In this document: piece by piece, positions 1 through 64,000 of the stretch
How the letters are laid out: the number at the start of each line of letters is the position of its first letter
Numbering within the stretch: the first letter of the stretch is position 1
Assembly: GCA_032718475.1 (NCBI GenBank)
Contig: JAUCBJ010007129.1
Span: 1 to 64,000, forward strand
DNA from: Nemertoderma westbladi
Taxonomy: Eukaryota > Animalia > Xenacoelomorpha
Length of the DNA: 64,000 nt
Direction: 5' to 3'
Position numbers and translations under genes: made by a program
The notes under the pieces: model-generated
Databases searched by the model: none
What the model was told of the DNA's origin: nothing
Seen by the model: the letters and a program-made list of their open reading frames with translations, nothing else

Positions 1-159
1 TGATCGATGCACAAAATCACCAGTCTTTACCTACGCCAAGCAGCCCGTGTAGTACCGAGGTTAATTTAACTATAGTGGTATGTATAACAAACACAATTAC
101 TGTAGGAACAAACTTGGGGACTTGAATGTTGCGAATAATCGCATAAACTCTGAATAATA

Positions 160-724
160 AATATTACGCTACGCGTACAAACTACTCAAACAAAATACAG
201 ACAGAACACTGACAGACTATTATCAAGCCTAAACAAACTACGGTATATGCAGACTCCGAAATGATTAGGGAGTATGCGCTCTAACCCAGTAGTGCGACTT
301 ATTCTTTAGTTGGGGGTTTACCTTACTGCATTGGCTGCCCCTACTGCCTAATCGTACTTAATCGGACAGATGATCTACACACGAGGCAATCCGTTCAGAC
401 TTAACAACAGCCAGACAACTATCCAGCCTACAAATTATTTAAATAAAATTATACGCTACCCGTACAGACTTACACAAACAAAGTACAGACTAAACGATGG
501 CAGACTACTCTCAAGCCTAAATAAACCACAGGACATGCAGACTCCGAAATGATTAGGGAGTATGCGCTCTAACCCAGTAGTGCGACTTATTCTTTAGTTG
601 GGGGATTACCTTACAGCGTTCGCTGCCCCTACTGCCTAATCGTACTTAATCGGACAGGTGATCTACACACACTGCAATTCGTTCGGACTTAACAGCAATC
701 AGACAACAGCTCAGCCTACAAATT
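160..724. repeat. ~290-bp tandem duplication in the family C leader
   Basis: ATGCAGACTCCGAAATGATTAGGGAGTATGCGCTCTAACCCAGTAG... occurs at ~247 and ~536; the B1 leader has a single copy. Confidence 0.85.
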
Positions 725-1020
725 GTCTGTACAATCTGATCAGGTTTACACGCCTTCTGTTCAATACTGGCCTACAAATAAATAAAACTTGACAGAAATA
801 AGTAAACCATATAAAGGTATAAGGGGTGATCAATCCCTAATCCCTTAAACAGCCTACCGGTATGCAACAATCAAATCGAATAATACTAGTGTACTTATAC
901 TGAAGTACCGGTTAGAACAGTTAGGCCTACTGACCTACAGAGTGTACCGGTTCAGGTTTACCGGTTGACCGATACTTTCAACTTTATTGCTTACTGCAAC
1001 AAAGAAGCTATATCCTTTAA

Positions 1021-2183
1021 TGTTCGCGCTTTCAGACCTTTGGCAGTTTAACCCACCAAATCAAGATGTCTTCTAGATATTAAATCTGTTTTTAGTCTAT
1101 GACAAGTATTTGATTCACTACACTAGTCGAAACCAATCCGTGCGCGACCATTCACCCGCTGGAGATTCCCGGGAGATTGGGTTCGACGGTTTAATTTTAT
1201 TGCTATGTAAGCCTAATGTATTATTCGACTGACAGTATTATATAATCTCTGACAATATTATTCACCTTCGGGAATATTAACAGTTCCTTTAGGACGTGGC
1301 GCTTTATCTATATAAACAGAGTTATGACTCAAACTACTCACAACGATATGGCTCAATTACAATTCACATATATGGCGCATTCTTTAGGAATTGCTTCTTT
1401 AACAGACTCACTCATACACAATGCTGCACAATACTGCACACTAATCTGCCAATCTTCACTGATTTTAGTCACATATAAAAGGAACACAGACTGACTCATG
1501 TAGGGTCTATCAAATAACATTAGATTCACTTCAAACCACTTTAACATAAGTCACAATCGTTTATCTGTAACCCTTCTCTCTTACCTTCGGTATATCAAGA
1601 ATATTGGGTTTCGGGGTGATTTATCGTTATTCCAAATATAATTATTCATCAACCATATTATGAAGAACTGACGGTAAATAGCAGTATAAAACAACAATGA
1701 AAACACTGATTGTTATGAGTTTGCAATGTTTCAGCAGTCAGCATGTATGATCAGTCAGCAGTGATTCCATGAGTCAGGTAGTTAAAGGATATATGCCCTT
1801 TATAATTAAACCTACTAGTGTAAGACTAAAAAACAGTAAAGCACAAAATACTTCCAAGCCGTTCTTTCTTTGGCTCAGGACTGAATGTAAACACTGCACA
1901 TAGGCATTGCGTCATTTCTCGGAAATTTTCTGTACAAGGAGCCACAAAAACGCTCTAATTGGCTGACTGAACTGAGAGACGCCGTAGAACAAAGGAAATC
2001 AACACGTATGAATGTCAGCTGTTAACCGTAGTCATAGTAACTACTGTTCAAGAGTAGCTATCACCCCTTTGCGTCACGAATTGCCATAGAATCATAAAAT
2101 ATGCCTTTCACAGTACACATACGGAGGAAATAGGTCTTAGATCCTCTAAAAACACCGATACAGCAATAATACGGTCTCTTACA
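1021..2183 (-). repeat. LTR of family C (TGTAAGAG...GCGCGAACA on minus strand)
   Basis: The 1021 boundary matches the B LTR boundary. The 2183 boundary is inferred only from a TGTAA start analogous to B's TGTAAAAG. Confidence 0.65.
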
Positions 2184-2339
2184 CTTATTAAATCAACTAC
2201 AGAGTATTTTAATGTAAAAGATAATAAAAATAACGGGGCAATTCAGCAAAGGCTTTTACAATTGGGTCCAGATTGGGTTCAGTACTTAGTTTATGTACTA
2301 CTAGCGGTAAATTTGTTAACACGCCATCTAGCGGCCGAT

Positions 2340-2700
2340 GCTGATATGTTGGGTCTCTGACCTTACCTAATAATTAATTGAGAACCATCCATAGGTTATT
2401 CAAAATCAATGAAGTGGTTCAAAAGTTATTAAGCATAGACGAAGTGATATTTAGTGCCTCCTAGAGGCGGAAAATTTAAATGCACGACGCCAAAATTCTG
2501 AAAACTTTCTAAACTTTTGACATACTACTTGTGTACCACGTTTGGAATAATTTCATCACAAAGATTCGCTGAGTTACTGTAGTAGCATTCAAAGATTAGA
2601 CGGACCGACCGACCAACCGCCTGGCAGACCGACAGATAGAAGCGAGGTTGAGATTGGTACCCGTATTCTAAGCTCGCTCACTTTCGTGGCTCGCCCCACA
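2340..2700 (-). mobile_element. Non-autonomous element with a GACC/GACA microsatellite (DINE-1/HINE-like); a related end lies in the opposite orientation at 5312-5380
   Basis: 2657-2698 (TAAGCTCGCT..TTCGTGGCTCGCCCC) is the reverse complement of 5312-5350 (GGGGCGAGCCACGAAG..AGCGAGCTTA). A tetranucleotide microsatellite is adjacent. The family assignment is tentative. Confidence 0.4.
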
Positions 2701-3159
2701 GTGTTAGTCAATTTAACGGGTGCTTGTCAGTTCTGTCACTGGCCCTGTGTTACCGGATAGAGCCTCTGGTTGTTTTAAAGGCTTCCGAAATAGTGACTCT
2801 AGTATTTTTAAGGCCCTTAAAATAGTCCTTAAAATTACTACTGTAATGTTTTTGTAATAAAGTTCCCTTTCAACCTCCCCTTGCTCGAAGAGCATCCTAA
2901 TGTTGCCATAGATTCATACAGTCTGGCTCCATGTAGTACCGGTAGGGGTATCGATAGACGATAGATATATTGTGTCTGGTAACCCGAACCCTTTCCTAGC
3001 TCCTTACTCTGCCGTTGTTTACACGAACCAAGTCCAAGTTAACTCAAACTCGGTGATTGGTAACCCTAACGCGGTCGATAACCCAAACCCAGTCATCGAA
3101 GACCCTAATCAGGATAAATGCTAACAACCACGAAGCTCATGTCTACTACAATTTGTAGA

Positions 3160-3342
3160 ATTGATAATAAGTGAATTGTTGTGGGGCGAGTGACGCGGTG
3201 AATTAAATATAAATAGGACAATATGATAATGCTCTCCATAGCGAAAAATATCAACCGGCCCTATTGGGGCTCGAACCCGGTACCTAGGTTTCAAACTTCT
3301 GGTTATCATCAGCCGGGTGAGTGTACTGAGCTACGAGGCCGG
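3160..3342 (-). mobile_element. tRNA-derived SINE-like sequence, with a partial second copy at ~3531-3630
   Basis: The minus strand reads GGCCTCGTAGCTCAGT (A box) ... GGGTTCGAGCCCC (B box). The body is duplicated at 3531-3630. Confidence 0.55.
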
Positions 3343-3829
3343 ATGATATTTCGTTATGGAGTGGAAAATCATATTAAGGCTATACAATCACTCAAAGTAA
3401 AGTACAACTTTCGTTATTCCCGTGCTCTGCCAGAAATGGCAACCATGCCTCAAATAATAACTTTTATACAGTGTTGTAGTTGTAGAAACAAACCACTGTA
3501 GCCCCGTATGCCTGGCCCAGGCTGTTAGTTAATGATAATAAGTGAATTGTTGTGGGGCGAGTGACGCGGTCAATTAAATATATAATGTAAATAGGACAAT
3601 ATGATAATGCTCTCCATAGCGAAAAATTCGCAACCATTGAATAATTGAACAATTAAATTGCATAAATTTTTAATTTAAAATACCCTCACACCAATAGAAT
3701 TCCTTTCAAGCAATATTAAAGTAACCTTTCTAGACCAGTTTTTCATGCCAAACGCGAATATGAACTCAATTTTTCCGCACCAATGGTTATAAGAAAGTTA
3801 TAAGAGGTGGGTTTAAGTTATAATTATTT

Positions 3830-3931
3830 AAAGGCGGCACACTGCCGCCCTTATGAGCATGGTCCTGAATTATTTAAAATGAAGAAGGCGGCAGTGTGCC
3901 GCCTCTTTAGTTTTGGTACGCAAAGGGTTAA
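3830..3931. mobile_element. Possible piggyBac-like transposon end
   Basis: Ends in CAAAGGG-TTAA, with subterminal palindromes GGCGGCACACTGCCGCC and GGCGGCAGTGTGCCGCC. No partner end was found. Confidence 0.3.
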
Positions 3932-4017
3932 AAATGTGCCGTTACATATTTGCTGTTTACTAGGTTAGAAAGGGAAGGACATATATTCAATTTACTATAA
4001 TATAGACAGACACCAAC

Positions 4018-4262
4018 CTTGTAAGTTTCCTTCATATGTGGTGAACAACTTCCGGTTTTCCACGCAAAATACCATGGACCACAAACACTGGCCAGTGAGA
4101 AGGAGGTAGTTGAACTCCAAATTGGAAGCTTCTAGGTAACTCAGGAGAATTTCTAGAACACCGTTTTTACCCAATACTATCTTGGCTTCATTACCCAGTG
4201 ATAAACGGAGTATAGTGTCCAAGAGATTTTCAAGAAAATCGTTGGAGGTGATTATTTTAAAT
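4018..4262 (-). CDS. Putative host exon, armadillo-repeat-like protein
   Basis: Open frame LRLSLGNEAKIVLGKNGVLEILLSYL...GQCLWSMVFCVENRK has an ARM-like helical pattern. It is bounded by a TTTAG acceptor (AG at 4263-4264) and an AG/GTTGGT donor (4017). Confidence 0.45.
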
Positions 4263-4374
4263 CTAAATTTAAAATATATATTGAATATTTCTATATGTAT
4301 ATTCGTCATATCCATGTATATTATTAAATTTCTCAAACTATGCCGTATATACTACACTCTGTGGGGCGAACCAC

Positions 4375-5311
4375 AGAGTGCTATGCTACGCATGTCCTTA
4401 GATCATCATAATGATGATGGGGTGATGATAACTCCACCTACTGGCTCCAGAAGTCGAGGAAATCCTGCCAAGTACCTAACTGATCTAGACTTTGCTGATG
4501 ACTTAGGAGTACTCTCAGAATCACTAGAGGGAGCCCAACGGCTCCTCAGCTCATTAGAACATGCTGCTTCTAGTGTTGGTCTTTTTATTAACTCCAGAAA
4601 GACCAAAATTTTGACAGTTAACTTTGAAAGTCCTCAGCAAGTCTCTGATCGGATGAGCATAAGCTCAACAGATGGTATGCTTGAGCATGTGGATGACTTC
4701 TGTTACCTGGGATCATGGATCCGGAAGTCAGGTGAGGACCTTCGAATACGTAAGGGAAAGGCAGGGGCAGCCTTGAATAGGCTTTCCAGGATTTGGAAGT
4801 CACCGAGAATTAATCGGAAACTTAAGGTCCGGTTATTTAGAGCAGCAGTAGTTCCAGTACTCCTCTATGGGAGTCCATGCTGGGCTCTAACTGCTGAGGA
4901 CACCAAATCTCTGGATGGCACATTCACAAGAATGCTACGCCGGGTTCATTGTGTCAAGTACAATGCACACATCTCCAACCAGACACTATATAACATTGGA
5001 GGTGTCTCATTGGTTCCCCCAAGCTTGACACTAGAACAAAATCGCCTCCGCTTTGCAGGACATTGCTTTCGCCGTGAGGACCAGCCAGTGCATAATCTTG
5101 TACTTTGGCAGCCTCATGGAGTGAATAAGCATGGTGGACAGCCCATGACTTTCTTGAGACGCATCTTAAAGGACACTGGCCTTGAAGATGCGGATGATCT
5201 AGCAAATGTCATGGGTGATAGGGAGTTGTGGCGGTACAATTTTGTCGATAAGCCGGCACAGCATTCTTAAAAATGCAGCTGCAATGCAGCATGCCGATCT
5301 TAGTAGTAGTA
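4375..5311 (+). mobile_element. 5'-truncated RTE-clade LINE (RT C-terminal half, within ORF 4182-5270)
   Basis: Motifs DLDFADDL, FCYLGS, PVLLYGS..W and LRFAGHCFRR, plus an (AGT)n tail. Likely TSD GGGGCGA(A/G)CCAC at 4363-4374 and 5312-5323. Confidence 0.85.
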
Positions 5312-5562
5312 GGGGCGAGCCACGAAGCCAGCGAGCTTAACATGCGGGTGCCGTTATTTGAAACGTTGCCTGTCTGTTTGAAGGCTAATATTGGTCAATA
5401 TAATAATGAATGTCAATATTGATAAAACTTAAATCTCTTCTTTTTAAACTTAGTCTAAAATTTTAAATCTAATTTTGCAGAAATTTTTGCACACATTCTC
5501 TGTTTTTGGGATGACGAACTCCCTGCAATACCTCAGAAATCGAGTACAATTAGAATATGCGC

Positions 5563-5777
5563 AGCACGTCTGTCGCAGTACGAGTGTGGCCGTCTGTCGC
5601 AGCACGAGTGTGGCCGTCTGTCGTAGCATGAGTGTGGCCGTCTGTCGCAGCACGAGTGTGGCAGTCTGTCGCAGCACGAGTGTGGCCGTCTGTCGCAGCA
5701 CGAGTGTGGCAGTCTGTCGCAGCACGAGTGTGGCAGTCTGTCGCAGTACGAGTGTGGCCGTCTGTCGCAGCACGAGT
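5563..5777. repeat. 24-bp minisatellite (GTCTGTCGCAGCACGAGTGTGGCC), ~9 copies
   Basis: Direct tandem units with no spacers. Confidence 0.95.
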
Positions 5778-7690
5778 ATAGAATTATATTCCCTAAATGC
5801 CGTGGATTTTCAAAATTTTTATTTTATTCGAATTAACTTTGTAAAGATTGCTTTGAGTTCTCATTAGTATTGGTTCTATCTATTGTGCACCCATCGGTCA
5901 AGTGGTTCAGTAGCTCAGTCGGTAGAGCGTTGGAAATTATATGTGTAGTAGGTATCGAGTTCGAATCCTAATAAGTGCGAATTATTTTTTGTGCAGAATT
6001 TCAACTCATTTAAATTAACCGCTACAAATTAATTGCATTTGTCTGTACCAATAAGGCTGTAGTTATTTGATTGTAACCAATGTCGTGCAAGTTATATATT
6101 AGCTGGACCAATAAGCTATCTTTAAAACCTTGTTAGAACCCATAGAACAATCGAGAATTTTCTCGATTGATTGCAGCACAAATTTAGTATATAAAGGTGC
6201 GATTCGTTCATTAGTTCTCAATCTTATATCTCAATCTTTCTCAGATTATCTTATCAATATTCTGTCGTGCTTAGTTTATTCTCAGATTACATTGTATTAT
6301 AATTGTGTCTTCTGTAATAAAGTCAGAATATTCTCTCAGCTTTTCTGTTTTACTATGAATTCACTACGGTGAACAAACTCAGGGACAGGATGGCCGGCTA
6401 GAGATCGGGCCGCAGCAATGAACGGGAACATCACGGGAATGTAGACGAGAGACAACCCGCAATACCATTTAAAGTTATTCGCCCATCGCCTGAAAGGTTA
6501 GACAGCGTTCGATCCTTGCTACCTAAGTATAAGACCAAAAGATCAAAAGGTAGACGTAGTGACACGCTGCAAGCCTAAAATTACATCATAGGGACTGTAC
6601 TGTCTTGATTCAGGAAAACCCACAGTAGACCTTCACATTCCTACGGGGGGAGGGAGAGAGAGCAGATACTAGTACGCAGATAGGACGTAGGCACACCGGT
6701 ACAAGGCATACACATTGGTTAGGGTGCAGCAAACTGTACGCTTAACTCTTGCTAAGTACAGGTGTGTGTGCGACTATTTGCCGTACAACAGTGTCCATTA
6801 CATCAGAACTTGTAGGCTAGGGGGTTGCTGTGTTTTCACCTGAATTGGGATTGTACCGTTCAGGCGGTAGGGCAGTTTACGCTAGGCGCAAATAAATTGA
6901 GGCTATCAGGGATATACTAACATCTACCGTGTCCCCGCCAACGCCCTAATAGGAAGTTACCCGGACTACCTGGGTGACTAAAATTCTAGATAGGAGCCAG
7001 GATAGCTATTAGTACCTGTACGCCTACAGTAGTAAACTAACACATCTCTTCTTAGTATCAGGGACCTGGTACCTAAAATTGCCGAATTCTGGGCGTAGTA
7101 TTAACCTTATGCCTGAATTTGAGTCCTGGAAATACGCAAGAGGGGAAGGAACCTTACCATTCGTGAGTATTGGACCTACAAGTTACAAAATTAGAATATT
7201 CGTAAAATGCACACCGTACCCAGTAATTATATATGTGAAGGAGCAAAACTGTTTTGACCGTTCAGAATTAACACACGCGCGTTAGAAATTATTTACACCT
7301 CGAAATATATAAAATTAACTTTGTCCGTACTGTGCTTTGCCCGCTAGTTAGACATCTCCAAATCTGCTCTATACCTAGCTAGCGTCCCTTTGCCCAACCA
7401 TATAAATCACACCGCGGCAAAGTATACGAGCCCCTTAGTCCGTCAGTGAGTCAGCCTGATTTTAGGATTCGCTGCGCGGGATTTGTTTTACCGAAGTTTG
7501 TCTGCTCGTAGACTGTTTTCTGCCTCACCGGTTATAAGAGATCGATACTGCAATATATTCGCTTACTTAGGGTTTACTGTTTTGGTGAGGAGGTCGGATT
7601 TATGATTTGATTTACAAACTTTACAGTAGGATATTGCAGGTATTGTTACCGTCTCTTCCGATAGTAGGAATAGGCGTATCTCTTCAATTA
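5777..7690 (+). repeat. 5' LTR of A
   Basis: Matches 26748-28685 from TATAGAATT to CTCTTCAATTA. Contains TATATAAA at ~6188 and AATAAA at ~6316. Confidence 0.93.
5904..5990 (+). promoter_or_regulatory. tRNA-like Pol III A/B box unit inside the LTR (second copy at 26874-26960)
   Basis: TAGCTCAGTCGGTAGAGC (A box/D arm), GAGTTCGAATCC (B box), then a T6 run at 5985-5990. The acceptor and anticodon stems do not pair, so this is not a tRNA gene. Confidence 0.75.
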
Positions 7691-8499
7691 GTAGGAATGT
7701 GTTTTACTGAACTCCGGTTCGGTAGGACTAAAGTTTTTTGAAAATTTTGTATTTTGAGGTAAAAATTTATATTTGATTAGCTAAGTGCTAATTTTTTGAA
7801 ATAAAATTTGATTTGAACCGCGTGTAAAATATTTTTGGAATTGAATACCGGTGTTTAAAAAGGGTTTAAATACCATATTGTACCGGTACAAAAATTTTCG
7901 TAAAGTAAAACCTAACTCTTTTGTTTTTCAGGATTCAGAACTCATTTTTAGACTGTAACGGGAGCAAGACCGTGTTTAGCAAGTTTGGGAGATAGATAAC
8001 TCAACAACTTTGGTTGGGAAAATCGCGTTTCGTCCGCAACGTTAAAAACGGAAAGGTTCACGTCCGGTTTGTATCTGGGAATCTGTTTTTCTGGAGAATT
8101 ATTGGAGTGGGTGAGTTCGAAAAGTTGCATAAATAAGTTAGGCATTACCGTATTAGTTAAAATTATTGTGGGTTCCACTGTCTCAAGTATTTATGCATTC
8201 CGTATGATTTCTTTGTTCATTGCTGAATTAGTCCGTATTATTGTATTTAATTTACCTTTTGATAACGCATATCGTTATCCGATTTATTTGTTATAAAATT
8301 GGCCGCTAGGCTAATTTTATTATATACTTATTCCGTGACATTTATTTGCTGTAAAATTGGCCGTTTAGGCTAATTTTATCCATCTGCTATAAAATCGGCT
8401 GGTAGGCTAATTTTATAAGACTGTAATTAGTACCGTTTTGTATAAATACGGTAAACTCGATACTTTGACACTCACTTTACTTGACTTACAACTACCGAA

Positions 8500-11400
8500 A
8501 TGAGTGACAAACAAGACTATACGAAGAACACACCTACCGACTATGACTCGTGTGACGCGGATAAGTCAGCAGCGGAAGGACAACAGGGGAAGACTCGCGA
8601 GCCTACCGAACCTACACCGTGTGCGTCACCGATACATCCAACGGGAGTACCGGATGCCGTAGTACGAGGCGACGGCAGGACCGAGGACTTTCTAACTGTT
8701 CCGCAACCTAGATATAGGGAAACGGAAATGGTAAGTTCAGCAGGAAGCACAGAAAGTGTGATTAGAAGCGTCGGTGGTTACATGGCGCATATAACCAGGA
8801 GTATTGGGGAAGGCCAACGCATATTAGACGAGTTGACCGCTCCGATGTCTCGATTCGAGTTCTACACCCTCCAGGTTAGAGTACAAAGTAGAGTACACAA
8901 GTCCGTAGATAACCTAATTGGTCTACAAGATCTAGCTAGACAGAGACAGGACATGGATACTCAACTTAGAATCCTCGAGAAACTGATGATCGCTAGAGAG
9001 AAACTGATTCAGTTTAAGTCGACGATTAGACAGATACAACAGGAACAAGCGGACCAGTTGTTAGGTGAGTCAGTTTCGGACGAATTATTACAACCCGAGG
9101 AAGAACAGGAACTGTACCGACTGGATGGACAATTAAAACACCTGACGGACCACTTACGCATGTGCGGGGAAGACGTCGGAGATTGGGAAACCGTGCCGGA
9201 ATATACGAGAGAAACTTCACCCGTACGAATTGAATCGGGAATACTGGACCAATCGTTGGTAAGTATTCGTAGCGAAATCTGCGAGGGAAGTATAGTCACG
9301 TCAGAAGTTGCTCGACAACAGCAAGAATTCTGCCGACAACGACGAGAAATGGAGGAACAAGCTCAACTTCTAGTGATGCAGGCAGCAGTAGAGGAAGAGA
9401 AGCTACGCGTTGCGAATATAGCAAGAATCTCTCATCTACAGGAACAAGCTGAATTAGAAGCAGCTGAAGTGGAAAGATTAGAAGTAGACATTGCCCGACA
9501 AGCGGCAGCGGCAGCGGCCGAGGTAGAACGACAAGCGGCAGCGGCAGCGGCCGAGGTAGAACGACAAGCGGCAGCGGCGGCGGCCGAGTTAGAGCGACAA
9601 AACGCAGCGGCCGAACTGGAGCGACAAACGGCAGCGGCAGCGGCGGAATTAAAACGAGAAAGGTTAGTTTCGGAAGCACGGGCCGAAATGAGAACACGGC
9701 AAATAAAAGCTCAATCTGCTATACGACAAGCAGAGTTCGAGGCGCAACGACAACAAACGGAACAACGAGAGAAGACAGTGAAACTTCATTTCGAACTCGA
9801 GAAGAAGGCGAGAGAATTAGCGAACGCCGAGGAAGATTTGGATCAAAAGGCCCGCGATCGATCGATGAGATCTCGTGACGGACATGATTTGGACCAGTTA
9901 GAGGTAAGACATCGCCAAATTCAGGAACGGAAGAAGGAAGGAAGCGTAGGAGCACCCGGACGGGAACGACAATTAGTAAAAGACGTGTGTCAACGATTCC
10001 CACAGGTAACTCATATGTTTGCACCGGTTACGACTAAGGAACCTGTTTCGATTGCGGGTAGTAGCGATATTTCTCCTATCCATGGTGCGACGGAACACAG
10101 GTTTGTTATTCCGGGCGAGTTTACACCGCCAAGAGCAACGTCGTCGCCTATTCCGAAAGTCAAGGTAAGTAACCCACCGATTACGGATCGTAGTAGTTTA
10201 TTGACCGGACCTGCGCTACTGACGACAAAACAGGTGAGTCCACCGTCGACACCTAAACCCGTTACACACTACGCTTACCCAATGACGTTTCGACCAACAA
10301 GGCCTTTGGATTCAAATGCTGTCATTCGCCCACCGTTCAACCAATTTACATCGCAATCTACGACTTCGAGGAAGACTTGTGAGCCTACCGAACAACGAAA
10401 GCGAGACGATGTTCCGAAACGAACCGTTAGAATTAGTGCGACGCAACGGACGCGAGCACGTCGACCACCATATCCAGATGATAGTAGTACTTCGAGCGAA
10501 TCGGATTACCCGAAACGCGAGGTATTTAGAACGGGGGCGGCCGATGAATATAAACGCGAGCGTTCAGACAACTCTTTTGCAGATAATCCTCCACAGAATA
10601 CACCAACACAGAAGGCGTTACAACCAACGGACGCAATTAGTACACAACAGTTCGCCGACATTCTGCGACCAGTTGTCAATAAGTTGGCTCAGATCGAGGA
10701 GCGTCTGGAGGAAGTTCAAACCGACAGTTCGAGAAATTCCGAATTCGAACACAATAGACACCCGAAGGAACCACAAAGACCGGTACCTTCAAACCCCATA
10801 TCGTATCAGGGAAAAGCGCCAAGAAGGGATATCAACCAGTGTACCAACCAAGGACGCGAAACTCTGAACGTTGCTGAGGAGATAGCAAAATTCGCAGCCA
10901 GACAGGGATTGCCGGTACAACAACCACCGAAGTTTTCCGGTAGCTCAAAACACTGGCATACCTTCGTAGACTATATCGAATCCCAGATCGCCGTGTGCGC
11001 CTTTACATCACGGGAGAAGTTCAATTACTTGCTCCAAACGTTGTCAGGAGAACCTAAACGTTTGGCGGAGACTTTCGTCGGTGTACCGGACGCTTTCGAA
11101 CTAGCGTACGATCGTTTAACTTCGATATACGGAGGTACAGTGAGCATGGCCAGGTCAGTAATAGAGGAACTCTGTAAGGGAGGGGCTATCACTAAACCCG
11201 TCGACTTACTAAAACTAGCTGACGAAATCAAGAACGCTATCACTACCTTAAGATCAATTGGACAACTTGATTACGGGAATACCCCTACAGTCCTATTAAA
11301 GATAATAGGACGACTCCACCATCGACTTCGTCGGGAGTGGAGGAAGGTCGAATACCAGCGAGAGGAGCGGGGAGGATTCTTAAAATTAGAAGATGTGTAC

Positions 11401-12084
11401 CTTTTAATATCCAGGGAGGCGGTAGTAGAAACTCGATCTAACTATACCGACCAGCACATCGTGGCAGAAGGGATCACACTGCCATCCTCCAACCGACAAA
11501 AACCCCAGACAACATCCACTAAGACGGCCACTTACGCAACACCGACGGAATCACGACAATTCTCAGACGGTAATAGAGTATCTGCGCCCATTGGGACGAA
11601 ACAGACGAGACAGCAACTCAGCATCGACTTCAACGGCTGCCAATACTGCGAGCATCTAGGTAAGCGGTATATCGGTCACAAGTTACGAGGTTGTCGACAA
11701 TTTCGCGAGTTGAACTCGGAAGAACGACGGCTGCAAATACGGCCACTGGACTCTTGTTGGCGATGTACACGACACGGACACGTGCGTAAGGATTGCCCAA
11801 ATACTGACACTTGTCCATCCTGTGGACGCAACCACGACGGTCTGCTCCACACAGACAGCCACACGCCGACGAAACGCTTCGCCAGGGAACACCCGGAAGC
11901 AGCAGCGAGATGTGATGCGGCCTACCGAAAACGAGAATCGAAAACGACTCCGACCTTCGTGACACATATTGAGGATTGCTTCTCAGAACAATCCGGATCG
12001 TCGGACGAAGAATCAGAAGACGATGACGAATATCCCAATGGAGACGAACAACCGTCGATACCTAAAGAGGTGAGGTCTCTATAG
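8500..12084 (+). CDS. gag: BEL/Pao Gag (coiled coil, DUF1759-like capsid region, triple Zn knuckle), cut off by an insertion at 12060
   Basis: PPKFSGSSKHWHTF...EKFNYLLQTLSGEPK; CQYC..H..C, CWRC..H..C and CPSC..H..LH. Confidence 0.92.
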   Translation: MSDKQDYTKNTPTDYDSCDADKSAAEGQQGKTREPTEPTPCASPIHPTGVPDAVVRGDGRTEDFLTVPQPRYRETEMVSSAGSTESVIRSVGGYMAHITRSIGEGQRILDELTAPMSRFEFYTLQVRVQSRVHKSVDNLIGLQDLARQRQDMDTQLRILEKLMIAREKLIQFKSTIRQIQQEQADQLLGESVSDELLQPEEEQELYRLDGQLKHLTDHLRMCGEDVGDWETVPEYTRETSPVRIESGILDQSLVSIRSEICEGSIVTSEVARQQQEFCRQRREMEEQAQLLVMQAAVEEEKLRVANIARISHLQEQAELEAAEVERLEVDIARQAAAAAAEVERQAAAAAAEVERQAAAAAAELERQNAAAELERQTAAAAAELKRERLVSEARAEMRTRQIKAQSAIRQAEFEAQRQQTEQREKTVKLHFELEKKARELANAEEDLDQKARDRSMRSRDGHDLDQLEVRHRQIQERKKEGSVGAPGRERQLVKDVCQRFPQVTHMFAPVTTKEPVSIAGSSDISPIHGATEHRFVIPGEFTPPRATSSPIPKVKVSNPPITDRSSLLTGPALLTTKQVSPPSTPKPVTHYAYPMTFRPTRPLDSNAVIRPPFNQFTSQSTTSRKTCEPTEQRKRDDVPKRTVRISATQRTRARRPPYPDDSSTSSESDYPKREVFRTGAADEYKRERSDNSFADNPPQNTPTQKALQPTDAISTQQFADILRPVVNKLAQIEERLEEVQTDSSRNSEFEHNRHPKEPQRPVPSNPISYQGKAPRRDINQCTNQGRETLNVAEEIAKFAARQGLPVQQPPKFSGSSKHWHTFVDYIESQIAVCAFTSREKFNYLLQTLSGEPKRLAETFVGVPDAFELAYDRLTSIYGGTVSMARSVIEELCKGGAITKPVDLLKLADEIKNAITTLRSIGQLDYGNTPTVLLKIIGRLHHRLRREWRKVEYQREERGGFLKLEDVYLLISREAVVETRSNYTDQHIVAEGITLPSSNRQKPQTTSTKTATYATPTESRQFSDGNRVSAPIGTKQTRQQLSIDFNGCQYCEHLGKRYIGHKLRGCRQFRELNSEERRLQIRPLDSCWRCTRHGHVRKDCPNTDTCPSCGRNHDGLLHTDSHTPTKRFAREHPEAAARCDAAYRKRESKTTPTFVTHIEDCFSEQSGSSDEESEDDDEYPNGDEQPSIPKEVRSL

Positions 12085-13284
12085 GGGTGTCGACAGCAGG
12101 CGGCGGTGGACTCGTGAGGGTCTGGGGGCACGTTAAATTGTTGTTATAGTGCAAGGGAGTCACTGAAGGCCCTCGTGTCTAACGAACCATGAATTGCCAT
12201 GGTGCCGTGGTACCGTCTAGTCGGCCTGTTGCCGTACTGCCAGTCCTGTACACAGTAGGGGTGGTGGCATGGCGTGATTTGTGGCTCATGTGGCGTGAAC
12301 TATGTTTTGTATGTGGGCGATCAGTGGCAGTTTGCTTGGGGCTTGGATGGTTCCATTGGCCGTCAGCTGTTCCGTTTTTTTGATACTATATGTTATTGTC
12401 TCCATGTTCAGCTGATTGGTCTTTGGTGGCATTGGAAAAACCGTCGGGTCTTGAGCTTTCTGTTACTGTGGGTACGTGAGTACACGTGATTGTATGTGTG
12501 GCCACTGCGAGTGGGTATGGGAACCCTTGCCAGTTGGACAAGACGCCGCTGGTATTAGTAGGACCATACTTTACTGCACCCCAGCATACTTTGTGCACAC
12601 AAAGTTATTTTACCCTGTCGGTAAAATAAAGTACTCTCGACTCTTTTCGAGTTTCAGTCGATACAATTTTGTCCCCTCTGAATTTGTCCCTTCCGATTTT
12701 GACCCCGATTTTGTCTTTACCCGATTATGTCCTCTGTGTGTGCATGGTATGTGTCAGATTTTGTGTTTACCGTAGTGTACTTGATTTCGTGAACATCTGT
12801 TGAAGTACACGTGTACAGGACGGGTAAGTGGTTACTTGTTTCTAGCTTTCGAGCTAGTCAGTATTGTTGAGGAACGGTGTCCCCTCAATACTGCCGGCGA
12901 GGCAGGTGAAAACGAGTCAAAATTCCATGTTGGGTAGCGCAAGCCCACGTGGGACAAGACCGTCGGTTAGGCCCAAGGGCGACCTTGGTGCTCGATCGCT
13001 ATCGACTGGTCCACCTGCCGGTTGACTCTTTGTTATACTTTGAGTTGGCTCAATGTACAGTCAGGCCACAGTAAGTTGACAGTAGCCGCCCATCTGGCTA
13101 CACGTTCGACGAGCTGTGCTGGTGTGATCGGGGGACCGAAAACAGAACCCGGGAAGCATCAGGCCACCCTCCGGCCCGGTCTGATAATAACATCTGTCGG
13201 ACTGGCCCCAGGGGTGGTGGAAAGGTGTTCGCCTCATGGGTGCGCCTCGGAGTCATCAGAGAGGAGCCCAGAAGGACACAAGCG
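12060..13284. other. 1.2-kb unidentified insertion at the gag/protease junction
   Basis: The duplicate copy reads CCGTCGAT|CGCGCTCCTG without interruption at 17160/17161. Confidence 0.8.
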
Positions 13285-16200
13285 CGCGCTCCTGACCACT
13301 GACCAACTGAAGGGATTCAGTGTAATCCCGATTAAGATCACTGGCACAAAGGGGAGTAAGAGGATCTACGCGATTCTAGATTCAGCCTCATCTCACAGTT
13401 ACGTGGATGAAAAGATAGCTGACGTCGTGACGGATCTCAGACAAGGTAAACACGTCAGTTATACAGTAAGTAGTATGCACGGACAGCGTGCAATACCAGT
13501 GACACGAGTTAAGTTGGACTTAGACTCTCTTCTTCCAAAATCGCAACACAGCGAGAGGGAGAGGTCTTTGTTACCCTTTAGAGATCTAACCTTTGCGGCC
13601 ACGAAGGACTTTAGTAACCTACTAGGTCCAGTGCCGGAACAATCTCTGGAGGACCGTAAGTATTTCAGACACCTTGGTGTACCCGAATGTCCTGTCAATT
13701 ATAGATCGGTAGCAATGCTGATCGGGACGGACCAATTCAACCTACATCAGGTGTGGGAAACCAGACCATCGGCAGTTGTAGCAGGAAACGCATACGCCTG
13801 CAGAACGCCGATAGGGTGGTATACACGAGCGCCTGTGCGCACACTAGACGTAAGTGACGAGGAAGACGATGTACAGAGTACATGCAGTTTATTAACTACA
13901 AACTCAATTCATTCCTTTTCACACGACGTGAACCATACTACACTACAGTCGACAAAACATCACAGACGTGTAACTAGTATGATAAGTCACAAGGAGCAGC
14001 TAACCCACAAGGTGAGTTTAGGACTTGGGGGGAAGACGAGTCAGCTAGAGATTCCATCGACGACAGATGATAGGCTTGCGAGTCTACCTACCCCAATAAC
14101 CTCAACAGTGCCCGTCGATATCGATGATGACGCGTTGAAAATTCATCAGTTGGAACAAGCCGCCTTGGACAAAGAATTAACGGAGAAGACTATCAGGTGG
14201 TTAGAACAAGATACAGCTGAACCTGGTAGCTACGAACCTTGTATGTCGGAACAGGAGAAACAATCCCTAAAGATCATGGAGGATACTATCCGACAGACGG
14301 AGGACGGACATTACGAGGTGGGGATGTTATGGCGTAGCCAAAGTCCTAAACTTATAAATAACTACCCACTGGCTTTAAGACGTCTACACTCAATACGACA
14401 ACGTCTATTAAAGGACGAGAAAGCCCATCTGCAGTACAACACTCAGATGGAGACGTATTTGACTGAAGGATACGCTATCCGAATGACTAACCCGGAGCGA
14501 GTGACCGACCAGACATACTACCTGCCACATCACTATGTGAGACACCCCGACAAACCAGATAAAGTACGCGTAGTCAATGATTGTGCGGCTCTATTTGAGG
14601 TTAGAGTTGGACATTGCACAACAAGCGGCAGCGGCCGAGTTAGCGCAACGAACAGCAGCGGCCGAGTTAGAGCGACAAGCGGCAGCGGCCGAGTTAGAGC
14701 GGCAGCGGCAGCGGCCGAGTCAGCGGCAGCGGCAGCGGCAGCGTCCGAGTTGGAGCGACAGAGGTTAGCTTCAGAAGCGAGAACCGAAATGAAAAAACGG
14801 CAAATAAAGGCTCAATCAGCTATACGACAAGCGGAGTTCGAGGCGCAACAACAACAAACGGAACAACGCGAGAAAGAAGTTAAACTTCGTTTCGAACTCG
14901 AGAAGAAGGCGAGAGAATTAGCCAACGCCAAGGAAGACCTGGATCTACAAGCCCGCGATCGATCGATGAGATCTCGAGACGGACATGACTTGGACCAGAT
15001 AGAGGTAAGACATCGCCAAATTCAGGAACGGAAGAAGGAAGGAAGCGTGGGAGCACCCGGACGGGAACGACAATTAGTAAAGGACTTGTGTCAACGATTC
15101 CCACAGGTAACTCATATGTTTGCACCGGTTACGACTAAGGAACCTGTTTCGATTGCGGGTAGTAGCGATATTTCTCCTATCCATGGTGCGACGGAACACA
15201 GGTTTGTTATTCCGGGCGAGTTTACACCGCCAAGAGCAACGTCGTCGCCTATTCCGAAAGTCAAGGTAAGTAACCCACCGATTACGGATCGTAGTAGTTT
15301 ATTGACCGGACCTGCGCTACTGACGACAAAACAGGTGAGTCCACCGTCGACACCTAAACCCGTTACACACTACGCTTACCCAATGACGTTTCGACCAACA
15401 AGGCCTTTGGATTCAAATGCTGTCATTCGCCCACCGTTCAACCAATTTACATCGCAATCTACGACTTCGAGGAAGACTTGTGAGCCTACCGAACAACGAA
15501 AGCGAGACGATGTTCCGAAACGAACCGTTAGAATTAGTACGACGCAACGGACGCGAGCACGTCGACCACCATATCCAGATGATAGTAGTACTTCGAGCGA
15601 ATCGGATTACCCGAAACGCGAGGTATTTAGAACGGGGGCGGCCGATGAATATAAACGCGAGCGTTCAGACAACTCTTTTGCAGATAATCCTCCACAGAAT
15701 ACACCAACACAGAAGGCGTTACAACCAACGGACGCAATTAGTACACAACAGTTCGCCGACATTCTGCGACCAGTTGTCAATAAGTTGGCTCAGATCGAGG
15801 AGCGTCTGGAGGAAGTTCAAACCGACAGTTCGAGAAATTCCGAATTCGAACACAATAGACACCCGAAGGAACCACAAAGACCGGTACCTTCAAACCCCAT
15901 ATCGTATCAGGGAAAAGCGCCAAGAAGGGATATCAACCAGTGTACCAACCAAGGACGCGAAACTCTGAACGTTGCTGAGGAGATAGCAAAATTCGCAGCC
16001 AGACAGGGATTGCCGGTACAACAACCACCGAAGTTTTCCGGTAGCTCAAAACACTGGCATACCTTCGTAGACTATATCGAATCCCAGATCGCCGTGTGCG
16101 CCTTTACATCACGGGAGAAGTTCAATTACTTGCTCCAAACGTTGTCAGGAGAACCTAAACGTTTGGCGGAGACTTTCGTCGGTGTACCGGACGCTTTCGA

Positions 16201-19200
16201 ACTAGCGTACGATCGTTTAACTTCGATATACGGAGGTACAGTGAGCATGGCCAGGTCAGTAATAGAGGAACTCTGTAAGGGAGGGGCTATCACTAAACCC
16301 GTCGACTTACTAAAACTAGCTGACGAAATCAAGAACGCTATCACTACCTTAAGATCAATTGGACAACTTGATTACGGGAATACCCCTACAGTCCTATTAA
16401 AGATAATAGGACGACTCCACCATCGACTTCGTCGGGAGTGGAGGAAGGTCGAATACCAGCGAGAGGAGCGGGGAGGATTCTTAAAATTAGAAGATGTGTA
16501 CCTTTTAATATCCAGGGAGGCGGTAGTAGAAACTCGATCTAACTATACCGACCAGCACATCGTGGCAGAAGGGATCACACTGCCATCCTCCAACCGACAA
16601 AAACCCCAGACAACATCCACTAAGACGGCCACTTACGCAACACCGACGGAATCACGACAATTCTCAGACGGTAATAGAGTATCTGCGCCCATTGGGACGA
16701 AACAGACGAGACAGCAACTCAGCATCGACTTCAACGGCTGCCAATACTGCGAGCATCTAGGTAAGCGGTATATCGGTCACAAGTTACGAGGTTGTCGACA
16801 ATTTCGCGAGTTGAACTCGGAAGAACGACGGCTGCAAATACGGCCACTGGACTCTTGTTGGCGATGTACACGACACGGACACGTGCGTAAGGATTGCCCA
16901 AATACTGACACTTGTCCATCCTGTGGACGCAACCACGACGGTCTGCTCCACACAGACAGCCACACGCCGACGAAACGCTTCGCCAGGGAACACCCGGAAG
17001 CAGCAGCGAGATGTGATGCGGCCTACCGAAAACGAGAATCGAAAACGACTCCGACCTTCGTGACACATATTGAGGATTGCTTCTCAGAACAATCCGGATC
17101 GTCGGACGAAGAATCAGAAGACGACGACGAATATCCCAATGGAGACGAACAACCGTCGATCGCGCTCCTGACTACTGATCAACTGAAGGGATTCAGTGTA
17201 ATCCCGATTAAAGTTACTGGCACAAAGGGGAGCAAGAGGATCTACGCGATTCTAGATTCAGCCTCATCTCATAGCTACGTGGATGAAAAGATAGCTGACG
17301 TCGTGACGGATCTCAGACAAGGTAAACACGTCAGTTATACAGTAAGTAGTATGCACGGACAGCGTGCAATACCAGTGACACGAGTTAAGTTGGACTTAGA
17401 CTCTCTTCTTCCAAAATCGCAGCATAGCGAGAGGGAGAGGTCTTTGTTGCCCTTTAGAGATCTAACCTTTGCGGCCACGAAGGACTTTAGTAACCTACTA
17501 GGTCCAGTGCCGGAACAATCTCTGGAGGACCGTAAGTATTTCAGACACCTTGGTGTACCCGAATGTCCTGTCAATTATAGATCGGTAGCAATGCTGATCG
17601 GGACGGACCAATTCAACCTACATCAGGTGTGGGAAACCAGACCATCGGCAGTTGTAGCAGGAAACGCATACGCCTGCAGAACGCCGATAGGGTGGTATAC
17701 ACGAGCGCCTGTGCGCACACTAGACGTAAGTGACGAGGAAGACGATGTACAGAGTACATGCAGTTTATTAACTACAAACTCAATTCATTCCTTTTCACAC
17801 GACGTGAACCATACTACACTACAGTCGACAAAACATCACAGACGTGTAACTAGTATGATAAGTCACAAGGAGCAGCTAACCCACAAGGTGAGTTTAGAAC
17901 TTGGGGAGAAGACGAATCAGCTAGAGATTCCATCGACGACAGATGATAGGCTTGCGAGTCTACCTACCCCAATAACCTCAACAGTGCCCGTCGATATCGA
18001 TGATGACGCGTTGAAAATTCATCAGTTGGAACAAGCCGCCTTGGACAAAGAATTAACGGAGAAGACTATCAGGTGGTTAGAACAAGATACAGCTGAACCT
18101 GGTAGCTACGAACCTTGTATGTCGGAACAGGAGAAACAATCCCTAAAGATCATGGAGGATACTATCCGACAGACGGAGGACGGACATTACGAGGTGGGGA
18201 TGTTATGGCGTAGCCAAAGTCCTAAACTTATAAATAACTACCCACTGGCTTTAAGACGTCTACACTCAATACGACAACGTCTATTAAAGGACGAGAAAGC
18301 CCATCTGCAGTACAACACTCAGATGGAGACGTATTTGACTGAAGGATACGCTATCCGAATGACTAACCCGGAGCGAGTGACCGACCAGACATACTACCTG
18401 CCACATCACTATGTGAGACACCCCGACAAACCAGATAAAGTACGCGTAGTCAATGATTGTGCGGCTCTATTTGAGGGAATGTCCCTCAATAGTGAGTTGA
18501 TGGATGGACCGAACATGAATAATTATCTTATGGGGGTGATTATGCGCTTCCGTCAGCGCCAAGTAGCCTTTACTTGCGACGTTGAAGCGATGTTTCACCA
18601 AGTAAAAGCGTTAGAGCGAGACAGAGACAGTTTGCGGTTTCTCTGGTATCCGGAAGGGGACTTAAGTCTACCACCAGCGACTTACCAAATGCAAGTTCGC
18701 GTTTTCGGTGCCAGAGACAGCCCAAATTGTACGATGTACGCCTTGAAGCAAGCCGCTAGAGATCAGAAACATCTGTATGACCCAGAGATAATTAGAATTG
18801 TAGAACGTGACTTTTACGTTGATGACGGATTACAGAGTTGCGACACAGTAGAACGTGCTACAACAGTAGCACATCAATTACGGGACTGCTTGGCGGGCGG
18901 AGGTTTTAACCTCACCAAATTCGCCTCAAACAGTGCCGAATTAGTTGACTCATTCGGAACTACTGAGCGTGGAGGTGGTGACATAGACCTAGAGTTCGAA
19001 CCACTACCGACGACTAAGGTGTTGGGGCTCTTTTGGGACCCAAACACAGACAACTTTCGAGTGAAGGTGAGACTGGACAGTCAAGGAAACACACTGACCA
19101 AGAGATCATGCTTGTCAAAATTGAGCCGATTGTTCGATCCGTTAGGATTCATCAGTCCAGTGATACTGCAAGCCCGCATTTATATGCGCAGTATATGGAA

Positions 19201-19957
19201 GGATGGACTAACATGGGACGAGCCGATCTCATCAGACCAAGTGGACTTATGGAAAACCTGGGAGGCGGAATTATCTTCACTAGAGGATTATTTCATACCC
19301 AGGGTTTACTTTCCATTACAGAGTACATTTCCTGACAACTTGGAACTACACTGTTTTTCTGACGCCAGTGACAACGGTTTTGGTGTGGCAGCGTATTTGC
19401 GCAGACAAGTAGAATCGGACGAGTTCGATGTTTCGCTCATTACTTCTAAGGCTAAGACCATGCCTACTAAGTATATGACGACACCACGAGCCGAGCTACA
19501 AGCCGCGACCCTGTCAACCACCATCGTGAACCTCATACAGACAGAACTACAGTCGAGTTTACAGATATTTTATTGGACTGACGCGACGTTAGTTTTATTT
19601 TACATAAACAACGACACACTCGAATTCAAGACATTCGTAGCTAACCGTCGCGCGGAAATTCTAGACCGTTCAATAAAAGAGGATTGGCGACATTGTCCCG
19701 GACCACAAAACCCAGCTGATATTGCGTCGCGAGGAATGATGCCTGAGGAATTCTGTAAACCGGAGAACAAAGAGTTTTGGCAACACGGACCCCAGTTCTT
19801 GCAGAAATCGACACAAGATTGGCCTCCGTTGTACGACAACAAGTCCAACACCATTCCTAAGGACGCCGAAATCAAGAAACCAAAAAAGGGGAAGACAAAG
19901 AAAAAGACGACGGCGGCAAAACTCAAGAAAAACCGAAGGCGAAATGGAAAGATATAA
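13022..19957 (+). CDS. pol: Chimeric polyprotein: PR and RT N-terminus, then a second Gag-PR-RT-RNase H
   Basis: AILDSAS occurs twice; YYLPHH, FYVDD, LFDPLG, FSDAS, WTDA and NPADIASRG are present. The true element sequence resumes at 13285. Confidence 0.92.
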   Translation: MTLCYTLSWLNVQSGHSKLTVAAHLATRSTSCAGVIGGPKTEPGKHQATLRPGLIITSVGLAPGVVERCSPHGCASESSERSPEGHKRALLTTDQLKGFSVIPIKITGTKGSKRIYAILDSASSHSYVDEKIADVVTDLRQGKHVSYTVSSMHGQRAIPVTRVKLDLDSLLPKSQHSERERSLLPFRDLTFAATKDFSNLLGPVPEQSLEDRKYFRHLGVPECPVNYRSVAMLIGTDQFNLHQVWETRPSAVVAGNAYACRTPIGWYTRAPVRTLDVSDEEDDVQSTCSLLTTNSIHSFSHDVNHTTLQSTKHHRRVTSMISHKEQLTHKVSLGLGGKTSQLEIPSTTDDRLASLPTPITSTVPVDIDDDALKIHQLEQAALDKELTEKTIRWLEQDTAEPGSYEPCMSEQEKQSLKIMEDTIRQTEDGHYEVGMLWRSQSPKLINNYPLALRRLHSIRQRLLKDEKAHLQYNTQMETYLTEGYAIRMTNPERVTDQTYYLPHHYVRHPDKPDKVRVVNDCAALFEVRVGHCTTSGSGRVSATNSSGRVRATSGSGRVRAAAAAAESAAAAAAASELERQRLASEARTEMKKRQIKAQSAIRQAEFEAQQQQTEQREKEVKLRFELEKKARELANAKEDLDLQARDRSMRSRDGHDLDQIEVRHRQIQERKKEGSVGAPGRERQLVKDLCQRFPQVTHMFAPVTTKEPVSIAGSSDISPIHGATEHRFVIPGEFTPPRATSSPIPKVKVSNPPITDRSSLLTGPALLTTKQVSPPSTPKPVTHYAYPMTFRPTRPLDSNAVIRPPFNQFTSQSTTSRKTCEPTEQRKRDDVPKRTVRISTTQRTRARRPPYPDDSSTSSESDYPKREVFRTGAADEYKRERSDNSFADNPPQNTPTQKALQPTDAISTQQFADILRPVVNKLAQIEERLEEVQTDSSRNSEFEHNRHPKEPQRPVPSNPISYQGKAPRRDINQCTNQGRETLNVAEEIAKFAARQGLPVQQPPKFSGSSKHWHTFVDYIESQIAVCAFTSREKFNYLLQTLSGEPKRLAETFVGVPDAFELAYDRLTSIYGGTVSMARSVIEELCKGGAITKPVDLLKLADEIKNAITTLRSIGQLDYGNTPTVLLKIIGRLHHRLRREWRKVEYQREERGGFLKLEDVYLLISREAVVETRSNYTDQHIVAEGITLPSSNRQKPQTTSTKTATYATPTESRQFSDGNRVSAPIGTKQTRQQLSIDFNGCQYCEHLGKRYIGHKLRGCRQFRELNSEERRLQIRPLDSCWRCTRHGHVRKDCPNTDTCPSCGRNHDGLLHTDSHTPTKRFAREHPEAAARCDAAYRKRESKTTPTFVTHIEDCFSEQSGSSDEESEDDDEYPNGDEQPSIALLTTDQLKGFSVIPIKVTGTKGSKRIYAILDSASSHSYVDEKIADVVTDLRQGKHVSYTVSSMHGQRAIPVTRVKLDLDSLLPKSQHSERERSLLPFRDLTFAATKDFSNLLGPVPEQSLEDRKYFRHLGVPECPVNYRSVAMLIGTDQFNLHQVWETRPSAVVAGNAYACRTPIGWYTRAPVRTLDVSDEEDDVQSTCSLLTTNSIHSFSHDVNHTTLQSTKHHRRVTSMISHKEQLTHKVSLELGEKTNQLEIPSTTDDRLASLPTPITSTVPVDIDDDALKIHQLEQAALDKELTEKTIRWLEQDTAEPGSYEPCMSEQEKQSLKIMEDTIRQTEDGHYEVGMLWRSQSPKLINNYPLALRRLHSIRQRLLKDEKAHLQYNTQMETYLTEGYAIRMTNPERVTDQTYYLPHHYVRHPDKPDKVRVVNDCAALFEGMSLNSELMDGPNMNNYLMGVIMRFRQRQVAFTCDVEAMFHQVKALERDRDSLRFLWYPEGDLSLPPATYQMQVRVFGARDSPNCTMYALKQAARDQKHLYDPEIIRIVERDFYVDDGLQSCDTVERATTVAHQLRDCLAGGGFNLTKFASNSAELVDSFGTTERGGGDIDLEFEPLPTTKVLGLFWDPNTDNFRVKVRLDSQGNTLTKRSCLSKLSRLFDPLGFISPVILQARIYMRSIWKDGLTWDEPISSDQVDLWKTWEAELSSLEDYFIPRVYFPLQSTFPDNLELHCFSDASDNGFGVAAYLRRQVESDEFDVSLITSKAKTMPTKYMTTPRAELQAATLSTTIVNLIQTELQSSLQIFYWTDATLVLFYINNDTLEFKTFVANRRAEILDRSIKEDWRHCPGPQNPADIASRGMMPEEFCKPENKEFWQHGPQFLQKSTQDWPPLYDNKSNTIPKDAEIKKPKKGKTKKKTTAAKLKKNRRRNGKI

Positions 19958-20130
19958 CTTCAAAGGTCAAGAGAGGAAGACTTGCGAGCCTTTCTACACC
20001 AGACATATCGCCAGACGGTCAACCAGACACGTTACCAGACGGTCAACCAGACACGTTACCAGACGGTCAACCAGACATTCTACCAGACGCTAGTAACGTA
20101 CTGACAAACAGTAAAGCCGCAGTTTCCCTA

Positions 20131-22052
20131 TTGGAGCGGCATTCTATTGACAAACAACCAGATACGTTACCAGACGTATCGCCAGACACATTACTAGACA
20201 GTCGACTAGACATTTTGTCAGAAACATCACAAAATGTTCTACCGGACATTAGTAATGTACCGACTAACAATAAAGCCGCAGTTTCCCTATTGGAGCGGCC
20301 TTGTATTGACAAACTACCAATTTTGACACACTTGAGCGACCATAAGCACGGTGAAACCTCATGTATTACAGATGTGGGTAGTACCTACGCTAATGTAAAT
20401 ACAGGTGTTACTTTGCGCTCAAGAGACATACCGAACTTGCAACCTATGATGAGACCTGGGATTAATGTCGGCAGGAAAATAAGTTTACCGAAACCTGCTG
20501 ACCCCATAGAGTTCAAACCACCATTAACGATCGACTTACAAAGTACCGACAATCAAGGTAAGAGGACAAAAGGGGACAAATTACTTGTAGACCCGGACGG
20601 ATCAACAGTCAACAAGGGAATACTTACCGGCGGACCCGTGGGCCCTTCTAGTAATTCAAAACCTTCCAAGTTCTCCATTGACTTACCTGATGACGTCACA
20701 AATACTTACGTCGACCGTATCGTAAACTTAACAGATTCTTGGTCAAACGCTTGCCGAAAATTAGCGTGGATTGTACGTTTTGTACAATACGTTAAAGGCA
20801 AACGCGACTTTACACGTCGACTTACATTGGCTGAGATTGACAGGTGTGAAATTAAATTAATTCGCCATTACCAACTGCGATATTTCGCGCGCGAATTCAC
20901 ATCTATAAATCAAGGTCAACCAATCAAGTCGTCACCGATACTGAGTTGGAGTCCGATTATTTATAATGGCTTGATTTGTCATAAATCTCGGCTTCAAAAC
21001 ATTGACTTTAACACAAACTTTAGATACCCAATAATAATACCGCAACATCACGAACTACAACGTGCAATGATACTGGACGCACATTTACATCTGAAACACG
21101 CTGGAAGACACCACTGTCTTTCCTACTTACGTACTAGATTTGTATTAATTAGACCCAGTAAAGCATTAAGTTCAGTGACACGTACGTGTATTATTTGTAA
21201 AAAGGTACATTCTAGAATAGGTACCCAAGAAATGAGTGAACTACCACAAGCACGACTTCAAGCATTCAGACCACCTTTTACAGAGACTGGAATTGATTGC
21301 TTTGGTCCCATACATACGAAACGTGGACGTATACTAGTAAAACGCTGGGGACTGATTTTCACATGTATGTCCAGTAGGGCAGTTCACATTGAACGTGTGA
21401 TGGATCTTTCCACCAACGCGTTTATACTAGCACTGCGGCGATTTATCGCTAGACGCGGACTAGTAAAATGCTTGTACTCAGACCAAGGGACAAACTTTGT
21501 TGGTGCTCGGAATGAGATTGCTAGAGCCTTTAAGAAATTAGATCATGATCAAATCTCGAACGAACTACAACCTCACAAGATTGTTTGGAAGTTTAATCCT
21601 CCAGATAGTCCTTGGAGAGTCCGGCTTTAACACCGGCACACCTGCTTATGCAGGCACCGACGACATGAACGCCGATTTCTATTCCAATAGAAAGCGACAG
21701 TTACGGTAGAAAAGCGTGGAAAATCACGCAACTACTGGCTAACAAATTCTGGGAAATATGGCAAAACCATTATTTGCCCTCTATTTCTGCCAGAACAAAC
21801 TGGTACAATAACACCCGCGCATTAAAGCCGGGAGATCACGTGCTGTTGGCAGAAGTGAATCTAAAAAGACGCTTCTGGATAACAGGTGTCATTTTAGCCA
21901 CACATCCATCTATGGATGGAGTGACAAGAACTGTGACGGTACGAACAATTGACGGTCGTACAGTAGACAGACCGACTCAACGTCTCGTACTTCTTGAAGA
22001 GACTCGTAACGAGTCTGGAGACTACAAATCTCCACCTAATACTAGTAAATAA
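20131..22052 (+). pseudogene. Integrase of A, frameshifted and with an internal deletion at ~21615
   Basis: HHCC, IDCFGP and SDQGTNF are present. After FNPPDSPW the sequence jumps to ALTPAHLL, so the WERL segment with the catalytic E is missing. The C-terminal domain is in ORF 21774-22052. Confidence 0.88.
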
Positions 22053-22711
22053 TTAGGAGTTTACAAATAGATTTCCACGTACCTGTACACCGTAGTAAGG
22101 ACAGCGGTAGAATTCCATTGTCTTTATATGTGAACATTGAGGGTAGTACCCTTATGTGTCACATAGGAGCGGGATTTGTAGGTATAAGAAATGGAATTCT
22201 ACTTGGAACTCACAATATTGAGACATTTTCGAAATTTTAGACAATCCATTTGGATTTGAAAAATTTTTAAAATTTTCTCCAGTGAATAGATTTCAGGGTA
22301 CAGTCGGGTGGAACTTAAAATTAGAGAAACAAGAGAGGAAGACTTGCGAGCCTTTCTTAAAATTTTAATTAAATTTTACACGGTCTTGTTTCAATAAGTT
22401 ACGACAAAATAGACTCCCCTATATTTATTACTAATTCTTGACTGCTTATTTTCTGATAATAGTTTGGGATCAAAAAGTGAGTATTTTAGACTCACGGCCA
22501 GTTTAGCCCAAATTCGTTTTTATTTCGGCAAAAAATTTTAGATAAGAAGCAGCGTGTCATTAAAGAAACCCTAGATCTTAGGCTATGGGTAGGAGGTTAG
22601 AGCGTTGTCGAGCCCAAAGGGCAGACGAAACTCTCACGTCTCCTCACAACTAACTACAAACTCTGTTGTATTCCCTCTAGTAGTAATGATTATGTAACTA
22701 CACCTCTAATT

Positions 22712-25700
22712 ATGGAGAAAGGGACACAAGGAGAGCCGAGATGGGGATATGATATCCAAGAGGAGGCAGCAGCGCCATTCGAAAGATTTGGAGCCAAGGA
22801 TTATACTATATTTGGTATAAAAGAATTATCGGAAAGTACAGCGAAACTCGCGAGAACTAAATATGACTCGAATGTATTAAAGAGAAGGCAAAACGCATTA
22901 AACGAAAGAATCGAAAGTTTGCGCCAAACCTTCAACGAACTTTACCCGTACGATGCTTTGTGTGATACGGGAGACATTAGCGAAGACCCCGATACTGAAA
23001 TTAGTCGTTTGTATCATACCATGCAATACCTAAAGGCGCACGAACCTATGCCCGCGGTACGCGATGAATTCGATGGAATGCATCTTTACAGACGAACTCG
23101 AGGGGACGATAGAGAAACCAAGGAAGCATTTTCAGTTTATAAACTTTATTATCAATGCGGTTCTTGTATGCGCGAACAACGAAATGCGATTCCGATGCGT
23201 TTGAATAAGGAAAATCCCGAACCGATATTGGCGAGGTGTTCGAATCATCAACAACTACGCTACCAGGAAGGAGGGTATCCTTTATCGAATCCATATCATT
23301 CATTTGCTATGACCGGACCAAAGGCGGGAGAAACTGTCATTTACCCACCTAAGGTTGTTGAACCCGATGTATTTGAACTTACGCTGGACGAGGCGAATCA
23401 GTCAACCCGCGAAAAGAAAGAAGCTCTTAGCCTATACAGGGCCTACAAGGCTTTCGAGAAAGGTGAGATGGAAGAATGGGGTGGAAGACTCGCGAGCCTA
23501 CCTTGCCATTGGACGTCACACGATCAAACTTCAGCTAAGGAGATGACACCGGAAGTTTTCGAGAGCATAAACTTTGCTCAAAACGTTATTCAGAGACTAC
23601 AGATTGCATCCCCGGAGAGGCCAAGAGAAATGCAACCGTATAGTACTTCAGCTACGAAACCATTGAGTACGACACTCAATTTCCCTATTAGTATACCAGT
23701 CCGACAGGATACGACGTACGAAATACCCATCGTGGATCATCCAGAAATCATTTCAAACTTGGAGTTTCTTCCTGCAGTTGTTTTCAGCGATATGAGTAAG
23801 ATATATGATTTACGTAGACATATTACTCAAAAGGTCGTGAACAACGTTCCACCTCATATCCAAGATTTTAAGGAACTGGATAGAGCTGGTGCCGACATAG
23901 CTCCGAGTAATCTGAAAGGATACCTAACCAAGACGATTCGTTTATGGATTGGAATCGGAACCTTCGAGTCGGATACAGATATTGCCGCAGATTGGCGAGG
24001 TAAGGTTATTCGTTTCGATGAGGATAAGGATATAGAGAAGATTTGGCAACCTTCGGAAGAATTGTTGGATGAATGGACTAGGACGTTTAGATCGTTTCAG
24101 GAAAACGGTTATATGTTTTACGATAACGAGGGCGGCAGTCATCAGCAGAGTTTGACTTCTAAGACTATACAGATTAGAGCGGCGGACGGAGTCCTGCACG
24201 TTTTCAGTAGACAGAGGAGCGACAAACGAATGCCGATACCTCCAGCGAATACAAAGCGACACCATCTTATCACCGATATAGTAAAGAAGATGGACCAAGC
24301 TTGTAATATTGACGCTAGAATGCTACCAAAGATGGTAAGAAACATGATTTTAGATAAAACTGTTGTAAAGGTTGGATCAGGAGTAAGGGAGGATTTAATT
24401 AGCGACTTCGCCGGCATGACGGACAGCGATGACCGACTACCGACACCATACGTCGACACTCGACCTCTTATTCTGTGGTCTATAGAACAGGGATATTTTC
24501 GTGAGTATAATACTCAGAAGACTGGAACTGGATACATTTCCTACCTGTTATTCAATTGGGATTATAAGGAAGGTAAAAGAAACAAGTATATTGAAACTTA
24601 TGGAGAAGGTGATACTCCAGATATGAGTGAGTTTGAATCACAGCTTAAATGGAGAGGATGCGTGTATTGGGCTATTACGTCACCTCCAAGAGCGGTCTTA
24701 CAATATTATTTAGCAATAGAGTCGTCAGTGAATGTTTGCCTAATCGCCGACATTGTGTCTCGGACTCTCAAAGGACATCCACTTTGTCTCGGAGAAGATC
24801 ATACGTTCTACATGGAAGGGAGAATTCGTACCGACGTGTTTAGACGATTCCTTGAACCCTTCTACAACTCCGACGCTCAGTGTAATGCCTTTACTCGAGC
24901 AGGATTTAGTATATTTCGAGACGTGTATCTTCGCTGTGCGGGATCTCTTATCGAAAGACCATCTATGTTTACATTGTTACCCTATGAAGGAGAACGTATC
25001 GTGGAAATTACGGATGAATCACGGCAGACGCGCGCGCCTATCGGTCACCTTGGTGATGAATTCGAAGTAACTACTACGATCGCCGACGATCCTTTAGAGG
25101 AACTTCTTGAGATTGAAAGGAACCTCAGGCTGCCCCACGACAGCGGATTCCGAGTGGTGCGCGAGTATCTGTTACAGATTCACCCAGATAACAAAAACAC
25201 GTGGAATTTTCAGAAAGTCGTTAATCGGATTACGTATGGTGAATTCGATCGTTTCCGAACTGAAAAGCGGAACAAGGGAGCTTGGTTAACCGTCGCATGG
25301 GCGTACCGAGCCGCGTTTTACCACAAACGTATACGAGCGAGCGTATTCGAGGAAGAGGAGGTCCTAGAGGCGACGAATATATCAGCCACTCCGGTTGCGC
25401 CGTCTGCACGTCACCCTCGGGAGGACGGACAGGGTAGGATCATACGGGTCCAGAAGGTGGGCCAACAATTGAAGAAAATTATTAATGTAGAAGAACGCAA
25501 GGGAGTTGAGCCGACTATTCGAGTTACTCGGGATACGGTATCACTTCCAAGAGAACCGGTAGGAGGATCGGGACATACACCAGCTGATCAACAGGGGGCG
25601 CAAGCTACTCTTGGGTCTGCGTCGTCCGCCTTTCGCGAGTTCCCAGACGTTCTACCAACTGTAGCGACAACTGATCGGTCACGAGGAATTGGTCGAGGTT

Positions 25701-25858
25701 TTGGGATGCCAAATAGACGAATTTGCGAGGAAATAGTCGCACCGTCCCTCAACGTCCCAAGTAAACCAGTGACTCGCCCCATTAGTCCCATATCGCGAGC
25801 AAAGTCACCTGTGCGCAGTTTTCGAGGACGCGGCAGGGCTCGATCTACTAAGCGATAA
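22712..25858 (+). CDS. ORF3 of A: 1048-aa accessory protein with a DEDDy-like 3'-5' exonuclease domain (~24050-24900)
   Basis: ExoI FYDNEG; LPKMVRNMILDKTVVKVGSGVREDL (WRN/Mut-7 ExoII signature); YVDTRPL; ExoIII-like YLAIE. Homologous to ORF3 of B2. Confidence 0.8.
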   Translation: MEKGTQGEPRWGYDIQEEAAAPFERFGAKDYTIFGIKELSESTAKLARTKYDSNVLKRRQNALNERIESLRQTFNELYPYDALCDTGDISEDPDTEISRLYHTMQYLKAHEPMPAVRDEFDGMHLYRRTRGDDRETKEAFSVYKLYYQCGSCMREQRNAIPMRLNKENPEPILARCSNHQQLRYQEGGYPLSNPYHSFAMTGPKAGETVIYPPKVVEPDVFELTLDEANQSTREKKEALSLYRAYKAFEKGEMEEWGGRLASLPCHWTSHDQTSAKEMTPEVFESINFAQNVIQRLQIASPERPREMQPYSTSATKPLSTTLNFPISIPVRQDTTYEIPIVDHPEIISNLEFLPAVVFSDMSKIYDLRRHITQKVVNNVPPHIQDFKELDRAGADIAPSNLKGYLTKTIRLWIGIGTFESDTDIAADWRGKVIRFDEDKDIEKIWQPSEELLDEWTRTFRSFQENGYMFYDNEGGSHQQSLTSKTIQIRAADGVLHVFSRQRSDKRMPIPPANTKRHHLITDIVKKMDQACNIDARMLPKMVRNMILDKTVVKVGSGVREDLISDFAGMTDSDDRLPTPYVDTRPLILWSIEQGYFREYNTQKTGTGYISYLLFNWDYKEGKRNKYIETYGEGDTPDMSEFESQLKWRGCVYWAITSPPRAVLQYYLAIESSVNVCLIADIVSRTLKGHPLCLGEDHTFYMEGRIRTDVFRRFLEPFYNSDAQCNAFTRAGFSIFRDVYLRCAGSLIERPSMFTLLPYEGERIVEITDESRQTRAPIGHLGDEFEVTTTIADDPLEELLEIERNLRLPHDSGFRVVREYLLQIHPDNKNTWNFQKVVNRITYGEFDRFRTEKRNKGAWLTVAWAYRAAFYHKRIRASVFEEEEVLEATNISATPVAPSARHPREDGQGRIIRVQKVGQQLKKIINVEERKGVEPTIRVTRDTVSLPREPVGGSGHTPADQQGAQATLGSASSAFREFPDVLPTVATTDRSRGIGRGFGMPNRRICEEIVAPSLNVPSKPVTRPISPISRAKSPVRSFRGRGRARSTKR

Positions 25859-26740
25859 AAGGGAGGGCAAGGGTGGACGGAAGACTCGTGGGCCTTTCTT
25901 ATGATTTGTGATTTATTTTGAATTATATGTTTTATATTTAGAAAATTTAGTAAACTTATATTTTATATTTGTGTTTATTTCGAACTTATGCAATTTGTAT
26001 TGTTCCGAATTTATGAAATTTAGAAAGTTTATATTTAGAAGGAACTTATATTTGAAAGATTTATGTTTCATATTTGAGATGCAAAGGTTTATATTATTCT
26101 AAACTTATGCAGTTTATATTTATATTTAAGTAAAGACTTATATTTAGTAAGATTTATATTTAGTAAGAATTTATATTTTATATTTGTAATTATTCCGAAC
26201 TTATACAATTTATATTATTCCAAACTTATGCAATTTGTATTGTTCCGAATATTATGCAATTTATATTTTATAAGTAGTATTTGTACCTAAAGAGAAAGTT
26301 TTATAGACAGAAAATTTGTGCTCAGAAAGACTCATATTTGTAATTATTCCAAACTTATGCAATCTACATTTAGGTACGAAAGTATTTGTAATTACTTGAA
26401 TTTATGCAATATTTGGGATGCAATAGTAGATGGAAGACTTGCGAGCCTTTCTTATTGTTTTCATTTATTTGTATTTGTAATTGTTTGAATTTATGCAATA
26501 TTTGAGATGCAATAGATTTATATTGGTGAATTTAATTTAGATTTATATTGTACTTACTTAGTAAAGCCTTAAATACGTAAAGTTTGAATTTGTAATTATT
26601 TTGTATCGAATCATTACGTAGAAAGGAAGTATTGTTTGAAACTTAATTGTAAATATGTAAGTACGCCCTAAGTATTCTATAGTTTGATTGATTATTGGTG
26701 AAAACCGTATATTTTATGCACGATAATATCCTGTTTTCAT

Positions 26741-26747
26741 GGAGCGG
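26741..26747 (+). promoter_or_regulatory. Short polypurine tract GGAGCGG
   Basis: Directly precedes the 3' LTR. The same GGAGCGG precedes both B 3' LTRs (31387-31394 and 47431-47438, minus strand). Confidence 0.75.
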
Positions 26748-28685
26748 TATAGAATTATATTCCCTAAATGCCGTGGATTTTCAAAATTTTATTTTATTCG
26801 AATTAACTTTGTAAAGATTGCTTTGAGTTCTCATTAGTATTGGTTCTATCTATTGTGTATCTATCGGTCAAGTGGTTCAGTAGCTCAGTTGGTAGAGCGT
26901 TGGAAATTATATGTGTAGTAGGTATCGAGTTCGAATCCTAGTAAGTGCGAATTATTTTTTGTGCAGAATTTCAACTCATTTAAATTAACCGCTACAAATT
27001 AATTGCATTTGTCTGTACCAATAAGGCTGTAGTTATTTGATTGTAACCAATGTCGTGCAAGTTATATATTAGCTGGACCAATAAGCTATCTTTAAAACCT
27101 TGTTAGAACCCATAGAACAATCGAGAATTTTCTCGATTGATTGCAGCACAAATTTAGTATATAAAGGTGCGATTCGTTCATTAGTTATCACTCACACTAC
27201 CTTATACTTCAATCTTATATCTCAATCTTTCTCAGATTATCTTATCAATATTCTGTCGTGCTTAGTTTATTCTCAGATTACATTGTATTATAATTGTGTC
27301 TTCTGTAATAAAGTCAGAATATTCTCTCAGCTTTTCTGTTTTACTATGAATTCACTACGGTGAACAAACTCAGGGACAGGATGGCCGGCTAGAGATCGGG
27401 CCGCAGCAATGAACGGGAACATCACGGGAATGTAGACGAGAGACAACCCGCAATACCATTTAAAGTTATTCGCCCATCGCCTGAAAGGTTAGACAGCGTT
27501 CGATCCTTGCTACCTAAGTATAAGACCAAAAGATCAAAAGGTAGAAGTAGTGACACGCTGCAAGCCTAAAATTACATCATAGGGACTGTACTGTCTTGAT
27601 TCAGGAAAACCCACAGTAGACCTTCACATTCCTACGGGGGGGGGAGGGAGAGAGAGCAGATACTAGTACGCAGATAGGACGTAGGCACACCGGTACAAGG
27701 CATACACATTGGTTAGGGTGCAGCAAACTGTACGCTTAACTCTTTGCTAAGTACAGGTGTGTGTGCGACTATTTGCCGTACAACAGTGTCCATTACATCA
27801 GAACTTGTAGGCTAGGGGGTTGCTGTGTTTTCACCTGAATTGGGATTGTACCGTTCAGGCGGTAGGGCAGTTTACGCTAGGCGCAAATAAATTGAGGCTA
27901 TCAGGGATATACTAACATCTACCGTGTCCCCGCCAACGCCCTAATAGGAAGTTACCCGGACTACCTGGGTGACTAAAATTCTAGATAGGAGCCAGGATAG
28001 CTATTAGTACCTGTACGCCTACAGTAGTAAACTAACACATCTCTTCTTAGTATCAGGGACCTGGTACCTAAAATTGCCGAATTCTGGGCGTAGTATTAAC
28101 CTTATGCCTGAATTTGAGTCCTGGAAATACGCAAGAGGGGAAGGAACCTTACCATTCGTGAGTATTGGACCTACAAGTTACAAAATTAGAATATTCGTAA
28201 AATGCACACCGTACCCAGTAATTATATATGTGAAGGAGCAAAACTGTTTTGACCGTTCAGAATTAACACACGCGCGTTAGAAATTATTTACACCTCGAAA
28301 TATATAAAATTAACTTTGTCCGTACTGTGCTTTGCCCGCTAGTTAGACATCTCCAAATCTGCTCTATACCTAGCTAGCGTCCCTTTGCCTAACCATATAA
28401 ATCACACCGCGGCAAAGTATACGAGCCCCTTAGTCCGTCAGTGAGTCAGCCTGATTTTAGGATTCGCTGCGCGGGATTTGTTTTATCGAAGTTTGCCTGC
28501 TCGTAGACTGTTTTCTGCCTCACCGGTTATAAGAGATCGATACTGCAATATATTCGCTTACTTAGGGTTTACTGTTTTGGTGAGGAGGTCGGATTTATGA
28601 TTTGACTTACAAACTTTACAGTAGGATATTGCAGGTATTGTTACCGTCTCTTCCGATAGTAGGAATAGGCGTATCTCTTCAATTA
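26748..28685 (+). repeat. 3' LTR of A
   Basis: Near-identical to the 5' LTR, with a 21-bp indel near 27190 and few substitutions. Confidence 0.93.
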
Positions 28686-28825
28686 CATAAAGTACAAATG
28701 AATAATTAATATAAAATAAAGTACAAATGAATAAATAAAGTAAAATAAAGTACAATTAATTAAAATTAAATATAAATAAATAAGTATTAATGAATAAAAG
28801 AGCCGCGGTGTCACTTATGACACCC

Positions 28826-29120
28826 TCTTGGGCCTCTCGGCGACAGTTGGACAACACTGATGACCCATTGTGTGTCAGGGCGCTAATCAGTCTGATTAAT
28901 TAGGATAATCAATTAAACCCTAATTAGGAGTCATATGACATCTGTTAGGGTTTAATTGTACTAATTAATTGATGACACCTGTCAATTAGCCTAATTGGGA
29001 GGTGTCACCCAGACAGTCTGGCGCCAATGACACCCAATGACACCCATAGGGTGATAATTGGGTGTCATATGACACCCAATGGGTGTCAGTGAGGTCCAAC
29101 TGTCGCCGAGCCGGCCAAGA
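28826..29120. mobile_element. MITE-like element
   Basis: TIRs TCTTGG..CTCGGCGACAGTTGGAC / GTCCAACTGTCGCCGAG..CCAAGA, with internal TGACACCC/GGGTGTCA repeats. Confidence 0.65.
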
Positions 29121-30112
29121 CCCTACTACTGTCGTTTCAGCCTATTTTAACATATTATTAACTTAATTTCGCGAATATTTAATGTCGATATGATTTCACC
29201 ATTTAAGCAAGATTGTATTGAATTCCCAAATTATTAAAACTATTACATAGAAACTGAGCAGATTTATATATATCAATAACACATTAATTATAAAAAAGTG
29301 AATATAAAACTGCACCAAATTCCCACCACCTATCAGAACAATAAAATTATTTAATATTTATTTTAAAGGAAAGTAGCAGCATAATAGCAGGCTTTTCTAA
29401 CCAAAACAATAAACTAAATTTTGGAGTACAATTTACAGTACAATTTTTACATCTAGGCACTAAGTTTTCAATATTAATTAAACATTAACCCTATGGGAAG
29501 AATGAAACGACATCCCAATTGGCAATTTAGGACCGGGATACCAAACTAGTATGAATTTTGATCTACCCACCCGCACTGCGTCCGAACTCCTTAAATGATA
29601 TACTATCAGCTTAAAAACTAATATAGAGAATTGGTAATAACTGTAAATTAATTCCTTCAAAGCAATTCAACTAATTCAAAGCAAGCAAACAGTCGGCCGA
29701 AGCCGCAGGTGACCCGAAGGCTCCTCTTTCGATAGCTGCTACCCGATGGTAGGGGTGGGCGCTACTCCTATCCCAAGATTTGCTCCCAGTAATTTAACTG
29801 ATACTCATTTAACTGGTAACTAATTACAAATATTTATGGCAATTAGTGTTAATTAAGGTAATTAGGGGATACCCCATTTTGCAATAAGTTTTATTTCAGA
29901 TATCCTACTGTATTTTGCAATGAAACAATGTGGGGTTATGTGAGCGGATTCAATTCCGTCTCATTACCCCCATAAGTGGCGCCCTTTTCAGCAATATTGG
30001 GGATACGAGGTTAATCACAATTAATCTCGTATCACACCCAATAACGGGGACAACACACGGCCCCGAAGGCCACACACAAAAGAGGTTAGAGGTCAAACTA
30101 CCTCGAGAGGGG

Positions 30113-31386
30113 TGTTCGCGCTTTTAGACCTTTAGCAGTTTAACCTGCCAATTTTAATTGTCTTTTTTGTATATCAATTATTTAATGTACTGAAGTTACA
30201 TCAGCCGAAGCCAGCCTGTGCGCGACCATTCACCCACAGTTAAGGGAGACTGGATTCGGATGCTTTGATAGTGATTGCAGTGTAGACCTACTGTATTATT
30301 CGATTGATCGTTAATATATAATCTCTGACAATATATTTACTTTCGGGGAAATATTAACAGTTCCTTTAGGACGTGGCGCTTTAAGTATAAAACAGAGTTA
30401 TGACTTATACTAATCACAACTGGATGGCTACTGAGTTTCGTAAAAAGCGCATTCTTTAGGAGATGCTTTATTAACCTTCACACTACTTCACACGACTTCA
30501 CACTAGTTCACACTACTGCGCACTGATCTGCCGACCGTCACTGAATTTGATCATATATAAGGAGGATAGCAACTGACACATGTAGGGATTATGAAATAAC
30601 ATTTAATTCACACAAAAACCACTATAATGTAAGTCGCAGTTGCTACCGGTAAACCTGTTCCTCTAACCTTTAGTAATCAAGAAGATTGGGGGTTTTATGA
30701 TTATTCATCGGTATTCTCCAAATATATCAGCAATATACACCAACATAACACCAATTAATAACAGAATCAAATAATGCGGTGAACAGTCAGTATGTGTTAC
30801 TTATGCAGTGTTCCATGTGCAGCAATGCATGAATTGCGGTGTGATGCGGTAGTTGAATCGCGTTGCGCTTCAGTGATTCAGATATGAAGTATGATTCAGT
30901 TAATAGTTTTACGTTCTTGAAATCAAAGCCATCTGATGTTTCTGATGTTTAGGTCAAAGTCTGAAACTTCCAACACAGAAGTACAGAAGAATTTCCAAGC
31001 AGTTCTCTCGCTCAGAAAGGTAAACAAAGACCATAATGCATTGCGCGGTTTTACGTAGGCCTCTGTACAAGATAAAATGAAAATCGCTCTGATTGGCTGA
31101 GCTGAGCGAGCTGAACAAAGAGATGTTCCACGTTTACAGTAAATCAGCTGACAGATTTCGTCATCTGAGTTCCAGTCTTTTAGAGTATTAAGCGCATTGC
31201 GGTAAAAATGGCTTGTTATGTCCGCTAAAGCACCTATACTGCGCATTGTGGGGAAAATGGCTTGTTATGTCCGCTAAAACACCTTCACGGTACATTGCGG
31301 AGAAAATGGCTTGTTATGTCCGCTAAAACACCTACACAGGATATTGTGGCGAAAAATGACCTGTTATATCCGCAAAAGCTTTTACA
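30113..31386 (-). repeat. 3' LTR of B1
   Basis: TGTAAAAGC...GCGCGAACA with an adjacent PPT and ~52-bp tandem repeats in U3. Confidence 0.95.
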
Positions 31387-31460
31387 CCGCTCCCAGAAAA
31401 TGGGATTTAATTCTATAAAATATAATAAGTCACAGTCACAAGTCTAAAATATAAAAATAC

Positions 31461-33020
31461 TCTAAACAGTTAGTCCTTCTTACGCGAACGGCGTTTACGC
31501 AGTTTTTTGAGGCTAGCAAGAGTCCTTTTCTCTTTGGGGCGAGCCACTTTACTAGGAGGGCACAACTCCTGGGTGAAGGGTGCAATACAATTGCATCGGA
31601 AGGTTTAGGATTACGGTCGGTGTAGACGCTGGTCGAGGTACTCGGTTGATCAGTATTAACCTCAGTGGAACGAGGTCGAACAACCTTCAGAGCGTGTTTC
31701 AAGACAGCAGCTCTTACTGGTCCCTGATGATTCGTCTGCACGAGAGCGGTAGGTGGACCGTGTGTAGTGAGAAATTTCCTCGGTTTGATGGTTCTTTCCG
31801 ACTCGCGTTCTTGGGCTCTGTCGAAATTGATATGCTTCTCTTCGAGCTGATTTTCCTCCGCTTGTCATTGGAAGCATTCGTCCAAAACTCTTTCAGAGAG
31901 TAGGGTCGTCCAAGTTCGATATCTTCTTAGAGATTCTGGATTTCCCGATCGAACTGGGGTAAACCTAATTCTTTTACCGCTTGGACTTGCCGCTGCAATT
32001 TACGTTTATCTAAACAATCGTAAGTTCCTTTTCCAATCTTTTGTCGAATAGCGTCTAGCGCGTTTCATACAACGCTCTCCTCCACCTTGGTGACAGGTTG
32101 TATCGGGGTTAGACCGGGACGATTATACGGGTTGAACGGCGATATTAGGTGTCCGCGTCCCAATCCGGCTAGGTAAGATGGGCGAATATCTAGGGAGCCC
32201 ACAACCGGAGTGCCACCGACTAATTGTTCGGGTAATACTAGATCTTTGAACAATGAGTGCAGTTCAGGAGGATCCGTCATACTATTAGGATCAAGAGTCT
32301 GACATCTCACCAGGGAATGGGGATGCATGACCGAGTTTTCCGGAACTCTGATCATCGGTTTATTTAAGGATCGTTTGAGTTGAGCGAGCGTAGGTGATAC
32401 GTCGAACAAGTTTCGCTCGAAACTCCAGTAAATATAGCGAGTAAAACTGTGTTTAGCGCAACGTCTCCGCAGATGTTTATGTCTTTCCGTGTGTTGGTTG
32501 GGTCTAGGGCATTCATCGTAATAATACCAAAGTCGCACGTCTTGTAGGGGAAACACGGGTGATCTTTCTCCAGTTTTACTGTCTCTCTTAAGAATTCCAA
32601 ATATACGTTGAAGTCACTGCGTTTATCCGGTTCTTTAACGTCTTCTCTTTCGAGTTGGTTTCGAATAGAATTTTCGTGTTCGATTCTCAGTTTGTCGTTC
32701 CGACTCCGCTGGGTATGATATTAAAATAGGATCATTTCCCTTTCGGTGTCTACATCGTCCATATCGTGTAAATCGATAGGATGGCCAGTAGTTAAGAAGT
32801 CCATATATGTACCATTACGATGCGTATAGCGAGCGATGAATTTTCTATAGTCTAATTCACGCGTGAGCTGTTCCTTTGACATTGGCGGTTCGATATAACG
32901 GCCATCGTCTTCCGTAGTGGGTGGACTAGCTTCGCCACGTATTAAACTATCAACAAACGCTTGCAATGGTAGGGTATATCGCTCCCTGATACCAAGATCA
33001 TCTTCTATCAACTCAGTCAT
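31461..33020 (-). pseudogene. ORF3 remnant of B1 (N-terminal part and basic C-terminus; exonuclease deleted at ~31820)
   Basis: Collinear with B2 51805-50445 and 47860-47480. Confidence 0.85.
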
Positions 33021-35053
33021 AGCTGCTATATGAGTTAATCGATATTATAATTAATTATAATTAGGCTAGCGGTCATCGCTGCCTACCCCTCAATGCCCCC
33101 GGACAGCGCAAGCTCCTCAGCGATAATGTACTGTTGCCGCTGTGTCTTTCGCCAACGTAGTAGCTACACAACGATAACAATAACCAGCGCGAGTCACTCC
33201 ACTGTCCGTCCCAAGGGCTCAGAATTACTTCAGGTTCTTGCTACAGAAGTAGGGCTACTTTCACAACTGCGACTCGCTACTGCAAACACACTTTAGTAGT
33301 AACATTCACCTATAAACGCACAAATTCCACACAACTGTCACAAATTGTACACATTCGGGCCATTTGTCAGTTAGTCAAGTGCCTTCCAGAATGCCACGTT
33401 ATTATTATGTATCCCTGGATACTAGCAGTGTGCTATTTATTCCGTATGCTATTCAATGGGGCAAGCTTTTTATTGTTCTTTTAACTCACTTCTAATTCTA
33501 GCGTGGTTGTTGCCATGGTGACATTATGGAAAGCTAGCAGTAGAATTAGGGTAATTCTCATGCATACAGATCTGGGATGCTATTTAATAGTAATTCTTTA
33601 ATTGTCAATATTCCCCTTTATACATGATTTTATGAATTTTATCGGCCATTGACTATATATTGGAGATTCTCTCACGCTAATATACTTAATAGGGTGAATC
33701 TCCGCTCCCATGATCTATTAATTGATGGAATTTTGGGAATGTTATAAATTGTATAAAATGACAATTTATCAAATTCATGAGAGGATGTGAATTTAAATTT
33801 ATTCCCATAAAATTTTATTATTTAATATTAAAATAGACAATTTTATTCCAGAACATGTCTGGGGACTGAGATCCTTGATTCTAGGAAATTTGTCCTTTTA
33901 AGAGTATCGGTAAGTGCTACGATATCTTAATCGACTAGAATTTTTAAAGGATCTTTTTTTTAACAGATTTTGATTTATAGATTTTCTTGGTTTACAAACT
34001 CCTTAGAGTTTATTTGTATGCATTTACTCTATTATAACATTTGTTTTAATAGATTTTTATAAATATTAACTATTTAATATTTAAGATGGGCACCGATTTA
34101 TTCCAGAACATGTCTGGGGACGTTAACCACTGATTCTAGAATTTTGTCTTTCAAGTATATCGGTGGGTGCCGCGATATCTTAATCGACTAGAATTACAGA
34201 TGGTCAAAGGGTTTAACAGATTTATTTTGCGTTTTACGCTACTGTTAAAGGGACATCACGCTACTATATGTATTATTTAATATACGGTATGAGAGCAATA
34301 TTGCAAGAAGCAAAGTCAGTGAGAAGAGGCAAGTCGTATCCAAGGTCTACCCAGAGCTTGGTTTAGCCGAGACATGAGGATCTGAACTTTGCCTTCCTAA
34401 TACTCTACTTACCAATAATACTTGAGTATAGTAGGAGCTTTATTGTACTTTAATAAGTACGGACATTTCATCTTACTGTAGTCATGTATTTATAATATGA
34501 TATGGACAGTAAGGAAAGAGAAAAAGAATTATTTCTCGCCGTTGCACTAAATATATAATATAGGTAATTAAGTAATAAACACGAATATATATTGCACTAA
34601 TCTACTAAACAATCGCTAAAATAACATCCTACTAAATAAAATTAAAGAAAACGATTATAATAATAAAATTACGTAATAATACATACATAAATATAAAAAT
34701 AATAAAAATATATAAAATAATGTAGTCACACACCCACTCCAGACGCTGTTACGTTGGGGAGTCCCTAGATGTTTGTTGGATTAGGGAGGTGGTCGTGGGA
34801 AGAGTATCTTGCCTCCCACAGTCTACGGACAGTTCTCGGTCTCTTTCCAGTAAACATAAACGACTGGGTGATTGAGTTGTTGTGTTTCGAATACAATTCC
34901 AGATTTCTTCTTCGTCCTGGAATAGTGACGATAGAAACACCAAGTTTGGTTATCGGTGAGGAGATCAGTTGTATTTTCCTCATCGTATTGGTTAATATCG
35001 TCATTATCTGAGGAGTATGGTGTTCCCTCAGTTGTGGTCTCTCCCTCACTGAT

Positions 35054-38000
35054 TTATTCTTCCCATTCACTCACCTGATGTACTTGTTCGTTAGGTAATC
35101 TTTCCATGAGTGTTCTACAGGAAGGTCCAGTGAAGTACCAACCTACTCTCGTTCTTCCCGCATATGTTTGTAATGGTTGCGGTCGAGCAGGCCGTTTTTC
35201 TAATGTTTCAAGTGCCTCATGCGCATTTTGGCCGAACAATATCTGCACCCCTGGGTAGTCGGTATTGAATCTAGGGATATCATGCTGCTGGGTAAAATGG
35301 TCTTCATCCCAGTTGTAAGGTTCTACTTGGCTGGTAGCAAAGTTCTTTATCGCCACCATTTTTACTGACCTTATGCTATGTTCTCCTAGTTCATCCTGGG
35401 GAGTGGACAACGCGCCTACATAGTAGTCTGTAGCTACTGTGGATTTCCAAACCTGCATAATTCCTGAAAGGTTCAACTTAGTTCGGAACTTGGGTTGTCC
35501 AGCAAAGATGTCTTCGGCTAGTTCTTTGTCGATGAATGTTCTTGTGCTGCCGGAGTCAAGGAGGGCGTTTACTATAAAACTCTTACCTTTCCCATGGACT
35601 CTCAGCTGCACTACTGGGAATTCCCGGATTCCGACGTTGGAAGTTGGCGCTTTCCAAGATGGTTGTTGGTCCGGAATCGTCAGTTTTGCTTCGTTATCGG
35701 TTTCAGTCTCATACGTAAGCGCTCGATACACTGCGGTGTTTATCATATAACAGGATTCGTTTTCATCGGAGAATTCGTCCATGTAAAATCCTTCCATCTC
35801 AGAGCTGTGGTCAGTGTCGTTCTCATCACTGAATTGGACATGTAGTTCGGGCTTACTTACCTGACTCGTGCGGGTTCTGTCAAATTCTGTGTGCAGTAAG
35901 ACATGATGTTTCGCGCCGCACTTAGCGCACCTAGCATCTGAGTAACAGGTCTGCCGTTGGTGTCCTCGTCTGAGGCAATTATAACACAACCGCTTATCCG
36001 ACATGACATCACGTCTATCTTTAAGAGATTTCTTTAAGAATTCATCACAACCACTCAAGCGATGGGGCCCGTCGCACAATACACATTTGGGCTTGATGTT
36101 ACTTACTTTAACCTGTGCTGTGTGGTGCACACTTGTTCTTTCCTCGGGCTTTCTTCCATGAATTCTCTTAGGAGACGTGGGAGGAGTTGTTGTTACCTGT
36201 TCTCTCCTGTCACTGATTCGAAACTTATATTTACTTACGTTTTTTTGTGTTTTGTTGACATAGTAAGATCTTTCGGTGTCTTTCCCGCTGTTCTCCTCGT
36301 GGGAGGTTTGGCTTTCGCCGTCGTCTGTATAACACACTGGTGTTACCTTTCTCCTAGAAACGGGTTTTTCACTTACCTCACTTTCAGGAGTCTTCTCTCT
36401 AGACTGTTTTAGGAGTTGTAATCTTACCTCTCGGTTTAAGAATGACAGAAGGTCCATCATGGTTGGATCTCTATGTTGTTGGTCCATCAAATAGAGAACC
36501 TTTTTGTCCCAGCGAGTACCTACTCCACCCTTTGGCAAAGCTGATGCTAGGGCTCCTACAACCATAGAATTCTGGTATTCATGAGACTTACCCAACCAGT
36601 CTAATTGTCTACAGATCTCCTGAATCTCATCGGAAAACTCTATAATCCCTCTGCTAATACCTAGCTATGTTAGTCCTATTACCATACCTGATGTTTAGTG
36701 TATCCCAAACTTGTCTTAATCCATCTGGATGTCCAATAAACTTTAACGCCATTAACTTGGGAGGTCCTTCTAAGCACTCGATGAGGAGTCTAAGTTTCTC
36801 TCCGTTAGATAGTACAGAGTTCTGTATGTTATCTTTATAATATTCATTAAAAGGTAACCATTTCATCTCATCTCCATTGAACTTGACGATCTCTCCCACC
36901 TTTACCGCTTGACGGGCTTTGGTTCTAGCCATTTGACGCGTAAAACTTTCTTGGGCCATCGTATTATTTAATATCGAGTTATCGGTATATAAATTTATCG
37001 GATTAGGATCAGGTCTATCTGGAATATCATTATCAACAGGTTTATAATTATCCTTAATAGGGTTTACTATAGGAGTTTCTACTTCACTAGCAGTATAGAT
37101 GCGTGGAGGCTCCACACCTTGCGCATGAAATACTTCAGACCTAACAGGTTGACACATTGTTACAGGGGATGGTGGTATACCCCTTTGTATATTTACCAAT
37201 TTATTGCGTTCTAATGCGATACTCTGCTGCACTTCTTGCAACTCTAACCTACCCTCTCTTACTGTTCCCTTTAACTGCTGAACAGTCCCTTCCAACGCCC
37301 GGACTTGCTGGGAGGAACACACACGGTGTTCCCTCAGCTGACCGAGCAGGAGACCCATCTCCCGCCATCCCTCATCCACCCACTCTACCGCCGAAGCGGG
37401 AGCCGCCAACATAGTAGCGGGTAGACGAGGGACGACGGGCGACAAATCGACAAACCGGAACTGATTCAGGAACTGTCCTACTGGGCACAGGTAGTTTAGT
37501 ACTGTGCAAAGGGAATTTAGAGTTAGGTTCTGGAAGTACAGGTGTCTCTATCACAGAGGGGGTGGCTTCGAGAACAGGCCCAATTATTTCAGGCTCATCT
37601 ACTATAGTAGGGAGTCTTTCTACTCTAATAATTTGGTCTGTGTGTTCTGTACTACCTAAGTCTACACTAGCTAGTTGCCTTCTCACAGCTGGGGGCAAAT
37701 TAGGCAATTTCTGACGGTGGGGCGTTCTTCTACATCTGCTGGAACGAGATCTATTTCCTCCGCCTTCAGGATCTGTTGTATCGCCTTCATCAGATGATGT
37801 AAATCCCTGTCTCTTGGGAGTAGATCGACTTATTATCTGCATCTGACTAGCTGTTATCTGGTTATTTAAGTAGTCTTGCTTCTCTTGAAGATTTTCCAAC
37901 TCTAGTTGGGTTGTCTCTTCAGATGCCCTCCGTTCTGCTTTTGCCACTGCCTCTGCCGCCTTTCTTTCAACTTCTGCAGCTGCCGCTGTCGCTTTTCTTT

Positions 38001-39107
38001 CCGCTTCTACCGCCGCCGCTGCCGCTTTTCTTTCCGCTTCTACCGCCGCCGCTGCCTCTTTTCTTTCAGCTTCTGCCGCTGCCGATGCCGCTGCCTTTCT
38101 GTCTTCTATCTGCTTTTTCTTTAGTTGCACTTCTTGGACCCTAGCGATGCGGATTCTTTCATCAAATTTAGCTCACTCCGTGGCTAACATTTCCGCATCT
38201 AACGAGTCTAACACAAATTTGGCTCCCTCACTATTAGGGTGAAATCCAGCTAGCCGTCTCCTTAACTCTTTGTCACCTATAAATCGTTGATAGTCCGACA
38301 GATAGATGTCAATAGCGTCTTTCTTCTGAGGTTTCTCTGATGTCGCTTCGCTTTCCACCTGAGAAAAGGTAGCATCTGTTGACTCTCCGTGGGTCGCGCG
38401 CTCAGTTAGGGGGTTGTTGAAACAGTTGTTCCTCTAATCGCTCCAAAGAGCTGAAGAATCCCTGTACATATCCTGCTGCCGACCTCTTCCACACAGCTGG
38501 ATCTCTAGTGTCCTTTACCACTCCCATCCTGTATAAGTCCTCCCAGGCAACTTCCGATAAGTTAAATGGGAGTCCGGGTCCGGGGAAGTTCCATTGCGTC
38601 TCGACAATAGACCTTAATTCCTCCATCGTATATCCCACATAACTGTCCTTGGTCGATCGCTTACTTCTCGCCCAATCGATTTGATGTTCTTCCACCGCAA
38701 TCAATACTCTAGTGAGTACAGCTCCCAGAAGAATTAGAAGTGGATCTGGATAAACCGCTTCTGCCATCTTTGCTCCGATCTCGGGTGTCAACTCTACAGT
38801 GTCTGAACTACTGGAGTTATCGGGCCGTTGAGAAATAAGTTCCCGGTTCGGGTGCTGCTGCTGCTGCCTCTTGGTCCCGCTTGACTTGAGCCCTAGTGCC
38901 TATGATAGACCAATGGTGCTCTACTAGCCTAGGGTCTGACACTACTACTGTAGGGATGACCTTTCTTACAGTAGGAGGGGACTTGGACTTTGGTCTCAGA
39001 CGTTCTATACTCTTAGCTGAGTCCCAGATCTTTTTAAGACCCTGTCTAACACTCATTCTAACACTTTCTAAGAGACTATCTGACAGTGTTTGTTTTGTGT
39101 CAGACAT
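35054..39107 (-). pseudogene. gag: gag-protease of B1 (frameshifted)
   Basis: KFNGDEMKWLPF..EKLRLLIECLEG, CVLC/CYNC/CAKC knuckles, ALLDSGS. Confidence 0.9.
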
Positions 39108-39254
39108 GTTTGATTGTACAGTTGAATGCCTACTACTATAACGACAGTTAAAGCAAGTCTAGTAATTCAGTATCAACTGCAAGCCTAGTAATTAATTACC
39201 GATACTGTTACTCAGTGTAACGTGATATATATACAGATATATAATATGTTAGAA

Positions 39255-39630
39255 TACCGGTATACACTTATAGTATATATAAGAATTATTACAGACTAGA
39301 ATTAGTCACAGAATACCGGTATATAATTTCAGCATAAATTTATATAAATATATATAATAAGCCTACCGTAAATACCAGTATACAGCATACACTTATAGTA
39401 TATATAAGAATTATTACAGACTAGAATTAGTCACAGAATACCGGTATATAATTTCAGCATAAATTTATATAAATATATATAATAAGCCTACCGTAAATAC
39501 CGGTATACAGCATACACTTATAGTATATATAAGTATTTATACAGACTAGGATTAGTCACAGAATACCGGTATATAATTTCAGCATAAATTTATAGAAATA
39601 AATATAATAAGCCTATCGTAAATACCGGTA
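39255..39630. repeat. ~125-bp unit x3 in the B1 leader
   Basis: ATACACTTATAGTATATATAAG...AATACCGGTA is repeated; B2 has one unit. Confidence 0.8.
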
Positions 39631-41208
39631 ATGTCAATTATTTTAGAATAACTGAATTTCTGAATTTTAGGGTTACTTTCCTTTACTTTATTACTGTTAT
39701 TAAGCAGTAGCCCAACTGATATTAAGACCTAATTAATGTATAACAGGCCTACTATTTTATAAATCGGTTTGAGTTGATTTATAATATATATATACCCGTA
39801 TAATGGGTTTTTGTCAATGTTTGAAATAAATGTTATTATTTCTGGTGAGGAGTCACTACACAGAAGCTGAACGCTCTCAGTGGAGTGCTTCCTGTTAGAC
39901 ACTAAAACAAATAATTCTACTTTACTAAGTTACTTATTACTACAAATTACATACAATTACTGTGTTGTGTGAGATTACAATCTCTAAATAAACACCAAAA
40001 ATTACACATACAAATTTTAGGATAATTTTACAGGAAATCTACAAACCAGCCTAACAAGGAGTTAGAATTTCTGGTTCTTACAAACGGACAGGAAACTACG
40101 GTATTTGATAATAATTAAGCAGTAGTAAATATATTGCTTTGTCCAGATAAGAAAATACAACCGTCTGATGACTTATAGTCTTTAGCTCTACAGCTCTATA
40201 AGTACTACGTTATGTACCCGGAGTGTCCTTACCTAGAAGTTAATTACCGCAGCCAACCAGAGCTAACGTGCCTATTAACCACTTTACAACACAAATATAC
40301 TGCCTATACACTAATTACCTTCGGAAAGTACTGTACACTAAACCCTAAATTAGGTACAAGTACTTATACAACAAATAACCAGCAGTTAAATATACTTATA
40401 CAGCTAAAAGAACCACGGTATCTGCTGGAATAACTAGAGCATAAAATCACCAGTCTTTACCTACGCCAAGCAGCCCTGATGTAGTACCGGGGTTAATTTA
40501 ACTATAACGGTATGTATAACAAGCACAATTACTGTAGCAATAAACTTGGGGAGTTATGTAGGTTGCGAATACTCGCATAGACTCGTGAATAATAAATATT
40601 ACGCTACCCGTGCAGACTACACAAACAAAATACAGACCAAACGCTGGCAGACTACTATCAAGCCTTAATAAACTACAGTATATGCAGACTCCGAAATGGT
40701 TAGTTAGTAGGCGTTCTAACCGAGTAGTACGACTTATTCTTTTGGGAGGGATTTACCTTACAGCACTGGATGCCCCCACCTTCCTAACTAGTACTTTATC
40801 AGACATACACTCTATACACACTGCAATCTCTTCAGACCCAACAACAGTCAGACAACAATCCAGCCTACAAATTATTTATACAATCTGAGCAGGCTTACAC
40901 GCCTTCTGCTCAATATTACTTACAGATAAATAAAACTGACAGAAATAAGTAAAATCCCAATAAAAAACCAGGGCTGCAGTCCCTGATTAAATATCAAGAC
41001 CTACCGGTATATAATTATCAAAATCGAATAATACCTGTTCGTACCTGTAAGTACCGGTTCAGGTAGTTGGGCAGTTAGGCCTACAGCTTACCGTTCGACC
41101 GGTACCTTCGACTTTATTGCCTACGTTTAAAACTTTAGCGAACTTTATAGCGAGTTTAAAACTATTAATGTTCTTACAAGAACATTAGACAATTTGTAAA
41201 ACTATTAA

Positions 41209-42441
41209 TGTTCGCGCTTTTAGACCTTTAGCAGTTTAACCTGCCAATTTTAATTGTCTTTTTTGTATATCAATTATTTAATGTACTGAAGTTACATCAG
41301 CTGAAGCCAGCCTGTGCGCGACCATTCACCCACAGTTAAGGGAGACTGGATTCGGATGCTTTGATAGTGATTGCAGTGTAGACCTACTGTATTATTCAAT
41401 TGATCGTTAATATATAATCTCTGACAATATATTTACTTTCGGGGAAATATTAACAGTTCCTTTAGGACGTGGCACTTTAAGTATAAAACAGAGTTATGAC
41501 TTATACTAATCACAACTGGATGGCTACTGAGTTTCGTAAAAAGTGCATTCTTTAGGAGATGCTTTATTAACCTTCACACTACTTCACACGACTTCACACT
41601 AGTTCACACTACTGCGCACTGATCTGCCGACCGTCACTGAATTTGATCATATATAAGGAGGATCGCAACTGACACATGTAGGGATTATGAAATAACATTT
41701 AATTCACACAAAAACCACTATAATGTAAGTCGCAGTTGCTACCGGTAAACCTGTTCCTCTAACCTTTAGTAATCAAGAAGATTGGGGGTTTTATGATTAT
41801 TCATCGGTATTCTCCAAATATATCAGCAATATACACCAACATAACACCAATTAATAACAGAATCAAATAATGCGGTGAACAGTCAGTATGTGTTACTTAT
41901 GCAGTGTTCCATGTGCGGCAATGTTGACTTGCGGTGTGATGCGGTGTGTTGCGTAGTTGAATTGTGTTGCTTTTCAGTGATTCAGATATGAAGTATGATT
42001 CAGTTAATAGTTTTACTTTCTTGTAATAAAAGCCATCTGATGTTTCTGATGTTTAGGTCAAAGTCTGAAACTTCCAACACAGAAGTACAGAAGAATTTCC
42101 AAGCAGTTCTCTCGCTCAGAAAGGTAAACTAAGACCGTAATGCATTGCGCGGTTTTCCGTAGGCCTCTGTACAAGATAAAATGAAAATCGCTCTGATTAG
42201 CTGAGCTGAGCGAGCTGAACAAAGAGATGTTCCACGTTTACAGTAAATCAGCTGACAGATTTCGTCATCTGAGTTCCAGTCTTTTAGAGTATTAAGCGCA
42301 TTGCGGCAGAAAATGGCTTGTTATGTCCGCTAAAACACCCACACGGTACATTGCGGAGAAAATGGCTTGTTATGTCCGCTAAAACACCTACACGGTATAT
42401 TGCGGAGAAAATGACTGGTTATATCCGCAAAAGCTTTTACA
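41209..42441 (-). repeat. 5' LTR of B1
   Basis: Highly similar to 30113-31386. Confidence 0.95.
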
Positions 42442-42838
42442 AGGGGAAGTAACAGCAGCGGGCGAAGCACTCCCACAGAGGTTGGAGCCGAGAATTAGTA
42501 TATTAGCCAATGAGGGCGAAGAAAGCATCCGCTAGATAGAGAGGCCAAGGTAGTGTAGGAATAACCAATATATATTATATTGGTCAGTTCAGTCATCTCA
42601 GTCATCTAGTGCAGATCGGTGACAATTTCGTACCGTCACCGCCATCATATATATTATATTTACCGGTCAGCATACTATACTGCATATATTACCTGTCAAC
42701 TGTGCTATCACATTTTATATACTATATGAATTAACCGATAACAACTAATATCTTTCACAACGACACGGTGATGCGTGACCTAATACACCGGGATCCCCTT
42801 ATCCCGTCACAGTACGAAATTCCCAACACTGCTAAACT

Positions 42839-44053
42839 GTGACTGCCAGCCACCGAGAAAGAAAGCTAAAGATGAGCACAGAGGCCCGAGACCTAGAGGG
42901 AGAGAGGACACCGCCGCGGACCCCGGACGATACCAACAACCTAACGATCCGCGAGGCCGCGACGAGACGGTATCGACCTACGTTGCCGGATTCGCCGACG
43001 AGAGACGATCCGGCAGTCCAAGCAGAGGGCGGCCGTCTACCAGGGGGAAGGGACGAGTCGACGCACGACGGCGGTCAAAGTACTGAAGTCGCCGGCCAGC
43101 CACAGGCCGAGGGCGATGGACGGCCCACCGGAACGGCGACGGTGGGGCCGCCGGTACGACGCCGAACCAGGAGAGGAGGAGGAGATGTCGGCGATGAGGA
43201 CGTCGGAACCAGCGATCGGCTTCGACGGGCCTACAACGCCACAAAGAAACAGCTCAAGGAGGCCAGAGAGGGAGCAAAGGTAGACCAGGGGAAGTTGAGA
43301 CAGCGACTAGGTGAGTCGAATAAACATTTCAGATACCTAGTTCGTTTCGGGCAGGGAGAACTGGCGAGTGAGAGAGCAAGGGGGGTTGCCACCAAACTAT
43401 TCGAACTGTGGCGATCCGGGATTATGGAGCCCCAAATAGTGTACATAGGGCCGTATTTAGTGGATGCTAGGGGAATTAAGTTAGTGGGTTGGGCAGACCC
43501 GCACGAGGGCGAACCCGAGGTTAACTCCGAGGATTCAGTCTCGTCGGTTAGCGAGAACCCCGGAAAGCGGGGGAAAGTTGGTAGGACAGAGAGACGACGG
43601 GATTCCGTCGCGACCGACAAGTCTGCTACATCCTCCGCAAAAGCAAGAAGGGTGTTAGAGATAGATCTGGCGTGTCAATTAGACATTGCGGCGCTAGACC
43701 AGAAAGAATTAGAGAGGCAGTTGAATGAGGGAACTGCGTTGCTAGAGAAAGAGAGAGAGTTAGAGACGGAGACGAGAGTAGAGAACGAGCATAGAGAGCG
43801 GGTTGCGAGAGAGACAGAGATAGCGGAGCAAAGTTTACGAGAGGATAGAGAGAAAGAGAGAGCAGGAAAGCGTATGCGGGATGATATGCATGCCCGGCTA
43901 AGGGGGCTTATGCAGTATCAGGCCAAGCAGAAGCGCCGACTAGAACTGGCGCAGTTGGGATTATCAGAGAGTGAGGCTGGCTCGGGTAGTGTTTACGAGG
44001 AGCCAGAAGTAATGGAAACGTTTGTTAATATCCCACTTACAGGCCCCGGATGA
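42839..44053 (+). CDS. Gag-like N-terminus of element D (coiled coil); probably continues, decayed, to ~46255
   Basis: Follows the putative LTR and has an E/R-rich coiled coil like BEL Gag N-termini. The Asn-rich continuation is split by the Penelope insertion. No diagnostic domain was seen. Confidence 0.45.
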   Translation: MTASHRERKLKMSTEARDLEGERTPPRTPDDTNNLTIREAATRRYRPTLPDSPTRDDPAVQAEGGRLPGGRDESTHDGGQSTEVAGQPQAEGDGRPTGTATVGPPVRRRTRRGGGDVGDEDVGTSDRLRRAYNATKKQLKEAREGAKVDQGKLRQRLGESNKHFRYLVRFGQGELASERARGVATKLFELWRSGIMEPQIVYIGPYLVDARGIKLVGWADPHEGEPEVNSEDSVSSVSENPGKRGKVGRTERRRDSVATDKSATSSAKARRVLEIDLACQLDIAALDQKELERQLNEGTALLEKERELETETRVENEHRERVARETEIAEQSLREDREKERAGKRMRDDMHARLRGLMQYQAKQKRRLELAQLGLSESEAGSGSVYEEPEVMETFVNIPLTGPG

Positions 44054-44318
44054 CAGAACCAGAACTGGTGTAACCGTAAGGGCGGGGGGGGGGGGGGGGA
44101 TAATAATACATTAGAAGGTATTAATATTAATGGTAACGTAGTAGACAGCCCTAATCAAACTTTTATTGCAGGAAATAATATTTTATCCGGTAATTCTAAT
44201 TTAAATTCAAATATTCAAAATAATCTAAATAATAATTCTAATTCAAATATTCAAAAAATAATTCGAATAATAATTTAAATTTAAATAATTAATAATTGAA
44301 TGCTTGAGTTAATACAAT

Positions 44319-45366
44319 TATTTTATTCTTTAATTGTCAAGCTGAAGTAAAAAACCTTACCGGTAGGTATGCCAGTACAGTACGATACAAATACTAAAAT
44401 AAAATGCAATTGACCATTAGACGTTGCATGCAATCAGTGATCAGCTGACGGCTGTCAGCTGATCAGTAGGTTTCGATCCAATGGGGGCTTTCTCAAGTAG
44501 CTAGTGCTAGAAAGGAGACAATAGATAGTAGTTCCCAAGGGAGACGGGACAGTAATGTGAAACAAGGTAGAAGTGTATCCGTCTAACCACTGGGAAGCAG
44601 CACCTCAAACTTGCGCCAATCACGTTTCTGCTTGTTAATAGCTGGCTGGCGAGTGCGTATATAAAACATTTCTAGTTTTTAGAGCCAATCACTGCGCCAA
44701 TTGGCCAATTGGCCAACTGCGCCAATCACTGCCATCATTGAAACATCCAGTTCCAGATATTCTGGCTTCTAACGTCGTGTATTCATTTGCTTGTCCCTCT
44801 TGTAAGGGGGAATATGTTGGACATACCATCCAACACTTATTTGAACGCGTTAGACAGCATCAAGACGGGTCGGCCAATGATGGTACGAACAAGGCAAGAC
44901 AGTTCACAACCATATCATGACGCACCGCGGGGAGCCCAACACACATTGGTTGACCGACTGGCGAGAGTTGTTCAAACACTTCAAGGTTATTGCACGGCAC
45001 CCTTTGCGTCCTGTCCTGCAAAAACTAGAAATGTTTTATATACGCACTCGCCAGCCAGCTATTAACAAGCAGAAACGTGATTGGCGCAATTTTGAGGTGC
45101 TGCTTCCCAGTGGTTAGACGGATACACTTCTACCTTGTTTCACTTTTTGGGAACTTCTATCTATTGTCTCCTTTCTAGCACTAGCTAATTGAGAAAGCCC
45201 CCATTGGGGCGAAACCTACTGATCAGCTGACAGCCGTCAGCTGATCACTGATTGCATGCAACGTCTAATGGTCAGTTGCTTTATATTTTAGTATTTGTAT
45301 CGTACTGTACTGGCATACCTACCGGTAAGGTTTTTTACTTCAGCTTGACAATTAAAGAATAAAATA
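44319..45366 (+). mobile_element. Penelope-like element 3' fragment with an inverted pseudo-LTR
   Basis: GIY-YIG remnant NVVYSFACPSCKGEYVGHTIQHLFERVRQH ... LEMFYIRTRQPAIN. Inverted arms at 44319-44680 and 45021-45366. Confidence 0.85.
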
Positions 45367-45689
45367 TATTAAATTTAAATATACAGAATAATTCAAATAA
45401 TTTGAATAATTTAGAAAATAATAATATTGATAATGGGGCTATTAATATTAATATAGGAGACACAGGTGGTCCAGCCAACGGGAGCCTGCAAGGCCACATA
45501 GTTAGTACGCAGGGAGTAGCAGGGGTGAGTGACCCCGATGGGAGCCTGCAATGCCACGTAGTTAGGCAGGGAGTAGCGGGGGTGAGTCAACCCGACGGGA
45601 GCCTGCCAGGCCACGCAGTTGCACAGGGATAGGCGGGGGCGAACAGACCCAGCCGCAGTAGAGACAGTGCGTCGACCAGAGAGGGGTGT

Positions 45690-46080
45690 AGAAGCGAAGT
45701 GAGAGGTAGCGAAGTAAGATGTGGCGAGAGGGGGGGGGGGGGGGGGGCTACGGGCGCCCCACCACGGAAGATTAGTGGCGAGAGAAGGGGGGCAGAGAAT
45801 GCCCCACAAGGGGGGCATAGAAGCGAAGTAAGAGGTAGTGAAGTAAGAAGTGGCGAGTGGGGGGGGGGGGGGGGGGGTTTAAGGGCGCCCCACCACTGGA
45901 GATTAATGGCAAGAGGGGGGCAGAGAATGTCCCACAAGAGGGGCGTAGAAGCGAAGTAAGAGATAGTGAAGTAAGAAGTAGTAGGTGGGGGGGGGGGGGG
46001 GGGGGCTATGGGCGCCCCACCACGAGAGATTAGTGGCGAGAGGGGGGGGGGGGGGGGGAGGAGCAGAGAATGTCCCACAG
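45690..46080 (+). repeat. ~130-bp tandem repeats with long poly-G runs
   Basis: TAGAAGCGAAGT.AGAG.TAG.GAAGTAAGA and GGGCGCCCC recur three times. Confidence 0.8.
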
Positions 46081-46255
46081 GCGTTGGCGGATAATGCGCG
46101 GGGCGAGATAGGTGAACCGTGGCACCTGACGACGGAGAATAGTAGGGGGATGACGAGTATCCCCAGGAGCGTCCAGGCGGACAGAGAGAGAGAGATGTTA
46201 GCGCCGAGAGCAGGCGAGCGACGAGACGTCGAGCCCAGTCAGAAGAGAGAAGAAG

Positions 46256-47430
46256 TGTTCGCGCTTTTAGACCTTTAGCAGTTTAACCTGCCAATTTTAG
46301 TTGTCTTCTTGTTTATAAATCGACTTTAGCCTAGACCAATTATTTTATGTACTGAAGTTATATCTGCCGAAGCCAGTCTGTGCGCGATCATTCACCCACG
46401 GTTAAGGGAGACTGGATTCGGGTGCTTTGACGTTATTGCGGTGTAGACCTACTGTATTATTCGATTGATCGTTACTATATAATCTCTGACAAATATATTT
46501 ACTTTCGGGGAAATATTAACAGTTCCTTTAGGACGTGGCGCTTTAAGTATAAAAACAGAGTTATGACTTATACTAATCACAACTAGATGGCTAATGAGTT
46601 TTGTAAATAGCGCATTCTTTAGGAGATGCTTTATTATCTGTCACACTACTGCACACGACTTTACACTACTGCACACTGATCTGCCGACCGTCACTGAATT
46701 TGATCATATATAAAGAAGATCGCAACTGACACTTGTAGGGATTATGAAATAGCATTTAATTCACACAAAAACCACTATAATTTAAGTCGCAGTTGCTAGC
46801 GGTAAACTGTCCTCTTACCTTCAGTAATCAAGAAGATTGGGGGTTTTATGATTATTTATCGGTATTCTCCAAATATAACAACATATCCAACAATATACAA
46901 CAATTAATAACAGACAGTAAGCAGAAGTAAATAATGCAGTGAAAAGTCACTGCATTTATTTATTGGTTTAGTATGATATGCAGTGTCCAGCAGGTTCATC
47001 AGGTTGATATGACAATATGAGAATAGATTTACGTTCCGTAATCAAAGCCATCAGATCTTTAGGCAAAGTCTGAAACTTCCACCACAGAAGTAACAGAAGA
47101 TTTCCAAGCAGTTCTCTTCGCTCAGAAAGGTAAACAAAGACCGTAATGCATTGCGCGGTTTTACATAGGCCCTTGTCCAACATAAAATGAAAATCGCTCT
47201 GATTGGTTGAGCCGAACAAAGAGAGGTTCCACGTTTACAGTAAATCAGCTGACAGATTTCGTCATCTGAGTTCCAGTCTTTTAGAGTATTAGGCGCATTG
47301 TTGGCTTGTTATGTCCGCTAAAGCACCTACACGGTACATTGCGGAGAAAATGGCTTGTTATGTCCGCTAAAGCACCTACACGGTATATTGCGGAGAAAAA
47401 TGACTTGTTATGTCCGCAAAAGCTTTTACA
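46256..47430 (-). repeat. 3' LTR of B2
   Basis: Same termini as the B1 LTRs, with an adjacent PPT. Confidence 0.93.
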
Positions 47431-47508
47431 CCGCTCCCAGAAAATGGGATTTAATTCTATAAAATATAAAAAATCACAGTTTCTAAAATATAAAAATACT
47501 CTAAACAG

Positions 47509-50500
47509 TTAGTCCGTCTTACGCGAACGGCGTTTACGCAGTTTTTTGAGGCTAGCAAGAGTCCTTTTCTCTTTGGGGCAAGCCACTTTACTAGGAGGGC
47601 TATAACTCCTGGGTGAAGGGTGCAATACAATTGCATCGGAAGGTTTAGGGTTACGGTCGGTGTATCCGCCGGTCGAGGTACCCGGTTGATTGATATCAAC
47701 CTCAGCGGAGCGAGGTTGAACAACCCCCAGAGCGCGTTTCAAGACAGCAGCTCTTACTGGTCCCTGACGAGTCGTCTGCACGAGAGCGGTAGGTGGACCG
47801 TGAGTAGTGAGAAATTTCCTCAGTTTGATGGTTCTTTCTAACTCGCGTTCTCGGGCTCTATATTCATAGGGTCGTCTATGAACTTCCTGTAGTTCTGGAT
47901 GCGAGTTGATGAACAAGTCACCATATTCAGGATCTTGATGGATGAAGTTGATCAAGTTATAGGAATTAAGATCATTGGGATTAATGTTCCTGAGATATTT
48001 ACGAACAAATTTGGTCGAAATATTCTCGCCAACACGCTTCATTAGTTCGTAACTCGGTGTGCGAGATTTTTGTTCAACGGACGCGAATAGATACGGGTGA
48101 AACGCATAAACTCACTCATAAGCATGTCCAGGGTAATATCCAGACGTGACTCACAATGTAGATCCGCGTTCGCTTCCCAGGCTCGAATATAGTGTAAGGT
48201 AATCATTTCATCTACGCTTTCCAGATCTCGGTTGAAAGGGCAATCAAAACTTGCATGTCCTTTAAACTGACAATGATGGCATTGAGTCATAAATTGGGGG
48301 CAGACTGCAAAAATGTGCAAGTTATTGAGTCTACAATATGCACAATAGATCTCCATCGTAGGTTGTTCATGGAAGTAGGAACAGGGTACGTTGGAGTCCA
48401 CCGGGGTGAAATGGTCTCGAGATGCACACAATCGACAACGTTTCCTAGAAACATAATTGGCATGCCGATAATCGTAAGCGGTGAGGCATTGTGGACCTTG
48501 ATACCATTCCAGGACGTAGTCATTGTCACTGCTCCGGGGCGCTGTGGGCTGGATCTCCTCGGATTCTAAGCATATTGGTTCGTCTTCCAATCGCATAGCT
48601 GAGGTAGGTGTAGCTGTCTCCTCAAGCGAACCCAGTGTCTGAACTTCCACGATAGAATAACCCGTGGGGATTCGGGGTCTTTGTATAACAGAGGAATGTA
48701 AGTTCTGTATACCAACGTCCTTGAAAATGGCGAATCCAGCGCTGTCTAACTTCTCAGCAGCTGAGTCTCTTAGGCTGAGCTTGGTCAGAGCGCGGTCCTT
48801 GAACTGACTATCAACGTTACGGAACGGAGTCAGAAAGCGCCTAAAGCATTCGAAGCGGATGAATTTATTGTGTTCATCTAGCTTGGCGAGTTTGGTTCCA
48901 AGTATCAAGGGATGGGTGCGTATAGTACGACTGCACACATCGGCTAGCCAACCGGCAAGTGTGGCGTTCTCGAAGATAGTGTATATAGCTAATGAGGGAC
49001 AAAGGGGAACACTCATGAAGCTATACACGACGCCAGGTGTGGTCAATGGTCCATCGAAGTATAATAGAGAATAATGATCTCCATATACTTGTTGATAGTT
49101 GATAGGGTTTCCGACTTTGAAATTCCATCTGTATTCTTGGAAGGCAAGATGTCCGATGGATGTTCGTTGTACTTTATTGATGCCGCTGGGTGTATTGGCA
49201 TACATAGTTCGGAAGAAACCTCGGCCTTCTGCCCAGGGAGCAATCAGCTGGGTGTCTACGAAAGGATATGGGATATTCTCCATATTCCTGAAGTCGTTTT
49301 GGAGATCTCCATAAACAGCTGAGCCGAATTTAAAGGATTCTTTCGTTAAACAACATCTCGAGCACTGGCTGGGGTAACATCGATCCATCTATACCCATGG
49401 CCAGTTTACGCTCAGTATCGGTGACGTAACGCTGTGCGAGTTCGAATTGTCCATGTCGGAGTTTCTTTTGTATCTCGGTGAGAGTCTCAAAGGAATAATC
49501 AATCACATCGGAACACGCTCGAGTAAACACGTGAGTAGAACCAGCTAGCCCTCGTATATGTATCATGCGCGACGCGCATGATACATATACGAGGGCTAGC
49601 TGGTTCTACCCACGTAGTTCCCAGTTCTCCAACAGGAATGCTACCTTCGTTATCGTAAGTGACAACTCCATACATTTCGATAACGTTAAGAGTTTCGTTC
49701 CACTCTTTAGTGGCGTTTTCTAGGGTCATCCCCACCGGATGCCACAAGGTGGCACATTCGCTAGCGTTAGGTAGATCCCTATACTTCAGATATTGTGTAG
49801 TATACGTCTCTACATCTCCATATCGTTGTATTCTCTCTTCCTCGAATAATACGTCGAGATTCCAGTGGACTAATCGAGTTTCAATAAATCCATCGAGATT
49901 ATACGGAGGCATTATATCCTTCTCTATTCTGGAAACATTGTAGGGCTTTCTGAATGAGTTTACTTTCACTAACTGATCCAGATGTTTCTGCAGTTGTTCA
50001 AGTTCGACAAGATCGAGGGGATTTATTAGTGGTAGAAACCTTAGACTATGTGTAGGATCTTCCGGTATTACCATATAATATTGAGTTAGATTGACATAAT
50101 AAGGGTGGTCTTTGATCCCATAAAACGAGTTCGGTAAAGGTCTAGCGCGTATGTTGACCTCGCGTACCATACGACGGACAAGATCTGCTCGATTGTCCGG
50201 AGGTTCAACGAGTATACCGTCGATACGAGCGGCCTCGATTGGCGGACGTTGCAACATAGGAGCGTCAGCGATAAGATCACGAGATCTTAGGTTGATATCA
50301 ACCGGTTGGGGTTGTACCGTGGCGAAGAGTTTGTCTCCGAAATGGGGAACCATCGAGGGATGACGGATGGTTTTGGAATAGAGATCAGTCATAAGGATTT
50401 GAGCTTCAGGTTGGGCTAAAGCTGCTTCTTCTCTCTCACCCATTTCGATGTGTTTCTCCTCGAGCTGATTTTCCTCCGCTTGTCATTGGAAGCGTTCATC

Positions 50501-51805
50501 TAAAAACTCTTGTAGAGAATAGGTTCGTCCAAGTTCGATGTCTTCCTCGAGGTTTTGGATTTCTCGATCGAACTGGGGTAAGGCCAATTCCTTTACTGCT
50601 TGGACTTGCTGCTGCAACTTACGTTTCTCCAAACAATCATAAGTTCCTTTTCCGATCTTCTGTTGAATAGCGTCTAACGCGTTTCGTACAACGCTCTTCT
50701 CGACTTCGGTGACGGGTTGTATCGGGGTCAAACCGGGACGATTATACGGGTTGAACGGCGAGATTAGATGTCCGCGTCCTAATCCGGCTAGGTAGGATGG
50801 GCGAATATCTAGAGAGCCCACTACCGGAGTGCCACCGATTAATTGTTCGGGTAACACGAGATCTTTGAACAGCGAGTACAGTTCAGGAGGATCCGTTATA
50901 CTATTACGATCAAGAGTTTGAGGTCTCACTAAGGAATGAGGAGGTCTGACTGAGTATTCTGGAACTCTGATCATCGGTTTATTTAAGGATCGTTTGAGTC
51001 GAGCGAGCGTAGGTGATACGTCGAACAAGTTTCGCTCGAAACTCCCGTAAGTATAGCGAGTAAAACTGTGTTTAGCGCAACGTCTCCGCGGATGTTTATG
51101 TCTTTCCATTTGCTGGTTGGGTCTAGGGCATTCATCGCAATAATACCAAAGACGCACGTCCTGTAGGGGAAACGCGGGTGATCATTCTCCAGTTTTACAA
51201 TATTCCTCCATTTGTTCGAAGCTTTCCGGGACAACAGGTAGCAGTCGATCGGCGGTAAGATAAATCATAGTGAAATAGAGCCGTTTGAGTTCCATCATAG
51301 GGTCATGATGTATACCTTGAGGATATCGAATTTCTAGATTTTGTTGACTGGCTATATTGAGATATGTTTCTCTCAAGAATTCCAGATATTCGTTGAAGTT
51401 ACTGCGTTTATCTGGCTCTTCAACGTCTTCTCTTTCGAGTTGGTTGTGAATAGAATTTTCGTGTTCTATTCTCGGTTTATCGTTCCGACTCCGCTGGGTA
51501 TGATATTTAAATATAACCATGTCCCTTTCGGTGTCTACATCGTCCGTATCGTGTAAATCGATAGGATGACCAGTAGTTAAAAAGTCCATATACGTACCAT
51601 TACAATGCGTATAGCGAGCGATGAATTTTCTATAGTCTAATTCACGCGTGAGCTGTTACTTTGACATTGGCGGTTCGATATAACGGCCATCGTCTTCCGT
51701 AGTGGGTGGACTAGCGTCGCCGCGTATTAAACTATCAACAAACGCTTGCAATGGTAGGGTATATCGCTCCCTGATACCAAGATCATCTTCTATCAACTCA
51801 GTCAT
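47509..51805 (-). pseudogene. ORF3 of B2: CxxC..CxxH region, DEDDy-like exonuclease, Zn knuckles, basic tail
   Basis: TYDNEG (49643-49660), MLPQPVLEMLFNERIL/KFGSAVYGDL, FVDTQL, YTIFE; then CRLC..H, CAYC..H..C and CHHC..H..C. Several frameshifts and stops. Confidence 0.8.
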
Positions 51806-53516
51806 AGCTGCTATATGAGTTAATCGATATTATAATTAATTATAATTAGGCTAGCGGTCGTCGCTGCCTACCCCTCAATGCCCCCGGACAGCGCAAGCTC
51901 CTCAGCGCTAATGTACTGTCGCCGCTGTGTCTTTCGCCAACGTAGTAGCTACACAACGACAACAATAACCAGCGCGAGTCACTCCACTGTCCGTCCCAAG
52001 GGCTCAGAATTACTTCAGGTTCTTGCTATAGAGGTAGGGCTACTTTCACAACTGCGACTCGCTACTGCAAACACACTTTAGTAGTAACATTCACCTATAA
52101 ACGCACAAATTCCACACAACTGTCACAAATTGTACACATTCGGGCCATTTGTCAGTTAGTCAAGTGCCTTCCAGAATGCCACGTTATTATTATGTATCCC
52201 TGGATACTAGCAGTGTGCTATTTATTCCGTATGCTATTCAATGGGGCAAGCTTTTTATTGTTCTTTTAACTCACTTCTAATTCTAGCGTGGTTGTTGCCA
52301 TGGTGACATTATGGAAAGCTAGCAGTAGAATTAGGGTAATTCTCATGCATACAGATCTGGGATGCTATTTAATAGTAATTCTTTAATTGTCAATATTCCC
52401 CTTTATACATGATTTTATGAATTTTATCGGCCATTGACTATATTATTGGAGATTCTCGCACATTAATATACTTATAGGGTGAATCTCCGCTCCCATGATA
52501 TATAAATTAATGGAATTTTGGGAATGTTATAAATTGTATAAAATGACAATTTATCAAATTCATGAGAGGAGATGAATTTAAAATTTATTCCCGTAAATTT
52601 TATTATTTAATATTAAAATAGACACAATTTTATTCCAGAACATGTCTGGGGACTAGGATCCTTAATTCTAGAAAATTTGTCTTTTTAAGAGTATCGGTAA
52701 GTGCTACAAATATCTTAATCGACTAGAATTTTAAAGGATCTAAATTTTAACAGATTTTGATTTATAGATTTTCTAGAGTTAACTTGTAAGCATTTACTCT
52801 ATTATATTTGTTTTAATAGATTTTTATAAATATTAAATATTTAATATTTAAGATGGGCACCGATTTATTCCAGAACATGTCTGGGGACGTTAACGACTGA
52901 TTCTAGAATTTTGTCTTTCAAGTATATCGGTGGGTGCCGCGATATCTTAATCGACTAGAATGGCAGATGGTCAAAGGGTTTAACAGATTTATTTTGCGTT
53001 TTATGCTACTGTTAAAGGGACATCACGCTACTATATGTATTATTTAATATACTGTATGAGAGCAATATTGCAAGAAGCAATGTCAGTGAGAAGAGGCAAG
53101 TCGTTTCCCAGGTCTACCCAGATCTTGGTTTAGCCGAGACACGAGGATCTGAACTTTGCATTCCTAATACTCTACTTACCAATAATACTTGAGTATAGTA
53201 GGAGCTTTATTGTACTTTAATAAGTACGGATATTTCATCTTACTGTAGTCACGTATTTATAATATGATACGGACAGTAAGGAAAGAGAAAAATAATTATT
53301 TCTCGCCGTTGCACTAAATATATAATGTTAAGTAATTAAGTAATAAACACGAATATATATTGCACTAATCTACTGAATAATCGCTAAAATAACATTCCAC
53401 TAAATAAAATTAAAGAAAACGATTATAATAATAAAATTACGTAATAATACATACATAAATATAAAAATAATAAAAATATATAAAATAATATAGTCACACA
53501 CCCACTCCAGACGCGG

Positions 53517-54677
53517 TTACGTTGGGGAGTCCCTAGATGTTTGTTGGATTAGGGAGGTGGTCGTGGGAAGAGTGTTTTGTCTTCCATAGTTTCCGGATAG
53601 TTCTCTGTCTCTTTCCAGTAAACATAAACGACCAACTGGGCGATTGAGTTGCTGTGTTTCGAATACAATTCCAGGTTTCTTAAAGTTACGTCGCATGACG
53701 ACGAGTTCTACCGATCGCACTAAACCATCATCGGATATATGAGTCTCGATGATACGACCTGTCTGCCACCGCTTACGTAGAAGATCTGATTCCACAATAA
53801 GGACCATGTCTCCGGCGCTGACGTTTTCTTGCTGCGCAAACCACTTGGTTCGAAGTTGTAGCGTAGGCAGATAATGTTTTTCGAAATGGTCAGCGAAACG
53901 ACGGGATAATAACTGCATAAGTTGCCAAGTTTGTCGGCAGTATTCGTCTCCGTCCATGATTTCCGATCGTGGGAGCATGGCTACAGGTTTCTTCAGTAGG
54001 AAATGCGTGGGTGTTAGCGCTTCTAGGGAGTCGGGACTCGATGAGACTGGCATAAGCGGTCTCTCGTTAAGATAGGCGGCAATTTCTTCCATTAACGTCC
54101 GCAAAAGTTCGTCGGTGAGATACGCGCGGCACGGCACTATAAAGTGAAATGCGGTCTTCACGCTCCTTATTAATCTCTCCCAACTTCCTCCCCACCAAGG
54201 GACGTCGGCGGCGTTGAAGGTCCAGCTAGATGCTGTTACCCTTAGCTGATCGTCCACCTGTCTTTGGTTCCAATCTTTAATGTAAGCCTTGATCTCATTA
54301 TTGGTGCCAATGAAGTTCGTTCCCTTATCAGATCTCATCGTGTTGCTAGTTCCAAAGCGAGCGATCTGTCGGCGTAAACTCAGTATGAAGCTGTTGGTAG
54401 ATAGATCATTCACCATATCTAGATGGATCGCTCTACAAGTCAAACAGACAAAGATGACACACCATTGCTTGACTATAGTCCTAGCACGATAGACTTCAAT
54501 AGGGCCAAATAAATCCACACCGGTATTAGTAAAGGGTGGTTCATAGAAGCTTACTCGTTCCCTAGGTAATTCTGCCTCTCGCTGTGTTAAAGGCCTACTG
54601 AATGCTTTCCTACAGGGTATACAGTTCCTAAGAACTTGGTTCAGAGCTCTACGGGGTTTATGGAAATAATAGCGAGT
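53517..54677 (-). CDS. Integrase core of B2
   Basis: DLFGP, SDKGTNF, WERLIRSVK, LNERPL, LTPTHFL. Confidence 0.92.
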   Translation of the reverse strand, partial: TRYYFHKPRRALNQVLRNCIPCRKAFSRPLTQREAELPRERVSFYEPPFTNTGVDLFGPIEVYRARTIVKQWCVIFVCLTCRAIHLDMVNDLSTNSFILSLRRQIARFGTSNTMRSDKGTNFIGTNNEIKAYIKDWNQRQVDDQLRVTASSWTFNAADVPWWGGSWERLIRSVKTAFHFIVPCRAYLTDELLRTLMEEIAAYLNERPLMPVSSSPDSLEALTPTHFLLKKPVAMLPRSEIMDGDEYCRQTWQLMQLLSRRFADHFEKHYLPTLQLRTKWFAQQENVSAGDMVLIVESDLLRKRWQTGRIIETHISDDGLVRSVELVVMRRNFKKPGIVFETQQLNRPVGRLCLLERDRELSGNYGRQNTLPTTTSLIQQTSRDSPT

Positions 54678-56918
54678 TCAAATTTCGCTAAGAACTCGTT
54701 CTCTACCAGCATGGTAAAGCCTACTGTGAACATCTACAATCATCATGATTTGTATTTCAAGATTTCTAATGAGTATGGGAAACTTAATGTCAAAGGATAG
54801 TGGAGCATTAGTTAGTCTCCCTCCAACACGTATTAAACCATCTATCATTGTGCTAGAGAAACGATCCCTTAAGCGCGTCTGTGGATTTCTCAACAACAGG
54901 AAATACTTATCGGAATCTTCATAGCATTGCAGGAGTCTCAGTATCTGCTTATTGGTTTCTTCATGCTCCTGGTAACTGATCTTCTCCTTCAGAAACCTAT
55001 CCGATACTTTGTATTTGGGAAGATCTTTAATAGCAAGGACCTGCTCGGATGTCAGTGGAGCGGTATCACTAGCGATCTTCGTCCTGGAGTAGTGATGATG
55101 GAAGCATCGCTTCAAATACACGACGGCCTTACAATGCCGATTCCAGGAGCTATAGTGATTTATCGCTCTCTGCAGGAGAGGTGAGAGTCCCTGCGAGACG
55201 TCTGGTGTTCCAGATTTCCAGTCTCTTTCTCTAATTTCCACAACAGACTTATTTGTGGCGGGGGAGTTTAGATCCACAGCGTTATCCCCGGAAATGTGTA
55301 GTACAGACAGATCTATCACGGGTTTAAATAACTTTGATTTACTCGTCCGGGTTTTGGGTTTGACTTTCTCCGCTCCCTTGGCTTGTCTAATCTCAGCCGT
55401 GGTGAGATGAGGAGGCCATTCATCCTCTTCTTTACTTAGGAAGTCGGGTCCACCTAACCAGTCTGGAGTATCTATCAGTTCTTGAGGAGTTGCTCCTCTG
55501 CAGGCGATGTCGGCTGGATTAATCGTCCCAGGGCAATGTCTCCATTGATCTACATTAGTGCGACTATGTATAATGGCTACTCTGTTGGTAACGAAGATGC
55601 TGAACTGACAGACTTCATTGGTTATATACTCCAAAACGAGTAAAGCATCAGTCCAATAGACAGTTTTCTCCAGTGGATAGTCGATCTGTTCTGTTACATT
55701 CCGGCCGATGGCTGTAGCGTATAGAGCCGCCTTTAACTCCGCTCGAGGAACTCGTAGTTTGTTGTTTATCAAGGCCTTAGAGGTAACCAAGGCAACTTTA
55801 ATTCCATCCGGAGTTTCAACCCTCAGGTAGGCTACTATACCTATTCCCATATCGCTGGCGTCTCCAAACACATGGAGTTGATAGGAATACGTGGGGAGAA
55901 CGTGACCAAAATATGAATGGGAAATCGTAAAGTTCTCGATGGATGGTAGATAATCTTCCCATTTCATCCACTTCTTTAGTAGTTCTCCCTTAAGTGAATC
56001 GTCCCACGAGTGGTTTTCAAGCCACATTTGTTGCACTAAACTCCGGGCAACCAATATAACTGGGCTAATAAATCCCAACGGATCGAAATAAGTGCTCAGG
56101 ATACTTAGACAAATCCGTTTAGTTCTAACTGGATTATCTCGCTTTTTTAGCTGGAAAAACAAGATATCTCTCTCCGTGTCCCATTTTAAACCAAGTGTTT
56201 TGGTTTCCGGAAGATCATCCTTGATGAGGTCAAGATCTTTAACACCTCGGTCTTCTACCGGGATCGATTCCAGAAACTCACGGGAGTTACTAGTGAATTT
56301 GGTTAGCCGAAATCCACCACGTTGCAAGCACTCCACCATTCCCTTGGCAACATCAGTGGCTTCTTCCACCGATGGGAGGGACTTTAAATTGTCGTCCATG
56401 TATATATCCCCTTTGATGTTGTCGATAACTGCTTTAGAGAAGGCATCTCGGTTGTCATCAGCAGTGGTACGCACTACTGAACAAGCGTTCGAGGGGCTCG
56501 AGATGACTGGATGGGATGGACTGGACTGGATGGTCATCCAGTACTCCACCAGTTTTAGGTTGAGATCTCCTTCAGGCCACCACAGAAATCGTAGGCTGTC
56601 TCGATCCCTATCCAGCGCCTTAACTTGTAAGAACATGCCTTCTATATCCGAAGCAAAAGCGATAGAATATTGCCGTAATCTTAAGAGTATTCCCAACAAG
56701 GATTGGAGTAAGTTGGGTCCCGGCAACAACTCAGAGTTAAGGGATTGGCCCATGTAAAGGGCGGAGCCGTCAAATACTACCCGGACTTCGTTGGGTTTAC
56801 CGGGTTTGGGAACATAATGATGTGTTAGATAATACGTTCTCTCAGTTATGGGTGTTTCTTCCAGTACTCGCTCCGCATATCCCTTATCGATGAATTTCTT
56901 CAGCTGGGTCTTATACAT
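54678..56918 (-). CDS. pol: RT/RNase H of B2 (ends at a premature stop in the IN zinc finger)
   Basis: YYLTHH, RVVFD, YMDD, FDPLG, FGDAS, NPADIACRG. Confidence 0.92.
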   Translation of the reverse strand: MYKTQLKKFIDKGYAERVLEETPITERTYYLTHHYVPKPGKPNEVRVVFDGSALYMGQSLNSELLPGPNLLQSLLGILLRLRQYSIAFASDIEGMFLQVKALDRDRDSLRFLWWPEGDLNLKLVEYWMTIQSSPSHPVISSPSNACSVVRTTADDNRDAFSKAVIDNIKGDIYMDDNLKSLPSVEEATDVAKGMVECLQRGGFRLTKFTSNSREFLESIPVEDRGVKDLDLIKDDLPETKTLGLKWDTERDILFFQLKKRDNPVRTKRICLSILSTYFDPLGFISPVILVARSLVQQMWLENHSWDDSLKGELLKKWMKWEDYLPSIENFTISHSYFGHVLPTYSYQLHVFGDASDMGIGIVAYLRVETPDGIKVALVTSKALINNKLRVPRAELKAALYATAIGRNVTEQIDYPLEKTVYWTDALLVLEYITNEVCQFSIFVTNRVAIIHSRTNVDQWRHCPGTINPADIACRGATPQELIDTPDWLGGPDFLSKEEDEWPPHLTTAEIRQAKGAEKVKPKTRTSKSKLFKPVIDLSVLHISGDNAVDLNSPATNKSVVEIRERDWKSGTPDVSQGLSPLLQRAINHYSSWNRHCKAVVYLKRCFHHHYSRTKIASDTAPLTSEQVLAIKDLPKYKVSDRFLKEKISYQEHEETNKQILRLLQCYEDSDKYFLLLRNPQTRLRDRFSSTMIDGLIRVGGRLTNAPLSFDIKFPILIRNLEIQIMMIVDVHSRLYHAGRERVLSEI

Positions 56919-56992
56919 CTCTTTAGCTGAAGCATTGGCCGTAAGACGCCGATGTAGTTGTGCGATTCTCTTCTCCGCTAAGGGTCGATTAT

Positions 56993-59900
56993 TTATAAAG
57001 TTGGGTTCTCGCCGTTGGAACGGAAGACCAATCTCATATCTACCTTGATCTTTAAGAAAACGGGTAGTCGTTTCCTGAATCTGCTTGGCTCTTTCCTCCT
57101 CGACAGATAGGCCTTATCGTAGGAGTTAGGGTCTACGGCATCTTGAGTAAATAATCTTACGGCGTGTTCATCACGAATCTTATCGTGGTATCGATCTATC
57201 ACCTCATTTATTTCGTCGTTGTAGTCGAATTGTCCGCCATGATTGATGAGATGGCACAGGTTCACTTGGTTTCGCCAAGTTTCATTTTGGGTGAGGAGGT
57301 CGATTGTATTTTCCTCATCAAACAATTGGTTAATATCGTCATTATCTGAGGAGTAGGGTGTTCCCTCAGTTGTGGTCTCTCCCTCACTGATTTCTTCTCC
57401 CCATTCACTCACCTGATGTACTTGGTCGTTAGGTAATCTTTCCATGAGTGTTCTACGGGAAGGTCCAGTGAAGTACCAACCTAATCTCGTTTTTCCCACA
57501 TAGGTTTGTAATGGTTGTGGTCGAGCAGGCCGTTTTTCCAATTTCTCTAGTGCCTCATGCGCATTTTGGCCGATCAATATCTGTACCCCTGGGTAGTCGG
57601 TGTTGAATCTAGGGATATCATGCTGCTGGGTAAAATCGTCTTCATCCCAGTTGTAAGATTCTACTTGGCTGGTAGCAAAGTTCTTTATCGCCACCATTTT
57701 TACTGACCTTATGCTATGTTCTCCTAGTTCATCCTGGGGAGTGGACAACGCGCCAACATAGTAGTCTGTAGCTACTGTGGATTTCCAAACCTGCATAATT
57801 CCTGAAAGGTTCAACTTAGTTTGGAACTTGGGTTGTCCAGCAAAGATGTCTTTGGCTAGTTCTTTGTTGATAAATGTTCCTGTGCTGCCGGAGTCCAGGA
57901 GGGCGTTTACTATAAAACTCTTACCTGGCCCATGGACTCTCAGCTGAACTACTGGGAATTCCCGAATTCTGACGTTGGAAGTTGGCGCTGTCCAAGATGA
58001 TTGTCGGTCCGGAATAGTCGATTGGACTTCATTATCGGTTTCAGTCTCATACGTAAGCGCTCGATACACTGCGGTGTTTATCATATAACAGGATTCGTTT
58101 TCGTCGGAGAATTCGTCCGTGTAAAATCCTTCCATCTCAGAGCTGTGGTCAGTGTCGTTCACATCACTGAATTGGACATGTAGTTCGGACTCACTTACCT
58201 GATTCGTGCTGGTTCTTTCAAATTCTGTGTGCAGCAAGATATGATGTTTCGCGCCGCACTTAGCACACCTCGCGTCGGAGAAACAGGTTCGCCGTTGGTG
58301 TCCTTGTCTGAGACAATTATAACACAACCGCTTATCCCACATGACATCACGTCTATCCTTTAGGGATTTCTTCAAGAATTCATCACATCCACTTAAACGA
58401 TGGGGCCCGTCGCACAATGCACATTTGGGTTTGATGTTACTTACTTTAACTTGTGTGGTGTTCTGCACACTTGTTCTTTCCTCGGGCTTTCTTCCATGAA
58501 TTCTCTTAGGAGACGTAGGAGGAGTTTTTGTTACCTGTTCTCTCCTGTCACTGTTTCGAGACTTAGATTTACTTACGTCTTTCGGTGTTTTGTTGACATA
58601 GTAAGATCTTTCGGTGTCTTTCCCGCTGTTCTCCTCGTGGGAGGTTTGGCTTTCGCCGTCGTCTGTACAACACACTGGTGTTACCTTTCTCCTAGAAACG
58701 GGTTTTTCACTCACCTTATTTTCCGGTGTCTTCTCTCGGGACTGCTTTAGGAGCTGTAATCTTACCTCTCCATTTAAGAATGATATGAGATCAGCCATGG
58801 TAGGGTCTCTTTGTTGCTGGTCCATCATATAGAGCCCTCTTTTGTCCCAACGCGTACCTACTCCACCCTTCGGCAAAGTAGATGCCACAGCTCCAACAAC
58901 CATAGAACTCTGATGTTCATGAGACTTACCTAGCCAATCTAACTGTCTACAGATCTCCTGGATCTCATCGGAAAATTCTATAATCCCATTCTAAAATCCA
59001 TCTGGATGTCCAATAAACTTTAACGCCATTAACTTGGGAGGTCCTTCCAAGCACTCGATGAGGAATCTAAGTTTCTCTCCGTGGGATAGTACGGAACTCT
59101 GTATGTTATCTTTATAATATTCATTAAAAGGTAACCATTTCATCTCATCTCTGTTGAACTTAACGATCTCTCCCACCTTTACCGCTTGACGGGCTTCGGT
59201 TCTAGCCATTTGACGTGTAAAACTTTCTTGGGCCATTGTATTATTTAATATCGAGTTATCGGTATATAAATTTCTCGGATTATGATCAGGTCTATATGGA
59301 ATATCATTATCAACGGGTTTATAATTATCCTTAACAGGGTTTACTATAGGAGTTTCTACTTCACTAGCAGTATAGATGCGCGTAGTCTCCACACCTTGCG
59401 CATGAAATACTTCCAAACCACACCTTGAAACCACAGCATGAAATACTTCAGACCTAACAGGTTGACACATTGTTACAGGGGGTGGTGGTATACCCTTTCG
59501 TATATTTACTAACTTATCGCGTTCTAACGCGATGCTCTGCTGTACTTCTTGTAACTCTAACCTACCCTCTCTTACTGTTCCCTTTAACTGCTGAACAGTC
59601 CCTTCCATCTCTCGGACCTGCTGGGAGGAACGCAAGCGCTGTTCCTCCAATTGTCCGAGCAGGAGATCCATCCCCCGCCGTCCCTCATCCACCCACTCTA
59701 CCGCCGAAGCGGGAGCCGCCAACATTGTAGCGGGTAGACAAGAGATGACGGGCGACAAATCATTGATGTCTCGCTCGGCGTCCAGGACTGGGACTGATTC
59801 AGGGGCTATTCTACTGGGCACAGGTAGTTTAGTACTGTGCAAAGGGAATTTAGAGTTAGGTTCTGGAAGTACAGGGGTCTCTATCACAGAGGGGGTGGCT

Positions 59901-61659
59901 TCGAGAACAGGCCTAATTATTTCCTGCTCATATACTATAGTAGGGAGTCTTTCTACTCTATTAATTTGGTCTGTGGGTTCTATACTACCTAAGTCTACAC
60001 TAGCTAGTTGCCTTCTCACAGCTGGGGGCAAATTAAGCAATTTCTGCCAGTGCAGCACCCTTCTACATCTGCTGGAACGAGATTTATTTCCTCTACCTTC
60101 CGGATCTGTTGTATCGCCTTCATCAGAGGATGTAAATCCATGTCTCTTGGGAGTAGATCGACTTATCATCTGCATCTGAGAAGCTGTTCTCTGTTTATTT
60201 AAGTAGTCTTGCTTCTCTTGAAGATTTTCCAACTCTAGTTGGTCTGTCTCTTCAGATGCCCTCTGTTCTGCTGCTGCCACTGCCTCTGCCGCCTTTCATT
60301 AAAACTTCTGCAGCTGCCGCTGTCGCTTTTCTTTCTGCTTCTGCAGCTGTGGCTGTCGCTTTTCTTTCCGCTTCTGCCGCCTTTCTTTCCACTTCTGCAG
60401 CTGTCGCTGTCGCTTTTCTTTCCGCTTCTACCGTCGCTGCTGCCGCCTTTCTTTCAGCTTCTGCAGCTGCCGATGCCGCTGCCTTTCTGTTTTCTATCTG
60501 TTTTTTCTTTAGCTGCTCTTCTTGGACTCTAGCGATGAGGATGCTTTCATCAAATTTAGCGTGCTCCGTGGCTAACATTTCCGCATCTAATGAGTCTTAC
60601 ACAAATTTGGCACCCTCACTATTAGGGTGAAGTCCAGCTAGCCTTCTCCTTAACTCTTTGTCACCTATAAATCGTTGATAGTCCGACAGATAGATGTCAT
60701 TGGCGTCCTTCTTCTGAGGTTTCTCTGATGTAACTTCGCTTTCCACCTGAGACAAGGTAGCGTCTGTTGATTCTCCGTGGGTCGCGCGCTCAGTTAGCTG
60801 AATTTTCCATTGTGTCGTTCCTTGGACTTTAAGACTCACCTGTTGGAACCAAGTCTTTATGGCAACTTGCAACGACGTGTCTTGGCTTCTCTTCGAGGCT
60901 TCCTCAAAGGCGGAAAGGATTTGTCTGATCCTTAAGATTCGTTCTCGAACTTGATAAAGCAGCTATCCCTGCTCTTGAGGTCCTTGACGTTGTTGACACA
61001 GGTGTTCCTCTAAGCGCTCCAAAGAGCTGAAGAATCCCTGTACATATCCTGCTGCCGACCTCTTCCACACAGCTGGATCTCGAGTATCCTTTACTACTCC
61101 CATCCTGTATAAGTCCTCCCAGGCAGCTTCCGATAAGTTAAACGGGAGTCCGGGTCCGGGGAAGTTCCATTGCGTCTCGACAATAGACTTCAGTTCCTCC
61201 ATTGTGTATCCCGCATAACTATCCTTGGTCGATCGCTTACTTCTCGCCCAATCGATTTGATGCTCCTCCACCACGATCAATACTCTAGTGAGTACGGCTT
61301 CAGGAAGAATTAGAAGTGGATCCGAATAAACCGCTTCTGCCATCCTTGCTCCGATTTCGGGTGTCAACTCTAGTGTCTGAACTACTGGAGTTATCTGGCT
61401 GTTGAGAAATAAGTTCTCGGTTCGGGTGTTGCTGCTGTTTACCAGCTGCCTCTTGGTCCCGCTTGACTTGAGCCCTAGTGCCTATGGTAGACCTTTGGTG
61501 CTTTACTAGCCTAGGGTCTGATACTACTACTGTAGGGATGACCTTTCTTACATTAGGAGCGGACTTGGACTTTTGTCTCAGATGTTCTGCACTCCTGTCT
61601 GAGTCGCTGACTGTTCTTTCTAGGAGACTATCTGACAGAGTTTGCTTTGTGTCAGCCAT
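56993..61659 (-). pseudogene. gag: gag-protease of B2 (frameshifted)
   Basis: Collinear with B1 gag; triple Zn knuckle and ALLDSGS. Confidence 0.9.
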
Positions 61660-62019
61660 GTTTGACTGTACAGTTGAATGCCTACTACTATAATGACAGT
61701 TAAAGCAAGTCTAGTAATTCAGTATCCACTGTAAGCCTAGTAATTAATTACCGATACCGTTACTCAGTGTAACGTGATATATATACAATATATTAAAATA
61801 CCGGTATACACTTATGGTATATATAAGTATTATTATAGACCAGGATTAGTTACAAAATACCGGTATATAATTTCAGCTTAAATTTATCGAAATAAATATA
61901 ATAAGCCTATCGTAAATACCGGTAATGTCAATTATTTTATAATGACTGAATTTCTGAATTTTAGGGTTACTTTCCTTTACTTTATTACTGTTATCAAGCA
62001 GTAGTCCAACTGATATTAA

Positions 62020-62406
62020 CCCATTAAGTCCTAAGGTCTACATTTGTAGACCCATGCAATATGGTGCTCTCAATTAAAAGCTGTACCAATTTATTTAGTA
62101 TTTTCACTATAAATCAGACTTAGAGGCATGGGAGTACTATTTAAAGTAAATTTTAGCCCTCATGTTCGCAATACTAACATCTGACAAAAGCTCAATTTTA
62201 GTGAATTTATGCAAAAAGAGTACGAGTCAATTCAACTCTAATTTTAGGACGAAAGTTGCCTCATGTGACTTGGAGATGCAAATATTATCATCCCTGATAA
62301 TTTCTGAACATATAAATGAATTATGAAGCTCCCAACAACATGTAATTAGAATTCGTGATGTCCTGAATGAGCAAGTCTACAAATGTAGACCTTAGGACTT
62401 AAGGGG
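62020..62406. mobile_element. piggyBac-like MITE
   Basis: 32-bp TIR CCC(A/C)TTAAGTCCTAAGGTCTACATTTGTAGAC. The left flank is TTAA and the right flank is degenerate (TACA). Confidence 0.75.
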
Positions 62407-62549
62407 TACAAATATCACTGAAATTACTGTAGTACAGTATATACTGTAATTTCAGAAGACATTTCATACAGGAATATGGATACAGGATACAGGGGCTCAT
62501 AATTTCACCCGACATAGAGTAGGTACTGTACAGTGTACAGTCGGGCACT

Positions 62550-62802
62550 TTGTCAATATTGACATGTTGTCAATATTGACATGTTCCATGTCAAAATTGA
62601 CATGATGTCAATATTGACATGTTTTGATCATAAATTTTTTAAATATTGTGATTTGAAAAGTAGAAAATGTTTTTTTGTAAAGAGAATATCTATTTTAATT
62701 AAAATATTGTTGAATCCAACCAATGTATATTGTTGTTTGTAATAATTTTAATGATATGTTTTATTGCATGTCAATATTGACATCTAATGTCAATATTGAC
62801 AT
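62550..62802. repeat. Cluster of the palindrome TGTCAATATTGACA
   Basis: About six copies. Confidence 0.75.
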
Positions 62803-62879
62803 GAACGCTGGGTTCTTATGTTCATTTCAACCCCACCAAATCTATTTAGAGGCCTTCAAGCAGTCAAATAGCATCACAA

Positions 62880-63670
62880 ATACTGAAACGAGCTGTCAAA
62901 ACGCTTTAGTTAGAGACATTCTGGCTGCATTTTAAATACTGAAAAGAGCTTTTGAAACTATTCAGGCCTTTGCGCAGCATATTAAATACTAGAAAAGAGC
63001 CACTAAAACTGTTCAGAGTCCTTTGTGCAGCATGATAAATGCTGAAAAGTGCTGTTGAAATTGTTCAGAGGGTATCATGTATCATGAGAAAAACTGAAAA
63101 GAACTGATAAAACTGCCCAGGGGCCTTCGCACAGTTTGAAAAATACATAAAAGATCTCTCAAAGCTGCTCAGAGACCTTTGTGCAGCATGATAAACGCTG
63201 AAAAAAGATTTTGAAATGAAACTATTCAGAACTTTGTGCAGCATGATAAAAGCTGAAAAGAGCTGTTGAAACTGTTCAGGGGTCTTCGAGCAGCTTGAGA
63301 AAGACTGAAAATAACTTTTGAAACTTTCAGGCCTTCGCAGAGAAGGTGAAATACTGAAAAGAGTTGATAAAACTGTTCACAGAGTTCTTCATGCAGCATG
63401 ATAAATGCTGAAAATAAACAGTTGAAATTGTTCACATGGCTTTGTGCAACATGAGAAAAGCTGAAAATTGCTGTTGAAAGTTATAAAACTGTTCAAAGTC
63501 CTTCATGCAGCATAAATGCTAAAAAATAATATTTGAAGTTGTTCAGAGGGCTTTGTGCAATATGAGAATGCTGAAAATAGCTGTTGAAACTGTTCGGATG
63601 CCTTCGTGCAGCATGATAAATGCTGAAAAGGGCTGTTGAAACTGCTAAAAGGCCTTCATGCAGCATGATG
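62880..63670. repeat. Degenerate ~59-bp satellite
   Basis: Recurring GCAGCATGATAAATGCTGAAAAG..CTGTTGAAACTGTTCAG. Confidence 0.85.
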
Positions 63671-63674
63671 CATG

Positions 63675-64000
63675 TGTCTGCACCACTGTCTGCACCACTG
63701 TCTGCACCAGTGTCTGCACCACTGTCTGCACCAGGTGTCTGCACCACTGTCTGCACCAGTGTCCGCACCACTGTCTGCACCACTGTTTGCACCACTGTCT
63801 GCACCAATGTCTGCACCCGTGTCTGCACCACTGTCTACACCAGTGTCTGCACCAGGTGTCTGCATCACTGTCTGCATCACTGTCTGCACCACTGCCTGCA
63901 CCACTGTCTGCACCAGGTGTCTGCACCACTGTCTGCACCATTGTCTGCACCAGTGTCCGCACCACTGTCTGCACCAGTGTCTGCACCAGTGTCTGCACCA
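63675..64000. repeat. 12-bp minisatellite (GTCTGCACCACT)n
   Basis: Direct tandem units running to the window end. Confidence 0.95.

Follow-up and report, generated by a model that had tools for sequence, protein, structure and literature searches.

A likely self-priming signature at the LTR boundary of BEL/Pao retrotransposons in Nemertoderma westbladi

LTR retrotransposon families of the window

The 64,000-nt stretch of contig JAUCBJ010007129.1 of Nemertoderma westbladi analysed here (hereafter, the window) is a nest of animal LTR retrotransposons of three families, A, B and C (Table 1). The Gag-Pol frames of the window have matches to DUF1759 and to peptidase A17 of the Pao family, and the closest database proteins, with identities of 31–41%, are Pols of BEL/Pao elements from corals, echinoderms, molluscs and fish. 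The domains that define BEL/Pao elements (Pao peptidase A17 / DUF1759 Gag-Pol, RT and integrase domains) are present in families A and B, whose Pols (A versus B2) are 43% identical, and the corresponding LTR features are found in B1, namely TGT...ACA LTR ends, a polypurine tract and a CCCCT target duplication. Family C, whose coding region lies beyond the window, probably belongs to BEL/Pao as well, judging from the homology of its LTR and leader to those of B1. Membership in the Tf1/sushi chromoviruses was considered and rejected, since Pol matches the Pao family, not Ty3/gypsy, and none of the 21 frames scanned gave a chromodomain match.

Family A deviates from the TG...CA rule, its LTRs ending in TA...TA (5777–5781 and 7686–7690), and no target duplication was seen. 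Its 5′ and 3′ LTRs (the latter at 26748–28685) differ by 10 substitutions over 1913 aligned bases, and the A LTR gave no alignment with the LTRs of B and C (best E value 0.19). B1 (30113–42441, minus strand) lacks the RT–RNase H–integrase stretch that B2 has at 53681–57275, and its coding content identifies it as an apparently non-autonomous element despite an intact target duplication and LTRs that are 97.8% identical. An extra 3′ ORF of 1085 codons (22601–25858, plus strand) has broken homologues at 48045–51655 and 31885–32613 (minus strand) and is about 30% identical between A and B; it returned no Pfam, PDB or representative-protein match, with Atlas scores of just 0.77, and is to all appearances an orphan gene of the window's BEL/Pao group.

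The A LTR holds further features. A tRNA-like A-box/B-box stretch at 5897–5975 (plus strand), repeated in the 3′ LTR copy, received no call from ARAGORN and presumably resembles the tRNA-like inserts of Helenus LTRs. At 6371–6378, after TATA and AATAAA, stands an internal GGTGAACA similar to the LTR end of B and C, perhaps an earlier boundary. An 8-nt copy of the LTR-end/PBS junction lies inside the end of the A LTR (7661–7672, plus strand), and a second 12-nt copy of the PBS is found 40 nt into the B1 leader, within a 10-bp hairpin (41157–41173, minus strand); both partial duplications are possible traces of misregistered plus-strand transfer. Other repeats of the window include a segment at 3255–3340 (minus strand) with tRNA-like A and B boxes, recognised by eye, around a hammerhead-like core that matches Rfam HH9 weakly (E 0.53). 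This segment has the look of a repeat of the polymerase III retrozyme or SINE type, and its downstream flank recurs in part at 3533–3627. A non-LTR-type reverse transcriptase fragment (RVT_1 weak, DUF6451) occupies 4140–5270 (plus strand), a 24-nt tandem array adjoins the A 5′ LTR (5544–5783), and 52-nt and 12-nt tandem arrays lie at the end of the window (62870–64000).

Table 1. Coordinates of the elements, paired sites and candidate motifs (window positions unless a locus is named)
Feature	Position	Strand	Description
Family C leader	1–1008	−	Homologous to B1 leader, 71–85% to 40439–41822
Family C primer-binding site	1009–1020	−	TTAAAGGATATA; no TGG; first base after LTR end
Family C 5′ LTR	1021–2260	−	1240 bp, TGTAAAAG...GCGCGAACA; polypurine tract before 2260 in a run X5 contig
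Downstream TATA-like motif with Inr-like TCAGT	1471–1480	−	Weak in C, better in B
Splice-donor-like motif	1580–1587	−	Candidate; common to C, B1 and B2
Hypervariable block	1697–1781	−	Begins directly 3′ of site; replaced in subfamilies
Family C LTR segment complementary to PBS	1782–1793	−	TATATCCTTTAA; exact; predicted primer 3′ end at 1782
TATAAA	1799–1804	−	C alone; absent at same column in B1 and B2
CCAAT-like box	1957–1963	−	Candidate upstream promoter element; function inferred
Family A 5′ LTR	5777–7690	+	1914 bp, TATAG...CAATTA
Family A LTR site	6634–6644	+	CACATTCCTAC; about 420 nt downstream of TATA/Inr set
Family A primer-binding site	7691–7701	+	GTAGGAATGTG; starts exactly where 5′/3′ LTR identity stops
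Family A Gag-Pol frame	12971–19957	+	DUF1759, RT YVDD, peptidase A17
B1 3′ LTR	30113–31386	−	27 substitutions in 1224 aligned bases versus 5′ LTR
B1 primer-binding site	41196–41208	−	TTAATAGTTTTAC
B1 5′ LTR	41209–42441	−	Element 30113–42441; 5-bp duplication CCCCT on both sides
B1 5′ LTR complementary site	42004–42016	−	Identical at 30900–30912 in 3′ LTR
B2 3′ LTR	46256–47430	−	B2 5′ end missing, its PBS outside window
B2 Pol piece	54681–57113	−	RT (YMDD) and Pao peptidase A17 domain: BEL/Pao
Junction-completed PBS complements of relatives	L003: 1000–1770; L004: 1000–1862; L009; L017: 4290–4678; L051: 1485–1848		Predicted GT-AG junction inside LTR

Pairing between primer-binding site and LTR

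The original prediction had matched the first bases after the family C LTR with a segment of the LTR itself. We confirmed that positions 1020–1009, directly after the LTR end GCGCGAACA (1021), are the exact reverse complement of 1793–1782 over 12 nt, and we infer that 1782–1793 is the priming segment. The depth of this segment, first given as about 390 nt, had to be corrected: it lies 467 nt into the LTR, at nt 468 onward of 1240, because the C LTR starts at 2260, where it shares the TGTAAAAG start of B and where a contig of run X5 has a polypurine tract directly upstream. The depth given for B (425–475 nt) was right. The boundary 12-mer arose in 0 of 5000 dinucleotide shuffles of the C LTR, and in 2 of 5000 when offsets 0–6 were allowed, and among 2230 real start positions in the C LTR and leader the boundary was the sole one with a 12-nt complement in the LTR.

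Exact boundary-anchored complements were found in all three families with a readable 5′ LTR end, since B1 has a pair of 13 nt (1 of 5000 shuffles) and A one of 11 nt (5 of 5000). Other subfamilies and shuffled AT-rich controls had been named beforehand as the places where the prediction could fail; the pairing extends to both B1 and A, and equally long matches anchored at the boundary are rare. In A the complement begins where LTR–LTR identity ends, which supports self-priming, since priming sets that base. The B2 site (47022–47032) differs from that of B1 and lacks its last two bases (terminal AA). No TGG occurs within 20 nt of the LTR end in C, B1 or A, whereas a tRNA-type PBS is expected to start with TGG 0–5 nt after the 5′ LTR. 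All three have instead a complement of at least 10 bp starting 0–5 nt after the LTR, which is the published rule for self-primers as worded in an excerpt of PMC6317226.

The pairing was further proposed to carry the signature of selected base pairing, on the grounds that B and C differ on both strands of the pair. Indeed, 4 of the 12 positions differ, each of them is matched on the partner, and the positions fall in the same alignment columns. Pairing across families reaches 4–5 nt at the boundary, and duplex energies are −15 to −22 kcal/mol with a family's own site versus −6 to −11 for swapped partners. The family specificity and the exact placement at the LTR boundary therefore stand, but the selection signature was overstated: selection is not established, because just two families can be aligned and four pairs have changed. 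Matched changes may also arise by copying, since the Tf1 primer gets copied into the cDNA end; in about half of the particle cDNA, the 3′ end bears a DNA copy of the primer sequence (PMC11042837, partial text). The matched changes thus point to priming and do not by themselves show selection, and the family-specific boundary pairing most likely marks a self-primer. Two features count against this reading: duplex strength is low in B and C (about −11.5 kcal/mol), and the loops closed by the A, B and C pairs measure 761–1046 nt, versus 44–149 nt in the relatives described below.

Extensions of the core helix did not withstand shuffling. By eye, the helices of C, B1 and A could be lengthened upstream of their core, but 214, 711 and 1521 of 2000 shuffles, respectively, did as well, and an extension downstream was equalled by 1626, 1883 and 104 of 2000; no splice junction in A, B or C yielded a primer better than the contiguous core. 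When RNA running from the site and including 120 nt of leader was folded, the core pairing probability was 0.95 in C, 0.22 in B1 and 0.92 in A. It fell to about 0 for C and B1 when the RNA started 30 nt earlier, and to 0.00–0.03 with 200 nt of leader, so that the outcome depends on the length folded and is not robust. Rfam searches at E values up to 1 gave no match in or near the sites within 1–9000, and hence no sign of a ribozyme there.

Distant BEL/Pao relatives

No close relatives of the window's elements were found in metagenome, viral or genome contigs; locus L001, the one pattern match, was rejected as a chance 19-mer. Pol alignment led to 18 loci in prokaryote bins, and a family search of 5 bins and 13 regions added more. 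The prokaryote genome bins (L002–L019, G001–G005) contain complete BEL/Pao elements, in all likelihood DNA of the host that was assigned to the wrong bin. The analysis covered the 12 elements with a readable 5′ LTR boundary, leaving aside those lacking one (L002, L005, L007, which is the same as L052, L008, L011–L016, L018, L019, L044 and L046–L050) and an unrelated element nested in L009.

Five of the 12 loci (L040–L043 and L045) appear to be tRNA-primed. They resemble the window families in Pol family and LTR layout, but they have TGG 0–1 nt after the LTR and a self-complement of just 3–7 nt; all five come from one assembly, L041 and L042 being near-identical. A self-complement of 11–12 nt is reached by six of the seven loci without a tRNA-type site versus none of the five with one, a comparison in which L003 and L004 are one family and L051, which has TGG at +2, was assigned to its class from its complement after the fact. 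The complement of L010 is contiguous (11 nt at offset 4). Those of L003, L004, L009 and L051 (11 nt) and of L017 (12 nt, with the offset widened to 8 after inspection) exist only across a GT-AG junction in the LTR, whereas L006 has 8 nt (null 15/292). Empirical nulls, drawn from each element's own internal sequence with the same junctions permitted, gave 0/294 for each of L003, L004, L010 and L051, 1/292 for L009 and 0/133 for L017. Between L003 and L004, three exon-side bases differ, and so do the three matching PBS bases.

The five loci with junction-completed complements share with the window families an 11–12 nt boundary complement to their own LTR and the same side of the Pol tree. They differ in that their site needs predicted intron removal and lies near AATAAA and the LTR end, whereas C, B1 and A have contiguous sites distant from the LTR end. 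In a tree of 35 rows, which comes from a quick search (the careful one being unfinished) and includes L040 as a long branch, the five TGG rows fall on one side of a branch with an SH-aLRT of 89, and the nine other labelled rows, including A and B2 of the window, fall on the opposite side.

Placement of the site and a model for priming

The TATAAA that the original prediction placed a few nucleotides upstream of the C site, at 1804–1799, is present, but its suggested corollary, a primer segment confined to U3, is not favoured: the motif is missing from B1 and B2, and on the motifs R appears the likelier placement and U3 the less likely one. Family A has a canonical CCAAT-TATA-Inr set about 420–560 nt upstream of its site, and B and C have a CCAAT some 180 nt upstream of theirs (176–186 nt in the B1 3′ LTR and B2). 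In Tf1-type self-priming the transcript's first bases serve as the primer; the motifs would put the start in A about 420 nt upstream of its site and are ambiguous in B and C. In the five relatives of the splice type the site would be completed by removal of a predicted upstream intron and would lie 0–31 nt before AATAAA, which likewise points to R. The donor-like motif of C, B1 and B2, standing 207–251 nt downstream of the site and before the downstream TATA, also speaks against U3. Two observations count against R, namely that B and C share no TATA upstream of the site and that in A an AATAAA lies between the TATA and the site.

It is established that the sites pair, where they do so, that the pairing is family-specific and that a TGG site is lacking; the priming steps are what we propose on this basis. 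Self-priming of some form in A, B and C is highly probable. In the version that we favour, to which we assign a probability of about 0.58, BEL/Pao elements would prime with their own LTR RNA by means of a site borne in R and RNase H cleavage where the duplex ends on its 3′ side. A transcript beginning in the LTR, at the site itself or farther upstream, would carry the site within R, and this segment would anneal to the PBS. The element's RNase H would then cut at the 3′ duplex edge (1782/1781 in C), as in Tf1, where an excerpt of PMC7175516 places the cut between bases 11 and 12, and would leave a 3′-OH from which DNA synthesis would begin at the first LTR-end base, run back as far as the cut and then switch to R at the 3′ end. 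Plus-strand synthesis would copy the primer and, with selection, would keep PBS and site matched.

Public contigs of family C show where the sequence varies around the site; run X7 had none covering it. Joints replacing 1697–1781 are seen in contigs, subfamily variation directly 3′ of the site appears in contigs of four studies, loose contig ends lie at 1776–1780 in three, and 30 of 30 gapped columns come after the site. Among the indels listed, 9 of 12 fall at 1749–1780, three at 1799–1828 and none in 1782–1793. This pattern of indels and joints indicates that subfamilies keep the site in common and diverge directly after it, and under the cut model strand transfer just 3′ of the site would account for variation located there. 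Contig substitutions occur also at 1823, 1833 and 1839, and a PBS variant at 1016, which accounts for roughly one quarter of the depth of the contigs in each of the runs X1 and X3 and whose partner change would be expected at 1786, may count against self-priming.

An alternative, in our view unlikely, places the site in U3 or where poly(A) cleavage occurs, so that only the 3′ part of the RNA would carry it and would prime at the PBS of the same or a partner RNA. Two features of B and C fit the U3 idea of the original prediction, a TATA/Inr-like set lying +300 to +360 from the start of the site and an AATAAA between +440 and +592, and conservation is greatest downstream of the site (C versus B1, 0.27–0.52 per 100 columns up to column 700 and 0.57–0.77 in columns 701–1300). 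The TATAAA of C, which we take to be a variant of the poly(A)-signal hexamer, ends 17 nt before the site end, a spacing like that of a poly(A) signal, and the loss of the terminal AA from the B2 site also speaks for this placement. However, B1 and B2 have no TATAAA and A no such hexamer, and promoter or donor motifs precede the site, and AATAAA follows it, both in A and in the five splice-type relatives. Moreover, a cut in U3 would break the template of the same DNA, so that two RNAs with different fates would be required. The downstream TATA/Inr-like set is possibly a second start site, and it does not place the site in U3, because Tf2 combines a productive LTR start that bears the primer with a downstream start that omits it and cannot sustain reverse transcription (PMC5341516, partial text).

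It is rather improbable that a separate LTR-started RNA, whether short, spliced or prematurely ended, primes uncut genomic RNA in trans in place of a tRNA. Such a primer would account for the relatives that retain the LTR intron while using a spliced primer, for the AATAAA between TATA and site in A, and for the very long loops of A, B and C; a cis cut followed by transfer a short way downstream of the site accounts equally for the retained intron and covers, in addition, the variation that starts right after the site. We give similarly little credence to the idea that the pairing is a long-range RNA structure (for cyclisation, packaging or a translation switch) and that priming falls to another molecule, for example a tRNA fragment. 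Half-tRNA primers without TGG do exist in copia lineages, according to an excerpt of PMC6317226, but the helix begins at the first post-LTR base in all three window families, is exactly Watson–Crick without significant extension, and varies freely in sequence among families, which a shared tRNA primer would forbid. That the pairing arose by chance in AT-rich sequence, or through a single inverted duplication, is largely refuted, since, although complements of 11–13 nt occur at some non-boundary positions too (for example, one 13-mer in 3412 positions in B1), the pairs are anchored at the boundary in three families at 0, 1 and 5 of 5000, B and C positions are homologous, and the pattern recurs in distant loci and is missing from tRNA-type loci.

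Self-priming has precedents in other retrotransposon groups. The self-priming groups named in an excerpt of PMC6317226 are Tf1/sushi and, by prediction, Tcn1 and TAR. Tf1 and Tf2 of Schizosaccharomyces pombe and Tj1 of S. japonicus, from the Tf1/sushi group of Ty3/gypsy, resemble C, B and A in lacking a tRNA site and in having an AU-rich LTR segment on the 11-nt scale complementary to the boundary PBS (PMC7175516, PMC5341516 and PMC4600332, in excerpt). That group is a different superfamily, the elements here being BEL/Pao, and, compared with Tf1, the loop here is 761–1046 nt and, in A and the splice-type relatives, a position inside the RNA is predicted for the segment. The Tcn1 chromoviruses and the TAR elements (Houba, Osr-1) of plant Ty1/copia follow the same sequence rule as C, B1 and A, in other superfamilies and hosts, where self-priming is also a prediction alone. 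Excerpts of the self-priming literature (PMC6317226, PMC3601003, PMC7175516, PMC5341516, PMC4600332, PMC11042837, PMC8220671, PMC6934838, PMC11485995) do not name BEL/Pao, and a literature search of titles and abstract starts, with supplements, subscription journals and Repbase/Dfam entries outside its scope, gave none on BEL/Pao self-priming. By term counts, 'PBS', 'tRNA' and 'priming' are absent from the main text of the Sinbad paper (PMC554778) and of a BEL/Pao survey (PMC3118150), and 'pbs' and 'self' each score 0 in partial texts of PMC6238403 and PMC8556966. The signature is likely a BEL/Pao variant of the mechanism known from these other groups.

More broadly, and with some doubt, we suggest that a large marine BEL/Pao branch may have swapped its tRNA primer for an internal segment of its own LTR RNA. 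The segment would be excised hundreds of bases away from the cap; some lineages would assemble it by splicing, others, such as A, B and C, would have it ready-made, and the cut point would fix where strand transfer occurs. If so, the sequence just 3′ of the cut point would be a hot spot of recombination and mutation, and a primer that is internal or spliced would imply a cutting step unlike that of Tf1. Hosts use a tRNA-fragment target against LTR elements, and self-priming would take this target away; it would also explain the failure of PBS-based annotation on these elements. To this question the window contributes three cases with contiguous sites and long loops, together with a contrast to loci of the tRNA type. 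With a BEL/Pao case, tRNA-free priming would reach the third LTR superfamily and many marine animals, and such a case would bear on whether priming by tRNA has been lost several times or was acquired late.

Follow-up and report, generated by a model that had tools for sequence, protein, structure and literature searches.

Self-complementary primer-binding sites and an exonuclease-like third open reading frame in BEL/Pao retrotransposons of Nemertoderma westbladi

Introduction

How might an LTR retrotransposon begin reverse transcription when its primer-binding site (PBS) is the complement of a segment of its own LTR, and would a nuclease encoded by the same element have any part in it? These questions are raised by positions 1 to 64,000 of contig JAUCBJ010007129.1 of Nemertoderma westbladi (assembly GCA_032718475.1), a 64,000-nucleotide stretch that was analysed whole and is referred to here as the window. 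The original prediction for this DNA was that an encoded 3'-5' exonuclease would trim an LTR-derived RNA annealed to such a PBS, in place of both tRNA priming and the RNase H cut of Tf1.

Self-priming has been reported for Tf1/sushi, Tcn1 and TAR (PMC6317226, PMC7175516), as a prediction in the Tcn1 and TAR lineages (PMC6317226). For BEL/Pao elements, the ICTV profile of the Belpaoviridae describes an 18-nt PBS for tRNA-Arg/Gly, LTRs of 0.2-1.2 kb and genomes of 4.2-10 kb, with a third gene that is at most env-like, and calls their replication poorly understood and tRNA-primed (PMC8742986); the size range is likewise given elsewhere (PMC3118150). A DEDDy-type ORF3, for which 3'-end processing was suggested, is known from the Juno/Vesta elements of bdelloid rotifers (PMC5408684, PMC6338049).

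Four related BEL/Pao elements

Self-comparison together with domain scans resolves the window into four related BEL/Pao LTR elements, named A to D (Table 1). What had been taken originally for a single second element, B, proves to be two copies merged, position 51805 being the ORF3 start codon of C. The two LTRs of A have diverged by 0.58% substitutions, and no matching target-site duplication was found at its flanks. Its interior is rearranged by a 5.1-kb internal duplication, a 1.2-kb insert and breaks that split pol; discounting the duplication leaves a unit of ~17.8 kb. B has lost RT, RNase H, most of the integrase and the exonuclease-like domain, and the 5' LTR and PBS of C lie outside the window. 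No tRNA genes and no Rfam matches were found within the window.

Table 1. Features of the four elements in the window. ORF3 residue numbers are counted from position 22601.
Element	Feature	Position	Strand	Remarks
A	Element overall	5777-28685	+	
A	5' LTR, 1914 bp	5777..7690	+	Termini TA..TA rather than TG..CA; self-comparison
A	Candidate GT..AG intron	6497..7931	+	Removes primer-like segment and PBS together
A	Primer-like LTR segment	6634..6644	+	Complements PBS; second copy ends at 27635
A	PBS, 11 nt	7691..7701	+	Without TGG; exact complement of 6634-6644
A	12-bp hairpin directly past PBS	7701..7728	+	z -3.6
A	gag-pol	8500..22052	+	DUF1759, protease, RT with YVDD, Pao RNase H, integrase, DUF5641
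A	Second GGAGCGG, central PPT-like	22166..22172	+	In pol/ORF3 interval
A	ORF3, intact, 1048 aa from first ATG	22712..25858	+	Cx2C..Cx2H motif and DEDDy-like domain
A	DEDDy-like domain	24083..24790	+	D508, E510, D598, Y703, E707
A	PPT GGAGCGG	26741..26747	+	Directly before 3' LTR
A	3' LTR, 1938 bp	26748..28685	+	
B	Element overall	42441-30113	-	
B	5' LTR	41209..42441	-	Termini TG..CA
B	Primer-like LTR segment	42016-42004	-	
B	PBS, 13 nt, then hairpin	41160..41208 (PBS 41208-41196)	-	Complements 42016-42004
B	Internal region	31387..41159	-	Leader, gag-protease, ORF3 N-terminus
B	PPT GGAGCGG	31393-31387	-	Directly before 3' LTR
B	3' LTR	30113..31386	-	5-bp target-site duplication CCCCT
C	Element overall	62019-46256	-	Fuller relative of B
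C	gag-pol and part of leader	53517..62019	-	
C	ORF3, broken	48042..51805	-	Stops and frame changes within DEDDy-like domain
C	PPT GGAGCGG	47437-47431	-	Directly before 3' LTR
C	3' LTR	46256..47430	-	
D	5' LTR with leader	2110-1	-	Absent from original prediction
D	5' LTR (2110-1021), primer-like segment, PBS, hairpin	971..2110	-	
D	Primer-like LTR segment	1793-1782	-	
D	PBS, 12 nt	1020-1009	-	Complements 1793-1782

The family assignment is based on domains that stand in PR-RT-RH-IN order between the LTRs (DUF1759, Peptidase_A17, DUF5641), the Peptidase_A17 matches having E values of 8e-42 and 8e-35. The same domains rule out a gypsy-type RT lineage such as that of the Tf1/sushi chromoviruses. 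The RT-RNase H region returned 2860 matches at E<=1e-50, with PF05380 present in 120/120 among the matches listed, and is ~41-46% identical to its relatives, among them elements of marine invertebrates and fish. In an RT-RNase H tree of 37 rows (A, C, 15 of 120 proteins and 20 of 80 metagenome loci; midpoint root, no outgroup), A and C group at 100/98, on long branches.

That A and B belong to one clade had been proposed from a shared polypurine tract (PPT), long LTRs and long leaders. These marks are indeed present: GGAGCGG precedes the 3' LTR of A, B and C, the LTRs measure 1.1-1.9 kb (1.1-1.3 kb in B, C and D), and the leaders ~0.8 kb in A and ~2.1 kb in B. With 14 copies of the 7-mer in the window, it is the position and not the presence that is informative; a second copy lies in the pol/ORF3 interval of B (33708) and C (52493) as it does in A. 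The common clade is supported by the shared ORF3 and by the RT-RNase H tree, whereas the LTRs give it no support, those of A and B having no DNA similarity to one another.

Set beside the Belpaoviridae profile (PMC8742986), these elements agree in their DUF1759 gag, Peptidase_A17, DUF5641 and domain order, and B in its 5-bp target-site duplication. They depart from it in carrying an exonuclease-like ORF3, in having a self-complementary PBS in place of the tRNA-complementary one in 3/3 visible cases, and in size, A exceeding both limits with a unit of ~18 kb and an LTR of 1.9 kb.

PBSs complementary to the LTR

All three PBSs visible in the window (A, B and D) are the exact reverse complement of a site within the element's own LTR, and in each the complement begins at the first base past the 5' LTR. 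The 3' end of a primer made from that site would thus pair with the first base past the LTR, the geometry that priming requires; it had been predicted, and it is right in all three elements. The matches in A and B had also been recognised originally and are exact, and D adds a third case. Under a first-order model the expected numbers of chance matches are 4.3e-4 for A, 1.1e-4 for B and 1.9e-4 for D. A TGG near the LTR end, with which a tRNA-type PBS would start, was found in none of the three.

The three PBS sequences all differ. Between B and D, four of the 12 pairs differ in both members and no pair is lost, and cross-pairing of one element's segment with the other's PBS would preserve 8/12 only; the 13th position is a mismatch in D. 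Past each PBS there follows a hairpin of 9-16 bp, with z values of -3.6 in A and -2.9 in both B and D. An extended duplex between the 5' flank of the segment and the leader was considered and set aside, as the same leader bases make the local hairpin.

Because the complements are exact, because four pairs have changed in a compensatory manner with none broken, and because a hairpin lies past each PBS, we regard self-priming as such, independent of tRNA, as very probable for these BEL/Pao elements on the strength of their sequences. The case for it is stronger than when it was first made, through the compensatory changes, the third element and the post-PBS hairpin.

When the whole 5' region is folded, the LTR-PBS helix forms in B (P ~0.79) and not in A or D, an observation that tells against self-priming with a cut of the Tf1 type.

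ORF3 as a DEDDy-like protein

The ORF3 of C, which bears extra C-terminal zinc knuckles, can be compared with that of A in pieces that are ~24-37% identical, and D508, E510, D598, Y703 and E707 are all kept. The ExoI DxE (D508/E510) and the ExoII Asp (D598) fall in register with an RNase D-like profile, with weak scores, and ExoIII, placed by eye against the alignment, reads YxxxE in both A and C, not YxxxD. In a language-model search of the ESM Atlas, PF01612 appeared in 24/30 matches and, with a second query, in 29/30 named ones; the top score was 0.92, where 4-10 of 100 shuffled proteins also attain 0.9, and the queries are not independent of each other. Profile comparison gave a score of 21.4, above 60/60 column shuffles (best 18.4) and also above reversed and RT decoys.

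Other approaches returned little. ORF3 has no Pfam match, and no homologue was found in protein searches, contigs or PDB sequences, plasmids giving one chance match. An HMM built from 85 DEDDy domains of bacteria and phages missed it among 631 window segments (E>10), the hhalign probability is just 3-6%, and two AlphaFold predictions have a pLDDT of 31, too low for fold comparison. These results favour the view, separate from the question of priming, that ORF3 is not an active exonuclease, being either unrelated or an inactive DEDD-fold RNA-binding protein; Maelstrom and EXD1 are described as proteins of the latter kind. Against it stand the ExoI and ExoII motifs in register, the profile score, the PF01612 matches of the language-model search, and the retention of four acidic positions and the tyrosine between such distant copies, so that we consider it unlikely. 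ORF3 is instead probably a DEDDy-fold protein and is likely to be a DEDDy-type 3'-5' exonuclease, as judged from its motifs. The encoded exonuclease of the original prediction accordingly keeps its motifs and gains a PF01612 lead, but Pfam, the purpose-built HMM and the predicted folds gave no confirmation.

As in Juno/Vesta, ORF3 is a separate third ORF past pol, with a DEDDy-like domain, an altered catalytic set, a Cys/His motif and an activity that is predicted (PMC5408684). The rotifer motif is DEED, as against D-E-D-E here, a comparison made from the published description; the main text of that report contains neither 'PBS' nor 'priming', and Juno/Vesta are not described as BEL/Pao elements (PMC5408684).

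Co-occurrence of ORF3 and the self-complementary PBS

Only A carries both traits in one copy, since B has a visible PBS and has lost the exonuclease domain, and C has a broken ORF3 with its PBS outside the window. B was rejected as a refuting case of a PBS without exonuclease; it also lacks RT and is non-autonomous. For an outgroup we surveyed the best 80 of 457 confirmed BEL/Pao stretches in metagenomes, none of which gave an ORF3 match at E<=1 (0/80). A long-range repeat was present in 33 of these loci and both repeat ends lay inside the contig in 14; two (L118 and L129) were dropped, their repeat end not being an LTR end, and 12 were scored. These 12 represent 10 distinct PBSs, with four LTR ends shifted 1-3 nt by eye and one (L096) uncertain.

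Among the 12, the longest anchored Watson-Crick match within the element was 7 nt, and neither a post-PBS hairpin nor a TGG start of the PBS was found (0/12 each). The absence of TGG from 12/12 indicates that the tRNA-type PBS is not a family-wide trait. A TGGAGCG before the repeat in L110/L111 was discounted as a PPT, the start of the repeat being contig-limited. No autonomous relative with one trait alone was found among the window elements and the 12 scored outgroup elements. The predicted co-occurrence thus holds in that both traits lie within the lineage and neither in 12 distant relatives, but this is a single contrast with no statistical power. On that one contrast, the coupling of ORF3 with the self-complementary PBS fits a model in which the exonuclease acts in priming; ORF3 accompanies both self-complementary lineages, as trimming would predict.

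Position of the primer-like segment in the transcript

The ends of the candidate intron of A consist of a donor motif and a strong acceptor (branch point, pyrimidines, CAG). One contig of sequencing run X2 joins 6496 to 7932, with 26 letters on the short side of the joint at a likeness setting of 80, and 0/3 other runs do so. X2 is listed as 'DNA?'; we take it to be RNA-derived from its splice joint, from contigs that depart at 6496 and at 6498, and from one contig for which 14 A>G changes are listed between 7233 and 7350. Together these are a weak hint that the intron is real. If it is, the same hint would have the spliced mRNA start upstream (TATA at 6188) and lack both segment and PBS, and would have the genomic RNA either start upstream too, making the segment internal, or use a second start that coincides with the segment; in Tf2, alternative starts have a governing role (PMC5341516). 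In Tf1 the RNA begins with its 11-nt primer, whereas the segment of A may be internal and intronic, which tells against a Tf1-like cut.

All four LTRs have a splice-donor motif, which in B, C and D follows the segment by ~200-250 nt. Each segment starts at or beside a pyrimidine-purine step, which could be a start site. Past the segment there is an AATAAA in A (6891) and in B (41568), and none was found at the matching place in D; in all models polyadenylation has to occur beyond the segment.

How the primer may be made

The reading that we favour, at a probability of about one half, is that these elements prime from their own RNA with a primer freed by one cut of the element's RNase H, as in Tf1, and that ORF3 acts elsewhere. 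The LTR segment would be part of R, or stand at an alternative start site, and would anneal to the PBS, the post-PBS hairpin delimiting the duplex. Cleavage on the 3' side of the segment would leave a 3'-OH facing the LTR end, and minus-strand DNA would then jump to the 3' R. ORF3 would be an accessory nuclease for RNA or DNA 3' ends, whose candidate jobs are to remove flaps during strand transfer, to proofread an 18-kb unit, or to counter silencing; we know of no exonuclease gene in Tf1-type elements. This reading is preferred because release of an 11-nt primer by RNase H is the route demonstrated in Tf1 (PMC7175516), because the 11-13 nt duplexes agree with that length, because RNase H motifs and catalytic residues are retained in A and C, and because a short primer would give plus-strand synthesis a natural stop. 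The sharp boundary at 11-13 nt would also suit a primer with a fixed 5' end. Cutting of an RNA duplex by the element's RNase H is a step that the reading has to suppose.

Trimming by ORF3 would place the exonuclease at the centre of a third priming route: the segment would lie in R, a copy of it carried by the 3' end of the genome or by a short LTR transcript would anneal to the PBS, and ORF3 would remove the tail as far as the hairpin-bounded LTR-PBS duplex. The geometry fits, structured RNAs have their 3' ends processed by RNase D-type DEDDy enzymes, and a role in 3'-end processing has been proposed for the rotifer ORF3 (PMC5408684). The zinc knuckles of C and the AATAAA of A and B are in keeping with it, although D has no such signal; the occurrence of both traits in the A and B/C lineages, as against ORF3 in 0/80 and a self-complement longer than 7 nt in 0/12 metagenome loci, also agrees, although one lineage set against a distant outgroup carries no statistical power. 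Besides poly(A), the enzyme would have to take away RNA that is largely base-paired (its mean unpaired probability is 0.31-0.40) and that measures ~270 nt in A and ~450 nt in B, its predicted catalysis has yet to be supported and its ExoIII has Glu, and a long primer would give plus-strand synthesis no natural stop. The kept RNase H residues and the Tf1-like duplex length point away from it, as does the documented self-priming of other LTR groups without an exonuclease. We therefore consider trimming improbable and favour the RNase H cut over it. Less likely again is a 3'-OH made by the host, through cleavage and polyadenylation, through a by-product of splicing (the excised intron, for example) or through host exonucleases, which would make RNase H and ORF3 dispensable. 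The segment of A does lie inside a candidate intron and the donor motif is general, but the segment stands upstream of the donor in B, C and D, so that the intron route cannot be general. Marginally less probable still is that the LTR-PBS pairing is structural or regulatory, masking the PBS or shaping the leader, and that the true primer is a host RNA. The 12 outgroup elements, having neither a TGG-type PBS nor a self-complement, suggest that this branch may often use non-canonical host primers; however, each of three PBS sequences is an exact match to its own LTR, counted from the first base, and co-varies with it, and a fixed host primer should have kept the PBSs of B and D constant.

Significance

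The elements described here resemble Tf1/sushi, Tcn1 and the copia elements TAR/Houba/Osr-1 in that an LTR segment of 11-13 nt exactly complements the PBS, with no tRNA (PMC7175516, PMC6317226, PMC5341516). Those elements are gypsy or copia, whereas these are BEL/Pao, and the post-PBS hairpin and ORF3 are additional to the Tf1-type arrangement. No published self-priming or exonuclease ORF in BEL/Pao was found in a literature search whose scope stopped short of most subscription papers and Repbase entries, and the combination of self-priming with an exonuclease-like ORF3 appears to be unreported in this superfamily.

If the reading of the covarying, self-complementary PBSs is true, they would carry self-priming into a third LTR superfamily, and the exonuclease-like ORF3 would reach a second. 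What DEDDy ORFs do in retrotransposons has been an open question ever since the rotifer description; in A a candidate substrate (LTR segment, PBS and hairpin) shares the element with an intact ORF3, which makes the matter testable on short RNAs. Should trimming make the primer, it would be a new way of starting reverse transcription; should it not, ORF3 may explain how these elements come to be about twice the usual length.

LTR signals and termini

The splice-donor motif AG/GTWAG is found in the LTRs of all four related BEL/Pao elements (A–D; 4/4), and in element A it lies 180 nt downstream of an AATAAA at position 6316, a spacing that could suppress the AATAAA signal. The LTR of A is bounded by TA..TA rather than TG..CA, and a near-duplicate of the LTR-end/PBS junction sits within its LTR end (7650–7701). 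In one contig of sequencing run X2 (listed as "DNA?", RNA inferred), A>G differences from A's LTR are clustered at 7233–7350, the contigs of the three other runs being largely free of them; the pattern is reminiscent of what ADAR would produce by editing LTR RNA in double-stranded form.

Neighboring repeats and ORFs

A 24-bp tandem array (5568–5777) directly abuts A's 5' LTR, and a short element with 35-bp inverted ends (28826–29120) lies close by its 3' LTR. The 1.2 kb insert within A has no long ORF. The interval between B and C holds a 405-aa ORF (42836–44053) without a Pfam match. Also present are a MITE-like element (44319–45366) with inverted arms of ~350 bp that are 97–98% complementary, a fragment matching RVT_1 and DUF6451 (4140–5270), likely the remnant of a non-LTR retrotransposon, and, at the window end (62870–64000), tandem arrays of 52-bp and 12-bp units.

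Post-LTR and internal motifs

Four distant BEL/Pao loci from metagenomes share a non-TGG motif with a GTTCGAATTTG core 3' of the LTR, for which no self-complement was found in any of the four.

Coordinates of LTR, insert and motif features
Feature	Element or locus	Position
Donor motif	A	6495
Donor motif	B	41765
Donor motif	C	46820
Donor motif	D	1586
1.2 kb insert, first copy of duplicated gag-pol stretch	A	12060–13284
Extra GGAGCGG	A	22166
Extra GGAGCGG	B	33708
Extra GGAGCGG	C	52493
GTTCGAATTTG-core motif	L105	1113–1130
GTTCGAATTTG-core motif	L114	998–1015
GTTCGAATTTG-core motif	L116	56–73
GTTCGAATTTG-core motif	L146	2773–2790

In A, B and C, the PPT sequence GGAGCGG recurs between pol and ORF3, the third ORF, which in A and C bears a DEDDy-like domain. 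Two candidate readings present themselves for this internal copy: it may be a central PPT, or else the leftover of an older 3' end that predates the acquisition of ORF3.

Follow-up and report, generated by a model that had tools for sequence, protein, structure and literature searches.

Pairing between the primer-binding site and the LTR suggests self-priming in BEL/Pao retrotransposons of Nemertoderma westbladi

In element A, a BEL/Pao retrotransposon of Nemertoderma westbladi, the primer-binding site (PBS) that adjoins the 5′ LTR is perfectly complementary to a site within the element's own LTRs. This PBS–LTR pairing is a real, conserved feature, as documented by its position, exactness, covariation and spread among related elements. 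We propose, with a probability of roughly 0.65, that it serves self-priming of the Tf1 type, in which minus-strand DNA would be primed by an LTR-derived RNA cut at the end of the duplex.

Four BEL/Pao elements (A, B, C and D) were identified within the window, the whole 64,000-nt stretch of DNA that was analysed (Table 1). The Pfam domains PF05380, PF03564 and PF18701, found in B and C, identify their products as Pao-type Gag-Pol, whose domains run from gag through protease, RT and RNase H to integrase. For the C RT–RNase H, the top-ranking named relatives, at 41–43% identity, include those of corals, sea anemones and sea urchins, pointing to an animal host. Element A, which is flanked on either side by a CCCCT target-site duplication, contains PF03564 and protease-like parts only. 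Relative to B, it is missing approximately 3.6 kb at 34909-34940, comprising RT, RNase H and most of integrase, and neither the RT region of B nor that of C finds a match within it; its assignment to BEL/Pao is therefore based on its 87–95% DNA identity to B across the internal blocks they share. Element B has lost both its 5′ LTR and its PBS, and its 3′ LTR lies at 47430-46256. Element C possesses a purine tract, and the sequences around it hold no matching copies of a target-site duplication.

Several further features of the elements were observed. The LTRs of C end in TA rather than CA, as do those of the related loci L020 and L055, and those of C start with TA as well. Within C, segments of gag-pol are duplicated (9475-12059 at 14598-17160, and 13285-14600 at 17161-18476) while the long frame stays open (9475-18476). 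Past its integrase, C encodes an extra 1085-aa ORF (22601-25858, plus strand), to which the element B frames at 48642-49382 and 51038-51409 (minus strand) are related (31% identity, E 1e-25); by eye, its residues ~440-640 resemble a DEDDy 3′–5′ exonuclease. The U3 of both C LTRs contains a tRNA-like stretch (~5905-5975 and ~26875-26945, plus strand) with presumed A-box- and B-box-like motifs, called by neither ARAGORN nor Rfam. Additionally, the leader of D includes a 280-bp duplication (446-724 and 159-436, 87% identical), a 43-bp near-perfect palindrome is located in B at 49529-49615, and an inverted repeat with arms of about 350 bp and a 339-bp spacer lies between A and B (44319-45366).

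Table 1. Positions of the four elements and of their paired sites in the window
Feature	Position	Strand	Remarks
Element A	42441-30113	minus	two LTRs, 96.3% identical
A, 5′ LTR	41209-42441	minus	1233 bp, TG...CA
A, predicted self-primer site, 5′ LTR	42004-42016	minus	795 nt before LTR end
A, possible intron in LTR, past primer site	41421-41763	minus	inferred; donor- and acceptor-like motifs conserved in A, B and D
A, PBS	41196-41208	minus	13-nt perfect complement of primer site; no spacer, no TGG
A, second copy of LTR end GAACA plus 12 nt of PBS, leader	41157-41173	minus	PBS copy starts at 41168
A, internal region	31387-41208	minus	gag and protease-like remnants
A, 3′ LTR	30113-31386	minus	1274 bp; purine tract just before
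A, primer-site copy, 3′ LTR	30900-30912	minus	same letters, GTAAAACTATTAA
Element B	46256-62019	minus	sister of A; encodes RT, RNase H, integrase
Element C	5777-28685	plus	LTRs 98.1% identical; long frames with Pao domains
C, 5′ LTR	5777-7690	plus	1914 bp, TA...TA ends
C, predicted primer site	6634-6644	plus	1046 nt before LTR end
C, PBS	7691-7701	plus	11-nt perfect complement, no spacer
C, 3′ LTR	26748-28685	plus	98.1% identical to 5′ copy
Element D	2260-1	minus	5′ LTR and leader; coding part absent from window
D, 5′ LTR	1021-2260	minus	~72% identical to A
D, predicted primer site	1782-1793	minus	aligned in register with the A site
D, PBS	1009-1020	minus	12-nt perfect complement of own LTR site

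The 5′ LTR of A terminates in GCGCGAACA, which TTAATAGTTTTAC (41208-41196) abuts without a spacer, and GTAAAACTATTAA, the complement of this PBS, occurs in both LTRs (42016-42004 and 30912-30900). The perfect duplex halts exactly at the LTR boundary, since position 42003 is a C and the LTR ends in A, two bases that do not pair. A preliminary description of this DNA had reported a 13-mer other than TGG directly abutting the 5′ LTR, its perfect complement in both LTRs, and a duplex whose 3′ end falls on the LTR boundary, and all three observations are borne out. When the test was slid along A across 9,725 internal positions, complementarity of 13 nt arose once and of at least 11 nt 7 times. As a control, the flanks beyond the three 3′ LTRs match their own LTR over just 3, 6 and 6 nt.

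Pairing of the same kind is present in D and C. Specifically, A differs from D at 4 of 12 positions in the primer and at the corresponding 4 in the PBS, and all four changes are compensatory Watson–Crick changes, an outcome with a chance of about 2.5e-5. The primer and PBS letters of C are unrelated to those of A, and for its 11-nt pairing the background is 10 of approximately 19,000 positions. The PBSs of A, D and C match the LTRs of the other elements over just 4–6 nt, and the 3′ LTR of B retains a variant primer site at 47032-47022. No TGG is located at the LTR boundary of A, C or D, and on sequence grounds priming by the whole 3′ end of a tRNA is excluded for these three elements, tRNA fragments being another matter. 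ARAGORN detected no tRNA genes in the window, and Rfam gave nothing credible in positions 1-48000. Extending the primers of A, C or D across a splice junction never improved on the contiguous match.

The pairing extends to relatives in metagenome contigs. Of 551 related stretches the best 80 were kept; 30 with direct repeats were inspected, and the 14 loci used are those whose LTR end could be fixed from both LTR copies. Two of the 14 carry a TGG..CGAGCC motif, and their own-LTR matches span 4 and 5 nt. Among the remaining 12, 10 possess a perfect 10–13-nt complement of their own LTR located 0–4 nt from the LTR end, compared with 2 of 264 cross pairs (sisters left out) under identical rules, the 0–5-nt spacer and the GTRAG..YAG consensus having been set post hoc. 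With a spacer of 0 and loose rules, a single clear match is left among the relatives (L035), and when any GT..AG is permitted, 18 of 272 cross pairs reach 10 nt. The count of 10 includes two choices made after the matches were known, namely a 2-nt shift of the ambiguous LTR end of L070 and the use of the L010 5′ LTR (10 nt) over its 3′ LTR (7 nt). The other two loci, L021 and L069, fail the strict pairing test; the L021 PBS starts with TTGG, pairs only with a non-consensus donor and may represent another tRNA type. A second set of 24 loci, which was hand-picked and includes many incomplete LTRs, yielded 9 self hits versus 19 of 552 cross pairs; two of these nine loci are sisters of loci in the first set, one of the two having its hit away from the PBS. 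Viral contigs contained no related loci.

In 4 of the 10 pairing relatives the primer site is contiguous, and in the other 6 it is formed solely across the junction of a GT–AG intron (GTAAG..YAG, 71–164 nt). In 9 of the 10, the primer site is followed 11–124 nt later by an A[AT]TAAA motif, which would place the site in R, and the LTR ends 86–203 nt past the site. Three loci (L019, L027 and L065) carry a TGG..CGAGCC PBS, which we take to be tRNA-Tyr-like. The letters TTCGA occur in the self-pairing PBSs of L002, L010, L016, L035, L061 and L080 as well as in the tRNA-type PBS of L027, a weak hint that self-pairing PBSs with TTCGA may descend from a tRNA-type PBS. Taken together, the complementarity is not lost in other elements, being kept in D through compensatory changes, in C with unrelated letters and in these relatives; combined with the Pao domains of B and C, this lends support to the earlier suggestion of tRNA-independent priming in a BEL/Pao lineage.

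A tree of RT–RNase H was computed from 35 selected rows and rooted on one distant row. Twenty rows carry a self-pairing label, which 7 received through the post hoc scan; B stands in for A, which is off the tree without an RT, and for D, whose coding part is absent from the window. All 20 self-pairing rows fall into one 29-row branch (support 95/97), with the 3 tRNA-PBS rows outside. On a quick tree, exchange between tRNA-type and self-pairing PBSs takes 1 change, and exchange between spliced and contiguous primers takes 4. These placements make a single origin of the self-pairing elements likely, short of established, as an AU test did not reject joining B and C, both long branches, with the tRNA-PBS rows (p 0.087).

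Copies of the element family were sampled from DNA contigs of the host's family in four runs; because these are contigs, PBS and LTR site are not linkable copy by copy, and run X5, of small share and guessed to be an RNA run, was left out of the evidence. Past the primer site of A, depth falls from 10,962 to 1,067 in X1 and from 20,758 to 1,415 in X2 (X1 and X2 being one sample), with a smaller fall from 5,790 to 3,391 in X3. Position 42003 is the start of 10 of the 32 pieces listed, from 178 in all. This fall in likeness to A fits a constraint ending at the predicted cut, and an indel peculiar to the A subfamily would look identical. Three rare PBS variants in the family contigs, again not linkable to LTRs per copy, retain just the first 9 or 11 nt, and no LTR variants matching them were found above a 2% threshold.

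In Tf1, the first 11 nt pair with the PBS, and RNase H cleavage falls between nt 11 and nt 12 (PMC7175516). By analogy, self-priming in the window elements would begin with a transcript whose start coincides with the primer site or lies upstream of it, so that the site falls in R. The 11–13-nt site would then anneal to the PBS adjoining the 5′ LTR, with 760–1050 nt looped out, and RNase H of the element's RT, cutting as in Tf1 where the paired site ends on its 3′ side (42004/42003 in A), would release the paired RNA as the primer. Since A is missing RT and RNase H, it would need a helper that supplies these activities in trans. RT would extend the new 3′ end across U5 and the rest of R and then jump to the 3′ R, and plus-strand synthesis would finally copy the primer back into the PBS. 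In retroviral replication generally, the primer copied during plus-strand synthesis regenerates the PBS, and the joint, exact Watson–Crick change of primer and PBS would follow from such recopying. In many relatives the primer would form only once the LTR intron is spliced out, whereas it is contiguous in this window. The upstream exon of the six spliced relatives holds just 4–6 paired nt, so a transcript starting exactly at the primer would require a tiny first exon. Splicing of the possible intron in the A LTR (41763-41421) would cut the primer–PBS loop by about 340 nt.

The predicted duplex has a probability of 0.92–0.96 in A, D and C when the modelled fold is begun at the first base of the primer. 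When it is begun upstream, the D duplex is lost at 25 nt or more, and the A duplex falls to 0.60 at 60 nt and 0.15 at 150 nt. Weighing against a strict copy of the Tf1 mechanism, the duplex energies in the window elements are weak (-11.5, -11.6 and -15.6 kcal/mol), and the pairing spans 761–1046 nt, compared with 86–203 nt in the relatives. In addition, A and D share no conserved canonical poly(A) signal. Modelled long-range folding is weak evidence for or against self-priming. Extended pairing beside the core, suspected by eye in A, C and D, was compared with shuffles over 20 nt upstream of the core and 25 nt past the PBS, and it was no better than the shuffles in 13 of 14 tests, the exception being D at an uncorrected p of 0.045; no Tf1-like extended structure adjoining the primer–PBS duplex was found in these tests.

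The self-encoded primer could instead act in trans or arise without an RNase H cut in cis, being provided by a second packaged genome or by a short or processed LTR transcript that ends at the site. We regard this as unlikely, while still the strongest of the competing explanations. The very long loop in the window elements and the high abundance of the family in the DNA runs speak for it, as does the arrangement of C, whose primer site is preceded by a TATA-like motif at 6188 and by an AATAAA at 6316, a second AATAAA following at 6891. If the upstream motifs are used, the C site would lie in U5, where a cis cut leaves no R for strand transfer, and priming in trans would be favoured. In the relatives, on the other hand, the site is followed by the poly(A)-like signal in 9 of 10 cases and so would not be a natural 3′ end. 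A variant of this explanation has the primer end trimmed by the product of the extra ORF in C and B, a possible 3′–5′ exonuclease: in the Atlas, its residues 430-830 have a feature score of 0.91 against a cluster of whose members 11% carry PF01612, a weak lead. Against such trimming, the ORF has no match in the best 80 of the 551 relatives and no relative in Pfam, PDB or the representative library, and its structure model is unusable (pLDDT 31).

Somewhat less probable again is that the helix has a structural or regulatory function, hiding or presenting the leader, while synthesis is primed by a tRNA half, another small RNA or some other RNA of the host. Host tRNA is the primer given for Belpaoviridae in the ICTV profile (PMC8742986), and half-tRNA priming is described for some Copia lineages in PMC6317226. 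However, a conserved host primer would hold the PBS letters constant, and these differ among A, D, C and the 10 relatives, each matching its own LTR only. The duplex moreover stops within 0–4 nt of the LTR end, the required starting point of synthesis, and all four changes between A and D are double Watson–Crick changes. A chance match, or a one-off inverted duplication in copy A, could draw on the AT-richness of the sequence and on the local PBS duplication in the A leader; it is nevertheless highly improbable, given that D, C and all but two of the 12 relatives show the pairing with different letters and that the backgrounds are 1 in 9,725 positions and 2 in 264 cross pairs.

The closest known systems are Tf1 and Tf2 of Schizosaccharomyces pombe, Tj1 of S. 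japonicus and the Tf1/sushi and Tcn1 groups, all Ty3/gypsy chromoviruses, which likewise have no tRNA site and carry beside the 5′ LTR a PBS of about 11 nt complementary to their own LTR (PMC7175516, PMC4600332 and PMC6317226). Unlike Tf1/sushi chromoviruses, the window elements have a Pol of Pao type (Pao peptidase and DUF1759 domains) rather than of Ty3/gypsy type. They also differ from Tf1 in that the site lies 760–1050 nt from the PBS with no extended flanking duplex found, that the primer is not established as the first nucleotides of the RNA, and that 6 of the 10 pairing relatives require a splice junction to form the primer. By sequence signature, then, the window elements resemble Tf1 self-priming, yet they fall outside the Tf1/sushi group. 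Also outside that group is the TAR lineage of plant Ty1/copia elements (Houba, Osr-1), for which PMC6317226 gives self-priming as a prediction from LTR–PBS complementarity; the TAR elements are Copia in plants, whereas those described here are BEL/Pao in animals.

With tRNA-primed Belpaoviridae the window elements share the set and order of Gag-Pol domains, a purine tract and, in A, a 5-bp target-site duplication. The ICTV profile describes an 18-nt PBS for host tRNA-Arg or tRNA-Gly and LTRs of 0.2–1.2 kb (PMC8742986), and the BEL/Pao element Achilles has a tRNA-Tyr PBS (PMC4580426). In contrast, A, C and D have neither a TGG site nor an 18-nt tRNA-type PBS, and the C LTR, at 1.9 kb, is longer than the stated range. 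No report of self-priming in BEL/Pao was found in the literature searched, which included the accessible portions of PMC3601003, PMC8220671, PMC5443660 and bioRxiv 10.1101/2023.10.26.564294; most subscription papers, supplements, Repbase and GyDB lay outside its scope, and a prior mention is possible. A term look-up in the available text of PMC3118150, PMC554778, PMC6238403 and PMC8556966 returned no mention of a PBS.

Experiments have demonstrated self-priming in Tf1, and it has been put forward for Gypsy groups related to Tf1 and for some groups of Copia. We consider it slightly better than an even bet that a large animal branch of BEL/Pao has dropped tRNA priming altogether and primes from a site in its own R, with host splicing of an LTR intron building the primer in most members and others, such as the long-LTR elements of this window, keeping it contiguous across about 1 kb. 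The self-priming reading predicts an exact cut site as well as a primer-making splice junction. If it is true, each of the three LTR superfamilies would have evolved self-priming, which in this branch would depend on splicing in a switchable manner, and elements of this kind would be missed by annotation that demands a tRNA PBS. Such a branch of BEL/Pao would be independent of host tRNA for priming, and may thereby escape tRNA-fragment silencing aimed at the PBS.

Follow-up and report, generated by a model that had tools for sequence, protein, structure and literature searches.

The 64,000-nt stretch of the Nemertoderma westbladi genome analysed here (hereafter called the window) carries LTR retrotransposons of two families, A and B, both of which have a third gene, ORF3, downstream of pol. 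What this gene encodes, and whether it is an ancient component of the elements or a recent passive capture, are the questions raised by this locus. The reading that we tentatively favour is that ORF3 is an accessory gene, acquired once and kept under selection, which likely codes for an exonuclease trimming the 3' ends of the element's RNA.

Two families of large BEL/Pao elements

Judging from their pol regions, A and B are atypical BEL/Pao retrotransposons. Their gag-pol products match the Pfam Peptidase_A17 signature (E 8e-42 in A and 8e-35 in B) as well as DUF1759 and DUF5641, and their reverse transcriptases (RTs) are ~40% identical to those of 80 BEL/Pao loci. According to PMC8742986 and PMC3118150, they share with the Belpaoviridae these three domains, the order Gag-PR-RT-RH-IN, LTRs, a polypurine tract and a third gene after pol, which in both A and B lies between pol and the 3' LTR. 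However, the described Belpaoviridae are 4.2-10 kb long and tRNA-primed (PMC8742986), whereas A and B, at roughly 17.8 and 18.5 kb per unit, have no primer site for a tRNA. In the same reports (PMC8742986; PMC3118150) the third gene, if present, is env-like, whereas that of A and B is nuclease-like. An env-like role for ORF3 was rejected because the protein has no transmembrane segment (hydropathy peaks at 1.4 and 1.5).

Element A, on the plus strand, is bounded by LTRs at 5777..7690 and 26748..28685 that are 98% identical and have TA...TA ends; a search for a target duplication at these LTRs found none. Its BEL/Pao gag-pol (8485..22000) contains an internal duplication of 5.1 kb, and the reading frame is broken in the integrase region. 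The ORF3 gene (22712..25858) is an uninterrupted frame of 1,048 codons, and a polypurine-like tract (26734-26747) precedes the 3' LTR.

Family B is represented on the minus strand by two defective copies. B2 is devoid of its 5' LTR and consists of a broken gag-pol (53517..61481; Peptidase_A17, DUF5641), a broken ORF3 of ~1,250 codons (48042..51805), a polypurine-like tract resembling that of A (47431-47444) and a 3' LTR with TG...CA ends (46256..47430). B1 (30113..42441) is flanked by a 5-bp target-site duplication and has a polypurine tract and two LTRs (30113-31386 and 41209-42441; 96% alike, TG...CA ends). It retains the 5' part of ORF3 (31829-33020) and has lost the exonuclease, the knuckles, the RT and most of the integrase. 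A third, B-related LTR on the same strand (1021-2260; 1009..2260 with its primer site) is 64% identical to the B1 LTR over aligned columns.

The initial annotation had paired eight motifs between A ORF3 and a B2 gene repaired for two frameshifts, with no evident nucleotide similarity. We found all eight pairs in identical order, within the single open frame 22601-25858 in A and spread over three minus-strand frames in B2, which implies two breaks, one at ~49.6 kb and the other at ~49.35 kb. The first of these frames holds YDNEG (49657-49643), the second IHIRG... and IDGSMLP (49563-49372), and the third KFGSA... and the later motifs (from 49331 onward). The protein similarity is significant (A versus B2 tblastn E 9.6e-26, 31% identity over 262 columns), and the exonuclease region, with X at the frame breaks, scores 306 versus at most 52 in 200 shuffles. 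At the nucleotide level, the best sensitive blastn match between the ORF3s has an E value of 0.26; by contrast, the pol regions of A and B are 56-60% identical.

The gene initially placed at 48042..50482 is real, but its extent was too short, the start ATG being at 51805. The stretch above 50482 also matches A (E 1.6e-7; score 129 versus a maximum of 53 in 200 shuffles). The stop at 50483-50485 is common to B1 and B2, and those at ~51.66 kb and ~51.18 kb are found in B2 only. The two ORF3s are collinear over ~700 residues (A 59-766), well beyond the nuclease core, including an N-terminal Cys/His finger (23156-23248 in A, aligned with the Cx2C...Cx2H finger at 51068..51139 in B2). At the other end of the B2 gene, an overlapping 200-codon minus-strand frame with a basic tail (47509..48111) weakly resembles the C-terminus of A. 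Its assignment as a continuation of ORF3 is unsupported, since 13 of 1000 shuffles reach the same score, and it has no third-position bias (7/12/6).

A divergent, probably DEDDy-like core

In HMMER searches against 1.84 billion proteins, ORF3 had two matches, P0001 and P0002, the first of which was rejected as a PKD-repeat protein. P0002 (648 aa, a single ENA record) comprises an exonuclease-like core, a linker and three knuckles, and lacks both the long N-terminal region and the post-ExoIII block of A and B. Word-based searches for further homologues retrieved none among 1,933 candidates with A region 440-770, only P0002 itself among 7,989 with P0002, and none among 2,942 with the three-row alignment. 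No ORF3 relatives were found in metagenome or viral contigs or in plasmids, a PHROGs search yielded nothing relevant, and viral contigs contained no BEL/Pao RT or integrase. A scan of E. coli with the ORF3 profile scored no candidate and carries no weight.

The ORF3 core is likely a very divergent, metal-dependent 3'-5' exonuclease of the DEDDy type, as suggested by its motifs. The ExoI D-x-E (24119-24133 in A; YDNEG, 49643..49657 in B2) and the ExoII Asp (24383-24397 in A; VYGDL, 49302..49316 in B2) are invariant in A, B and P0002 and align with those of bacterial DEDDy domains. ExoIII (24707-24721 in A; YTIFE, 48969..48983 in B2) reads Y-x3-E in all three proteins, in contrast with the canonical Y-x3-D. 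Each of the four acids is thus retained, the last one as Glu, and so is the tyrosine; the ExoII Asp and ExoIII Tyr show no exception across 32 rows. The five catalytic positions are all among the 34 invariant columns of the 197 in the three-way alignment. Because ExoIII departs from Y-x3-D, we classify the domain as DEDDy-like rather than as canonical DEDDy. Its invariant Glu, present in none of 49 bacterial DEDDy domains, is possibly a new DEDD active-site variant; none of the 10 papers listed in a literature search on Asp-to-Glu at ExoIII contained the term.

The earlier proposal that ORF3 is an exonuclease is well supported by the motifs, and by language-model and profile comparisons, but not by curated families. 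An ESM Atlas search gave a score of 0.92, with PF01612 in 24 of the 30 matches, and a weak DnaQ match covered ExoI (E 0.042). HHalign of the A+B+P0002 profile against the 49 bacterial domains returned 84.7% (E 6.7e-6, 46 columns), and 36.9% when P0002 was left out; with a WRN-like subset, A+B obtained 15.8, and shuffled columns reached up to 22.4. None of the Pfam exonuclease families matched A or B, a search of PDB sequences gave no exonuclease match, bacterial DEDDy HMMs found nothing significant in A or B (best E 0.97), and P0002 scored 11.9 bits against PF01612, below its cut-off of 23.6.

ORF3 shares with the cellular PF01612 group (WRN, EXD2, Mut-7/Nibbler, EXD1 and RNase D) the order D-x-E, K-x-G...D, DT, G, K and Y-x3-acid, and an RNase H-like DEDD fold of the core is very probable. 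It nevertheless falls below all curated cut-offs for this group, and is only ~12-20% identical to aligned bacterial members, from which it also differs by large insertions and the Glu in ExoIII. An unguided structure model had a pLDDT of 31. A guided model (pLDDT 62, pTM 0.61) appears compatible with the fold of the group, with a best structural neighbour at Z 12.1 (rmsd 3.4, 163 aligned), but it is circular in that DEDDy rows guided the folding.

The three Cys/His knuckles reported for B (48240..48437 in B2) consist of two regular ones, Cx2Cx5Hx4C and Cx2Cx4Hx4C, and a degenerate one, Cx2Cx4Hx9C; one exactly matches the canonical Cx2Cx4Hx4C. Pfam zf-CCHC_3 matched them with an E value of 0.004, under the family cut-off, and the knuckle pair of P0002 matches retroviral nucleocapsid (E 1e-4). 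The N-terminal finger matched no known family, and A ORF3 has a basic tail but no knuckles. The proteins might bind RNA, using the finger, the basic tail and, in B, the knuckles.

ORF3s with putative DEDDy exonucleases are known from the Juno1/2 and Vesta2/5 LTR retrotransposons (PMC5408684) and the Terminons (PMC6431247) of bdelloid rotifers. As described in excerpts of these reports, they are, like those of A and B, non-env genes downstream of pol, of the DEDDy type, without transmembrane domain and with one active-site Asp replaced by Glu. Their carriers, however, are Ty3/gypsy or Penelope-like elements with LTRs of 159-551 bp, rather than BEL/Pao elements of ~18 kb. From the published descriptions, the rotifer motif is DEED, whereas the change affects ExoIII in A and B (DEDE-y), whose domain moreover belongs to a larger protein (1,050-1,250 aa) that also carries an N-terminal finger and, in the case of B, three knuckles. 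Published DEDDy-type ORF3s were found, in the excerpts, only for other element groups such as rotifer Ty3/gypsy; those of A and B would extend nuclease ORF3 cargo to BEL/Pao elements.

Self-complementary primer sites and candidate roles of ORF3

Three primer-binding positions in the window begin at the first base after an LTR and are complementary to their own LTR only. That of A (7691..7701, plus strand, 11 nt, no TGG) complements segment 6634-6644, that of B1 (41196..41208, minus strand, 13 nt) segment 42004-42016, and that of the third LTR (1009-1020, minus strand, 12 nt) segment 1782-1793. Shuffles reached such complementarity in 5, 1 and 0 of 3000 cases, respectively, and 4 of the 12 pairs of the third-LTR site are compensatory relative to B1. 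The first TGG is found 145 nt past the LTR in A and 238 nt in B1, and the window contains no tRNA genes. In B-type LTRs, a conserved TATA/initiator-like block is located ~360 nt downstream of the complementary segment. Complementarity of a primer site to an 11-13 nt LTR segment is reminiscent of the self-primed elements Tf1/Tf2/Tj1, Tf1/sushi, plant Tcn1 and TAR (PMC4600332, PMC5341516, PMC6317226). According to excerpts of these reports, which do not mention an accessory exonuclease, such self-primed elements belong to Ty3/gypsy or copia, unlike the BEL/Pao elements A and B.

On the favoured reading, the ORF3 exonuclease would shorten RNA of the element itself from its single-stranded 3' ends, and 3'-end processing of element RNA has been proposed for the rotifer ORF3s (PMC5408684, excerpt). 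Primer maturation is the likeliest single job, albeit a doubtful one. The LTR segment of the element RNA would pair with the primer site, a cut would free the paired segment, and the exonuclease would shorten the unpaired tail up to the duplex end, which coincides exactly with the boundary of the LTR, the point from which reverse transcriptase must begin. Taken as a whole, the idea that a giant, tRNA-independent BEL/Pao clade has a DEDE-y exonuclease of its own for primer maturation is unlikely; if true, reverse transcription would start from a self-primer finished by an accessory enzyme. Arguing against a primer role, the cut in the self-primer of Tf2 has been attributed to reverse transcriptase (PMC5341516, excerpt). 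In addition, seven exonuclease-less BEL/Pao loci initially appeared suitable as non-self-priming controls (best complements of 3-7 nt), but 5 of 6 such loci turned out to have self-complements of 10-15 nt across a GT..AG intron. The link between exonuclease and primer is weakened, since these controls also look self-primed. With its uninterrupted ORF3 and a candidate substrate, the self-primer duplex, A makes the function of a nuclease ORF3 testable in vitro.

The existence of exonuclease-less BEL/Pao elements that look self-primed suggests that priming does not need the enzyme, which favours a role in counter-silencing. The exonuclease might act on host defence RNAs (piRNA or siRNA precursors, antisense transcripts), or it might jam an EXD1/Nibbler/Mut-7 step, in either case protecting the element in trans; we consider the two modes, taken jointly, fairly unlikely. 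Neighbours of the guided model include Nibbler and EXD1, at Z 11.1 (rmsd 3.6; 170 aligned) and at Z 10.4 (rmsd 4.1; 176 aligned), but these tie with other DEDDy enzymes in a model that is circular. Among the Atlas neighbours of P0002 is an EXD1-like cluster (0.77, a lead only). Suppression of innate sensing by a DEDD exonuclease has been described for an arenavirus (PMC3429428, excerpt), but rotifer elements with DEDDy ORF3s are still covered by small RNAs, without a clear gain in copy number (PMC5408684, excerpt).

Some derivatives of DEDD exonucleases have lost activity but still bind RNA (PMC5408684, excerpt), and ORF3 might likewise be a dead scaffold, similar to EXD1, Maelstrom or Egalitarian, that binds or transports element RNA. 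The ExoIII Glu, which would disable the site, and the large insertions in the core are in line with this view, which is nonetheless rather improbable, as none of the four carboxylates varies, nor does the tyrosine, among A, B and P0002 at an identity of 25-36%, compared with just 9 invariant columns among 26 acidic ones overall. In dead DEDD proteins, these residues have usually been lost. The rotifer ORF3s, with their own Asp-to-Glu change, were judged possibly active (PMC5408684, excerpt), and we consider A and B ORF3 probably active despite theirs.

Acquisition and retention of ORF3

The view that ORF3 is an ancient gene under selection rather than a recent passive capture was borne out. 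The same position of ORF3, its collinear homology, the sister RTs and the synonymous bias of its variation argue for a single old acquisition followed by inheritance under selection, and ORF3 was likely acquired once by a clade of large BEL/Pao elements. The RTs of A and B are sisters with a FastTree support of 1.0 in a 71-row tree and an SH-aLRT of 99 in a 40-row tree. As both are the longest tips and the reference RTs stem from different samples, this grouping may be overstated. Most of the ORF3 differences between copies are synonymous, indicating purifying selection. Between A and B, the divergence of ORF3 (30-36%) falls within that of gag and protease (24-37%) and is lower than that of RT-RNase H and integrase (43-44%). 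Among the 1.84 billion proteins searched, no cellular exonuclease matched ORF3 at E 0.001, which likewise speaks against a recent passive capture. ORF3 would have been kept for long in two deeply split families. The gene cannot be called lineage-defining, as had been suggested, because its carriers are two families from one genome and none of 80 other BEL/Pao loci has it.

That A and B share no inherited exonuclease is very improbable. A chance DEDD resemblance would fit with blank standard family searches, but three divergent proteins each show the three motifs correctly ordered and spaced, with Atlas and HHalign support. Separate uptake of related genes has a precedent in rotifer DEDDy ORF3s, for which two or more acquisitions and transfers between element classes are described (PMC5408684, excerpt), and the RT grouping could be due to long-branch attraction. 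However, A and B share regions flanking the core on both sides that are absent from P0002; their RTs are sisters and their polypurine tracts resemble each other. Least probable of all is a proofreader removing mismatched cDNA 3' nucleotides, like ExoN of large RNA viruses, and permitting about twice the usual size (4.2-10 kb; PMC8742986): DNA proofreading domains occur among DEDDy folds and the idea was raised for closterovirus DEDDy genes (PMC8297929, excerpt), but a good part of the added length is due to ORF3 itself, long LTRs and spacers, the longest RT tips do not suggest high fidelity, and the knuckles point towards RNA binding.

The initial annotation regarded the knuckles as an addition in B. 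The more distant P0002 has the same triple array, which makes loss in A more parsimonious than gain in B, and on this comparison the A lineage has probably lost its knuckles.

ORF3 in two BEL/Pao families

The window is repeat-rich and eukaryotic, with BEL/Pao LTR retrotransposons recognised by Peptidase_A17, DUF1759 and DUF5641 in a Pfam search. Family A occupies 5777-28685 (+ strand), flanked by 1.9-kb LTRs that are 98% identical. Of the two copies of family B, B1 (30113-42441, - strand) retains both LTRs and is flanked by a 5-bp target duplication but carries large internal deletions, and B2 (46256-62019, - strand) lacks the 5' LTR. Unit lengths are ~17.8 kb for A, excluding its internal duplication, and ~18.5 kb for B, estimated from B1 and B2 together. 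BEL/Pao elements are described only from metazoans, so the host is probably an animal. For Belpaoviridae, a range of 4.2-10 kb is stated in the ICTV profile (PMC8742986).

Both families carry an extra gene, ORF3, between pol and the 3' LTR. The eight motif pairs initially proposed between A and B2 all exist and are collinear, those of B2 being spread over three frames, and the protein match is significant (tblastn of A ORF3 against B2: three blocks, E 9.6e-26, 1.6e-7 and 1.4e-4). With B2 read with X at each break, a single local alignment covers A residues 59-766, and the nuclease, N-terminal and middle regions score 306, 129 and 61, against maxima of 52, 53 and 54 in 200 shuffles; thus, the whole of ORF3 is homologous between A and B. 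A Cx2C...Cx2-3H finger is common to both. DNA similarity is indeed absent from ORF3 (best E 0.26), while pol retains 56-60%. The exonuclease block of B does lie within 48042..50482 as first annotated, but the gene starts at 51805, and the finger falls outside that interval.

A short inverted duplication at ~49.53-49.63 kb marks the site of the first frame break of B2, which looks private to this copy, since contigs of other copies differ there. An in-frame stop inside ORF3 is common to B2 (50483-50485) and B1 (near 31865), in the context CAA-TGA-CAA; it is flanked by sequence identical over ~30 bases and followed directly by synonymous changes. Such contexts are leaky for termination, and the stop may represent programmed read-through or a genuine two-gene split rather than damage. 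The non-coding pol-ORF3 spacer (33100-34700 and 51885-53480) shows 97% identity between the two B copies, with ORF3 synonymous sites 23% different, which may reflect constraint or recombination; it contains a 167-bp direct repeat.

We found A and B to be sisters in an RT tree (FastTree support 1.0) built with 69 of 80 metagenome BEL/Pao sequences, the 11 others being too short. An LG+C20 tree of 40 non-redundant rows also grouped them (SH-aLRT 99, stem 0.64), although they are the longest tips and attraction could contribute. Their polypurine tracts are similar. Identity between them is 43% in RT-RNase H, 44% and 37% in integrase blocks, 33-37% in gag blocks, 24% in the protease and 30-36% in ORF3. 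Contigs of four sequencing runs cover the B2 region in 30 of 30 bins, and three of the four cover all 30 bins of A; among the A contigs, one of 1,887 bases shows 8 differences and one of 981 bases 183. In A ORF3, 17 of 23 listed substitutions are third-position and 17 synonymous (40 best supported of 220); the corresponding values in B are 21 and 20 of 30 (40 of 1,399, after removal of a site lying between frames). Between B1 and B2, dN/dS is 0.16 over 390 codons of the 5' part of ORF3, the nuclease being absent from B1, and 0.22 over 569 gag-protease codons. The sister RTs, synonymous bias and low ORF3 dN/dS bear out the view of an old, selected gene rather than a recent capture. No ORF3 match was found in the 80 other BEL/Pao loci; integrase was matched in 67 of these, and just 16 of them reach at least 1.5 kb beyond that match. 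One locus, L152, has an AstE/AspA deacylase frame (5221-6351) 3' of the integrase, in a possibly chimeric contig.

Several further features were observed. The LTR ends of A (5777 and 28685) read TA...TA, not TG...CA; a 24-bp tandem array forms its left flank, and no target duplication was found at its two ends. A non-LTR retrotransposon fragment (RVT_1, DUF6451 in Pfam) lies at 4140-5270, an unannotated frame of 405 codons at 42836-44053, and a run of degenerate tandem repeats at 62870-64000 that finishes with a 12-bp array. Inverted repeats (44319-45366) surround a short frame at ~44777-44920, which presumably resembles the GIY-YIG endonuclease of Penelope-like elements.

The DEDDy-like core

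A Pfam search of A and B ORF3 gave no exonuclease match, a PDB sequence search gave none, and an unguided structure model reached pLDDT 31. An A+B profile returned two matches among 1.84 billion proteins, one genuine (P0002, a distant relative of 648 residues from a single ENA record; E 1.7e-7) and one discarded as spurious. The P0002 core is more recognisable, with E 0.2 to Pfam DNA_pol_A_exo1 and 0.007 to an HMM of 49 bacterial DEDDy domains. For A, the ESM Atlas gave 0.92, a score uncalibrated for partial proteins, with PF01612 in 24 of 30 matches and 161 shared features against 170 typical of true members.

In HHalign, the A+B+P0002 profile matched the 49 bacterial domains at 84.7% (E 6.7e-6, 46 columns) and A+B alone at 36.9%. 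In shuffle controls, made against the 17 WRN-like rows only, the three-row profile scored 22.5, above the maximum of 17.6 in 30 shuffles, and the A+B profile 15.8, below its maximum of 22.4. The sole invariant columns of a joint 32-row alignment are the ExoII Asp and the ExoIII Tyr, and D-N-E of A falls on ExoI. A model guided by this alignment reached pLDDT 62 and pTM 0.61; its top structural matches are all DEDDy enzymes (best Z 12.1, rmsd 3.4, 163 aligned; Z 10.4-11.1 for Nibbler, WRN, RNase D and EXD1), and Foldseek ranked EXD2 first (E 2.8e-4, rmsd 17). As the guide rows impose the fold, the model indicates compatibility only. Altogether, a DEDDy-type fold of the core is very likely.

The motifs are D-x-E, D and Y-x3-E in each of A, B and P0002, with Glu as the last acid, in ExoIII, a residue found there in none of the 49 bacterial controls. 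All five catalytic positions belong to the 34 invariant columns of a 197-column three-way alignment, in which only 9 of the 26 acidic columns are fully conserved; their retention at 25-36% pairwise identity argues for a working metal site. ORF3 is real, old and selected, and DEDDy-like with an unusual ExoIII. Rotifer ORF3s likewise have an Asp replaced by Glu, though at a different position (PMC5408684).

Two of the three knuckles of B are regular and one is degenerate. They had been regarded as an addition in B, a view not supported by the triple array of the distant P0002, which matches that of B (E 5e-5) and nucleocapsid (E 1e-4). Because P0002 has this array although A and B resemble each other more (36% identity) than either resembles P0002 (25% and 29%) and share flanking regions that it lacks, the knuckles were probably ancestral and lost in A.

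In literature searches covering mainly open-access main texts, we found no report of an exonuclease ORF3 in BEL/Pao. Malik, Henikoff and Eickbush (2000) reportedly may have noted an exonuclease-like domain in a nematode Cer element, which would lower the novelty. The word exonuclease is absent from the accessible main text of PMC3118150 and PMC9094657, and its lone mention in that of PMC11662393 concerns LINEs. DEDDy ORF3s, of undemonstrated activity in the text consulted, are described in rotifer Ty3/gypsy elements and Terminons (PMC5408684, PMC6431247, PMC5718144, PMC6338049).

Self-complementary primer sites

No TGG was found near the 5' LTR end of A or B1. Instead, immediately downstream of the LTR lies sequence perfectly complementary to a stretch of that LTR. 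The complement spans 11 nt in A (7691-7701 with 6634-6644, + strand; length reached in 5 of 3000 Markov shuffles) and 13 nt in B1 (41196-41208 with 42004-42016, - strand; 1 of 3000). A third LTR (1021-2260), related to those of B, has one of 12 nt (1009-1020 with 1782-1793, - strand; 0 of 3000); the body of its element lies outside the window. Every site pairs with its own LTR only (cross-matches, 5-7 nt), and none of 345 later leader offsets equals the match in any of the three elements. The complementary segment has the same aligned place in B1 and the third LTR; 4 of 12 pairs have changed on both sides in a compensatory manner, and both are mismatched at the adjoining position toward the LTR end. 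In their base pairing, the sites carry the signature of Tf1-type self-priming, as presented in PMC4600332 and PMC6317226. In B1, the LTR end and primer site (41150-41208) recur ~40 bases further along the leader.

A complement of 10-15 nt, interrupted by a GT..AG gap in the LTR, occurs in five of six exonuclease-less metagenome BEL/Pao loci (L147, L176, L180, L189 and L213; length reached in 0-1 of 100 shuffles) but was not found in L203. In the elements described here, by contrast, the segment is unsplit. Self-priming thus extends beyond the carriers of ORF3, and the gene is not needed for it. Among the papers listed in literature searches, and in the accessible part of PMC3601003, we found none on self-primed BEL/Pao.

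Candidate roles of ORF3

ORF3 encodes a conserved, selected, non-membrane protein with a nuclease-like core and a finger, together with knuckles in B and a basic tail in A. DEDD enzymes take nucleotides off 3' ends, and some (RNase T, RNase D) stop at duplexes. On these sequence features, we tentatively favour a putative enzyme that would trim 3' ends of the element's own RNA. The self-primer would be its leading candidate substrate; such a primer role is possible but doubtful, and five exonuclease-less loci carry the split complement.

Counter-silencing by the ORF3 product is rather unlikely. A dead RNA-binding scaffold is improbable, and the retained catalytic residues speak for an active site instead. 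Chance resemblance or separate captures are very improbable beside the sister RTs and the homology along ORF3, and proofreading is the least probable role. B1, with a target duplication but neither RT nor nuclease, fits supply in trans, as do deletion forms, and neither discriminates among these explanations. Contig joints over 47660-51450 reveal several such forms without the nuclease region, one like the deletion of B1 in two runs and another in three runs, which are probably non-autonomous derivatives.
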